Part shown: piece by piece, positions 1 to 64,000 of the stretch | How the letters are laid out: every line of letters begins with the position of its first letter | Position numbering within the stretch: the first letter of the stretch is position 1 | Assembly (NCBI RefSeq): GCF_006345805.1 | Contig: NC_043000.1 | Location: 14,694,001-14,758,000 of the forward strand | DNA length: 64,000 bases | Reading direction: 5' to 3' | Origin: Octopus sinensis | Taxonomy: Eukaryota | Position numbers and translations under genes: made by a program | The notes under the pieces: generated by a model | Seen by the model: only the letters and a program-made list of their open reading frames with translations | Database searches by the model: none | Told to the model about the DNA's origin: nothing

Positions 1-1733
1 ATCGGTCCACCTATAAATGTAAGCAAATATTGTACAACAGGAAGAACTCACTGTTGCAAACAGTGTTAGTAGTAGTAAAGCTGATAAATGTTAGCTGTAC
101 TGAGTAAAACTTCTACATTGGCAGCTGAATCAGTGTGATCTTATCTATAACTCAAGATATGATCACCCATTGGTAGATACTTCCGCTCATGTGAAATTTA
201 ATTGGTTGAATCATCTAACAACAGATGTAAGGATCAGCTAAGGAAGGAAGGAAGATATATCAGAGAGAGAGACACTTGATAGGTCAGCGGCCCTCATAGT
301 TTAATTCTTCCTTATCCTCACTGTTATAAGCTGTTTAAAGTATTATATTAATTGAAGATTAATGTTCTAAGATTTAGATTGTGCTTCATGGCCTCTTTGA
401 GCTAGCATATTGTTTGAAGTAAAAATGGAAAGGTCAGTTGAGAGAGGGAAATAGAAGACAAATTAGGTTAAGAAAAAAATTCTCTTGTAAATGATTTATT
501 TCAAGAACACGTCTTTTGTTTTCTTTTGTTGCTATGTTTTTTAACCTCAGTTTTATTGTAAATGGGGCTGAGTTTCAGAAGCTTTGGATATTTTGAAATT
601 TTAGATGACTCATTAGAGTAAATATATTTTATAGCTTAGAATATGTTTTAAGACTGGCTATTCAACTTTCATGTTTAAATTTCTAAAATGAGTTGTTGCG
701 ATAGTAATTACGATTTTCCAGCCTGTTAACTTCATTTTTCAGAAAAGAAGGTCAATGCTTGTAACTTTTGTAGTTTTGTTGGTTTCTCTTAGAAATTGGG
801 ACAATTTCTATTGATTTTTTTTTTTTTTTTTATATATATATTGGCTCAAAGAGGAAGGGTATAGTCGATTGAATCATCTCAATTTATCAGGAGATACCTG
901 ACCCTCTTATCCAATACTCAAATAACTGGAACTTTCAAGCTACCAGCATTCAGAAAAAAAAAGTAAAAAAGAAAATGTGTTAATTTGTGCTAATTTGTGT
1001 TCATTAATTAGTTGTTATTAATAGCCATCTACTGTGTCTAAAATGGCTTGTTGCTTCTCAAAGTACAGTACAATATATTCTTTTACTTGCATTGTAACTA
1101 GTGATGTATAACAACATTTACAATACCTAAACTTATTCCACACTTAAATTATATTTTTATTTCTTCCTATTTCTCTCATTTCTACTATATTTAGAATATT
1201 AATGATAACACTGATGAATATATAGAATTTTAATGACTTCTGCAAGATGCAATGGTCATTTAAAGTGATGGTCAGAGATGGGGAAAATTCAGTTATCCAG
1301 CATCCCTTTGGGGCCAGTGATGATGGATAGGAGGTAGTTTACTGTACCCATCATTTTCAATCTCAGACAGATAGAAAGTGCTGTAAAGGGACACAAGTAC
1401 TACAGGGTATTTTGTCTGGTGTTCTTTATTTCTGCAACTTCACCACTGAGTTAGAATTGTTGCCAGTTAATGACTACAGTAGAGTATGGGACTACCTGGT
1501 TGTAGGTTCAAATCTGCAGTAAAACTGTTTAATTTATACTGATTCAGTTCACCTAACTGTCAACAGCTGATATGAGAAGCTTGGTTTAGCTGACTGCTAT
1601 TCTAGACTGAAGTATATATGTTTAAAACAATAGGATCTCTCTGTGGTAGATATATAAGCAATATTTCAAATGTTAGCTGTATATAAGTTCAGTAAAAACT
1701 TAACTGGCTGTTATTGAATGTTGAAAGTACTGC

Positions 1734-1963
1734 TTAACTCTTTAGCATTTAAACCAGCCATATCCAGCCAAAAGTATTCTGCCTGTTTTATGTTCAAACT
1801 GGCCAGATCTGGTCTCTCACACCAACCCTACAATATCGTTTTAAAAATTAACAGCTACCTCATCAAAATCTCGTAGTTACAAGATAATGCATGATTAGTT
1901 CAAAACAATGTGGATAAAAAAGTGATTAATTTTGGCAGAATAATGCGAACACTAAAGGGTTAA
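1734..1963 (+). mobile_element. piggyBac-type MITE, family D (about 225 bp, TTAA TSD)
   Basis: TTAA-C(C/T)CTTTAG...CTAAAGGG-TTAA; nine related copies in the window. Confidence 0.85.
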
Positions 1964-1989
1964 GGTTTCCTTCGAGTTAGATCTTGTGG

Positions 1990-2260
1990 ATATTGGTTTT
2001 CCTATGTTGCATATCATTGGTTGCTTGTTCTTGGAAACTTCAGCAAAAGCAATGTTGTTGCAGCTTAAATTCAATTCTGTTGTGTCCAGTATAAATTCCT
2101 CTGGCAAAGTTTCCCATTTTTGGGTTTCATTGATCTCATGTCTCTTAGATCACAAGTTTTACTGCAGCATACATCCACAGGGTGCTTTAACATTCCAGTA
2201 GTGGAATGGTACCCAAGAATACAGATTTCAATTCTCAAAACTGACTGCATTGTTTCCAAC
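1990..2260 (-). mobile_element. Possible very old Tc1/mariner transposase C-terminal remnant
   Basis: Fragments GMLKHPV and KWETLPEEFI in different minus frames resemble the Tc1 C-terminus. Weak. Confidence 0.25.
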
Positions 2261-2936
2261 TTTGTCCTTGTTGGTTACTTTTAATTCTGTTACGGTGATT
2301 CTGAGTAATAACTCAAAACCTCCAACCAAGCACCAACAAGTCTTTATACGTTCTAAACAAATATGTCAGTAAACTGATTATTTTCATGTTCTATTGGTCT
2401 GTTAGTGATTAAAAAAGAAATGGAAGTGTGACAATTAATCTTGGATTACAAAGTTTATTTGTAAACAATGTATGTATGAATATAAAATGCTTTATGAGTA
2501 CTAATACATTCTTATATACCATGTAACAACACTTTTGTACCAATCCACCCAGAACCACTTTTGCTTCTATCAAAACAAAAATGTTTCTTTTACAATATTC
2601 ATATTAAATTAAATCTTTTTATCACAATTTTTAAGTTAATTCTACTTACTTCACTAAATCTTCATATCCTTGATTTTTAAAAAATTAATTGATATGCATA
2701 ATAATCAAAAAGTTGAATTGTTATCCAAACATGTATTTCTGTATAAACTTGAGGTATATTATATACCTTGTAAACAAGGTATATAATATACTTAATATGT
2801 AGACAATAAATCCAAAATAATTTTGATGTAAAATATTTCACATTAGTTTTTAATTTAAAAGTCTATTTAAATCAGTTGATTAATTTGTTTGATCATTAAC
2901 ATAGTAAATGTAAGTTAAGTAATACAAGTTCACTAT

Positions 2937-3067
2937 GACATACAAAGAACTACTTTTGAAGCCTTGTCTGTATGTAGCCTTAGAAATGCATTTTTATCAT
3001 ATTGTCCGTATGGTGTACAGATCTGTGTAAAACTGCAGCACCATTTAGTGACAAAGATCTGTTGAAG
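2937..3067 (+). repeat. About 130-bp local duplication, copy 1
   Basis: tgacatacaaagaact...tgttgaag repeated at 4241-4376 with scattered substitutions and a small indel. Confidence 0.85.
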
Positions 3068-4240
3068 TGGAGGAGTGAAAGTAATCCAGTAGTGTTGTGG
3101 TGGGTGTACAGTAATGCTTGTAGTCAGTAATTTCAACATTTTCATGCTTCAAGTGAATGTAAGAATTTGCATTGAAGCAGCAACATATGTGTAAGTGACA
3201 GAAATATATATGTATATATATTGTCTTTGAAAGTATATGTGCATACGTGTGTGAGAGATGTGTGTTCAAATAAAAATGGTTTTTGGATGTCAGAGTGACA
3301 CAAGATAAAACAGAGACAAGTGGTGATTGTTAAAATCAGTAAATCCCTCCCTTCCTGTCTCGCTACCTGATTTAGTTTGGTGCACTGATTCTGTTGTTGA
3401 TCTAGTAACATATTTACAACACATAACTCTCTCACCTTTCACACACATACTTTTTTTGCATACATACACCATTCTCTCTCGCTCGCTTGCTCTCCCTTGC
3501 ATACATACATGCACAGATAAAATGTAATGAAATGTAAGCATATATTGAACAAGTCGAAAGAAAATAAATAAATGTTCATATTTCAGGCATTGCTTTCCTT
3601 CTCTATTTTGCTCTTCCGTTGGCAACTTGATGTTTCAATGTTTTGCATTCACATCTTGCCAACACTAACTTTTTCTACTACGCCTTTTCGAGTGACAGGT
3701 AAAGTCAGTGTTGATTAGATTTGAGGTTGAAATATTTAGTATCTGTAATGTATTGTGGACTATCAATCAACTGTATTCCATCCCAACGAAACCATAACCT
3801 TAAGCCAATGTAAGCAACAATTGTTGTTGTTGAATGAACCATGTCAATGTTCTCAGGAAATACATAAGTTATAAAATAAACCAATCAGGTTGCAGGGGTG
3901 ATTATCTTCACTGAAATCTCCTTTACAAATTTGTGGCTTATCTATAAAAATCCACCCCCTAAACACCACAATTATTGTCAAAGACAAGGCAGTGAAATGG
4001 AACAAATGGTGAAGTGCCATACAAAACCTCACAGCATTATATATTTATCCAATCAGGGTCAACTTTGCCTTTTGTTTCTCTAGGATCTCTTCTTATCATC
4101 CTTGTGCTGTTACAGAAAAAAAAATGATTGTTATTTACAAAGGCCTGTGTATTTATCATAGACTTAAACCATCACCTGGTTTAGCCTCACCACCACCTGT
4201 CCTATTTATTGAATGAATGTTTAGTAAGACAAGTTTTCTG

Positions 4241-4376
4241 TGACATACAAAGAACTGCTTTTGAAGCCCTGTCTGTGTGTAGCCTTAGAAATACATTTTT
4301 ATCATTGCTATTGTTTGTATGGTGTATAGATCTGTGTAAAACTGCAGCACCATTTAGTGAAAAAGATATGTTGAAG
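4241..4376 (+). repeat. About 130-bp local duplication, copy 2
   Basis: See copy 1. Confidence 0.85.
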
Positions 4377-6748
4377 GTATATTTGAGAACACTATGCCGC
4401 AAGCAGTTAAACTTACTCTGGTCTGAGGTTACCTTCGTCTTCTGACTAAGTCTTATGAAAAGATAAAGATTGGAACCATACAATGGTTTGATAATTTAGT
4501 TCCAAGTTGAGTTTACGTTAGTGCTGACTTCATTTTAAAGATGCAAATGGCATTTAAAGTATGCTTATCTAGGATTTAATAGAGATGAGTGGAGAGAGAT
4601 TGTGTATGTGTGTGTGCATGCTATCTTTGGATAGGGTACCAGTTTGTCACAGGTTACCTGTTCCTACAGCTAGATGAAGTGAGACAATGTGGAACAAAGT
4701 GTTTAGATTCACATTGAAATGCCTGTTGTGGATTTGAATAAAGCATATGGAGCTGATACTTTGTTACCATATTTGCTTGGCCATTTTTCTTTTGCAAAGT
4801 ATGTATCTGTAATACATTTGAGTTTTACATGCCATCGCCTGAAATATTAGCTGTTTCACCTTAAAGAAATAATTATAATTAATTTTTTTATGTTAATCTG
4901 TTGAGAGGGTCAGCTTGAGTAATTGGGTTGAACTGAAACCCTAATAATAATGCCTCCTGTCAAGAAACAGGAGGCATAAATACTAATCAAGGACTAACAC
5001 TTCATTAGTATTTATTGCATCAGTCTTGGAAATACAAAAAGCAAAGTCAGCCCTTGTTTAAATTGGACCCAGAACATAAATGGACTTAACTAAATACAAA
5101 GCATTTCATCAAGCATTCTACCAAATCTGCCTTTAATACTACCCTTTTAATAATAATAATTGGATGGTACAGTGGAAAGTCCTAGAAAACTGAAGTCTGT
5201 AGTCTCAATGGAAGCAGTATTTTTTTATTATAACTGCCTTAGGAAAAGCATCCTTGTTTAAACTTTGTTTTATTTTGTCCTCCTATAATTATTTTTTCAG
5301 GCTGTTAGTGTAAATTGTTAGGACTCATATTTTTAGCTTCCGCTATTTACTGAGGAGAGCAAGAGAGTAATATGTGTTGCTGTGTTGTGAGGTGGTGGTG
5401 TTTCCCTGTAGCAGCATGTGCTTTTGGTGCCAAAAACAGACTTGCTGGTGCTGATTTAGTTTCTCCCTAATTCTTTTATATGTTTGTTGCTGTTTGTTTC
5501 TTTGATAATAGGTAGGTATGGTTGTGAGAGATGCTAGGTGGGTGTGTGAAGTGCCAAAGATGGCAGTAGGCAGGTTTACAGGTTGCCAGGTTGGTGTTAA
5601 TGGTAATTTGGTCTGTGGGAGGAGAGAGAGAGAAAGAGTGAGTGAGAATGATGTAATTAGCTCACAGAGGTGGCAAGATGCATGTGAATGTAGAACTAAT
5701 TTGAAGGAAAGCAAGCATCAAATGATCTTACTCCATCCCATCTCCATGTACACACTATGTGTCTACATTGCTGTTTTTCCTGTAAAACCAATTTCCTGAA
5801 ACTTCTCCTCACAAAACACTCTTAGAACATCCATAGTATTATTAGAGGGAACGTTAAAACGGGATACATTACCATAGACACAATAATTGGAAGTAAAAAC
5901 ATTTGTCTGCAGTTGAGGGTGTTTTATACTTCTCATATACATGTCTGTATGTAGTAAATGATTTCTAACATAAATAATATTCATTATTATAATATGAGGA
6001 AAATTACAGAACATTATAATGCATTAACAGTATCTAAAACCTAAAACAAATCGAATAAGAGGAATTCATGATTCAGTTGTAAGTCCTACAGGCTCCCATT
6101 TGGAACTCAGTCTCCGCTTTTAGAAGAGGACTAGAAATATATTGAATTAAATAATCACATATACATATGGGTATTTTCCATAAACATTCCAACCCATGCT
6201 AGCATGGAAAGTGGATGTTAAACGATGATGATGATGATTCTTGGATGTGTGTGTGTGTTGTGTGTGTGTGTGATGAGAATATATTGTCTGTTAAGCTATG
6301 TTATCTGTAATATACACACAATGCTTACGTTTTCATTTCATACTTATATATGTATCTGTGGGTGTAAAAAGAATTTGTATAAAGGCATGTGTATTTTTAT
6401 TTTGTGTTTATGAGTGCACACACACACACGTGTCTGCATACTTTCTTTCTCACTACATACATACGTACATACATGCACATAGACACAATGTATATAAGCC
6501 TACACACACTGATAGAGTTACCATTCCCATTGCACTGTTAATTTGATATTCCTTAGAACTAATTCATTATTTGATAATTGTAATTCTTCATTGGCAGTAA
6601 AGTTGTTCTTCCACCCCCAGGCTCGTGTATGTGAGTGTTGCCACAAAGTTATGGTATCTTCTAAGTTTCTAGCTTCATCGGATGAGTCATAGAGTTGATG
6701 AGGAATTTGACTACTGGTTTTACTTGTATGAATGTATGTGTGTGTGTG

Positions 6749-6779
<31 letters not shown>

Positions 6780-6973
6780 GTTTGTATGTGCGTGTATGCA
6801 TGCATGACCAAATGGTTTAAAAGTTTGCTTTACAGTCAGGAGTTCCTGATTCAATCTCAATGCCTGGCATTTTGAGCAAATGTCTTTTATCATAGCTTCT
6901 GGTCATTCCCAATGCTGCAGGTGTAATTCAAAGGGTCGACATTGTCACAGGCTGTCCCTCAGGAGTACATTAA

Positions 6974-7029
<56 letters not shown>

Positions 7030-7307
7030 ACATGTGAATTTTTTTCTTTGTTATATCCAAGTCGGGTGGGAGGGCAGTGTCTATTACTCTTTCCTGAGCC
7101 TCTGAAACTGAGGTGAGAGAGGGTGGGTGTATCCTTAAACCAGAGATATAGCTCAAATGTTTTACATACATTTATATATATATTATATACAATGACCATT
7201 TAGTTTCCATTTGCCAAATCCACTCACAAGGCTTTGGCTGCTTGAGTTTACAGTACAAGACACTTGCTTAAAGTAACATGTGTTTATTCATAAGCATGGA
7301 TTTATGT

Positions 7308-7551
7308 ATCATCATCATCATCATTGTTTAATATCCGTTTTCCGTGCTAGCATGGGTTGGACGATTCGACCGGGGTCTGGGAAACCAGAAGGCTGCACCA
7401 GGCTCCAGTCTGATCTGGCAGTGTTTCTACAGCTGGATGCTCTTCCTAATGCCAACCACCCAGCTGTAGAAACACTGCCAGATCAGACTGGAGCCTGGTG
7501 CAGCCTCCTGGCTTCCCAGACCCCGGTCGAACCATCCAACCCATGCTAGCA
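7308..7551. mobile_element. SINE family C 3' part with an inverted self-duplication
   Basis: Arms 7345-7436 and 7460-7551, 23-nt spacer; (CAT)n tail on the left only. Confidence 0.85.
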
Positions 7552-7594
7552 TATGTATATAATATTTTGCATGTGTGTTTGTGTTCATATATTC

Positions 7595-7634
<40 letters not shown>

Positions 7635-8169
7635 GTCCCCACATATAAAGTCTGTTGAGAGATTTTTCTGTATAACGATCTGCATAGCCCAGTGGAAGAT
7701 CACCTAAAAACATATTTTAATTTGTTCATCTTTGAAAACACACACCCACATCCATCATCATTTTAACGTCCACCTTTCCATGCTTGCATGAATTGGATTG
7801 GTTGGAATTATTGAAGCAGATCTATGGGTGGGTGCCCTTCCTGTTTGCAAGTAAGGTTTTATTTTCCCCCATAAATGAACATGTTTTCATGGTAGATTGG
7901 AACTGAATAACATTGCTTCTCAGATGGTTAGGCTCATTCTACAACTTTTTCAGAATGTCAAGACAAGGAGGCACACAAAGGGCTTCTTTCAATTCCTGCA
8001 TACCAAATCCACTCGCAAGGCATTGTTTGGCCATGGGCTTATAGTAGAAGTCACTTGCCCAAGGTGTCGCACAGTGGGACTGATCCCACAACCCTGTCAT
8101 TGGGAAGCAAGCTTCTTACCACACAGCCACACCTGTGCCTATATATTTAGTAATATTAGACAACCCATT

Positions 8170-8372
8170 CTTTTCAACTGTAGGCATAAGGCCTGAAATT
8201 TTGTGAGAGGGGTCCAGATCGACCCCAGTATGCAAGTGGTATTTAATTTATCAACCCTGAAAGGACGAAAGGCAAAGTTAACCTTGGTGGAATTTGAGCT
8301 CAGAATGTAAAAACAGACGAAATACTGCTAAGCATTTCACCCAGTGTGCTAACGATTCTGTCAGCTTGCCGA
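8170..8372 (-). mobile_element. SINE family B (alternative tail)
   Basis: Reverse copy; similar copies at 11575-11790 (+), 44670-44860 (-) and 57880-58345. Confidence 0.75.
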
Positions 8373-8803
8373 CATAAGTAATATTAGACAAACTGTGTCA
8401 AAGAGTTCTTATGATGTGGACAGCAGCAGTAAGGGAGATCAGCATTAGTTTGTTAGTATTTTGCATAATTTCTTCTTCTGACATGCGACATACTGTACAC
8501 CAGTTTAGGATATACATTTAAGAGAGAGTGCAGTTGTCCCTGCACAGACTTTCTTCACTTAAAACAGCCATTTGTTCAGATTGTTCAGTAACAATGCACG
8601 TATGTGTGTGTGCGTGTGTGTGTGTGTGTGTATTGACATGTATACCTATATGTATGCACATGAATTACATATATACATACACATGCACATCAAAGCTGAC
8701 ATTGGAGCTTGACGTAGCCCTCTCTGCAGCTTGCCAGATTCTGTCCAACCTTTGCCAACATTTAAATGATGATGATGCTGAAATGTATGTGTGTGTGTGT
8801 GTT

Positions 8804-8850
<47 letters not shown>

Positions 8851-8911
8851 TAACTTACTGTTCTGTTAGGGTAAGATCAGCCAAAAAAGTACTCTATCCA
8901 GTGAGCAATAA

Positions 8912-9169
8912 ATATTACTTAATGCACACTGTATTAGAATTAGAGCTACTAATAATATCTTGTCATCATGACATGTGGTTAGGCAGATTTTTAAAACCAA
9001 CCATGCGTCTCCAAACAATCTACAGGCTCTGAGCACTATGTATCATACTTAGAACCCGAAGATTGTTTGGAGGCACAAGGCAAGTTATAAAAACCTGCCT
9101 AACCACATGTTTTAATAGTAAGAAACTATTAGTAGTTCTTATTTTAATACAGTCTACATGAAATTATAT
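8912..9169. repeat. Older, diverged long inverted repeat between (TG)n and (TA)n
   Basis: acatgtggttaggcag / ctgcctaaccacatgt and ctccaaacaatct / agattgtttggag pair symmetrically around about 9041. Confidence 0.75.
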
Positions 9170-9543
9170 ATATATATTACATATGTATACATAATTTTGT
9201 TTATTCATGTATATGTGTATATAATTGTATGTGTATGAACACACACATACATGAAATACACTATATTCTCTCATAACATATTCAGACTATCATTTATTAA
9301 TACACACATATACAGGCAAAGAAAATATCTGTTACACACATATTTATGAATGTACATAAACAAATACTTGCTTATTTGCAAGCACATACACAGATAGACA
9401 CTCACACATACACAGACTTACTGTGTAAATGGGAACCTTGTATAAAGTCTAAGGAATGTTGGTTTGGAATTTTATACTTCTGGGATTCTTAGCTTTGTAC
9501 AGATGAGAAGCGCTTAATACAAGATCTTTTAGTTGTAACCAGC

Positions 9544-9910
9544 GAGAAGTTCGTTATTGTGGGTGATTGAGTCTTGACAAGGAAAATTCATTGATGTGGG
9601 TGAGCATAGCTTGTTGAGAAGAGTCCATAGATTTGGATGTGTATAGCTTGTAGGGAAGAGTTCATTGTTTTGGGTGAGTATAGCTTGTTGGGAAGAGTTG
9701 TTTTGGGTGTGTATAGCTTGTAGGGAAGAGTTCATTGTTTTGGGTGTGTATAGCTTGTTGGGAAGAGTTCATTGTTTTGGGTGAGATAGCTTGTTGGGAA
9801 GAGTTCAGTGTTTTGGGTGAGTATAGCTTGTTGGGAAGAGTTCATTGTTTTGGGTGAGTATGGCTTGTAGCGGAGATTTCGTTGCTTCTAGTGAGTATAT
9901 CTTCTTGAGG
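9544..9910. repeat. 37-bp minisatellite, about 10 units
   Basis: Unit gagttcattgttttgggtgagtatagcttgttgggaa (starts at 9728 and 9765, for example); degenerate at both edges. Confidence 0.9.
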
Positions 9911-10324
9911 ATGTAATTCTGGATGATACTAGCTCATTTATGGATGAAAGTATTATAAACTGTACCTACATTATTAGGAAAAGTTTCCGTTTTCGATTAA
10001 GCCAATAATTTGATTTAATTACTGTTTAATGATGGTACTTATCTGATAGATGCTGATTTGAATTGAAACCAGACACATAAAAAATTTTACAAGTATCATG
10101 AAATGAGGTTTTCTTTCAGTAGCACAGAATTTGCTAGCATTGCTGAGAGGTCAGTGTTCAGATGTTTGCACTATACTGAATACCAAATAAAATCTTTTAT
10201 TTTCAAAGAACTTCTCATCTTGCTCTCTGAAAGATCTCAAGGATATAGTTTGCTGCTCTAAATGCCAACAACATTACATAGCTGATATTGTCCATTTTAT
10301 TCATTTATTTTAAAAAATTTATGG

Positions 10325-11034
10325 CAGTGGTTTTCAACTTGAGTTTAAATGTTCCTTGGTGGGGACCATATAAGATTTTATACATAATTTAGATTGGACG
10401 GATATGTGTCCTCTTGTTTGTTGTTACCACAACTTTTCAGCTGATTTACTCTCCAGCCTTCATCAGGTATCCTGGTAGGAATTTTGAACCCAACCCTGGG
10501 TTGTTGTTGTTATTATTCTTTATTCAAGGCACTGCCTGGAATTGGGGTTCGTAGCCCACACTCTTAATCATTACACTATATGCCTGTGGGCAATTATAGA
10601 GTGAATTTTAGGGCTTATAAACATATTTTCTTATCCTTCCTTAATACCAGTTCCCATATTCTACTCATATCTGCACTAGGTCTGCTTAGGAGGTTATTGT
10701 GTCCTAGCATATGTGCTGCCTCTTTTAGCTTTCATATTTTTCAGTGGTGTTTTCTGTCTATTATTTTAACAACAAACAAGATGACATGTATCCATCCAGT
10801 GTAAATAATGTACAGAATTCCTCCTCTCTAAAATATAGAACATATAAGATTTTGTTGTTAAAATTTATGAGCGATAAATTGATTATACTTTTATATCATA
10901 CATAATATTTTAATGATTTTTTTAATACAATTCCTAATAAATATTTTTTTAAATGATGAATAGCTATGAGAATTCACCCGAGTGAAATAAGAATCAAAGG
11001 GGGTCCATAGATAAAAAATGATTGAGAATCACTG
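10325..11034. mobile_element. hAT-type MITE interrupted by a 461-bp insertion
   Basis: TIRs CAGTGGTTTTCAAC / ATTGAGAATCACTG; flanking 8-mers atttatgg and ctttatag (degenerate TSD). A related left end lies at about 46238. Confidence 0.65.
10380..10840. mobile_element. Fold-back insertion with 13-bp TSD and hammerhead-like core (probably Penelope-derived, non-autonomous)
   Basis: TSD catataagatttt at 10367-10379 and 10841-10853. Imperfect IR at about 10381-10426 and 10767-10813. CTGATGA..GAAA on the minus strand at 10466-10435. Confidence 0.7.
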
Positions 11035-11802
11035 CTTTATAGTGCCAAGTTAAAATAATGTAAATCTTTGCTGTGTATCTCTTCTTGATACACTAAATTA
11101 CTGTACATTTTTTATGCAAGCAAAAATCCAGAGAATATTTGAAGGAGTGGACTTAAGGTGTGATATTTTACAAAAATCTTTTACAAAGTGGTAGAATTTG
11201 TAAGATAGTGAGAATATCCGCTCATAAATTCTGTGTTAATTGTGTATTTAAATAAAACGCTTTTACATTTCCTCATTGAATATAGTTAGCAGCATTTAAC
11301 AGAAAGCAGATTATCTGGGAATTAACTGTGAGCAGCTGCCATGCTAACCAAAGGGTATATCTGTTCAACACTATGAAACTGAAGTTAAGCACCAGCCTTT
11401 AAAAACTCTCAGAGCTTAGGTATTTTTGCATCATGCTTTAAAAATATGTCAGACATCCTTTCATTGTCTACATTTAACATCATCCCAGTGAAGTAATAGT
11501 GAATGTAGTCTGTTTTACTCTTTCCTAAAATGGGTGGCCTTATGTCTACTTCAGAAATCATTAAATTAGGTTATGGTGGCGAGCTGGCAGGATCGTTAGC
11601 TCGTCAGACAAAATATTTACTGACATTTCTTTCATCTATGTTTTGAATTCAAATCCCATCAAGGTCAACTTTACCTTTCATTCTTTTGGGGCCTATAAAA
11701 TAAAGTACCAGTCAGGTACTGAGGTCAATGTAATTGACTTGCCTATTCCCCTTATTATTGCTGGCATTGTGCCAAAATATGAAACCATTATTTATCTCCG
11801 GC

Positions 11803-12193
11803 CTCAGCATTCAGATTACTCTGTCAAATCATCATCATCATCATCGTTTAACGTCCGCTTTCCATGCTAGCATGGGTTGGACGATTTGACTGAGGACTGG
11901 CGAACCAGATGGCTACACCAGGCTCCAATCTTGATCTGGCAGAGTTTCTACAGCTGGATGCCCTTCCTAACGCCAACCACTCTGAGAGTGTAGTGGGTGC
12001 TTTTACGTATTTATTCATAGTTTTGAATTACTTGTGCATTATTTCATAGCTTTGAAATTTTGATGACGTAGCTGTTAATTTTAAGAATGATATTGCATGG
12101 TTAGTGAGAGATGGCAGATCTGGCCACCTTGAACATATAAAGCATGTAGAATATTTGAGCCAGATATGGCCAGTTTAAATACTAAAGAGTTAA
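11803..12193 (-). mobile_element. MITE family D, old copy interrupted by a SINE family C fragment (11829-12008)
   Basis: Reverse-complement match to family D on both sides of the SINE. Confidence 0.7.
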
Positions 12194-12220
12194 ATCAGAT
12201 TCCAACTTACTTATTCTTTT

Positions 12221-12422
12221 CTTTTCTTTAATTCTTTTATTTGTTTCAGTCATGCTGGAGCACCGCCTTTAGTCGAGCAAATCGACCCCAAAGCTTATTC
12301 TTTGTAAGCCTAGTACTTATTCTATCGGTCTCTCTTGCCAAACTGCTAAGTGACGAGGACGTAAACACACCAGCATCGGTTGTCAAGCGATGTTCGAAGG
12401 ACAAACACAGACACACAAACAT

Positions 12423-12462
<40 letters not shown>

Positions 12463-12622
12463 GGGTTTCTTTCAGTTTCCATCTTCCAAATCCACTCACA
12501 AGGCTTTGGTCGGCCTGAGGCTATAGTAAAAGACACTTGCCCTTGGTGCCACACAGTAGAACTGAACCTGGAACCATGTGGTTGGTAAGCAAGCTACTTA
12601 CCACACAGCCACTCCTGCGCCT
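12221..12622 (-). mobile_element. tRNA-derived SINE family A (CORE-like centre, internal (TA)n/(TG)n)
   Basis: A box TGGCTGTGTGG, B box GGTTC.., CORE-like ccttgggcaagtgtcttct, tail gaaacaagtaaaagagta. More than 20 full or partial copies in the window. Confidence 0.85.
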
Positions 12623-13070
12623 ACTTGTAAATATATTTCATACCAATACTTATTCTTTGCTGAGACAAAAAAAAAAAATGTCAAGTAAGCAATTTCAACA
12701 ATCACATACTAGGCGATTGGCTTAATTCTACACCCATGTGTGGAATCCCCATGCCATTTGAGTTTTAGGGGTTCTGAACTTGTAACTGAAATTTAGTCTA
12801 TGCATTTAGTGATAGATGTAGCAGTAAAGTAATTCATGACCTCTAGATTTCAAACATTTTTGTCATGTTTACATATCATTGTCTAAAATATGTACATTCC
12901 AACACTGTGAAAACATTACATTTTTCTCCAAAAATGTTTTGTTGATCTATTTAGTTTTGCATTGTGCGTTTGTCTTTTATACTAAAGGTCAGTAATTTTT
13001 TACCAGATTCTGAAAGCAGCGTGTGAGCGTGCATACACACACACACAAGTGATGTAACTATGCTATAAAA

Positions 13071-13216
13071 CAAGCGTGGGCAACCTTTTTTGAGAAGGGG
13101 GCCAGGTGGGGCATGGCTAATCATCAGGTGGGCTACACTTCTAAAAAGATTTGAAGTAATTTTTCATTAGGTCTGCTGTTAAGAAAGTCTCACAGGCTGT
13201 AGGTTGCCCATGGCTA
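13071..13216. mobile_element. Short hAT-type MITE
   Basis: caagcgtgggcaacct ... aggttgcccatggcta imperfect TIRs; TSD decayed. Confidence 0.55.
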
Positions 13217-13560
13217 CTGTACAGGGATAAAGGTTCAAATTTGATGTTGTAATTATGAATTAAGAAACTTGTTCACTATCTACTATGCTTTCACCACAAA
13301 ATTTTAAATATTTATATCTATAATAAGAAAAAAGAGGAGATTCTGTTACGAATGTCAAGGGCATTAATGAAATGAAGTGGTTTCTCTTGGAATTTGAAAC
13401 TAAGATTTAGACATGGTGTCTGTTAATGAGACAATAAATAAGCTTAAGCCTTGGCATAAGATTACATCTTTTGGGGGATGTGGGTAAAATTTATTGAATC
13501 AACTAGTTTTTGTCATCCTGAATGTAACTAAATACCACAAGGCATCATAACATTATATAG

Positions 13561-13890
13561 GCATAAGCATGGCTGTGTGTTTAAAAAGCTTGCTTTACAA
13601 CTACATGGTTTTGGATTCAGTGACATCTTGGTCAAGTATCTTGTATATCCCTGCCCCTACCAACAGACCGGCATGTATGAGTGTGTGCCTTTGTGTTTGT
13701 GCTCCCCACCCCATTACTTGGCAACCAGTGTTGGTTTGTTTATAGCTTCGCAGTTTGGCTCAAGAAACCAGTAGAATGAGAACCAGACTTAAAATAACAA
13801 AAAAGTACTGGGGTTGATTTGTTCAACCCTTCAAGGTGATGCCCCAGCATGACTGCAGTCCAATGATTGAAATAAGAAAAGGATAAAAGA
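13561..13890 (+). mobile_element. SINE family A, older copy
   Basis: Diverged head and tail. Confidence 0.7.
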
Positions 13891-14454
13891 AAAATACTGT
13901 GCTGTATCCACCATTGACTACTCAAATATTGATTTCTAAAATAGTCACAAAGACCTTATTTTATGGGTTTAGTCAGTTAAATGGACCTTGGGACTCAATT
14001 GGTATATTTGACAAACCCTGGAAGGATGCAACACAGTCGACCTTGAGAAAATTTGAATCCAGGACATAGAATTATTCAATTGAATATACAGTTTTGTTCA
14101 GTGGTTGACAGTTTCTCTATTACCTAATTAATAATAAAAAGAATGAGGAGAGGTGATTTTTTTTTTTCTTCTGTTCTTTTAATAATGTATTTTTTTTTTT
14201 GCCTGGATATGAGTGCAAGTGTTTTTAAACACAAAGAACTTCTACTGAACTGACCTATGGTGATTTATATGGAGACTGGTTTGCTTTGTTGACCTGTCAT
14301 GGTTCTTGTTGATGAAGTTGTCACTTATGTTCTCAACATTATCTTGGTATTTTGACTCTTGTTGACAATTGCAATGCAGTCCCATTTAGCACAACTGTTT
14401 GGCTGTTGACATTATTTTGATAAACAGGAAATGATGCTATCCTGTTGTCCTTTA

Positions 14455-14468
14455 TGTATATGTGTGTG

Positions 14469-14518
<50 letters not shown>

Positions 14519-14525
14519 ATATATG

Positions 14526-14559
<34 letters not shown>

Positions 14560-14580
14560 GATATACATACACACACACAG
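14455..14580. repeat. (TA)n/(CA)n microsatellite
   Basis: Seen directly; similar tracts at 6976-7026, 8784-8846, 49809-49866 and 59860-59950. Confidence 0.95.
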
Positions 14581-15258
14581 AGCACACTCACTAAAACAAA
14601 ACAACAATCTATACAATATAGAAATCTGTTATGTACAAATATTCCAACTATGTGTCTCTGTTTGCCTCTCTTTCGCCCCTACACATACACAACCACACAC
14701 ACACACACACAGATATATACACACATCTATATGTGTATATGTAAGTGTAATTGTAAACTGGACAAACTGAGAAGAAAAACACCTATCAACTTACACATAT
14801 TAAACATGATTACATTTCTGAGAGATAAAACATTTAAAACTATACATAGGTCTATTCTCTTCATCAGCCAGACTTCAAAAGAAATATCTAACTAACTCTG
14901 CTTATACACATTTGTAGCTACAATGTCTATAAAGGCATTATATGTAAGCAAAGTTGAGGATTCTTAAGCTTCAGTGAAATATTTATTAAGGCTACCTTCA
15001 CTTCCCCAGAATCCCACTACAATTTCAAATATATAATTTAAGTCATGGGACTGGAGCTATATATTAGTAACTATACTTTAAATACATAGAAAATATTTTT
15101 GGGGGGCAAAGGTTATGAAACTGGTTATTGAGTCCTTTCTGTCATTGGTGGCATTTTGTGTGCCTGATAATTTGTTTGAGCGTTTTTCCATCATCTATAT
15201 AAACAAGGTTATTCAAATATATATTTCTTTCAGTAGTCAGGCTAATGAAACAGCTATA

Positions 15259-15481
15259 CAGGGGTGGGCAAAAGCAGGTATGTAATTGCTTAATATGCGT
15301 GGAATGTTTTTCTTTCTCTATTTCTAAGCGATTCATAAGTCAACTAAGGGTTCTGCAGGAGATTCCTAAGTTCATTGGGGTTCACTTTTTTTTATTTCTG
15401 GGAACTTTGAGTGAATGCTTGAGCCACAAAGCATTTCATTTTCTTTAGTGGCGACTATAAACCTACTTAGGTGCACCCCTG
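15259..15481. mobile_element. Tc1/mariner-type MITE
   Basis: TA-CAGGGGTGGGCAAAAGCAGGT...ACCTACTTAGGTGCACCCCTG-TA: imperfect TIRs and TA TSD. Confidence 0.7.
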
Positions 15482-16418
15482 TATATGTGTGTGTTACATG
15501 TTTATCTTCCAGTTCCCACATGAAAAACTACATGTTTCATAATATGTTGGATTTGTTTGATTTTCAATTCATTTTAGTTTTTATAGAAATACAAACGCTC
15601 TTGTCCTAAATAGTTCTGTTGAACCTTTTTTCTTTTTCTTTCTTTTTTTTTTTTTTTTGCAGACTTTCCACAGAACTGCATCTTTATTTCGTTTCTGTCA
15701 TATTAAATTCTTTATTAATTTCTCTGCTTGCTCTCCTCTTCCCTACTACATTCCATCACCCATCTGCATAACAATCTGTCCACTTAACTACCTACATATC
15801 TTGTATGTATGTGTGTGTGTGTGTGTGTCTGTCTGCGTATACACACACACACACTCCCCACACAGTCACACGTAGGCAGTATGTTGTAAACATTGATATC
15901 AAGTAACACATAGCCAATGATAAATTACTGAGTAACCTACCTAGTTTACATTTTTTTCCAAATAACTCTACTCACCTGGTTTAATGCTGTAAAATGATTG
16001 GATAAAATTATTTCCTTCCTGTATAAGTTCTTCCTGTCAGTAACCCAAAACAATTTCTTTTTCTCTCTCTCTCTCTCACTCTCTTTGTCTCTCGCTCTCT
16101 CTCATAAATATATTTATATATATATATATATATATATAATGAAATAGAGGTACTTTAGTGGAATGCCACACAGCTGTAAAAATACTCTTCCATTCCAACA
16201 ATAAGCATGCAATGAAGTTTCCATAAATCATTATCCCCTTGATAGTAGAGCAATTGGTTATATGTGAACCTAGGCTTCATAGGTCATTATTAACTTGTCA
16301 CCTATAAGCCAAACACACACACACTCTTTCTTTCTTCTCTAAATGGCTACTTTAGTTTCCATATTCAGCCTTAATTCTATGCTGGCTATGAATTTATCTT
16401 CAGTGCACTCTTAAGTAA

Positions 16419-16635
16419 TTTAGTTTAGTTTAGTTAATTTTTGGCTCAAAAGCAAATAGCAAGGCCATGTAGGGGGACATGGAGTACAGGGTGGTGTTCA
16501 TGTAAAGAGTTCAGGCCACTTGAGGTCAAGGGAGACTTTGAACAAAGCGGTCATCAGCATCTTCACCATCTCGTCTGGCAGCTTGTTCCACGGATCCGCA
16601 ACCGGGACGGAGAAAGCCCCTCTCCTTCGATTGAG
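16419..16635 (-). mobile_element. CR1-type LINE 3' end
   Basis: Minus strand LNRRRGAFSVPVADPWNKLPDEMV..LFKVSLDLKW* matches the CR1 C-terminal FS.RV...WN.LP...FK..LD pattern; (CTAAA)n tail. Confidence 0.75.
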
Positions 16636-17009
16636 AGTAACATGCACTACACAAGTTTTCTTTGCCTACATTGTTATCTACCTCCACCATTCATTGGAGG
16701 TTCATTGGAGTTCATTTAATTTTTTTATGAACAAAATGGCTGCAAGTTTGTCTGTTTTGGTTAAGAAGCTTGCTTTGCAACCTTGTGGTTTTGGGTTTGG
16801 TCCCTCTGTGCAGCAATTTAGGTAGGTGGCTTGTACTATAGCCTAAGGCCAACCAAAGCCTTGTGAGTGGATTTGGTAGACTGAAACAGAGAAGTCCGTT
16901 ATGCGTGTGTGTGTGTGTGTGTACACTTGCATGTAGGTATGTGTTTGCGTGTACTCTTGTCTCAATGCCATGTGATGGATGTAAATGAGCTTCATCGTCA
17001 TATTCATGT

Positions 17010-17260
17010 TGGCTCCCCTCATGTCAATTATGAATGTTTTGCACCAAATAATTTTTGGTCTTCCTCTCTTTTTCCTTCTGGTAATGTCTTTCTGGAAGGT
17101 GTTTTAGAATTGGTCTGGTAGCCAGACTATGTGGAACTGTCAGTTTTAATCTTTGTTCTGTCATGATTTCACTAAGTGGCCTTATGTTAGCTCTCTTTAG
17201 AATGTCTTTATTGGTTATGTGGTCTTGCCAGTACATTCTCAAAATCCATCTTTGGTAGAA
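17010..17260 (-). mobile_element. Old RTE LINE fragment
   Basis: ILRMYWQDHITNKDILKRANIRPLSEIMTEQRLK and a downstream GKRGRPK-like motif, typical of the post-RT region of RTE. Confidence 0.7.
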
Positions 17261-18993
17261 ATTGTCATAGCTAAAATTGGCCCTTTTTCAGAAATGTCTA
17301 AATAGGCAACATTTAAAGGTTTGACCCCAATTAAATTCCCAATTTTTAATAACAGATCAATCACTTCTGGCATTTTTGATGATTTCCTCTCGTTTTTTTG
17401 GTAGATAAGAGAATGGTATGGATTAAATTTTGGAAATCTGGTATCACTACATAGTGATACAAATCCTTTGTTGCAAGGCTATAATACTTGGCATACTGTT
17501 TCTAGTGATTGATGGTAAGCTGAAAATTTGTCATTTTGTTTTTTAATGATTCATAAATATCTTTTCTGTGAGTTTTGGCTCGTTATGGCAATAACTTAAC
17601 AAATCTTTTTCTTACAGTGCAATCCTCAAACATTAGAATAATACAAATGCACATTTTTATGTAATGTTGATAAAAATCTGTTGATTCATGCACTTGCAAT
17701 GAAAATTATTTCCACATTGCAACACCATGTAATTCTTCAGTTATGTCATGAGGCATTGTTTCAATTCCCCTAGTTACAGTTTTCCTTGATAACTGCTACC
17801 CATTGCAGCTTTTACAGCTGCATTGTTTTTAAAATTCACAAACAGCAAATCACTAGATTCCAAAAAGCTTCCTTCACCATTTCACCATCTTTGAATTTTT
17901 CTTTTTGCTTTACACCATTTAATGTCTTATTTGAAATTATGTGAGAAGAGTAGTAAAAAAATTTAGAAATTGATGTTTTGAAAAATGATTCTTGCTTTTC
18001 CAAATTTGAAATTTCTTTCTTTTTCTTTTTTTTTTTTTTTCATTTTTGAATTTGAAAGAAACAGTTATGAATATTTTATGAACAATACTAAAGTGTCTTC
18101 CCCCTGTTTGCTTCAACAAATTCTGTCCAACCCATGCAAGCATGGAAAAGTGACCATTAAAACTGCAATGATTAAATCTGAAGTATTACCGTATGGCTGA
18201 TGTATCATTCAATGACAAGATGTAGCAAATTCAGAGGAAAATGTTGAATCTGACTCTCATTTACCAAGAATATGAAGATTGTTCTGTGGTGGCCATCGCT
18301 TCAAGTTCATATTTCCAAATTCAGTTTTTTGGTTACTCTTTTTTACTCTTTTACTGGTTTCAGTCGTTTGACTGCAGCCATGCTGGAGCACCACCTTTAA
18401 TCGAGCAACTCTACCCCAGGACTTATTCTTTGTAAGCCCAGTACTTATTCTATCGGTCTCTTTTGCCGAACCGCTAAGTGACGGGGATGAATCAGCAGAA
18501 GTTTAGCCATTACCTTCTGCCAGAGCTGCGTGGAGCTTAGGTGTTTCGCTCATAAACACACACATCGCCCGGTCTGAGATTCGAACCCACGATCCCTCGA
18601 CCGTGAGTCCGCTGCTCTAACCACTAGGCCATGTTTGAGATTTTCACAATTGAATTGGATTTTCTCTGTTGTTTATTGTTGAGAAAATTCCAGAAAAGCA
18701 AAAGCATCAGTTCAGTTTATGAAGGGAGTGTTTCACAATTGACAATGGCATGTTATCAACAGTTATGTTTAGAACAAGTCATTCTAAAAGAAAAACTACA
18801 AAACATTTAGTCACATTATGAGGAAAAATTGTTCTTGCCACCATTCGTCATGATAGTGTCTGGTTTTCCAGTCTATCTCTTTTTTTTTTTTTTATTCATA
18901 GTATGTTTTGAAAAAAATTTTAAATAAAGTGATTTTGATTGGTACAGGAATTATGTTTGTGATATAGATTTCGAGTATCTAATGGTAAATTAT

Positions 18994-19220
18994 TTAACCC
19001 TTTATCATTTAAACCAGTCTTATCACACCCAAATATTGGATTTCTTATGTTCAACCTGGTAAGATCCACTACCTCACACCTACCTTATAATGACATTCAA
19101 CAAAATAAACAATCATATCATTAAAATCTCGAAGCTACAAGATAATGTATGATTAATTCAAAACAAGGTGAATAAATGAGCATTACATTTGACAGAATAA
19201 TCTGATTGCTAAAGGGGTAA
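18994..19220 (+). mobile_element. MITE family D (diverged)
   Basis: TTAACCCTTTA start; co-linear with other copies. Confidence 0.8.
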
Positions 19221-19788
19221 TTGTGTTTTCCCAAAAGATATAAATGTTAATACATACAATATTGAAAGATTGGCATGTTTAAAAAAATGTCCTAAGGCAT
19301 CATTGTCTTGATTCTTATATTAATTAGCTGGCTCTTTTCAAGCAAATTTTAATTGTCCTTTATTTGAAATATTTCCAAAAATTCATATATACAATCAAGT
19401 TTTCTATTAAACTTCCTGTGAAATAAATATATAAAAACTATTTTTTAAAAATTAGTTTTTCTTTTTTTTTCTTTTGCCTCCATTACGAGACTGAAACTAA
19501 ATATTTAATTATCTGGTGTTATAAATTACTTTCTACTTCATTATACCATTGTTTTGCGAAACTCTACTTTAATAATGACTCTCACGGCTGCCTACTGAAT
19601 ACTTTATGAAAACAAACATAACAGTTGTTAACAATGTCAGGCATGGCTATGTGGTTAAGAAGCTTGTTTTGCAACTGTGTAGTTTTCAGGTTCAGTCCCA
19701 CTGTGCGGTACCTAAGACAAGTGTCTTCTACTATAGCCCTAGACTAACCAATGCCTTCTGAATGAATTTGGTAGACAGAAACTGCATG

Positions 19789-20023
19789 TAAGGTGGCAAA
19801 CTGGCAGAAATGTTAGCACACCGGGCGAAATGCTTTGTGGTATTTCATCCGCCACTGCGTTCAGAGTTCAAATTCTGTTGAAGTCGACTTTGCCTTTCAT
19901 CCTTTTGGGCTCGATAAATTAAGTACCAGTTACACACTGGGGTCAATGTAATCGACTTAATCCCTTTGTCTGGTCCTTGTTTGTCCCCTCTATGTTTAGC
20001 TCCTTGTAGGCAGTAAAGAAATA
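19789..20023 (+). mobile_element. tRNA-derived SINE family B (MetaSINE-like central domain) nested in a family A SINE
   Basis: Central gtcgactttgcctttcatcctt..cgataaattaagtaccag; 12-bp TSD agaaactgcatg at 19777-19788 and 20024-20035. The domain name is recalled, not searched. Confidence 0.85.
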
Positions 20024-20603
20024 AGAAACTGCATGGAGCCTGTTGGGTTTGTGTAGATGTATGTATACATATTGTATGTCTGTGGATACTTGTACATATA
20101 ATACATGTACATAAATACATATATATTGTGTTGCGAGCCCTTAACTCATTGATGAAATTGTGAGGAATGTCATGACATAGAGTGCATCTTGGACATTTTA
20201 ACTGTTAGTAGGAGCCCATCCATCTCCAGGTCTAACTGCTTTCACTTTCTTCCAAAAGGAAAGAGAGAGAGAGAGAGAGACAGGCTGAAGGAACGAGAAA
20301 AAGAGAATAGGTAATCTCATGCAGGATGGGTACTTTATTTGTCAAGCCCAAAAGGATGAAGTGCAAAGTTGGCCTTGGCAGGATTTGAACTCTCAGTGCA
20401 AAGAGCCAGAACTATTAATACAAGTAATCTTTCTAATACTCAGACAACTCTACCAGTCACTCATCTAAATACACTTGTGTGTGTGTGTGTGTGCGCGCGC
20501 GCGCATGCGTGCATATGTATCTGGGTATGTGTAGGTGTACATATGTATGCATGACTGTATATTTGTGAGCATATATACATACATGCATGCATACATACAT
20601 ATA

Positions 20604-21023
20604 TGGCACTCGTACAAGTGGAGCACTAAAAGCACCATCTGAGCATGATCGCTGCCAGAGCAGCTGACTGGCTTCCATGCCAATGGCACATAAAAAGCAC
20701 CATTCAAACATGATCGTTACCAGCGTTGCCTTACTGGCACTTATGAAAAACATTCGAGTGAGGTCATTGCTAGTGCAGGTGGCACGTAAAAAACACCATT
20801 TGAGTGTAGCCATTGCCAGTACCACCTGACTGGCCCTCATGCCGGTGGCACGTAAAAGTACCCACTACACTCTTGGAGTGGTTGGCGTTAGGAAGGGAAT
20901 CCAGCTGTAGAAGCTCTGCCAGATCAGATTGGAGCTTGGTGCAGCCATCTGGTTCGCCAGTCCTCAGTCAAATCGTCCAACCCACGCTATCATGGAAAGC
21001 GGACGTTAAACAATGATGATGGT
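20604..21023 (+). mobile_element. SINE family C: tandem modules plus ttggcgttaggaaggg..aacccatgctagcatggaaagcggacgttaaa(GAT)n tail
   Basis: Four ggcac..taaaa..acc modules precede the conserved 3' tail. Confidence 0.8.
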
Positions 21024-21745
21024 GATATATATATATATATATATATATATTGCACACACACATATACTCACACAAAGTTACAAATTATATAACTGTGCAT
21101 ATAATCTTTTTTGTTTGTGTATGAATTCCAGAAAATCTGTCATCCATGTTCAATATTCTCATTGTTGGTATTTTTGTTGGTTGTTTGCTATTATTGTCCA
21201 GATGAAAGGTGACTGTTTCTGGTACATGTAATGTGTGTCAACACTGTCACACCCTTCTAATACACTCATCCCATCCTAATCTCGTTTTGTGCATATGTGT
21301 GTGTTTGTTTAGAGTGTAGGTGTGGCTGTGTGGCAAAAAGTTTGCTTCCAAATCCCTTGGTTTTGGGTTCTGTTACACTGTGACACCTTTACCAAGTATA
21401 TTCTACTACAGCCATGGTCCAACAGATACCTTCTAAGTGGATTTGGTAGACGGAAACTAAAAGCCTGTTATGTGCTTGTTTCATCATCTTCACCATTTAA
21501 TATCTGCTTTCCATGCTGGTGTGGGCAGGATGGTTTGACATGGAACTGGTGAGCTTCAGTGCTGTGTCAAGCTCCAATGTCCTTCGGCATCGTTTCTACA
21601 GCTTTATACCTTTCTTAATGCCAACCACTTTACAGAGTGTATTAGGCACTTTTTTCATGCCATGGCACTAGTGAGGTTACCATGTAGCTTGTCAGACAAA
21701 AAACAACAGAAGGGAGGACAAAACCCCCACTACTATATATATATA

Positions 21746-22120
21746 GTGGCTGTGTAATAAGTAGTTTGCTTACCAACCACATAGTTCCGGGTTCATTCCC
21801 ACTGCATGGCACCTTGGGCAAGTGTCTTCTACTATAGCCTCAGGCCGACCAAAGTTTTGTGAGTGGATTTGGTAGACGGAAACTGAAAGAAGCCCGTCGT
21901 ATATATATATGTATGTGTGTCTGTGTTTGTCCCCCCAACATTGCTTGACAACCGATGTTGGTGTGTTTACGTCCCTGTAACTTAGTGGTTCGGCAAAAGA
22001 GACCAATAGAATAAGTACTAGGCTTCCTAAGAATAAGTCCTGGAGTTGATTCGCTTGACTAAAGGCGGTGCTCCAGCATGGCCATAGTCAACTGACTGAA
22101 ATAAGTAAAAGAATAAAAGA
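21746..22120 (+). mobile_element. SINE family A
   Basis: Near full-length co-linear copy. Confidence 0.88.
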
Positions 22121-23185
22121 ATATATATATATGCACACAAACACACACACACACACAATGAGATATTATAATAGTAAATTAATATATTGTGATATATTAA
22201 ATACATTATAATGTAAGTAGTTATAGCAATTAAAACCAGAAAGGCAAAATTCATAAATGAGGGTGCAAAATAAGAGCTAAAAAATATAACTCGGATAGCC
22301 ACATAAAATCACCAACCTCATGGTATGTGTTTGTTTGTTACTGTCCCTTTGTTTTGACATGACCTAATAGTCGTAAACAGGTGTCACCACCATGCTAGCA
22401 GTGTCCTTTTTCCAATCTTCCTTGTTTGGTCTTAGGGAATATATTACTTTACTTGGAAACAGGTAAGGATTGGCAACAAGAAGGGCATCCATTCAACCCA
22501 TATGAGCATTAAAAAAGTAGACTTCAATTTATAAGACAATTTAATGCTGCATAAATCTCTCTCTCTCTCTGCTTCCTTTTTTTTTCTTGCCTTTTCATTC
22601 ACCTACTTCCTTCATTTGCCTCTCTATACATTGTCAGGTCTATCACATTGTTCAATTATGATTATTTATCAATCATACTTAAACTGATTATGATCGTTTT
22701 AACTTACACCTTTGACAAACAGTTCTTTACAATTCTCAGTAGCATCAGCTTGACATTTTAATATTGTTAGGCTGAAAGTTCTTCCATTTATGGTGCTTAT
22801 GATAGTGGTTGCATTAGTTCTAATCATCTCCACAGAGGCAGATTTATGATATTGAGTTAATCAATCAAACATTTATAGGCCAACATGTCAGCACACTTGA
22901 TAGGTTATGTTTCAGTGTGGTCTAAAACTACAAATTTCATGCTAACGCAGTCAATGCAATAATCTATCCATGTTCCAATGAGTTTGCAGTATAGATTGTT
23001 TTTGTATGTATATGAAGTGGTTGGAGAAGAGATGGTTGGTGTGGTTGTGTAGGCCCAATCAGTTCCGCTTGAACTTATTTATTTAGGGAGCAGTTTTTCA
23101 AGAGATTTGGCTGCCATTGCTAGTAGTGTCTCTATTAGTTCCAGATGAGCTAGATAATTCAGATTTAGTGACAAGAAGAAGAATA

Positions 23186-23420
23186 AGGCGGCAAGCTGGC
23201 AGAAACGTTAGCACACTGGGCGAAATGCTTAGCGGTATTTCATCTGCTGCTACGTTCTGAGTTCAAATTCCGCCGAGGTCAACTTTGCCTTTCATCCTTT
23301 CGGGGTCGATTATATAAGTACCAGTTACGCACTGATGTTGATATAATTCAATTAATCTGTTTGTCTCTCCTTGTTTGTCCCCTCTGTGTGTAGCCCTTTG
23401 TGGGCAGTAAAGAAATAAGA
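23186..23420 (+). mobile_element. SINE family B
   Basis: Full-length ggcggcaagctggcagaa...aaagaaataag. Confidence 0.88.
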
Positions 23421-23494
23421 ATAAGTAATGTAAGTTCTCTGGACATTACTGTCTTTAGTCCTAGGACTCATGTATAAGTGACAAGAGAGCACAA

Positions 23495-23678
23495 CATTTT
23501 TCTTGAGTGGGATACCAGTCTGTTGCAAGGTTATCCATTTACAGCTGAGTAGACTGGAGCAATGGAAAATGAAATGTTTTTTGCTCAATAACACTATGCA
23601 CTACCCAGTCCAGGAACTGAACTCTTGATCTGGTGATCTTGAGTGCAACACCCTAACTACTTGGCCACATGTCCTCAC
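23495..23678 (-). mobile_element. Old tRNA-derived SINE (related fragment at about 4630-4790)
   Basis: Minus strand gtggccaagtagttagggtgtt head, B-box-like agttcagttcc, then ttgagcaaaaaacatttc..ctactcagctgtaaatgg. Confidence 0.6.
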
Positions 23679-23980
23679 ATGGCTCAGATTTACTAAAAGT
23701 TTTTTCTTTAAAGAAAGTGGTTGGCAATTCAACATAATTTTATTCTAAATTTGGGTGTTTATCACTGGTTTTATGAACATCAGTATTTTTTGTTTGATTT
23801 GGTCTGGTGGATGTTATGATGCCACAAGTGCTTGGTCCTGTTATTGAGAGATTTATTTTGTCATTTCATTGCAAATTAGCACCATGCTATCCTTCAGAAA
23901 CCTTCATTCAATGCTGCTTTAAATCTGATCCTAAGCAAAGATTGGCACAGTTACTGTGTGGCAGTATCAGAAGACATTGT

Positions 23981-24127
23981 TTTGGCGTTAGGAAGGACAT
24001 CCAGCTGTAGAAACATTGCCAGATAAGACCGGAGCCTGGTGCAGCCTTCTGGCTTCCCAGATCCCCGGTCGAACCGTCCAACCCATGCTAGCATGGAGAA
24101 CAGACGTTAAACGATGATGATGATGAT
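23981..24127 (+). mobile_element. 5'-truncated SINE family C
   Basis: 3' tail only; others at 6190-6238, 48313-48404 and 62464-62511. Confidence 0.8.
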
Positions 24128-24527
24128 TGCTGTATGTTACTAGTATAGTTCACTGACCTAACAGTTTATAGTCTCTATTGGTGGAATGTGAACTGTTTTC
24201 AATCTAAAACACTGACAAATGATATTGGATAACAGTTGTTCAGGATACACATTCAACTTAGGGATATACTGGCTAATTCTGTAAGATGGGAATTTATATA
24301 ATGTACACATAAACAGTTTTGACCCCTGCCTTCAACAACTCACATGAGATCTCTAAATGTCAGATGGAAAAGTGGGACAGAAGTTAACATACAAGCATTG
24401 ACTGTACAACTTTTAGGTAAATAAATTTAGATCCCTTGACATGATTATAGGCAGAGGTATGGCTGTGTGGTAAAAAATTTTCCCAATTACTTGGTTTCCG
24501 GTTCAATCCTACTGCATGGTACCTTGG

Positions 24528-24683
24528 TTCAAATTCTACCGAGGTCAACTTTGCCTTTCATCCTTTCGGAGTCGATTAAATAAGTACCAGTTATGCACTG
24601 GGGTCGATATAATCGACTTAATCCGTTTGTTTGTCCTTGTTTGTCCTCTCTGTGTTTAGCCCCTTGTGGGTAGTAAAGAAATA
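24528..24683 (+). mobile_element. 5'-truncated SINE family B nested in the CORE-like region of another SINE
   Basis: 10-bp TSD ggtaccttgg at 24518-24527 and 24684-24693. Confidence 0.85.
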
Positions 24684-24791
24684 GGTACCTTGGGCAAGCA
24701 TCTACCATAGATGGCCAACAAAGGCCTAGTGAAGTGATTAGGTTTGATTTGGTCTGGGGGATTTTATGATGGTACACCTGAGAGAAGCCCA

Positions 24792-24824
<33 letters not shown>

Positions 24825-25974
24825 GTTTCTTGTCTCCTTGCCTTGACATCAAATGGCTGTTGTAAGAGAATATTACCATCATACAGGTGGTGTTCTTCAT
24901 TTCTCATCTTCTATATAAACATGTTTGACCATACTTTACTTGGGAATTTAGTGAATAGATTGCAGTGGGTCTTTTGCTAATATGTATCTGCAAAAAATGT
25001 AAACATAGGTAATATAATGTAAAGTATGTATATAATTTCATTTTTGTATTTGGCTTTCATGTTTCTTGATGTGAATTTGTGTGTTGAAACAAATCTTGTG
25101 CCTTGGAAGGGTCATTATGCCAATAACAACATACGCACTGGTTCAATATCACTTCTTTATTATTAGTAAATTGGTTAATAAATTTATTATTATATCTAAC
25201 CAACTAATTGATCATTTGTTTAATGTGTTGGTTAAACAATCGATCAGTTTTTGTTTGTCAAGATCCTTTTTTCGCTATTTGCAACCTCGTCAATGACATG
25301 CTGTCTCTGTTGAAGGTCTGCCTTGAGTCTGTCTGAGAATTAGTTTTATACCTGTATGTGTGTATATAGATGTATCTCTCAGATATACTGGGATTTGCTT
25401 GTCATCCTTGTAAAAATTTACGGGTGGTGTTCTTTATGAGGGGAGGGGAAGGGGAGAACAAGGTAGGTGTGTGTGTGTGCACACACAGGAGTGTGTTTTC
25501 TTGTGTGCATGTCTGTGTGGTTGAGTCCGTTCTGTGAGTGTATATGTCCGTGTGAGTGTTTATGTGCGTGTGATGTGGCAGGTCTTTTGAATAAGCAATC
25601 ATCTGTGTATGTCTGCATGTATGTATTTTTGTGTGTGTGTGTGTGTATGTTCCTGCATATTATGTACATATGCACCTGTGCCTGTTTTTGTGCTGTGTGC
25701 ATGGATATGCATTCTTGTGCATGTCTGGCCATGCATGTGTGTGTGTGCATGGTTGTGTATTGGAGTCGTTCATAATTACATGTATTCATTTGCATGGATT
25801 TCTATGCATCCTACTGTTATTCTAACCCTACCTTTTATATATCTGCCTGTACCACCACACACATGCCCATCCACATGCAGATGTACCCATAAATGCATAT
25901 TGTATGGGTGGTAACTGGCATTGTGGTTCTACTACATGCTATACATATTTTCTATTGAGAATTGGTAATGTCAT

Positions 25975-27060
25975 TTATGAGAACAGACTTGGGTGTCTGT
26001 CAAAGTGATGGGTCTCTTGGGTGTTTAGACAAGATATAGATGCTAATTCGATTTGGTATGCTGCCTTGTTGATCTTTAACATGCTATTAGAGTATAGACA
26101 ACTCTTGTCGTGCTCTTGTCGGTGTTCATTTTGTGTCTCTGCTAAAGTCCTGAAAGTTTCCTTGATGCATGTATTATTTTGGTTCTTAAAATCCCCCTCC
26201 ATTCGCTGTATGTTGTAGACCACATTCTTGGTCTTACAGTTTATTCAGGGGTTAAAGGTACATACAGTGCAGTTCCTATCAGTATATGTGGTCTTGTTGA
26301 AGGGGTACATCTTACATAACCGTGATCTGATGGCCCTCCTTGGTTTCTCTACAATCTTACTGTAGAGTTTGGTGTCCTTCAGAGCCTTCCTAAACTTGTG
26401 GGTTAACTCTACAAACATCACCACTTAAAATTTGTCTCATACCACATGTTCATTCTGTTTGCTTTATCATGTTCTCTGTAGTCTGTTCCATTGCTTGTAC
26501 TGATATCTAAGGTGGGTCCACTGACATCCTTATGATATTATCTAACTTATTCTTAGCACCCCCATACTCTCTGACCCTATCTCTCTGGTTGTCGCCAGAG
26601 AACTGCACATGGTGCATAAAATCTTTATTTCATAAAGTTCACACAGAAGGTGGAGGACACATTGTTCATTATTCTAACTAAATCTGCTATAAGAATGTTT
26701 ATCTTACATTGTGTGATAAAGCCGAGTTCTTGTGAATAACAAATTTGGAAGCTATGGGTTTCTTATAATAGGAGTGGAGGAGTTGGACTTCGTTGTTTGT
26801 AGTGTCTAACCAAAGTTCAGTATTAATGATAGGGAGTCTATTGTTAGGGTGCCTAGTAGGATAGTCTATCATTACCTTGATACTATGATAGGAGTTAGCT
26901 ACGTGCTGGATGGTCTTCATCGTACTTCTCTTGGCTTACTCAGTATGACCACATGGGATTGCCCTAACTACAATATTGATATCATCTACTACATATCTAC
27001 AGTATAACAGTTACAGAGTGTTCATCTAGGGATTGCCTACGTTTTTGTCCCAGCAGATAG
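25975..27060 (-). mobile_element. Decayed Penelope-like retroelement (RT C-terminus/thumb plus GIY-YIG endonuclease remnant)
   Basis: Minus-strand peptides IKVMIDYPTRHPNNRLPIINTELW..LLHSYYKKPIASKFVIHKNSALS (PLE RT end) followed by VVYNIQ..IKETFRTLAETQNEH (degenerate VVY..YIGET.RTL..R..EH). Many stops and frameshifts. Confidence 0.8.
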
Positions 27061-27067
27061 AAAATAT

Positions 27068-27254
27068 ATTCTTTTACTCTTTTATTTGTTTCAGTCATTT
27101 GACTGTGGCCATGATGGAGCACTACTTTTAGTCGAACTAATCGACCCCAGAACTTATAAACTTATTATTTATTAGCTTAGTTAGAACCGCTAAGTTACAG
27201 GGACATAAACACACCAACATCAGTTGTCAAGCAATGGTGAGGGGACAAACACAA

Positions 27255-27285
<31 letters not shown>

Positions 27286-27452
27286 TACATACATACACAA
27301 TAAGCTTCTCTCAGTTTCCATCTACCAAATCCACTCACAAGGCTTTGGTTGGCTCGAGGCTATAGTAGAAGGCACTTGCCCAAGATGCCACACAGTGGGA
27401 CTGAACCCAGAACCATGTGGTTGGAAAGCAAGCTTTTTACGACACAGCCACT
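27068..27452 (-). mobile_element. SINE family A
   Basis: Co-linear reverse copy. Confidence 0.85.
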
Positions 27453-28250
27453 ATATGATATAAACTATTTATATAGAATGTAAAGTATGTGTGTGTGTAT
27501 GGAATGTATTTCTGTATATAGAATGTGTATGTGTGTATATATAGCAAAGTTTGTGTGTGTGTAATGCATATATGTTTGTTCATTGTTAGTGTGGAATGAT
27601 AGTTAACAGGTCAATGTGCTATGTGCGGGAGATAAGAGAAGATAGGAATACAACAGTAACTCTAAGTATGAAGAAAAGAACTTGAAGGCATTCTTTAGAT
27701 TCCTGCTAAGGTGACCTCAGGTCTCACCTTCTGTTGATCAGTGGAAAACCCCCACCTCTTTCATTTAGTCTCGCTCTCTTATTGGGATCTGAGCAATGCA
27801 GCTTCATAGCTGTCTGAACAACAGAAATTGGTAAGATTCAGATTTGTGGGACAGCTGTTTAGCTTGTGAAAAAGGTTACAGCTGTTGAGTATTGCTTTGG
27901 TGAATAATTTGAATTAAAAGGTTTGGTTTTGTAAGAGGCAGGAATAGGAATAGAAAGAACTCCGAGTGAGCTAATAGTTTACATTTATACAAAGGTCTTT
28001 TAGTTCTTTCATCACTTGACCAATGTGATGAAATCACAATTTCCTTTTTGAACTTTTTTTTCTTGAATTCACCTTTTCTTACCTCAACCATATATTTCAA
28101 GATATGTAAAATGCAATTTGGTATAGTGTCAGGATAGTGTTCTTGCTTTCTTCCTAGTGTGACAGCTATAAGAGAAGATCTTAGCTAAGAGTAAGTCACT
28201 ATATGTAGAATTTGTCAATCCTGGTTCCATGATCTGTAATCTGGTGACCT

Positions 28251-28465
28251 TTAACCCTTTCATTACCAACCCAGCTCTGGCTCTGAGTACACATTCTTGT
28301 TTCTATAAGTTCTGAATTAAAGTCTTCCACCAAACCTTAGTCACATTTTATGTTCCTAACACTAGCTTAATGATAACCAAGTTATTTTACTAAATTCTTT
28401 GTAATATTTAAAGTAATTGAAAGAAGCACAGCATCTCAACAGAAATACGGTAATGAAAGGTTTAA
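28251..28465 (+). mobile_element. piggyBac-type MITE, family E (TIR CCCTTTCGTTAC, TTAA TSD)
   Basis: Four co-linear copies in the window. Confidence 0.82.
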
Positions 28466-28975
28466 GAAAACTAGGTGTAGATGAATGGCTTGTGAGAGAT
28501 AAGTCATACCGAAATGAGTTCAATGAAAAATTTACTCTGAGAATAGGTGTCCATCAAAGCTCAGTTCTTAGCCCTGGTTTATTATAATTATAACCTATCT
28601 ATCATAGTTAACTAGACCATAACAAAGGAGTTCAAGACTAGCTATATATGGGAACTCCTGCATTCCAATGACCTAGTTTTCATAGCTGAATCTCTTGTAG
28701 GTTTTGAGAAGACATTCCAGATGTGGAAGCCAAGCCTAGAATCAAGAGGCCTCAAAGTAGACCTCACATAAAAGTGAGCAGGAAAGAAGAAAGATCTTCT
28801 ACTGCCATCAAATAAGTGTCCATGCTTGACATGCAGCAAAGCAGTAGATAGAACTTATGTATATCAGTACATGAGGTCTCATGGAACAGACAGAAGAAAC
28901 TCTTCACATGTGGTAAATGCACAGGAGTAATTAACAGTAAAAGTATCTATGAATTACATTCTTTCAAGTAGTTGG
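28466..28975 (+). mobile_element. Decayed non-LTR reverse transcriptase fragment (RTE-like)
   Basis: Frameshifted GVHQSSVLSP and WELLHSNDLVFIAES (degenerate ELLYADDL), then WKPSLESRGLKV. Confidence 0.7.
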
Positions 28976-29553
28976 AGCACCCCCCTCTCTCTCTGCTCAT
29001 GTTTGATAGGGCAGGGGTCATCCCTGGTTAGCATTCCCAGAGGGGTCATTGTTTGTAGAGCTGACTAGATTCACCAGTGCCCTCCCCTCCATTACTGGTG
29101 GTCCTATAGCAGCCCCTCTGCATCCTCCAAAGTGATGTCAAGCCTCTGGATGTCCAGCCGTAGAAGTAACTGTCTTTGTGGTTTTGTGCCTATGTTGCTT
29201 AAAAACAATATTTTTAATCAGTAGCAAACCAAACTTGATACCTTGTAGTATTTAGTCCCTTTATAGTCTGTTAAATCTTGTGGTAATACTGGTCAACTGG
29301 TCAATTTTGCCTTTCATCCTTCTGGGGTGGGCATCTATAAAATGACTGGGGTCAGCTTAAACAACTAAACAACCTCCCCAGTTATGTGATCATATGCTTA
29401 AATTACAAGGCATTACTATTTATCATTGGGAAATTGTAAAATAGACGTAAATCTACTTCTTTGATCTAATTTCTAGCTTTAGGTTATAAACAGTTCACTT
29501 GTACTGTCATAATAGCATTCGGAAGACACCAAAGTTACAATTACACATCTACT

Positions 29554-29761
29554 TTAACCCTTTTGTTACCAGCCCTGTAGTACAAATGTCTTGTTTTCAT
29601 AAGTTTTGAATTAAAATCTTCCACCAAACCTTAGTCACAATTAATGTTCCTAACACTAGCTTAATGATAACTAAGTTATTTTACTAATTTCTTTGTTATA
29701 TTTAAAATAATTGAAAGAAATACAGAGCATCTCAAAATAAATACAGTAACGAAAGGGTTAA
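29554..29761 (+). mobile_element. MITE family E
   Basis: TTAACCCTTTTGTTAC...GTAACGAAAGGGTTAA. Confidence 0.85.
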
Positions 29762-30215
29762 AAACCTTATCTTTTCATAAGAAATGTTTCAGTAGGGAAG
29801 GGTATTCACCTTAAGTTGATAGTGGTTCTGAAGAACTCTGACCCTGCTTGAGTGGCTCCCTATAATTTTTTTAGTTTTTGCAATTTGGAGATATATATAT
29901 ATTTTCATTTAAATTTATGTATTTTGTATATCTTTGTTTCGGTTTTTTTCTTTTAATTTATCTGACATTATTTGTGTCGGGCTAAATGCTTAACAATATT
30001 TTTTGTGATCCTTGTATGAACGTTCTGAGATTGAATCTCACTTGGACTGACCTTCACTTTTCATCATTCTGGGACTGATGAACTAATACAGGTCTTGTAC
30101 TTGGGCTGATTCTGTCAATTGTCCCCATCTCCAAAATGTTATGGCTGTGTGCTAAGATTTGTCAACATTACAATAGCAGAGCTTGTAGTATGCTGATTGA
30201 CAAAAACTCTATATA

Positions 30216-30345
30216 TAAGGTTGTCCCAAAAGTTCGTAGAAAGTCTTGGAAAATAATGGTCTTTATTTTGAGGAATAATTTTTGTTGTTTTTGTTAGTAA
30301 AAATTCAATTTTCGCAAGTGTTTACGAACTTTTGGGACAACCTAA
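30216..30345. mobile_element. Mariner-type MITE (about 130 bp)
   Basis: Perfect 21-bp IR aggttgtcccaaaagttcgta / tacgaacttttgggacaacct, flanked by TA. Confidence 0.8.
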
Positions 30346-31685
30346 TATAAACTGAATCCATGGTTCACTTTCACATCCAAGTTGAAACTTATTTGAACAC
30401 TAATATCCCTGGAAAAGATATGAATATTATGGATTCCTATTTAATCTCTTTAAATCCTCAGATTTAAGATCTTTATAAGAAACCATTCCATCAACATCAT
30501 TTAACATTGACTTTTCTATACTTGCAAGGGTCAGATGGAATTTGTTGGAGCAGATTTTCTATAGCCGAATGCCCTTCCTGTTGCCAACCCATATTTGTTA
30601 TTCAAATAGGGCAATATTTCCCCTTAGATAGACATGTTTTTCATGGAAGACTGGAAACACACAAACTTGCTTGTATGACAGTGAAGCTCATTTACAACCA
30701 TCACATGATGTCCTTTGGTTCAGTCCCACCGTATGGCACTTTGTAGGCTGAACAAAGGCTTGTGAGAAGCCTGTGTGAGTGTGTTTTATCCAGTTGGAAA
30801 TTTATCTCATCCTGGAAAGATTCTTCAGGAACATTCACATCTCTTATTAATTAGGACAAGAAACTCTATGGGCAATTTAGTAGCCATTTGTTTTTCCCAT
30901 TGGTGGGATTTTTTGGATTTTTTTATTTCATAATTTCTATTGAAGGGTGTTTTGTTTTCACTTAGGCAAGCAGAGTTGTGAGCTTTTGAACACACAGCAC
31001 GATGGAACCCTATCAACATTGTGATACTGCCTCTTGAATATCTCCTGTTCTGTTTACCTGTTAGTATTACAGTAGAAGTAAGATGAGAGATTTCTGGGTA
31101 GGGAAGGTTCCTAAATTGGTACGAAATTTGATGAGATGTTCTGTGGTTTAACAACAAAGTGAGTTTGACTGATCTCATGCAGCAATGAATAAATTGATGA
31201 AAGCGATGGGAGGCGGGGGGGGGGGCAATTTTTTTTTATGAAACAGAAAAACAAAAATCCGCAGCAAAAAAGCAAAACAGTGTTGCATGACATTTAATCT
31301 CTGTTTCCTCAAGTTGACCGATTCCTTCTCATATCCTATCTGTGTCATATGTTAACCTTTTCATATCTTTACCAGCTTCCTTTTCACCCAAACACTAATT
31401 GAAACTGGGTTATTGTTGTTGGTATAATTTATTGTCAGTTTCTTGTTTTATTGTTTATATTATTTTTTTTTCACTTAGTAGTTACTGCAATCCCCCCCTC
31501 CTCCCCTAATGTTCTTCTTGGTAAAGTTTACATACTTATTTGGTTTTCTTTGACTTTTTAAAATTTTGATAAGTTATTACTAAGTACTGGAAATGTTCTG
31601 TTCACATACACATGTATACAAAGGTACATATACAAAAATATACTAATGTATGTATATGGCTGTATCTCATAGGTACCCTAAGTTA

Positions 31686-31723
31686 TAATTTTAATAATAA
31701 TTATTACCTTTGAAGGTCTAATG

Positions 31724-31761
<38 letters not shown>

Positions 31762-31803
31762 CATACATTAGACCTTCAAAGGTAATAATTATTATTAAAA
31801 TTA
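31686..31803. repeat. Perfect palindrome with (TA)n centre
   Basis: 45-bp perfect arms taattttaataataattattacctttgaaggtctaatgtatgtat and its reverse complement. Confidence 0.9.
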
Positions 31804-33837
31804 AATATATATATATATATTAGGTTTATGATTTAAACACAAGGCCTGCAATTTTGAGGTATGAGGGACTAGTCAGTACTATTGATCCCAGTACTTGGCT
31901 GGTCCTTTTATTCTCAAAGTGGGCTATACTACACCCTGGAGGGACAAAGGGGCTTGTAATGGGCGATAGATGCATCTTTTAATGATCCTGATTTCCAAAA
32001 CTATTTTCAGTTTTTATTCTGTGTATGAAGCATATGGTTATACATTAGTGGTGGAAAATGTTTTGACATTCCATATTGTTAATGGTGATGAACTTGTCAG
32101 CAGCGGTATTTTTAGGGTGTATTTTTGTTGAATCATAGGAAGCGGGTGTTGAAAGAATGTGTTTAATAGAAAAGTACAATAGTTAAAAAGACGTTTGAAA
32201 AGCACTATGCTAAAAGTTCGGTCAATAACTAAGATCAAGTTGTGATGCATCAAATATTTGCTTATAGTAGGGTGGTGCTGTGATAAGTAGCCACCCACAT
32301 CAAACTAGCAGCCGGAACTAAATTATTCAAGGCTGATATTACATGCGTGCACATTAAAAATGGGGGAGCACTGAATTGCAGCAAGAGGTTGTTGAAAATG
32401 TGTTAGTAAAAGAAGAAAGGGCAATAGTTTGGGAAAAGCTTGAGGACTGCTATGAGTCTGAGCTTGTTTCATGTATGCATAAATGTCTGTATATATGATG
32501 GCATATACTGATGCATGGATATGCAATGTTACAAATGCATGCATGTACAAGGGCACTCATAATTGAATGTATATATAAGGGTATACATAAGGGTATATAT
32601 ATACAATGTTCATTCATACATGTAGACATATTTTACCCGTGTACTCTCATATATACATGTATAAACATGTATTCATAATCCGGTATGTATACACACACAC
32701 ACATGTATGTCTCTAACTGAAAGTTTGTACTCTCTACTATGCTTTCGCTGTTGTTTATATTTGTGGAGGTAATCTTATTCAGTGTCTGCTTTAAAGCAAC
32801 TCTGTTTTGGTCTATTTGAAATCTTTGAAACTCTCAGATCTCCTGACAATCTTTTCTACAAGTTACAATTCTCAATAATAAAATCTAGGACAAATGGTGC
32901 CAGTAGACTGAACTGTGAAGAGAGCAAAGAGAATTTATGTAAGGGTATGGTAGGGCAAGGTGCTATTTTTTTTTTTTTTATTGTACTTACCAGATCCTGG
33001 GTGTATCAATTCATTGGGGTATGTTGTTGTTGTTTAGCTACCAAAACCCAATCTAAAGTAAATTCTTCTAAAACAGTCCCCAAAGGCTTGAATGGTGGTC
33101 CACCAAATTTTGAAGGCAAGTGATGTTTGTTTAACACAGACTGGATTCAGTGACAGGATCCTGTTCTCAGATTCCCTTGAAATCTTTTCCATTCCAGCCC
33201 CACTACCATTTTTTTTTTTTTTTTGTTACTTATCACTGTTCAAATCAAAACAAATGAATAAGGAACACTGTCGTAGATGCGTGAATCACAGTTGAGAATA
33301 TATAATCTCTCAAATTAGCATGTATTTGTTTATTTATTGACTGCCAGTTTGTTGTGAATGAATTTACTGTTTTCATTGTGTGTAAAGTGATGCCTGTCTA
33401 CATAAGTTTTCCTTGCTGTTAGCCTACATTTTATGCAACAACTCTTCTCAGATGACAATATGTCAGGGTCACCACACTCTGTTATAGCCTCTTCCATAAT
33501 GTATTCCTTTAAGGTTACATCTGGTCTAGACCATTTGCTAATTGCATATATCTATTTTGGAATCATGCCTGTATGGAGAGGGAGTAAGATAGCTTCCAAT
33601 CAATGTGAAATAAGTCAAACATTTGGGTTTTGACCAAGTGTGTTGTTTCCCATGACCACTTTGTTAGTCTGTTTTTAATCAGCTGGTGTTGGTTGTGATA
33701 AGGGTGTTGTTATAAACCTGATTGAGATAAGGACGAGTGGCCACATATCCACTTGTATTGAGGATTACTGACCTCATTATATCTTAACAGACCAAATGCC
33801 AGTACTCTCCTACCTTTTGGAAAAGAGCTTCAGATAT

Positions 33838-34077
33838 TCTGTTGTGTCTGGGGAGAGTCATTTTCTTTTTGTGCCTTATTATTTAACACACTCACTGGTA
33901 AAATTTCCACTTATTTCATATTTTTATTCTCCTAAAATATGAAATAAGTGGAAATTTTTACTGGTGAGTGTGTTAAATAAGGCACAAAAAGAAAATGACT
34001 CTCCAGACACAACAGAATATGCTTCAATACACGAACTCATATAAAGAATCTTGCAAACCAAATCCCAAAACGAAATA
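33838..34077. mobile_element. Fold-back hairpin plus tail insertion with 12-bp TSD
   Basis: TSD agcttcagatat at 33826-33837 and 34078-34089; IR spans 33834-34020; 57-nt tail. Confidence 0.8.
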
Positions 34078-34395
34078 AGCTTCAGATATGTTGTCTTTCA
34101 AAATGCACCATCTATTAAATTCTAAGAGGGAGGAAAACAACAACAACAGAGTCGTTGTATGTAGCATGAATATGATTTGGTTTAATAAGTAACCAATTAT
34201 AACTGAAAGTTGTCATGTGAGAATGTCAAATTTTAGAATTTCTCATTGCAGACTGTGATCTGCTATGTCAACAACAATAACAACAACAGCAACAAGATTC
34301 TGTAAAATTTTTCTTTAATTTTCTTTCAATAAATAAACTTTACAGCCTTGCAGTTGTCTGAACTATTTTCCTTCGTAGTGATTCTGAAAGACATG

Positions 34396-34789
34396 TGGGT
34401 ACTAGGTCTGTGGGTAGACCGATCTTACGTTACAAGGATGTTTGCAAAAGGGACATGAAGGCCTGCAACATCAATATTAGCGGTTGGGGGGCAGTTGCCG
34501 GCAACCGTGGATAATGGCGACGTACCGTAAAAGAGGGAATACAAAGGAGTGAGAGAGAGAGAGGAGAAATGGAAAGAAAGGAAGAGATGTCAACAAGAGA
34601 CTATGGCACTACAACCAGCCAGGAACAGTCTTCGCTACATTTGCGGTACCTGCCAGAGGGAGTGTTTGTCCAGGATAGGACTACACAGCCACAGCAGGAA
34701 ATGTATCAGGACATGAAATATAAAAGCCGGACTAGACTACTTTGTGCGCAACTCCATTGTCTTCCGAGACAGAAAGGATGCCAACCAAC
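34396..34789 (+). mobile_element. 5'-truncated RTE-type LINE 3' end with 16-bp TSD
   Basis: Encodes TRSVGRPILRYKDVCKRDMKAC..W and a C-terminal zinc finger CGTCQRECLSRIGLHSHSRKC. TSD gattctgaaagacatg at 34380-34395 and 34790-34805. Confidence 0.88.
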
Positions 34790-35282
34790 GATTCTGAAAG
34801 ACATGCACGCATATATGGAAACTAAACCAACCAAATCAAATGATTGGTCAGCTGTGTTGTGCATTTATTTCTGTTATTCATTCATTCATTCAACATCACC
34901 TGGTGTGTTATTACACTCTTCTCTTTTTTGCATGGTTGACAGATGTACTATTAATTCTTGTTGGAGTGGTTAAAGAAAATGAGAGTGCCCACTTCTAAAA
35001 GCAGTTAGTTCCAACTGTTTATAAATGTCTAAATTTGTTGAAATGCCATTCCATGAAAATATCTGACAGTATTTTGACTGGTCTGATCACCACCACAACT
35101 CTGTATTTCATCTCCCAAATCAGACATACATGAATTAACTAGCTTGATGTCCACTGAAATATTCAACTGACATATTTACTCCAAGCATGGCCTGTAATCC
35201 TCAAAACACACCTCAACTGTTTTCTAAACCCTGCTCCTTGCCTACCATTATGGCTGTTGTAGTTCCCATATAAATCAATGTT

Positions 35283-35690
35283 CATCATCATCGTTGAACG
35301 TCCGCTTTCCATGCTAGCATGGGTTGGATGATTTGACTGAGGACTGGCAAACCAGATGGCTGCGCCAGGCTCCAATTTGATCTGGCAGAGTTTCTACAGC
35401 TGGATGCCCTTCCTAATGCCAACCACTCCGAGAGTGTAGTGGGTGCTTTTAAAGTGCCACCGGCACAAGGGCCAGTCTGGCGGTACTGGCAACAGCCACG
35501 CTCAAAAATGGTGATTTTTATGTGCCACCTGCACAGGAGTCAGTTCAGCAGCACTGGCAATGACCTTGCTCGAATGTTTTGTTCACGTGCCACCGGCACA
35601 AGTGCCAGTGAGGCGACGCTGACGATGATCATGCTCAAATGGTGCTCTTTACGTGCCAGACAGCTTCTCTGGCAGTGATCCCGCTACAAT
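35283..35690 (-). mobile_element. SINE family C with tandem modules
   Basis: Reverse copy. Confidence 0.82.
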
Positions 35691-37547
35691 GTTATATGTA
35701 TATTACAACTTAATGCCTTTCCTAATGCCAACCACTTTACAGAATGTAAACAAAAACAAAAAAAGCCATCCAATACACTCTGAAAGAACAACTAGAAAGA
35801 ACATTGAGCCATGGAAACCATTCCAAAGGAGACATTACAGCTGGATGCAGTTCTGTGGCTCACTGGATCCTGTTGTGAACCATCTAATCAATGTCAACAT
35901 GATGGTAGATGATGATGATGACAGTGGCAATATATTATCTAACATATTGCCATCATTGTTTTTATTTTCATATCAAAGTTATCTCCCTTGCCTTTCTCAA
36001 CCAGAATTTTAGTTGTGAATTCTTTCTCTTCACCAGACATATTTTTAATTAGCCAAATTTTCTTGGTCCACCATATTATTTTATATGTTGGCAACAAATC
36101 TTTTATTAGACTGAAAGGCATGACAAGGTGACAGCTACAGTTAAGTTTCTCGTGACTGACTAACTTTTGAAACTTCAGTCATATACATTCAGTTGAAACG
36201 GCTGCTCAGAAGCCCCAGTACGTAGGAATAAACAGTAACGAGACCTCATTAGCTTCATTGATAGCAAACTGCAGATTTTCTGGAGGAAGATGTGAAACTA
36301 AATCAGCACAGGATGCCACTTTGGAATGCCATTCTGTGGTATGCTGTTCCCACTGATGCTATAAATTCTCTTTTGCTTTTTATTTTTGTCTATTTGTTTT
36401 TATTACTCATTCTCCAAATTGTTTTTCAGTCAAAGCTGAAAAACATCCTGTTTTGAACCCATGGTTATGGTATTCTCTATATCTCTGTCACTCTCCCTTC
36501 ATATAGTAGGCTTGTCATTTTGTTTTTTTTTCATTTTATTTTCTAACTTTGCCTTTTTCTGCTATTCATTTCTGAGCTAACTGTTACCTAATAGTGTATG
36601 TAAAAAAGAAAAAAAAAGAAAAAAGAAAAACTTCTGAAAACTAAAGAGCTTTTAAGGATTGCTGCTTATTTCTGGTTTTATGGTGGTGAGCAGATGAATA
36701 AATATACTCTTGGATAAGATATTAGTCTATTGCATGTAACCTTTCCAAATGTTCTCATTGCTTCTTGGATGCTAAGTAAACTAAAGTACTTCAGATAAGG
36801 GATTTCCTCCAGTAACACAGCTAAAAACACAAATGGTGGGTTTTAAATTCTGAACCCCTAAGTAGGTAGTCTACTATCTTATCTATTTGGCTATCACACT
36901 TTTGATTTCTGCCTTAGTGTATGTGTGACATGAGCTCTCATACAAGAGAAGAAGGAAATTAATTTTTTAATGTTTATGTTTTTGTCAAACATTTAAGCAA
37001 CCAAGCTGAAGTATTTTCTATTGAAGATAGAAACCTGTTTGCAAACTTTGGTTAGAAAATGAAGTTACAGTCCAACACCTGTAGTAATAATAGTTTTTTC
37101 ACATAGGCATGTAGTATAAGGTTTTTAATGGTGGGGAGAACTGAAGTTGTGATAGTCATCATTTTCCTGAATATGTTATGACCTGAAATGAAACAGTAGA
37201 TACTGACTAGCAGTGTTCCATTAACCAAACATATTACATAAGATAATGGTAATATTTATCTGTTGTTTATTTACAGATATCACAAAAGCAAACACTGCCA
37301 TGTTGAAATTATTATTGGCTTCAAAAGTTCTCCTGTTCTTTGCATTGAAATCCAATTTAGAGGTGGTGATGCTGGTGGTGGTGGTGGTTCAAAGAGTCGA
37401 GAATAATGTTATTTTAATATCTTGTTGACTTAGCCCTTCAAGGCTTGTTTCTTGTTCACCAAGAAACTGTTCATTTAATTCTGCTTGAGCTGTATAACTG
37501 TTGGGTATGCACTTTGCTTCCCTCTGTAATATAAAGGCATTCATTAC

Positions 37548-37774
37548 TTAACCCTTTCGTTACCAACCCGGCTGAAACCGGCTCTGACTCTGGGTATAAA
37601 TGTCTTGTTTTCATACATTCTGAATTAAAATCTTCCACCAGAACTTAGTCACAATTTATGTTCCTAACATTAGCTTAATGATAACTAAGATATTTTACTA
37701 ATTTCTTTGTTATATTTAAAGTGATTGAAAGAAACACAAAGCATCTCAAAATAAATACAGTAACGAAAGGTTAA
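37548..37774 (+). mobile_element. MITE family E
   Basis: TTAACCCTTTCGTTAC...GTAACGAAAGGTTAA. Confidence 0.85.
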
Positions 37775-37902
37775 CCCTTTCGTTACTGTATTCAGAAGGA
37801 TTCGGGAGCCCAGAATGTCCTTCTACCATATATCTTATCCATGCTTGTCTCTATATAACTATATAACTGTCTCTGTATATGTATGTGCTACTTTCCATAT
37901 CT

Positions 37903-38412
37903 AGGTGCAGGCATGACTGTGGTTAAGAAGCTTGCTTCCCAAGCATGTGGCACCTTGGGCATGTCTTCTACTAGAGTCTCAGAGCAGAATAAAGCCTTTT
38001 GAGTGAATTTGGTAGCCAAAAACTGAAAGGAGCCTGTCATATATCATCGTCGTTTAACGTCCGTTCTCCATGCTAGCATGGGTTGGACGGTTCGACCGGG
38101 GTTCTGGGAAGCCAGAAGGCTGCACCAGGCTCCAGTCTAATTTGGCAATGTTTCTACAGCTGGATGTAGAAACATATATATATATTTGTGTGTGTCCACA
38201 TGTACCCTTGTCTAGACATCACGTGATGGCTGTAAATCATTATCAGTGTCATGCAAGTAAGTTTATCTTCCATGACAAAACAAGTCTGGCCATGGGAAAA
38301 TATTACCTTGCTTTGAAAACAGCTAAGGGTTGGTGACAGGAAAAGCCTCTAGTTGTAGAAAATCAGCCTCAGCGAATTCTGACTGACCTATGCAAGCATG
38401 GGAAAATGGACA
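37903..38412 (+). mobile_element. Older SINE with A-type head and C-like tail, with a nested family C fragment (38044-38167)
   Basis: Same structure at 7750-8140 (-), 24450-24950 (+) and 62077-62450 (+). Confidence 0.7.
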
Positions 38413-38640
38413 TTAACCCTTTAGTATCTAAACCGGCCATATCCGGCCAAAAGTATTCTACCTGTTTTATGTTCAAACTGGCCAGATCCAGGCTCTCACA
38501 CCTACCCTACAATGTTATTCTACATTAAGTAATTACACCATCAAGATCTTGAAGATATGAGATAATGCATGATTAATTCGAATCAATGGGAATCAATAGG
38601 CATTATGTTTGATAGAATAATCTGAACACTAAAGGGTTAA
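38413..38640 (+). mobile_element. MITE family D inserted in a SINE tail
   Basis: TTAA at both ends splits the SINE tail ggacaTTAAatgatga. Confidence 0.85.
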
Positions 38641-39019
38641 ATGATGAATCTATATAAGAAACACTGTATATCAACAGTATATCTCTATATTTAATGTCTT
38701 ACTATTGTGAGTTTAAATTCAGATAGAATCAAGTTTTGTTACAACCAGGGTCAGGGAAGCAGGAGTAGGTTGCAAAGCAGAATATCATTTTGTCCTATGA
38801 TTTTCTCTCTACTTTCTTCACTGAGGGTTTCAGTAGTTTTTCAGACTTGAATTTTTTATATTGAACACTCTGGCTGGCTGATATGTCGCTTCACTTGATC
38901 TTGCCATGGTTGAATGGATGTGTCATGATTAAATGTTACTTAATTTCTGCTGCTGCTGGAACAATTTCATGGAACCATTTACAAAGATGTGAACAGGTTT
39001 GATGTTCATGCTTTATTCA

Positions 39020-39420
39020 GTGGCAAGCTGGCAGAAACGTTAGCATGCTGGGTGAAATGCTTAGCGGTATTTTGTCTGCCGCTACGTTCTGAGTTCAAAT
39101 TCCACCGAGGTCGACTTTGCCTTTCATCCTTTCGGGTTCGATTAAATAAGTACCAGTTACGCACTGGGGTCGATATAATCGACTTAATCCGTTTGTCTGT
39201 CCTTGCTTGTCCTCTCTGTGTTTAGCCCCTTGTGGGTAGTGAAGAAATAGGTATTTCGTCTGTCTTTACATTCTGAGTTCAAATTCCGCTGAGGTCGACT
39301 TTGCCTTTCATCCTTTCGGGGTCGATAACTTAAGTACCAGTTGTGTACTGGAGTCGATCTAATCGACAGGTCCCATCTCCTAAAATTTCGGGCCTTGTGC
39401 CTAGAATAGAAAAGGATATT
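39020..39420 (+). mobile_element. Dimeric/composite family B SINE (two central domains, two different tails)
   Basis: Full unit to about 39250, then a restart at gtatttcgtctg with the alternative tail ..gggccttgtgcctagaatagaaaagg. Confidence 0.8.
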
Positions 39421-39519
39421 AAAGAAAGTGATGAAAAGGAGAATGAAAATGGGTTACTTACTCCTCAGTTCATGAAAAGTCTTTACCACAAAACAACATT
39501 TCTCTATATTGTGTCGATA

Positions 39520-39710
39520 TTGTTTAGCCCTAAGTCAAACCAGCTCCAGAAGACTTAAGATCAAAGACACTCCATTTCATGACTATCACATCTGTTTCGT
39601 TTTAAAGGACAGTGTATCTAGAACTTGATTATCTAATGTGTCCTTCCTCTTTTCATGATGGAATTTAAGGGAAATTTGAACAGTTACATAGAAGTTCCTT
39701 TGTTGGTTTG
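39520..39710. repeat. Old interspersed repeat family (other copies at about 43100-43320, 43370-43960 reversed, 56150-56340 and 58660-58790)
   Basis: Shared ttagccc..gatcaaag..ttcca..gaccatc..atctaatgtgtcctt..gatttg segments. Confidence 0.55.
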
Positions 39711-40307
39711 TATCTCTCATATTAAGATTTGTATGTGACCACCATCATTAAACTGGCATATATTTTGACCCTTCATTTATTGGAATTATGTCTACCACAT
39801 GTAGTGCTGATTGTGACCTTCCTTATTAATGGAGCTGTTTTGCTTATTTTTTTACCTCAATCTCCTTGCTCAAGATGATGACGATGATGATGCTTATTGC
39901 ATCATGTTGAAAATTTCTGCCTCAAGGTCACCATTTTCTTATATTCCTACATTCCCATGTTAGCTGTTTGAATGTTTCTATTGGTAGAAAGTTAGTCTGT
40001 TTATCTGGTACCACTTGGAAAAAAACAACAGTGACAGTATTGTTTGGTGTTCATGGTAGTGGTAGTGGTGTTGTTTTGGTAATTGTCAGAGAATTTCAGA
40101 TATTTTCAGGATTGGCTTTTTTTTTTTGTTGTTGCTTCTAAACATTGAGTAAAAGAAACTACCTTGTCTCTGTTAATTCCAGGTTTCATAGCCATTCCTT
40201 CTTTTGTCGCCATCACATTTAATTTAAATTCCCTTGATTACATGCCTTTATTATACTGTTCTGACTGTAATCTGTGAAATTGACACCAATTCTGATTCTT
40301 AGTTCTT

Positions 40308-40535
40308 TTAACCCTTTAGCATTTAAACCGGCCATATCCGGCCAAAAGTATTCTGCCTGTTTTATGGTCAGACTGGCCAGATCTGGTCTCTCACACTAAC
40401 CCTACAATATCGTTTTAAAAATTACAGGTACCTCATCAAAATCTCATAGATTCAAGATAATGCATGATTAGTTCAAAACAATTTAGATAAAAAAGGATTA
40501 ATTTTGGCAGAATAATGTGAACACTAAAGGGTTAA
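40308..40535 (+). mobile_element. MITE family D
   Basis: TTAACCCTTTAG...CTAAAGGGTTAA. Confidence 0.88.
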
Positions 40536-40679
40536 TGTTTCATATTATAGAAAATAAATTAAATGTACAGGGAGTAAACCAGGTACTGCTGAATTCATGA
40601 TGTCAGGATTTGTCACTGAACTTCTGGTTAAGAATTGTCTCTTGAGCAGGGCTCCTCAACTCTCCTCAGTTAGACATTG

Positions 40680-41050
40680 GAGGTGCAAGCATGGCTGTGT
40701 GGTTAAGAAGCTTACTTTGCAACCATGTGGTTTCAGGTTCATTCTCACTGCATGGCACCTTGGGCCAGTGTCTTCTACTATAGCCCTGGGCCAACCAATA
40801 TCTTGTGAGTGAACTCGATAGATGCAAACTGTATGGAAGTCTTCATGTGTTTGTGTGTGTGTCGGTGTCTCCCACCCCACTGCATGTTAACCAGTGTTGG
40901 TTTGTTTATGTTCCCAGAGCTTAGTGGTTCAGCAAAAGAGGACAGTAGAATAAGTATCAGACTTAAAAAAGGAGAAATAAGTCCTGGGGTCGATTGTTTG
41001 GTTAAACCCTGTATGTCCGCAGTCCAATGACTAAAATAAGTAAAAGCTGA
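40680..41050 (+). mobile_element. SINE family A, older copy
   Basis: Diverged co-linear copy. Confidence 0.75.
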
Positions 41051-41309
41051 AACACAAAGATTTGCATCTTATCCTCATCTCAGTCAATAAAACACCTATC
41101 TTAAGAGCTCGTAGTTCATATCCTGCCATTGATACCAAAGTATATATAGCCTGTCCATTTATCCATTTATTTCTTTACATCCTTGTTCACATAACTGTAA
41201 GTAGGTATCATAGAACGTGAAATTCTAACATAGTGCTCTAAACAACAGCTGTATTATAAAAATGAGAAACCAACTTGCATCTAGTTCAGTGCTTTGAGTT
41301 CTCTATGTA

Positions 41310-41985
41310 TATTTGTCACTTCTTTCAGTCATTGAATTGCAGCCATGAAAGATTTTAGTTGGACAAATCAACTCCAGTTTTTTTTATTGTAAGTCTGGTA
41401 CTTATTCCATTAGTCTCTTTAGTTGAACCACTAAATCACAGGAATGTGAACAAATCAATACCAGAGTAAAGATTATTTGCCAACATAACATTGCAGTCCT
41501 GGTTTAGGACGAATGTTGCTGTAATTTAGCCCCAGGAGACATCGTCTCCAGCTGGCTGTACAACACGATCTGTGTCCTTATATTTTCGAACAAGGATAGA
41601 TTGTGTCATATAGCCAGCTGGAGACGATGTCTCCTGGGGCTAAATTACAGCAACATTCGTCCTAAACCAGGACTGCCATGTTATGTTGGCAAATAATCTT
41701 TACTCTGGAGTACTGTTGCTGAATATCTCTCCTTGAGAGATTTACAAATAGTAATTTTCTAAATCAATACCAGTTGTCAAGCAATGGATTACAAACTTAA
41801 ACATGTACATATATATACACGCACACACATGTATAAAACAGGTTTCTTTCAGTGTCTGCCTACCAAATCCACTCATAAAGCTTTGGTTGGTCCAGAATAT
41901 AGTAGACACTTGTTCAAGGTGCCATGCAGTGGGACTGAACCCAAAATCAGGCGGCAGGGAAGAAAACTTCTTACTACACAGCCAT
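41310..41985 (-). mobile_element. SINE family A, older copy hosting the hairpin insertion
   Basis: The two halves rejoin at the TSD aaatcaataccag. Confidence 0.75.
41465..41760. mobile_element. Fold-back hairpin plus tail insertion with 13-bp TSD, nested in a SINE
   Basis: TSD aaatcaataccag at 41452-41464 and 41761-41773; near-perfect IR spans 41461-41708; 52-nt tail. Confidence 0.85.
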
Positions 41986-42693
41986 TATGTGAAAAAGATA
42001 AAATGAATGTTTTAACAAATTATTACATTTTTCTGACTATTTTCTTATGCTGTATTATATTTGGAGGGATTATCTGTATTGTAACTGATTGAATCATTTG
42101 TATACAGATTGGCATTTAATAATTCTTTCAAAACCTAAATGCAATTTGTGACCTAAATAAATCTGTATTATCACAGCTCAGCTATTTCAATTTGAAAAAA
42201 TTCTAATTTCTGTATCACTTCAAAATTTTGTAATATTTCTAGCTAGATGTTGTTTCTATTTGCAGATTTAGTTTGTCTTGGAAGTTGTCAAAGCTAGACG
42301 TTTCGGCATTTTGAAATAATTTTAACATGTGCTCATTAACAAAATGGAACTAAGCAATACTTACTATCAGTGAATGAATGTTCTGTGATATTTTACACCT
42401 CTCTGTAATGATATATATGTGTGTGTATATATGATACCTTCTAGGTTATCATTCTTTCCTTCTACATTCATGTTCATGTACTTTTAATACTTGCGTCTAG
42501 ACTTTTGTCAATATTGCTCATTAATTTCCCCCTCCAGGTTGAATATCATATTCTTTCTTCTATAGGCACAAAGCCTGAAATTTTGTACAGTGGGACTGAA
42601 CCCAAGATCACATGGTTGGGAAGCAAGCTTCTTAACCACATAGCTGCGCTTATGCCTCACCACTGATGTTTTTTTCCTTTCCATCTTTTACAG

Positions 42694-42755
42694 GTGTATC
42701 ACATAGACCAATGTAATGTTTACCACTTGGAGATCAGCTGACAGGCTGCTGCAGG
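42694..42755 (+). promoter_or_regulatory. 5'UTR part of the first coding exon, with two upstream ATGs
   Basis: Lies between the acceptor (42693) and the start codon. ATG-TAA at 42711-42716 and an out-of-frame ATG at 42716. The acceptor implies at least one upstream non-coding exon. Confidence 0.7.
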
Positions 42756-42848
42756 ATGTCTTTACTAAATGGCAGTGGGTCCCCTAAGAAGAGGAAAGTT
42801 GTACAGGTGATACTCTTAAGTGGGGCTGAATTCAAGACATATGTAGAT
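42756..42848 (+). CDS. First coding exon of a FERM-domain protein (Expanded/FRMD6-like): MSLLNGSGSPKKRKVVQVILLSGAEFKTYVD
   Basis: Polypyrimidine tract plus CAG acceptor ends at 42693. In-frame TAA at 42714 precedes the ATG at 42756. Perfect GTAAGT donor at 42849 (phase 0). VQVILLSG..F..VD fits the first strands of a FERM F1 lobe and joins in frame with the exon at 55618. Confidence 0.88.
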
Positions 42849-43479
42849 GTAAGTATCATTCTTAATACTTTTGCTGCTTCGTGTCTGTGCAGTTGTTGCA
42901 GATCTTGCTGCAAGGGTGCGGATGGTAACTGTTATGTACATACTAAAGTGACAGACAGACTCACTGACTGTGTGTGTGTGTGATGTAGGCTTCACAGTTG
43001 AGTAGTTGTGAGATATTAGTCTGTTAACCCTTGCTCTGGTTAAGTCACTGATCTGCTGCAGTACCACTTACCCAATCCGCAGAGCTAATAATAATTGTTG
43101 TTGCTGTTGTATTCTAGCCCCTGCTCCACCCTGGTCATCTTTGCTTGGACACTCCTTTGATCAGAAGCATTCCAACATTGACCATTGCATTTTTCTTTCA
43201 AGCATAATATATCTAGGAATGCATTGTCTAATCTGTCCTTTTTTTTTTTTTATGATATGAAACGAGGGAAATTTAGCTACTATTTCTAAACAAGTCAAAC
43301 ACCCTTATAGAGACTTGCTGTTGTTGAACTTTAATATATCTACAAGGGAAAAGGATTATACACGTGACTTACACTCAACCAGGGAGTCAGCAAGGAATCT
43401 TCTATATGGTACTGTTAGAAACAGCAGTCAAATCTCCCTTAAATCACATTCATCACTATATAATGTACTTCTACATATA

Positions 43480-43858
43480 TCTATATATAAAGCTGAAGTT
43501 GTCTGTGTATGGCAGGTTTGGTAGCCTTCAACTAACACTATCTCCTCCGAGACCCTGTGGCGCAAGTTGACCAAAATTGAGAGTATGATAGAAGAAGGCT
43601 TGCTCTTCATTCCGTAGAAGAAAAAATTCAAATCGGACCATGTTAACACCAAAAATTATTTACATCAAAAAGGTGCTTTTTTTCTATGAAAATCCCTATT
43701 TATTACGATTTTTTTGACTGCTGTGTCGCCATTTTACGGCGTATTTCTACCAGAAAACTGTTCACTTGAAGAGAATAACAAGTTACATAATGCAAAATTT
43801 TTACTTTTCAAAAATTCCAATTCTAAAGGGTCAAAACAACGCCGGGCGATACTGCTAG
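43480..43858 (+). mobile_element. Non-autonomous Helitron, family 1
   Basis: 5' TCTATATATAAAG and 3' ..caacgccgggcgatactgCTAG; inserted between A and T with no TSD. Second copy at about 50644. Confidence 0.85.
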
Positions 43859-44407
43859 TTATCTTCATAAAGCAATAGAATGGGTGGGTGTTTATGAAAC
43901 ACCTTTAATCATAAACCTATTAAATCAGGACTGACCTGGGGCTAAATAATTCCAACAACAGCAGTGTTTATATTTGTCAGAATTCACACTTTTTAATAAT
44001 TGATGTTTAATTACTTCAATCATATTACTTAACAACTTCCTCACTATGTTTCTAACAAGTCAACTTCCTATTGTGCTCTAATTACTTTTCAATATAATTA
44101 GACATTGGAGCAGCTTACTGAAATGTTGGCAACATCATAAATTGTTATACATAAAATGGACCTAAGTTCTGGAGTCTCATGTTGTTTGTGCTGTTGTATT
44201 GTGATTTTGCTCAAGATTTTAACGTAATTATTAAACCCATTGATATAGGTCGGCATTATGTTCCTTCACACATTAGCTTATCAGAATAAGTGTGGTTTCA
44301 TAATTAAACATCGTTTGTGTATTCTTAAAAATAGGGAAAAAAGCTTTAGACTACATTTTTGAATGAGGTACAATAATAGGAACGTTTGTGTGTGTGTGTG
44401 TGTTAGT

Positions 44408-44645
44408 GGAGGCGCAATGGCCCAGTGGTTAGGGCAGCGGACTCGCGGTCGTAGGATCGTGGTTTCAATTCCCAGACCGGGCGTTCTGAGTGTTTATTGA
44501 GCGAAAACACCTAAAGCTCCACGAGGCTCCGGCAGGGATGGTGGTGATCCCTGCTGTACTCTTTCACCACAACTTTCTCTCACTCTTACTTCCTGTTTCT
44601 GTTGTACCTGTATTTCAAAGGGCCGGCCTTGTCACTCTCTGTGTA
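44408..44645 (+). mobile_element. tRNA-derived SINE family G
   Basis: A box TGGCCCAGTGG and B box GGTTTCAATTCCC; related copies at 52004-52300 (-) and 18489-18632 (-). Confidence 0.8.
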
Positions 44646-44858
44646 TGCTGTGTATGCATATATTGGTTTCAGCAATTTTGCAAGGAGAGAGTAAGCCAAT
44701 TACATCAACCCCAGTATTCAGCTGGTACTTTTACTTGACCAACCCCCAAATGGATGAAAAGCAAAGTCACTCTAAGTGGAATATGAACTTAAAGCATAAA
44801 GATAGGGGAAATGCTGCTAAGAATGTTACCCACTGTGCTAACAATTCTGCCAGTTTGC

Positions 44859-44890
<32 letters not shown>

Positions 44891-44893
<3 letters not shown>

Positions 44894-45495
44894 GTTAAGG
44901 TATGTAGAAAAATACAACATGGACAAGAACGTATAACTCATAGAAGACGATACAATAAACATGGACAGGACATTCGAACCCCTCAGTCTTCAGTCAAGAA
45001 CCGGATCATCGTAGTAATTTCGGCTGATTAATCTTGAGATTACTAGATCACGGCCAGCCCTCCAAGAAAAACTAAGCTGGAAGCGTAGATTTCCTGGAAG
45101 AAGGATCGAATGCATACGAACACCAGGACAGCAAAAGGGACAGATATAAAAAAAAAAACAAAAAACAATAATGGAATACAGAAACATGAAATACAGAAGC
45201 ATTAACGGTGAAAACAACAAGTGTCTTACGACTGATAACAAGCAAACAAATTTTTTCTCTGGCGCATTGGAAAAAGCCTTTATAGCGGCGGACGAAAAAC
45301 AACGATGTTAACACGACGAGGGTCAGGAGCTGAAAGGCAGATTTCGGCCAACAGTCACGTGACAGAGAAGAGGGAAAAGAAAAGAAAGAGAAGCAAAGGA
45401 AGAGAGAGAGAGAAAAGGGGGACAAAACGCAACAAAGAGAGAGAAGAGAGAGAAAGAAGGAATCAGAGAGGAGAAGGGATGGGTGTCGAAGAATG
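44891..45495. repeat. Unclassified CpG-rich insertion between microsatellites, with purine-rich end
   Basis: Abrupt CpG-rich block after (TA)n; no credible ORF; GA-rich 45365-45480. Confidence 0.45.
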
Positions 45496-45507
45496 ACCTG
45501 TGAGTGC

Positions 45508-45555
45508 ATATATGTGTGTGTGTGTGTATACACACACTTTCTCTCTCCCTTTCAC

Positions 45556-45588
<33 letters not shown>

Positions 45589-45628
45589 GTGTGTGTATGT
45601 ATACACACACTTTCTCTCTCCCTTTCAC

Positions 45629-45697
<69 letters not shown>

Positions 45698-45718
45698 TTT
45701 TCTCTCTCCCTTTCACTA

Positions 45719-45751
<33 letters not shown>

Positions 45752-45869
45752 GTGGATGTATGTGTGTATGTAATATATGTGTGTATGTATATATATATAT
45801 ATATATTTGTGTGTGTGTGTGTATATATATGGGTATATATATATGGGTATATATGTGTGTATGTGTATA

Positions 45870-45900
<31 letters not shown>

Positions 45901-45960
45901 TTGTATGTGTGTGTGTATATACACACACACATCCTTTCTCTCACTGTGTGTGTGTGTATG
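45508..45960. repeat. Compound (TA)n/(TG)n/(CA)n microsatellite with four copies of a tttctctctccctttcact-like spacer
   Basis: Seen directly; source of the many spurious YI/CV ORFs. Confidence 0.9.
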
Positions 45961-46355
45961 TACGTACTTACACATTCACAAACAATAAGTAGGCGTATCC
46001 AGTATATCATGTAAAAGACCACAGTGATAAAAAAAGATGTTTTATTGCTGACATCAAAAGCAATTCAGGTGGAAAAACATTAAAAGACAGATAAACAAAC
46101 AGAAGGGTGTAGATATGCAATGGTTGCATTCTGTGGCCTGGTGGTAATTTGTAGTTATTTGATAAGAACAAGTTTATATCTGGAGAAATGATCATTGAAC
46201 AATTTGTAACATTTTCCAAGCACTGTAACAACTAGCGCAGTGGTTTCCAACTATTTATTTTACCTATTTAAAACATTTGTTTCCTGTTTTACTTGGGTGG
46301 ACCCTTATAGCCATTCACTGTTTTAAAAAAGTCCTAGTATATTTTTATAATTAAA

Positions 46356-46754
46356 CTAGCAGTATCGCCCGGCGTTGCTCGGGTTTGTAAGGGAAATAAC
46401 TATATAAGCATTTTTAGAGGGTTATAGCCAAAAAATAGCAAAAAAATGCATTAAAAATGGAAAAAAAAATTATGGTAAATTTTTTTTTAAATCGTTGACC
46501 CATCGTAGACATTTTTAGAGAGTTACTTCCCTTATATAATAGCGAAAAAATGCATTAAAATGGAAAAAAATGATGGTAAATTATTTTTAAAATCGTAGAC
46601 TCATCGTAGACGCGCGCTAATACCCAGACGGGCTCAGTATGAATCACGACTGTAAGATACTCGGTTTTGGTTAAACTGCACCGCAAAATGTAGGAGTAGT
46701 TAGGAATCTGAATCGTAGGAGACAGACACACAACTTCTCTTTTATGTATAAAGA
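46356..46754 (-). mobile_element. Non-autonomous Helitron, family 2 (same 3' end as family 1, different body)
   Basis: Minus strand 5' TCTTTATACATAAAAG and 3' cccgagcaacgccgggcgatactgCTAG; A/T target; internal duplicated block at 46408-46610. Confidence 0.85.
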
Positions 46755-46928
46755 TATGAAGAATTGTATAAAATAAAATTGTCAAAATATTTTTATGTTG
46801 TAGAAATAGAAAGAAAATAGCACTCTACTGCTTATAATGACAAGGATTTCAGTTGATCCGATCAATGAAACAGCTTGCTCTTGGAATTAATGTCCAAGTG
46901 GCTGAGTACTGTTCAGACATGCTTACCC

Positions 46929-47152
46929 TTAACCCTTTTGTTACTAACCCGGCTGAAACCGGCTCTGGCTCTGTAGTACAAATGTTTTGTTTTCATAAGT
47001 TTTGAATTCAAATCTTCCACCTTAGTCATAATTTATGTTCCTAACACTAGCTGAATGATAACTAAGTTATTTTACTAAATTCTTTGTTATATTTAAAGTA
47101 ATTGAAAGAAACACAGAACATCTCAAAATAAATACAATAATGAAAGGGTTAA
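46929..47152 (+). mobile_element. MITE family E nested in an old SINE fragment (about 46836-47200)
   Basis: TTAA at both ends; splits gcttacccTTAAtgtagttctc. Confidence 0.85.
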
Positions 47153-47998
47153 TGTAGTTCTCAGGGATATTCAGCATGACACAGAATGTGTAAAATAGGT
47201 AAAGGTTGGCTCCAGGTAGAGCATCCAGTTGTAAAATTGTACCTCAAATCTATATCCTAGCCCTATGCTACCATGGCAAAATGAACATTGATTGAACAAG
47301 ACTTATCTAATATGATTGAAAGGAGTTCAGGTTAGCATTTCTTATGACTAGAACAATCACAAAGAAGGTCCTTCATTAGATTATGTTTGAAGTTATTTAG
47401 TTCCAGGTGAGCCCTGACATCAATTAGACTAAGAGTGTTCCAGACATGAACATCTATTTTTTTAATTTTTTTTTTTTAGGAAAAATATATCTATACTAAC
47501 CAGTTAGTAGGGTATTATGAGTTGAAGATTTGGCTGTTATTCTGAGCAAATTGAGTGATTGTGTAGAGGATCCACAGATTCCTAATGCATCTTGCAAGAT
47601 TTTTTTTCTCTTGTATATACATACATGCACTCATTTGTATAATTATATAGTTTTCTGCAGGTATCTGAATGGATTCTTGCAATCCACACAGGGTACTTTC
47701 CATCCAGTGACAATCACTTAGAATGTATACAATTATGTTATGGATCTCACTGTGGTGACACTCACAAATACTCTACATACTTCAGGAGTGTATGGTGAGA
47801 ACTGTAGTGTTAATTGTGCATATAAACTACATTACACACATCCACACATGCATGTGCGCACACACACACACACACACACGCTCTCTCTATCTCTCACACA
47901 GCAGGAGGTGTAAGATAACTATAGATGCTGGGTAACCTACCATATGAGCATAAGTTCAAATAACCTTACTACTTCAATAAACAAGGCATATTTTGCTT

Positions 47999-48226
47999 TT
48001 AACACTTTAATGTTCAGATTACCCTGTTAAATGTAATGCTTTTTTACTCAAATTGTTTTGAATTAATCATACATTATCTCATAGCTTTGAAATCTTAATG
48101 ATGTGAATATTTATTTTTAGAATGTCAATGTAGGTTAGGTGCGAGAGGCTAGATATGGCTAGTTGAAATATAAAACATGTAGAATATTTGGGCCAGATGT
48201 GGCTGGTTTAAACACTAAAGGGTTAA
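47999..48226 (-). mobile_element. MITE family D (diverged, reverse)
   Basis: Reverse match with TTAA ends. Confidence 0.78.
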
Positions 48227-48899
48227 AGTGACTTGATGTAAGATCTGAAGTAACTCATATTGTAGATCAGTCATTAAAATCCTTTAAAAGACTCATATTG
48301 TTATATTCATATTGGAGCCTGGTGCAGCCGTCTGGTTCGCCAGCCCTCAGTCAAATCGTCCAACCCATGCTAGCATGGAAAGCGGACGTTAAACGATGAT
48401 GATGAATTTCATTGATCTAATCATCAGCATTATTACAGAAATGTAACAGAAGATGTAATGCAAGTGTGTTTCTTGAGGGGCTGCAAATGTTGCAGGTGCT
48501 ACCGTAGTTTGTCTGAGTAAAATGGTGTATGTGCATGTTGTGTGCAGCAGTCTGGGAGGCCCAGCCTTTTTTCTTCTTCTTCTTCTGTGAGTGTGTTATG
48601 TTACACTGTGCAAAGAAGAAGTGCAGTATCCATAGACTTTATAGGACTTACTAGGTTGGTGAGGCTAGTATGGTTGATACTTTCAGAGAACATGTGGACT
48701 AGTAGGGTGTTTTTCAGAGGGTTGTAAATAAACCTTGGGAGAAAGGGTTCGGGTGGTGGTAAGAAGTGAGTAATGAAAGAAGACAGTAATCAGAATTTTT
48801 TCTTTTTTCTATATAAGGGTTTTCCATTTGTGTGTGTGTGTAGCAGCTGTTTCATACCTTACAAAAAAACCTTTATATTAGATATGTGCTATTATTACA

Positions 48900-49190
48900 A
48901 AATGGCTGTGTGGTTAAGAAATTCATTTTGCAACTACATAGTTTGGGTTCAGTCCCACTGCGTGGCATTGGGGCAAGTGTCTTCTTCTTTCTTTATTGCC
49001 TACAAGGAGCTAAACACAGAGGGGACAAACAAGGACAGACAAAGGTATTAAGTCGATTATATCGACCCCAGTGTGTAACTGGTACTTAATTTATCGACCC
49101 CGAAAGGATGAAAGGCAAAGTCGACCTCGGTGGAATTTGAACTTGCAAATGAATTTGATTGATGGAAACTATGAAAACCCATCATGTATA

Positions 49191-49249
<59 letters not shown>

Positions 49250-49425
49250 ATGTGTTACCCCCCCCCCCACTCACACACACTGCTTGACAGTTAAGTTCAA
49301 GAAAAGGGACCAATAGAATAAATACCAGATTTTAAAAAATACTGGGGTCAATTTGTTTGACTAAATCCTTCAAGTTGGTACCCCAACATGGCCACAGTCC
49401 AACAACTGGAACAAATAAAAGAAAA
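48900..49425 (+). mobile_element. SINE family A with a nested reverse, 5'-truncated family B SINE (48982-49143)
   Basis: The A head is interrupted after gggcaagtgtcttc by family B sequence. Confidence 0.8.
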
Positions 49426-49653
49426 GATAAAAAAGTGAATGTGAGTTTTGAATGGCAGATGTGAGTGTAACATAATTTTAGTTTTAACCCTCAACTTCAG
49501 ATCAAATCACCATCCAAGAATATTTAGTTATTAATCTATGAAATAAGATGTAATTGAAGCAAAACACAGGTACTAAGTTTAGACCTTTTGATACTAAACC
49601 TGCCTGAGACCACCTTTGATCACATGTAAATAAATAATAATAAATGAATGAAT

Positions 49654-49807
49654 AGTGGCTGTGTGGTAAGTGGCTTGTTTACCAACCACATGGTTCCGGT
49701 TTCAGTCCCACTGCGTGGCATCTTGGGCAAAGGTCTTCTACTATAGCTTTGGGCTGACCAAAGCCTTGTGAGTGGATTTGGTAGACGGTAACTGAAAGAA
49801 GCCAGTC

Positions 49808-49878
<71 letters not shown>

Positions 49879-50090
49879 ATATGTTTGTGTGTCTGTGTTT
49901 GTCCCCGCCCCCAACATCGCTTGACAACCGATGCTGGTGTGTTTACGTCCCCGTAACTTAGCGGTTCAGCAAAGCAGACCGATAGAATAAGTACCAGGCT
50001 TACAAAGAATAAGTCCTGGGGTCGATTTGCTCGACTAAAAGCGATGCTCCAGCATGGCCACGGTCAAATGACTAAAACAAGTAAAAGAGT
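49654..50090 (+). mobile_element. SINE family A (young)
   Basis: Near full-length, CpGs retained. Confidence 0.9.
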
Positions 50091-50611
50091 AATACTTTGT
50101 AAATGGAACAAAATAGTAGATTCGCTGACACCAAACCCACAGCCCACAGCAGCAAAGCTTCCACCATCACGTATTTTCTTGATCGTCTCTACCTTTCCCT
50201 GTAGAGAATACATTCAGCTGCATCGTTTGTTAGCATCAGATGCCTTTGTATATTTTCTTTTCTCTGGTCCCATGTTGATTAGTACGAGTACATAAGGTCT
50301 GTATAAAAACTATGCAGCCTTGCAGTACAGTCATGTAAGCACAAATGATAATCAGTGCATTCTGGGTAACTGAACATCGTGGGTGATCGCTGGGGCAAGT
50401 TTTTGCAGTACAAGCAGATTCTTTGACTGATTGCCGACCCCAAGCATAGCATGGTTCATAATTGAGCGTACCTTGTTATCCTAGATCAGTGATGAATGTG
50501 GCCACATGTATACACTGCTATTCCTAAATCCTACAGTAATTGTGCAGTTAAGTGAACTATTGCATGTGTGTGCAACTGTTAATCTCTCTTGTTTTTCCAT
50601 ATGTGTATGCA

Positions 50612-50643
<32 letters not shown>

Positions 50644-50646
<3 letters not shown>

Positions 50647-51278
50647 ATATATATATAAAGCTGAAATTGTCTGTGTGTGTGTGTGTGTGTGGCAGGTTTG
50701 GTAGCCTTCAACTAACACTATCTCTTCCGAGACCCTGCGGCGCAAGTTGACCAAAATTAAGAGTATGAATAAAGAAGGCTTGCTCTTTATTCCATAGAAG
50801 AAAAAATTCAAATTGGACCATGTTAAGATGAAAAATTATTTACATCAAAAAGGTGCTTTTTTCTATGAAAATCCCTATTTATTACGATTTTTTTGACTGT
50901 TGTGTCGCCATTTTTCGGTGTATTTCAACGAGAAAAATGTTCACTTAACCCTTTAGCATTTAAACCGGCCAAATCCGGCCAAAAGTATTCAGCCTGTTTC
51001 ATGTTCAAACTGACCAGATCTGGTCTCTCATACCAACCCTACAATATTGTTTTAAAAATTAACTGCTACCTCATCAGAATCTCATAGTTACAAGATAATG
51101 CATGATTAGTTCAAAACAGTATGGAGGAAAAAGCATTAATTTTAGCAGAATAATGTGAACACTAAAGGGTTAAAGAGAATAACAAGCTACATAATGCAAA
51201 ATTTTTACTTTTCAAAAATTCCAATTCTAAAGGGTCGAAAAGAAAACAAACCCGAGCAACGCCGGGCAATACTGCTAG
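50644..51278 (+). mobile_element. Non-autonomous Helitron, family 1, interrupted by a TTAA MITE
   Basis: Co-linear with 43480-43858; intact subterminal hairpin cccgagcaacgccggg plus CTAG end. The 5' end merges into a TA microsatellite. Confidence 0.85.
50945..51173 (+). mobile_element. MITE family D nested in a Helitron
   Basis: TTAA duplication; the empty site is visible in the Helitron copy near 43765. Confidence 0.9.
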
Positions 51279-52003
51279 TATATATATATATATAGTTAAT
51301 GTTTTTATGTACATAAAAACAGCGACTGACTAAAGTACTTGGTACAAGTGTAGAGTCTATTATTATAGACAATTTATTTATTGACAGTGAATTTGAAGCT
51401 TCACTAGGTTTGACTTATTCAAATTCTCAGACACTTTAAATAAGTCACACACCCTGCAAAACTCCAAAGTCACTATCAATTAATTTACGTAATATAAATA
51501 TAGTTACATACTTGGCAATAACTAACAAGTCACTCTCAGAGTCGTATGCATGTCTTGACATTGTTTATATGTTTAAAGCATGAAGCAATGTCACCACCTA
51601 AACTGTTAACCTTTAAACTTAATGTAAAAATATGTCTAGCTGTGGAATTATTTCTCAAGCAAGAGGCCATTGGTATAAAATTACCTTATATATAATCAAG
51701 TAAGGGCTGGTGGCATGGAGGGCATCTGGCTATAAAAAAAAACATCACATAGCTTGGAAAAAAAAACATTAAAAATAATCAAATATATAAAATCATTATC
51801 TAATGTCCCTGTTCCATGCTGGCTTAGGTCGGAATGCTCAACACGGTTCAAGTAAGGATAGTTTTGGTCTTTTCTACAACTGGATACACTTCCTAATGCC
51901 AACCACTTCACAAAGTGTACCAGGTGCTTATTTCGTGACACCAACACTATATGTATGTGAGTGTGTGTTTATGTCTACTTTTCCATATTAGCATATATAT
52001 GTC

Positions 52004-52300
52004 ATGTGACGACCAGGCTATCAGATGTTGCTACACATCGCTGGTCACAATGCGCTTCACATTGTTTTAGCCTTCAAATGATGCCACCCTGCTGGCTAAG
52101 TGAGCAGGCCAACAGAAGAAAGAGTAAGAGAAAGTTGTGGCGAAAGAGTACAGCAGGGATCGCCACCATCCCCTGCCAGAGCCTTGTGGAGCTTTAGGTG
52201 TTTTCACTCAATAAACCCTCACAATGCCCGGTCTGGGAATCGAAACCGCGATCCTCTGACTGCGAATCCTCTGCCCTAACCACTGGGCCATTGCACCTCC
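52004..52300 (-). mobile_element. SINE family G head with a different 3' half
   Basis: Matches the 44408 copy for about 190 bp, then diverges. Confidence 0.78.
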
Positions 52301-53400
52301 ATACACACACACACACGCACACACACACACACACACATATATATAATCATTTAACATCTGCTTTCCATGCTGGCATGGGTTGGACAGTTTGTCAGGGACT
52401 GGCTTGGCAGAAGACTGCATCAGGCTTCACTGCCTGTTTTGGCATGGTTTTTATGGCTGGATGCCCTTCCTAATGCCAACCACCTTACAGACTGGACTGA
52501 GTGCTTTTTACTACACAGACACACACATATAATACAAACTATAAGTTTTGAGTACAAAGTAATTTATTTTATTTTGCAAGGAAGAGACAAAGATGTTCAA
52601 CATTTATCAAGGAAAAAAATGAGAGATGATTTCTTTCTTTTCTTTCCTGTTTTTTTTTTTTTTCTCTTTTTAAAGGATCACAAGGCAGAAGCCTTTTGGT
52701 TACAATAACCACATTTTGATGTTGATCCATCTTTAATTGACACTGATTGAATTTTTGTATATGATGTCAGCCTCACACTGATAAGGATTGATTGGGCTAT
52801 TTAATGGAAGATCTGATTGGGAATTAGATGTTAGAGATAGCATATATGATGAAATAATGCCTACATTGAGTGGGTTTTCATAGCAGTCATAGCTTGCTAC
52901 TTTAGAAGAACAGAGACTGCAACAGAAGTAATATTACTAGGAAAAGTTGTAAGAAAAGAGGCAGTAGAGCAGGTATTGTGTTGGTAAGGGCTTAGTTGCC
53001 AATCAGCCGAATCTCTTTTTTGGTTGTGGTCTAGGCTGTTTGTGTGTAACAGCAGCACCATCCTAGATAAGTGAGCAATATTTTCTTTGGGGTCTGAAAA
53101 AAAAAAAAGAAAGGAAAAAAGCATGACATACACAACTAAAAATGGTTGTCTCTCTCTCTGTTATGTACCAGATGACAAAGAACTGCAATAAATGGTGTAA
53201 CATGAGCCTCGTCAACATGATTAAATTGATGTAAAATGAAGATTTATGAACAACAAAATTTAAAATAATATTGTCTTTCATGAAGTAGTAGGTTAAAAAG
53301 TTCAGAACATGCTACAAGAGAAAATCATAAGTTATTGAACAATATTGATTATAAGAGAGATTTATCAAAGTTTTTTTTTATCTGTATTTTATGCTACGAT

Positions 53401-53745
53401 TGTACTTATTTGTACTTGTGATGGCGTTCACCCAGGGCGGGTTGAGCCAGCTTCTTCTCTGGTCCTAACGGCATCACGAACCATGGCGGCCCACACTCGA
53501 TGGTCCCATGCGAGGTCACTGGAGATAGTGAGCCATTCGTGGTTCCATCTGCGCAGACCGACCACCTGCGAACCTGATAATTTAGAGAGGTCCTCCTTTA
53601 TTGCCATTGCCCAGGTCTTCAGCTGTCCGCCCGTGTATTTGCGCCAGCTGGAAAGTGGAGGTGGACATCGCAAATCAGCTCACCCTCTGGACGCCGGGCC
53701 GCATGACCGAACCACCTTAAGCGCCGTTGTAAAAGCACCGAAGGA
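53401..53745 (-). mobile_element. 5'-truncated RTE-clade LINE 3' end
   Basis: Minus strand reads QRRLRWFGHAARRPEG then WRKYTGGQLKTW..KEDL..GLRRW..DHRVWAAMVRD*. Short (CAAGTA)-like repeat tail at about 53401-53418. GC- and CpG-rich. Confidence 0.85.
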
Positions 53746-54192
53746 TTAACTTACCAAAATCTGTGAAAGCAATGGTAAGAAACTATATCTTTAAGCCCCG
53801 TGTGTGCACACACGCACACACGGTGGGGAAATGGGTGTGCCTAGTGTACAACAATTTTACCATTCATATTTTGGTTCTTATTATTAATCACATGAAACTT
53901 TTTCATTTTGCATCATCACATGGGTTCCTATGCAGTTTGAGGAAGAAGGAAATAACATAAAAAGTGTTCAGCTTGATATGAAGTGCTTCTAGGAATTTTA
54001 TTATATATTGTGGGATCATGTGTTACCGAATATACGTAACAGATAAAGTAAAGGAATATCTAGTTCCGTCCCATGTTCTTTTCCCAGCCTTCCTCTTCCT
54101 AACATGGAAGGAAAACCTCTTATGGTAGCATAATTGTAACATTATCTCTAACTTCTTAGTCATGATTAGTACAAGCGAAACTGGTCAGCTAT

Positions 54193-54498
54193 ACTCTCTT
54201 TTACTTGTTTCAGTCATTTGACTGTGGCCATGCTGGAGCACTGCCTTTAGTCGAGCAAATCGACCCTCAGGACTTATTCTTTGTAAGCCCAGTACTTATT
54301 CTATTGGTCTCATACACACACATACATATATATATATACATATATACGACGGGCTTCTTTCAGTTTCCATCTACCAAATCCACTCACAAGGCTTTGGTCG
54401 GCCCGAAGCTATAGTAGAAGGTGCCACACAGTGGGACTGAACCCAGAACCATATGGTTGGTAAACAAGCTACTTACCACACAGCCACTCCTGCGCCTG
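54193..54498 (-). mobile_element. SINE family A with internal deletions
   Basis: Reverse copy. Confidence 0.85.
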
Positions 54499-55048
54499 TA
54501 AATATGTATGTAAATATAGCTATGTAAATATTTTATTTCATAAAAATATTTTGTCCAACATAAAATTTCAGTGCATTTTCCTTTTATATATTTTTTATTT
54601 TTCACTACAATTCACCACATGGGTGGGGAGGAGATCGAATATTTTAGTGTGTGTGTGTGTGTGGTATTTGTGTTTTCAAAAGTACAGTACTCCATACACA
54701 TTGTGTTAAACGTGTGTTGAATATTATTTCAGACTTACCAATGAATATAATTAGTTTCAAGAAACCTTTAAGTATGACAGAGTGAATCCAGTTTAACAAC
54801 AACTCAAATGTGTGTTTGTGTTTTATATGTGAAGCTGTGTTATTTTCCCCTTGCTAATTTTGACATTGGCTTCTGTAATCTCTTAATTTTGAAATATGAG
54901 TGGAATCTAATTTTAACAGGTAGACTTATGCATGCATTTACATTCTTTTCTTAAGGCTACACAGTGACTGTCGTAAAGTTTTGAACTTATGACCCATCGT
55001 ATTAACTTTATATCATTGAGTTTCATATTATATATATATTTGCCCATA

Positions 55049-55450
55049 TAGGCATAGGAGTGGCTGTGTGGTAAGTAGCTTGCTTACCAACCACATGGTT
55101 CCGGGTTCAGTCCCACTGCATGGCGCCTTGGGCAAGTGTCTTCTACTATAGCCTCGGGGCAACCAAAGCCTTGTGAGTAGATTTGGTAGACGGAAACTGA
55201 AAGAAGCCCGTCGTATATAAATATATGTGTGTGTGTGTGTATGTTTTGTATATCTGTGTTTGACTCCCCCCAACATCGGTTGACAACCGATGCTGGTGTG
55301 TTTACATCCCCGTAACTTAGCAGTTTGGCAAAAGAGACCGATAGAATAAGTACCTAGCTTACAAAGAATAAGTCCTGGGGTCGATTTGCTCGACTAAAGG
55401 CGGTGCTCCAGCATGGCCACGGTCAAATGACTGAAACAAGTAAAAGAGTA
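55049..55450 (+). mobile_element. SINE family A (young)
   Basis: Full-length; ends about 170 nt upstream of the exon 2 acceptor. Confidence 0.9.
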
Positions 55451-55617
55451 TATACATCATCTTTACTCCACAGATCTTTCTTGTTTGCTTGTGTGCTTAG
55501 GTAGGTGTGTGGACAGTGGGACTACATTAATAATTGTATTTTATTTTTTAAAAAAATATAACTGCCTTTTTTAAAACTGGTTTGTTAGCAGCTGTAACTA
55601 TTATTTTGTTGTTTCAG

Positions 55618-55708
55618 GTCAAAGCTAAATTCCATGAGGTTTTCAATGCAGTTGTCATTCAGCTTGGATTAAGAGAGACAGAGTACTTTGGATTATCTCT
55701 TTTAAAAG
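55618..55708 (+). CDS. Second coding exon of the FERM-domain protein: VKAKFHEVFNAVVIQLGLRETEYFGLSLLK(G/D)
   Basis: Acceptor ttattttgttgtttcAG and donor GTAACT (phase 1), open frame of 91 nt. The LGLRETEYFGL motif is characteristic of the FERM F1 (ubiquitin-like) lobe. The Expanded/FRMD6-like assignment is from recognition; PTPN13/FRMPD2-type FERMs are not excluded. Confidence 0.9.
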
Positions 55709-56808
55709 GTAACTATAAAGAATATTGTTAAAGTCTTTATAGACATACATAGATATAAAAAGAGCACTTTTATTTCAGCTGTTTCCAAAACAAATATGTC
55801 CGCAGCAGGTTATCATTTAAATAGATCCTATCAAAAGACAGGTTTCCTCAGAGATTTGTCTCTAAAATCTTTAATTATTTTTCCCTATTTTTCATAGAAT
55901 TTCAGCACTTCTTTATTTCTTTGTTTGTCATTGTGCTATTGGACAAAAATGTTCAGTATTCAAAGCCAATCAGTGTCTACAGAATATGCTCCATTGTCAG
56001 GGTGGATTATGTTGTGAATGGTCTTGTGCTGGGCTTGGATTGACACCAAGTAGAGAATAGTAACATCCGTGAATAATCTAAACGAAGTGGTTAGTTAAAA
56101 AAGAAAGAAAAAAAAAACGATACATTTGTCATGGTCGTTTTTTTTTGGTTTTTTTTGCCTCATGTCATCCCCTTTGAAGTAGACCTATAGATCAAAGCTA
56201 TTCCAGCTTTGATCATCCCATTCTTTTCGCAGACACAGTGTCTGGGACTGAATTATCTGTCTTTTCTTTTGTAAACGCTAAGGTGTGATTTGAAGGATAT
56301 TTAGCAACCATTTACCTATAGAATTTCTTTTGTTGGCTTCTCGGAAGATATTTTTTAGGTAGTAATGATAATAATTATTTAATTTAAACCATTTTGCAGG
56401 TCACTGATCTGGTCTTTGTTCTGACAGAAATCTGATAGATCATACTTTAAAACTCAAAGACCTGAAATATGATCATTCTTGGAGAAAGCGCTAAGGCTTG
56501 TAGAAATGATACAAAACATAGTTAAATGTTTCCCAGGTTTTCAGAATGTTTCTCTGTGTCCTGGCCAGGACAATATAGCAAGAAAAAAAGAACAACAGAA
56601 TGAAGCATTTTAGATTCAACTGAAAACTGAGACTGCTGCTACTGTTGATCAGGAAGTCATCAAGATGGTTATCTAATGGCAAAAGGATCCGATTTGTGTT
56701 TCATTACTTTGCTCAAATAACTTAAACCTCGGCCACAGTCCCTTTTAATTTTTCTTACTTGTTCCAGTCATTGGACTACTGCCATGGCAGGGCATTGCCA
56801 TGAAGAGT

Positions 56809-57037
56809 TTAACCCTTTAGTGTTCGCATTATTCTACCAAAATTAATCCTTTTTCATCCACATTGCCTTGAACTAATCAGGCATTATCTTGTAGCTTTGA
56901 GATTTTGATGAGGTAGCTGTTAATTTTTAAAACGATATTGTAGGGCTGGTGTGAGAGACCAGATCTGGCCAGTTTGAACATAAAACAGGCAGAATACTTT
57001 TGGCCGGATATGGCCAGTTTAAATGCTAAAGGGTTAA
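56809..57037 (-). mobile_element. MITE family D nested in an old SINE
   Basis: Reverse copy with TTAA ends. Confidence 0.88.
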
Positions 57038-58101
57038 TCAAACAAACCAAACCTGATGCTTATTTTCAAGTCTGGTACCCATTCTATTAATCTCTTTTTG
57101 CCAAACTGCTAAGCTGTGGAGATGTAAGCAAACCAACATCGGTTGTCAAGCAGTGTGTGTGGGGGGATAAACACAAAACACACACACATACACACACAAC
57201 AGGCTTGCACATAGTTTCCTTCTACCAAATCCACTCCCAAGGCATTAGTCAGCCCAGGCCTACAATAGAAGACACTATCCCAAGGTGCCACGCAGTGGGT
57301 TTGAACCTGAAATTACATGGTTGTGCAAAGTGAGCTCCTGAACGATACAGTTCCTAATTGTAATTAGGTGCCACAAGTACCAGAACTTAGAGAAAGAATG
57401 GGATTTCCATGCTGTGATTGACTGATGTACCACTCAAGAATAGGTGCATGTTTCAACTAGTTAACTCCATGAGAACTAAAGCAAACTCCAGCGCACTCCA
57501 TTCTTTATCATTAAACTGATGTCTCAGAAGGTTTCACAAAAAAAAAAAGCTATTGTGAGGAGGGTCAGCTGAGCAGTGTTAACTCTAAAGTAAAACCTCT
57601 CACATTAGGTGGTCCATGATTGAAAACACAAACAAAAAGTCAGTTGTTACATAGTTCGACATAAAAGAAAAAAATCATTTTAGATATTTATGAGGCATAC
57701 ACATAAAACCTAGTTCTGGGATTGAGGGTTTATATTCTACTATTAAAACTGTTTTTGTTCTCTCCCTAGAGCCTAATGCTCTTGACAAAGGCTTTAACAT
57801 CATAGCATTCTATCTCTTTGACTTACAACATTTGGTTTTTTGCTTATGCTTCAGTTACTATTATTATTATTATTATTACAGTTAGTAGAATTCCTAGCAC
57901 ACCAGACAAGTTTTTTTCATGGTATTTAGTTAGTAACAGCACTTTGTCTTCAGAGTTCAAATTCTGTCTGGGTTAGCTGTGCCTTTCATCTTTCCTGGGC
58001 TGATAAAAGAAGTACGGTTAAGTACTGGAGTTGGGAAGAGGGCAACATAATTAGCTACACATTTTCCCTAAAATTTGTGGCATTGTGCCAATGTAAGTTG
58101 C

Positions 58102-58121
58102 CATCATCATCACCACCACCA

Positions 58122-58171
<50 letters not shown>

Positions 58172-58180
58172 AATAATAAT
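58102..58180. repeat. (CAT)/(CAC)/(ATT)n trinucleotide repeat between two tail-to-tail old SINEs
   Basis: Seen directly. Confidence 0.9.
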
Positions 58181-58818
58181 TTTGGTACAAGGTCAACAAT
58201 TTCAGTGGGAGTGGGTAAGTTGATTGCATCAACCCCAATACTCAACTGGTACTTAATTTTGTTGACCCTGAAAGGAAGAAAGGCAAAGTTAACCTCTGCA
58301 TTTGAATTCAGAATGTAAGGGCATGCTAATGATTCTACCAGCTAATAATAATAATAATAATAATAGTAATGCCACGAAAGACAAGGTCAGTCTTAGTGGA
58401 ATTTGAACTTAGAGCCTGAAGAGGGATGAAATGCTGTGAAGCATTTTTACCTAGCAATCAGTGACCTTGGTTCTTTTAGAATTTAAAATTCAGTACTTCA
58501 CCATTTTAATTTTGAATATCCTACCAGAATATATCTCCCTATCGTTCTCAGGCATTTATGGAATAAGCACCAGTGATAATATAATTTAAGTTAATGTTAA
58601 TATATACCAATTCCTGTACATTGTCATTCATATAAAAGGAAATAGCTTTGTATCTTACTGGTTGTTATTGTTGCTTAACCCCTACTTTTTTTTTCTTTTT
58701 TTTTTTTTCTTCAAATGGGCAGAGTGTAAGATTTGAGATGGGTTTGGTTGCTATTTCTTGCAGCTCATGCACCATAGGCTTGCTTTGGGTTTTGGTGATG
58801 ATCAACAATTGATGGTGT

Positions 58819-59051
58819 TTAACCCTTTAGCATGCATTTATACCGGCCATATCCGGCCAAAAGTATTCTGCCTGTTTTATGTTCAAACTGGCCAGATCTG
58901 GTCTCTCACACCAACCCTACAATATCGTTTGAAAGATTAACAGCTACCTCATCAAAATCTCATAGCTACAAGATGATGCATGATTAGTTCAAAACAGTGT
59001 GGATGAAAAAGCATTAATTTCGGCAGAATAATGCGAACACTAAAGGGTTAA
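58819..59051 (+). mobile_element. MITE family D
   Basis: TTAACCCTTTAG...CTAAAGGGTTAA. Confidence 0.88.
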
Positions 59052-59696
59052 AGTGTGCAAAGTAAAACAGTGTTTGAAGTAATTGTGGTGTAGCATCTGT
59101 GTGAGTGTGCGCTAAGAAAGACAGGTGGGAAGGAATTACAAGTGTAAACCTTTCCAGCTTAGCAAAGAAAATGAATGCGATGGATTATGATGATGATGAT
59201 GATAATCATGTTGTCGTCATCGTTTTCTTCCTCCTCCTCATCATCATCATAACTCTTCTCCAGTTTCATCAAAGATTTCCAAAACATATTTCTGGCATCT
59301 TCTTCCTCTACAATATACATTATACCATTCTGTTGAGCCATTAGCATGCTATGACTCATTAGAGCCTCACTCAGGTAGGAGACCTCATACATCAGATACA
59401 CATGTAAAAATACTCCTTCGTCAGTTTGGAGTCTTCTGCAGAAGTCAAAATGCTACTGTTAATGCTATTTTCCTGCTAAACTTGTTTGGTTTAAACAAGT
59501 GGAACTTGCTTTTGTTTTTTCATCTTTCTCTCTCTCTCTCACACACATCTATCTGTCTGTCTGTCTGTCTGTCTCTCTGTATGCCTACTTATTTCTGTGT
59601 CTGCCTATTTGCCTGCCTGTCTATCTGTCTAGCCATCCAGCCAGCTGTCATTAGAATTTAGAAACTCCAAAAGACATGGAATAATTCAATTTTAAC

Positions 59697-59861
59697 AGGC
59701 GCATGAGTGGCTGTGTGGTAAGTAGCTTGCTAATCAACCACATGGTTCCGGGTTCAGTCCACTGCGTGGCATCTTGGGCAAGTGTCTTCTGCTATAGCCC
59801 CGGGCTGACCAATGCCTTGTGAGTGGATTTGGTAGACAGAAACTGAAAGAAGCCTGTCGTA

Positions 59862-59950
<89 letters not shown>

Positions 59951-60165
59951 CTGCATGTTTGTGTGTCTGTGTTTGTCCCCCCCCCAACATCGCTTGACAA
60001 CCGATGCTGGTGTGTTTACGTCCCCGTCACTTAGCGGTTCGGCAAAAGAGAATGATAGAATAAGTACTGGGTTTACAAAGAATAAGTCCCGGGGTCGATT
60101 TGCTCGACTAAAGGCGGTGCTCCAGCATGGCCGCAGTCAAAATGGCTGAAACAAGTAAAAGAGTA
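59697..60165 (+). mobile_element. SINE family A (young)
   Basis: Full-length. Confidence 0.9.
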
Positions 60166-60493
60166 AAGGAGAAAGAGAGAGTGGAAGTAGAAAAATGCCA
60201 AAAATAATAGCATGTACATAAGTGGGTTAAAAAGCTTTTTTGGATAGGAAAAAGAAGGCTGCTCTTGGGACACAGACTCACATCTTCTGTAAACAAACTT
60301 CTTTGAGTTCCACTTTAAAAATCTAATTATATAGCTGTGTGGAGGCGCAGGCATGGCTGTGTGGTAAGAAGCTTACATGGTTTTAGGTTCAGTTCCACTG
60401 TGTGGCACCATGGGCAAGTGCCTGACTGTGGACTCCGGCTAACTAAAGCCTTGTGAGTGGATTTTGTAGACAGAAACTGAATGCCTGTCATAT

Positions 60494-60900
60494 ACTCTCT
60501 TTACTCTTTTACTTGTTTCAGTCATTTGATTGCGGCCATGCTGGAGCACCGCCTTTAATGGAGCAACTCGACCCCGGGACTTATTCTTTTTGTAAGCCCA
60601 GTACTTATTCTATCGGTCTCTTTTGCCGAACCGCTAAGTAACGGGGACATAAACACACCAGCATCGGTTGTCAAGCAATACTGGGGGGACAAACACAGAT
60701 GCACAAACACACACGCATATATATATATATATATATACTACGGGCTTCTTTGAGTTTTCGTCTACCAAATCCACTCACAAGGCTTTGGTCGGCCCGAGGC
60801 TATAGTAGAAGACACTTGCCCAAGATGCCATGCAGTGGGACTGAACCCGGAACCATGTGGTTGGTAAACAAGCTACTTACCACACAGTCACCCCTGCACC
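60494..60900 (-). mobile_element. SINE family A (young)
   Basis: Full-length reverse copy, adjoining an older + strand head at 60343-60490. Confidence 0.9.
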
Positions 60901-61030
60901 TATATATATGTATATTTATATAAATTAAAATACTGAGGGTAGAAATTGATATCAATCAATTAACATCAATTTAAACCATTGGTCTAACATATTCAAAAAA
61001 TAAAAAATCCAAAGATTAAAAAATTATATT

Positions 61031-61289
61031 ACAATTAATAAGAGGAATGACCACTAAAGTGGATTCCTATACACTAGAAATAGACATCAAATTGCCTTAC
61101 CACAAAGAGTGTGTTCTCAAGAAAAGAAAAAAAACAGCAAATGCCAAAATGTAAATGCCTTGCTTATTTTTTACATTTTGGCATTTGCTGGGTTTTTTCT
61201 TGAGAACACACTCTTTGTGTTTAGGCGATTTGACGTCTATTTCTAGCAAATAGGAATCCACTTTAGTGGTCATTCCTCTTATTAATTGT
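61031..61289. repeat. Long inverted repeat (arms of about 120 bp) with an unpaired extension on the left, in TA-rich flanks
   Basis: Arms 61031-61155 and 61170-61289, 14-nt loop. Confidence 0.85.
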
Positions 61290-61296
61290 TATATAT

Positions 61297-61634
61297 CCAT
61301 TCGTGTCCATTGCCAGCCTCGCCTGGCCCTCGTGCCGGTGGCACGTAGCCCCATCCATTCGTGGCCATTGCCAGCCTCTCCTGGCCCCCGTGCCGGTGGC
61401 ACGTAAAAGCACCATCCGTTCGTGGCCGTTTGCCAGCTCCGTCTGGCACCTGTGCGTGTGGCACGTAAAAAGCACCCACTAACTCACGGAGTGGTTGGTG
61501 TTATGAAGGGCATCCAGCCGTAGAAACACTGCCAGATCAGACTGGGCCTGATGCAGCCTTCTGGCTTCACAGACCCCAGTTGAACCGTCCAACCCATGCT
61601 AGCATGGAAAGCGGACACTAAATGATGATGATGA
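61297..61634 (+). mobile_element. SINE family C with three modules of about 58 bp
   Basis: Young, CpG-rich copy. Confidence 0.82.
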
Positions 61635-62076
61635 TATATATATATTACGGAGATGTACTCGCATAGCAAGTAATTTGATCTGAGATCGTGTGCTGAAACG
61701 AAAACAATTGCAGCGTGGAAGGTGTTTATAAGCCATTTAAGAAACACACAAAAGCCGTTCGATTCACTTCAACATTTAAGTTTAATTTGTCAAAATATTT
61801 TCATCGCTAAAATCCGCGACCTGTTCACTGACAAAGTCCGTGCTGCATCTCTGTGTTTATATATATATATGTGTGTGTGTGTGTGTTTGTCTGTCTGTTC
61901 ACCCATCGTCATGGTGTGTTTGCATCCCTGTAACTTAGAGGTTCAGCAAAAGAGACTGATAGAATAAGTACCAGGCTTAAAAAGAAAAGAAAAGTACTAG
62001 AGTCAATTCATTTGACTAAAAATTCAAGGCACTACCCCATCGTGGCTGCCGTCAAATGACTGAGACAAGTAAAAGA

Positions 62077-62450
62077 AGCTTGCTTCCTAACTACATGGTA
62101 CTGGATTCAGTCCCCCTATGTAGCACCAGGCTGACTGAAGCCTCATAAGTGGATTTAGTTGAGGGAAACTGAGAGAAGCCTGTTTGTGTGTAGGGTGGGG
62201 GTGGGGGGAGAGTGCGTGTATACATTTTGCTGTCTCCTTGTCTTGACATCATGTAATAGTTGTAAATGAATGTCACTGTCATACAAACATTATCATTCCT
62301 TTCTGATATTCTTTGAGAATATGTCTGGCCATAGGGAAACATTACCTTACTTAGAAACAGGGAAATGTTGGCAACAGGAAAAGCATCTGGCTGTAGAAAA
62401 TCTGCCTCAAACTCCATGCAAGCACGGAAAGTAGACATGAAAGTAATGAT
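62077..62450 (+). mobile_element. Older SINE with A-type head and C-like tail
   Basis: Head followed by ..ttggcaacaggaaaagcatctggctgtagaaaa..catgcaagcacggaaagtagac. Confidence 0.7.
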
Positions 62451-64000
62451 ATCAAAATCATTTAACCCATGCTAGCATGGAAAGCAGACGTTAAACAATG
62501 ATGATGATGATGTATAAACACAAAGCTATTGCCAGCTGATAATGTGATTAATGAGTTTGTATGATTTGTGTTAGACTATTTAGTGAATGGCTCCATCATC
62601 ATCATCCAATCATTTTTGCATCTAGAATTAATGCTTGTTTGCTACAAGTCTTTGAGATCTGACCACATAACCTTCCTTCAATCTTAGGTTACATTTACCC
62701 CCCATGTACCAATATTTAATACAAGCTTCTTATCTTTTACTTGGCAACTGCATCTGTGTTGAGGAAACGATTAACAGTTCAGATTCCATGACATTTGAAA
62801 TATTTTATCTTGTCCATTCCATGACTTCTGCTGAATTCTTGACCTCAACCACTGGGATGGGCTGGGTTAAAACTTAAGAATCAGCTATATGATCAACCAA
62901 ATTTTCTTCTCTAACTTTACTACTTGTGTATGTATGTATTTATTTGTCTGTAGGTCTTGACCTGCTGACTGTTGTATGAGCACTAGTGTCTGGCATCTTA
63001 AAGCATGGGAGAGATGTGATTGTTTTGGCAATTATAGAAATGGATAGTACTTCTGATATTCTGCTTCAGTGTCTAGTATTTAAGTGCCTTTCAGAGAAAA
63101 TATGACAAGCATTTGGATCATGTTTCCTCCTATCCATGGATTTTTACAAACATTAACATTAGTCACATCAATCTTGGTAGTCTTGGAGAGATTATAAGCA
63201 CCTATCCTCTTCTTGTGGTTAAGTTATAAAAGAAAAACAATTAGAAGAGCTACAGAACACATCACTAAGTTATTAGCTTAAAGAAGGATTCTAGTTAAAG
63301 TTCACTCCATGTAACTAATTTAAGGATAGACATACTTTGTGCCTTTGGTGTTGGGAATTAATTCCCTCCACTGGAATGTTGTAATATTATTTGAGCAGGC
63401 TGAAGAGAAGATAATAAAGTGTTTGTGTATATAGCTTATATATATTTCCACAAGTTGTGTATGCTAATATGTGTATTGATGAGATATTAGACATTATAGA
63501 CAAGAGCAACCAACCAGACCCATTGGTAGCTGGTAGAATTATTGATTAAATCATGTATCTTCTCAAATGTAATGTATGAATTGTGTCTATTATTTTAAAT
63601 GTACTGTTTTATAAATCACCAGTCACTTTAGTGCCACCTTGTTCAGCATAGCAAGGTAGGTGTCCAGCCTTAATACAATTAGAAATGAAAATAACCCCAT
63701 GAACCTAAGTCAAAATGAAGAATGTGACAGAAATGGAGAAAACCCAGAGTAGTGGACATTATCGAAGTCCCAGCTTTGAATACATCGCATGCACACACAC
63801 AATACTAGAGAGTTTGTCGGGAAAAATTAGTTTCTACAGATGGAAGGTTTCATAGAATTTTCTCCATTATTAATTTTCTTTGCTTGTGTTTGCAGGTTAG
63901 AACTATCTTTTAGAAGCTACCTTGTATGTGTTTATTATTGTCCTAAAAATTAGAATATAGAATATGTAATTTCAACACTGCAGAGAATGATTTGATGGAA

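What the first reader, a model, noticed from the sequence alone, without database searches (positions are those of the whole stretch)
8912..61295. Recurrent TSD-hairpin-tail-TSD micro-elements: one insertion architecture across unrelated sequences
Seen: three insertions with clear 12-13 bp TSDs (10380-10840, 33838-34077, 41465-41760) start at once with one arm of a long inverted repeat, end the second arm about 30-60 nt short of the other TSD, and finish with an unpaired tail. Hairpins at 8912-9169, 31686-31803, about 51320-51540 and 61031-61289 have a similar one-sided extension but sit in TA/TG microsatellites that hide any TSD. The sequences share no visible similarity, so the common feature is the mechanism. 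They are not MITEs, because the IR is not terminal at both ends and TSD length varies. Established: Penelope-like elements make inverted-repeat insertions with a terminal tail and often carry hammerhead ribozymes. Inference: these are several families of ultra-short non-autonomous fold-back products of PLE reverse transcription. About 7 occur in 64 kb, a decayed PLE lies at about 26 kb, and each would place a ready-made dsRNA stem in intronic RNA.
Basis: partly seen in the sequence, partly recalled or inferred. Interest (0 to 1): 0.72.

Follow-up and report, generated by a model that had tools for sequence, protein, structure and literature searches.

The report
Penelope-type head-to-head hairpin insertions
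These hairpins are short, back-to-back insertions of several unrelated Penelope-type jumping genes and of ribozyme-motif repeats, a known kind of structure, and their two ends sit at two different fixed points, which likely records two copying enzymes starting on one RNA from both cut DNA strands.

Summary
Observation mostly confirmed. Five of seven hairpins (8912, 10380, 33838, 41465, 61031) share one architecture: two head-to-head arms from the 3' end of a repeat, one with a 30-105 nt tail, one without; three have 12-13 bp TSDs, and 33838 has an empty site in a related organism. They are not fixed-length fold-back families: both outer ends are fixed but the apex differs per copy (133 bp to 4.9 kb). 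Three derive from ORF-bearing Penelope-like elements (PLEs; RT/GIY-YIG directly upstream in longer copies), two from ORF-less tandem hammerhead monomers (353 and about 530 nt; retrozyme type). Two-armed copies pair a tailed with a tail-less end in 24 of 24 scorable cases, arms share variants, and either arm can be longer: this favours double priming at two RT start sites over single fold-back (inferred). 31686 has another geometry; 51320 is inconclusive; 'intronic' is untested. Inverted pLTR plus tail plus TSD is published; the scan noted two-site insertions before for retrozymes elsewhere in this genome. New here: the same rule in coding PLEs and retrozymes, the size continuum and an empty site.

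The parts
8853..9175 (-). Family E two-armed insertion (tail 8855-8907 on the left, arms 8908-9173) in CA/TA microsatellite; 3' end of an ORF-bearing PLE, Hydra-like by motif
   Evidence: endonuclease-like frame directly upstream in L197 (no Pfam hit)
10367..10379 (+). left TSD of family C insertion (13 bp)
10380..10770 (-). Family C tail-less arm: pLTR with hammerhead motif (about 10420-10480) and the last codons of the GIY-YIG ORF of a Penelope/Poseidon-type PLE
   Evidence: 10698-10770 is 89% identical to the ORF end in L219
10767..10840 (+). Family C tailed arm (about 46 nt paired plus about 30 nt tail)
10841..10853 (+). right TSD of family C insertion
25034..27060 (-). decayed, 5'-truncated PLE (RT end, GIY-YIG, CA-rich 3' UTR, tailed end); sister of the family A parent
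   Evidence: 67.7% over 1116 nt to L216; 74% to the family A end at 25035-25116
31643..31803 (.). Family F (about 490-nt hammerhead monomer) fragment 31656-31717 between 13-bp direct repeats (31643-31655, 31718-31730), then (TA)n and an inverted copy of the junction; different geometry
33826..33837 (+). left TSD of family A insertion (12 bp)
33838..33938 (-). Family A tail-less arm
33939..34077 (+). Family A tailed arm (tail 34017-34077, 61 nt); 3' pLTR of an ORF-bearing Neptune/Nematis-type PLE
34078..34089 (+). right TSD of family A insertion
41452..41464 (+). left TSD of family B insertion (13 bp)
41465..41595 (-). Family B tail-less arm
41598..41760 (+). Family B tailed arm (tail 41705-41760, 56 nt); piece of a 353-nt ORF-less tandem hammerhead monomer
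41761..41773 (+). right TSD of family B insertion
51296..51597 (.). old, weak inverted repeat beside (TA)n; membership not established
60918..61296 (-). Family D two-armed insertion (tail about 60918-61024 on the left, arms 61025-61295) in TA microsatellite; piece of an ORF-less tandem monomer of about 515-555 nt with a variant hammerhead motif

Best explanation
The hairpins are heavily 5'-truncated, head-to-head insertions of Penelope-like elements and of ORF-less hammerhead repeats that likely borrow their enzyme, and each is likely made by two reverse-transcription events primed from the two cut target strands at two different fixed start sites on the element RNA. Shown: parent families, two fixed outer ends (tailed T and tail-less t), variable apex, variable TSD, T-with-t pairing, shared variants between arms. 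Inferred: a GIY-YIG endonuclease makes a staggered cut of about 8-15 nt; one 3' end primes cDNA at T and the other at t on the same RNA (or RNA of the same source locus); both cDNAs stop early and independently; one cDNA end anneals to the other by short microhomology or with a few added bases, and fill-in gives TSD, inverted tail-less arm, junction, tailed arm, TSD. The hairpin is a by-product of insertion, not the unit that replicates.
For: Tail-anchored searches: at least 15 of 30 family A and 22 of 30 family B copies are two-armed, lengths 171-456 and 133-503 bp, outer ends fixed. ORF-bearing family A copies show the same T/t ends at 3123, 4629 and 4859 bp (3 of 3 with both ends visible among 8 fetched). 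T pairs with t in 12 of 12 scorable family B loci found with an internal query (23 distinct loci: 6 one-armed, 5 nested or with an end elsewhere) and 9 of 9 scorable family C loci besides the window copy. One-armed copies end at T or at t, so t is a start site of its own. Arms of one copy share 41 (A) and 39 (B) non-CpG variants against 9.4+-3.0 and 19.9+-3.3 in 2000 shuffled pairings, none reaching the observed value. Tail-less arm longer in 7 of 15 (A) and 16 of 22 (B); tailed arm longer in 6 and 5. B junction microhomology 2.0 nt against 0.66 by chance in 13 blunt junctions, 0 of 10000 simulations; reciprocal junctions at one 4-nt repeat occur in both orientations. TSD of 8 nt or more in 15 of 27 (A) and 35 of 47 (B) copies with non-microsatellite flanks against 2% and 0.5% in shuffled flanks. 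Empty site. In vitro, a Poseidon PLE cuts and extends both strands, starts RT at two adjacent internal sites that bound the tail, and is a predicted dimer (PMC11167929, passages and second half of main text read).
Against: No intermediate was observed; the order of events is inferred from finished insertions. Deletion at the apex after insertion could scramble arm lengths and mimic independent truncation. Family A microhomology is not significant (3 blunt junctions of 15, P = 0.19; 12 have inserted bases). 71 of 80 shared variants also occur in other copies, so they show a common source lineage, not one RNA molecule. Samples are the best 30-40 hits of each search, not random copies; the family C set was found with a query holding the t end. 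No autonomous partner was identified for B, D or F. 31686 does not fit and 51320 is unresolved.
Confidence: 0.7

Rival explanations
1. PLE products, but the second arm is made by fold-back self-priming of one cDNA (or of an antisense template, as proposed for rotifer PLEs), with later apex deletions giving the uneven arms.
For: Explains shared variants between arms and the microhomology or short palindromes at junctions; 9 variants shared by both arms are private to one copy. Self-priming was proposed in PMC3846280 (passages read).
Against: A cDNA begun at T and folded back cannot give a tail-less arm that reads further upstream, yet 23 of 37 do, some by over 200 nt (L140). It gives no reason for the copy-back to stop at t, where one-armed copies also end. 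CpG decay is mostly unshared between arms.
Confidence: 0.2
2. The hairpins are themselves fixed-structure non-autonomous families that are re-copied as whole palindromes.
For: Six of 28 family B copies picked for likeness to the window copy have an identical junction; B, D and F are ORF-less.
Against: Lengths and apex vary continuously; the six same-junction copies share 3 arm-specific variants against 5.4 in random sextets and differ in a subfamily marker; A, C and E continue into coding sequence.
Confidence: 0.05
3. MITEs or fold-back DNA transposons, or local inverted duplications unrelated to retrotransposition.
For: Long inverted repeats and short size; 31686 itself looks like a local inverted duplication around (TA)n.
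Against: No family has terminal repeats at both ends; TSD length varies from 8 to 15 nt; about half of A copies are one-armed; parents carry RT/GIY-YIG and hammerhead motifs.
Confidence: 0.03

Closest known systems
EN+ Penelope-like elements with inverted pLTR and tail (PMC3846280, PMC8557442, PMC8969392; passages read)
   Same: Inverted 5'-truncated copy at the 5' end, tail at one end only, TSDs of 8-10 bp in rotifer copies, microsatellite targeting, pLTR hammerheads, RT plus C-terminal GIY-YIG.
   Different: Here truncation is so deep that only pLTR pieces remain, giving near-perfect 130-500 bp hairpins; tails of 53-105 nt exceed the 30-40 bp described; the passages read do not state a rule that T pairs with t.
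Poseidon element PAc of the green anole in vitro (PMC11167929)
   Same: Two RT start sites bounding the tail; both strands cut and extended; AT-rich targets; hammerhead cleavage not needed for insertion.
   Different: The parts read report no head-to-head products and no difference of start site between strands; the genomic copies here show one site per side.
Metazoan non-LTR retrozymes (PMC7229834, passages; preprint 10.64898/2026.07.22.740005, abstract, PLE-origin section and discussion read)
   Same: ORF-less tandem monomers of a few hundred bases with type I hammerhead and palindromic loop III (families B, D, F).
   Different: Monomers of about 490 and 530 nt exceed the 150-450 bp range given; the PLE link in the preprint rests on phylogeny and co-occurrence, whereas here the insertion ends carry the PLE signature; circular RNA and cleavage were not tested.
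L1 twin priming (recalled, no call)
   Same: Both target strands prime RT on one RNA; junction by microhomology; TSD kept.
   Different: L1 inversions do not duplicate sequence; here both cDNAs cover the same region from two fixed nearby sites, so a palindrome results.

Membership tests
EN+ Penelope-like element (families A, C, E) | RT plus GIY-YIG ORF in the same orientation directly upstream of the repeat end | tested here: met
   A: L216, L311-L313, L316-L320; GIY-YIG 28.8 bits above cut-off in L313. C: L218-L220; RVT_1 32.5 bits above cut-off in L219. E: endonuclease-like frame in L197 recognised by motif only, no Pfam hit, RT not seen.
EN+ Penelope-like element (families A, C, E) | Tail at one end only, two fixed 3' ends | tested here: met
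EN+ Penelope-like element (families A, C, E) | Hammerhead motif in the pLTR | tested here: inconclusive
   Met for A (U3-A8 variant, as described in PMC4209133 passages) and C; not found in 4 decayed E copies. Rfam listed no hammerhead in the window.
EN+ Penelope-like element (families A, C, E) | TSD of variable length | tested here: met
   A: 15 of 27 with 8-15 nt and an empty site; C window copy 13 nt; E in microsatellites, not resolvable.
EN+ Penelope-like element (families A, C, E) | RT groups with a named PLE clade in a tree | not tested
   Clade labels (Neptune/Nematis-type, Penelope/Poseidon-type, Hydra-like) rest on cysteine motifs compared by eye with PMC8557442 passages.
Non-LTR retrozyme (families B, D, F) | Head-to-tail monomers of a few hundred bases without an ORF | tested here: met
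   Periods 351-354 (B), 513-557 (D), 486-495 (F); longest ATG frames 31, 69, 92 codons in one locus each.
Non-LTR retrozyme (families B, D, F) | Type I hammerhead motif | tested here: met
   B and F have core, stems I and II and palindromic loop III; D has core, stem I and loop III but lacks the usual G-C pair at the base of stem II.
Non-LTR retrozyme (families B, D, F) | Self-cleavage and circular RNA | not testable with these tools
   No raw RNA reads were available.
MITE / cut-and-paste DNA transposon | Terminal inverted repeats at both ends and a fixed TSD length | tested here: not met

The most novel reading that the evidence does not exclude
All EN+ PLE clades and their retrozyme parasites integrate by an obligatory two-site, two-strand priming step, with one RT of a dimer at each start site of one RNA. 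This makes head-to-head palindromes a normal insertion product and makes PLE machinery the main factory of the roughly 100,000 long perfect hairpins in this genome, and so a main source of the very high dsRNA and ADAR hyper-editing load reported for octopus.
Probability: 0.3. Interest if true: 0.7.

Novelty: new member of a known kind. Interest (0 to 1): 0.42.

Why it matters
How PLEs build inverted ends and the one-sided tail is an acknowledged open question (PMC8557442, PMC11167929). The T-with-t rule, shared arm variants and free arm lengths make a sharp prediction for the existing in vitro system. The same end signature on ORF-less hammerhead repeats is direct insertion-level support that animal retrozymes move by PLE enzymes, which the preprint read argued from phylogeny. 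Such hairpins are common in this genome (17 strong ones in 400 kb of arbitrary sequence, not classified) and are easily mislabelled MITEs or miRNA precursors; octopus is reported to have an unusually high fraction of near-perfect dsRNA loci, and Penelope is heavily edited in lizard (PMC5625713 passages).

Tried and rejected
Rfam scan of the window: only generic miRNA-hairpin matches below gathering scores, no hammerhead; hammerheads were found with my own descriptor. Host gene: 145 of 291 candidate frames outside repeats scanned against Pfam, none above a curated cut-off, so 'intronic' is neither shown nor excluded. No RNA holder listed; one run guessed to be RNA had only low-depth contigs, so expression and editing were not assessed. 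Empty sites in closer samples: none seen; contigs of 4 runs carry the flank-element junction of 33838, and 2 of them that of 41465. An empty site for 41465 or 10380 was not tested in the more distant organism (cap reached). 51320: only 4 other hits at 70-75% identity, self-alignment score 71 against a 99th percentile of 49 and a maximum of 84 in 300 random pairs: left unresolved. Amplified fixed-apex subfamily of B: rejected. Strong homogenisation of arms after insertion: not supported, CpG changes are mostly unshared. No family A copy was found in which the tail runs on into the ORF start (8 long loci). The frame list had a coordinate bug and was redone. Literature: searches found no paper with double priming or T/t pairing terms for PLEs or retrozymes (0, 1 and 3 papers, the last two already known or reviews); subscription papers and all supplements were not seen, and supplementary figures of PMC11167929 and PMC8557442 may bear on this.
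Full report
Setting. The window is G000:C4:14694001-14758000 of a 2.72-Gb animal genome.

1. Observation. Self-comparison finds all seven inverted repeats and three exact TSDs: 13 bp at 10367/10841, 12 bp at 33826/34078, 13 bp at 41452/41761. Sixteen local inverted-repeat hits stand against none in each of ten shuffles. The seven sequences are unrelated to one another. For 33838, one contig in each of three runs of one study (a related organism, flanks about 4% different) joins 33825 to 34078, skipping the 240-bp element and one TSD, so this is a true insertion with a true duplication. Corrections: 8912 and 61031 have their tails on the left and outside the stated coordinates (about 53 and 105 nt); 10380 has only about 47 paired bases and a long one-armed middle; 31686 has another geometry; 51320 is too decayed to call.

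2. Each is a member of a dispersed family. First-look candidates in the genome were 2139 (A, 33838), 2060 (B, 41465), 5087 (C, 10380), 1644 (D, 61031), 832 (E, 8912), 163 (F, 31686) and 5 (51320); these are not copy numbers. Searching with the whole element gave look-alikes of similar length, which is a bias of the query. Searching with the tail alone showed the real picture: at least 15 of 30 A and 22 of 30 B copies (window copies included) are two-armed, 171-456 and 133-503 bp long, with both outer ends fixed and the apex free; the rest are plain 5'-truncated copies. Two copies scored as one-armed (L099, L123) show a decayed inverted arm, so the counts are lower bounds. TSDs of 8 nt or more occur in 15 of 27 A and 35 of 47 B two-armed copies with non-microsatellite flanks (of 42 and 50 two-armed copies), against 2% and 0.5% for shuffled flanks, mostly 8-15 nt.

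3. Parents. A is the 3' end of an ORF-bearing PLE: RT, a cysteine linker and GIY-YIG lie upstream of a CA-rich UTR and the repeat end (GIY-YIG above the Pfam cut-off in L313). Three long copies are head-to-head insertions of 3123, 4629 and 4859 bp with the same two ends as the 240-bp window copy, so the hairpin is the short end of a size series. C follows an RT and GIY-YIG frame directly (L218-L220), and the window copy holds the last codons of that frame. E follows an endonuclease-like frame in L197, recognised by motif only. By cysteine motifs compared with passages of PMC8557442 these look Neptune/Nematis-, Penelope/Poseidon- and Hydra-like; no tree was built. B, D and F have no ORF parent in the loci seen: upstream of the monomer lies the tail of the previous monomer, with periods of 351-354, 513-557 and 486-495 nt. 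Hammerhead motifs lie 150-260 nt upstream of the tailed end in A (U3-A8 variant, described in PMC4209133), B and C, and are also present in D (variant) and F, but were not found in four decayed E copies. The decayed PLE at 25034-27060 is 68% identical to the A parent.

4. Mechanism. Shown: (a) two fixed ends per family, T and t, 30-105 nt apart; (b) one-armed copies end at either; (c) two-armed copies pair T with t in 12 of 12 scorable B loci found with an internal query (23 distinct loci; 6 one-armed, 5 nested or with an end elsewhere), 3 of 3 long A loci, and 9 of 9 scorable C loci besides the window copy (of 30; that query held the t end); (d) the two arms of a copy share 41 (A) and 39 (B) non-CpG variants against 9.4 and 19.9 for shuffled pairings, though 71 of the 80 are also seen in other copies; (e) the tail-less arm reads further into the parent in 7 of 15 A and 16 of 22 B copies, the tailed arm in 6 and 5; (f) B junctions carry excess microhomology, 2.0 against 0.66 nt in 13 blunt junctions, while A junctions mostly carry inserted bases and are not significant; (g) six B copies with an identical junction share no more arm-specific variants than random copies, so they arose independently at a short natural repeat, where the reciprocal junction also occurs. 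Both outer arms read antisense to the RNA from their target end, so each has the polarity of a cDNA primed by one cut strand. Inferred: a staggered cut, two RT events from T and t on one RNA or RNA of one source, independent early stops, annealing of the two cDNA ends, fill-in. This agrees with the in vitro behaviour of PAc, which cuts and extends both strands, starts at two adjacent internal sites that bound the tail, is a predicted dimer and does not need ribozyme cleavage (PMC11167929). I put PLE origin at about 0.95 and this mechanism at 0.7. The main rival is single fold-back with later apex deletion (0.2), proposed as self-priming in PMC3846280; it struggles with (b) and (e).

5. The exceptions. 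At 31686 a 62-nt piece of F sits between 13-bp direct repeats, and the junction with its target repeat is then duplicated in inverted form across a (TA)n run. The hairpin centre is host DNA and the arms face tail to tail; a local fold-back at the microsatellite is the likely cause (inference). Other F copies do show the standard head-to-head form. 51320 remains unresolved.

6. Density and function. Forty arbitrary 10-kb stretches hold 61 local inverted repeats in 399,900 bases against 12 in the window; strong gap-free hairpins (180 bits or more, counted from the output) are 17 against 6. The window is therefore at most about twofold enriched, and the genome would hold on the order of 100,000 such hairpins; these were not classified for tail or parent. 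Whether the window is intronic, transcribed or edited was not established. PMC5625713 (passages) reports an exceptionally high dsRNA fraction and hyper-editing in octopus and heavy editing of Penelope in lizard, which makes the link worth testing.

7. Comparison and novelty. Inverted 5'-truncated pLTR, one-sided tail and short TSD are published PLE features (PMC3846280, PMC8557442, PMC8969392; passages only), and nearby hammerheads on opposite strands were noted in PMC4209133. Animal retrozymes are known (PMC7229834) and were linked to PLEs by phylogeny (10.64898/2026.07.22.740005). Searches found no paper stating the T-with-t rule or double priming, within an open-access library and without supplements. 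Earlier unreviewed notes of this scan report two-site head-to-head insertions for retrozyme families elsewhere in this genome; I had reached the two-start-site reading before that look-up, and the notes prompted the pairing count. They are not independent support. What this window adds is that coding PLEs of apparently three types and ORF-less monomers obey the same rule, the continuum from 133 bp to 4.9 kb, and an empty site. Verdict: real, explained, a new member of a known kind with a testable mechanistic lead; interest 0.42.

Noticed in passing
family A loci L091-L120: 14 of 30 tailed arms stop 193-204 nt from the tailed end, 4-15 nt upstream of the hammerhead core and not at its cleavage site (158); 4 of 15 tail-less arms stop at 193-196. 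Could be an RNA 5' end (promoter or splice acceptor) or an RT stop at a short palindrome; three B copies stop 11-26 nt upstream of their core. Unexplained.
   Followed up: partly
L314, L315 (G000:C15:63649500-63657500; G000:C29:2281500-2291000): A young PLE family, 59% identical in protein to the A parent, with open frames of 1120 and 1044 aa, a long asparagine-rich N-terminal part and head-to-head arms of 1.7-2.0 kb at 99% identity; a candidate active element.
   Followed up: partly
window 33994-34077: The end of the tailed arm of family A reads as an open frame of about 28 codons from an ATG in several copies, as expected if the tail is the start of the next unit's ORF; no copy running on into the ORF was found.
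   Followed up: partly
No one-sided TSD found.
   Followed up: no
window 51238-51295: A short GC-rich hairpin followed by CTAGT and a TA run, resembling a Helitron-type 3' end (label recalled); the same end occurs in flanks of L007 and L226.
   Followed up: no
window 2754-2791, 30212-30349, 37754-37792: Further short inverted repeats; 30212-30349 resembles a small TIR element seen again in L336 and L357.
   Followed up: no
L219 (G000:C7:52224000-52233600): A family C PLE copy lies between exon-like frames of a VCP/CDC48-like gene on the opposite strand (recognised by eye from translations), so at least some copies are intronic.
   Followed up: no
L220:6752-8779: A different PLE (RT and GIY-YIG frames) starts directly after the end of a family C copy.
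   Followed up: no
window 9587-9907 and 61295-61476: Tandem arrays of 37-nt (8.8 copies) and 58-nt (3 copies) units.
   Followed up: no
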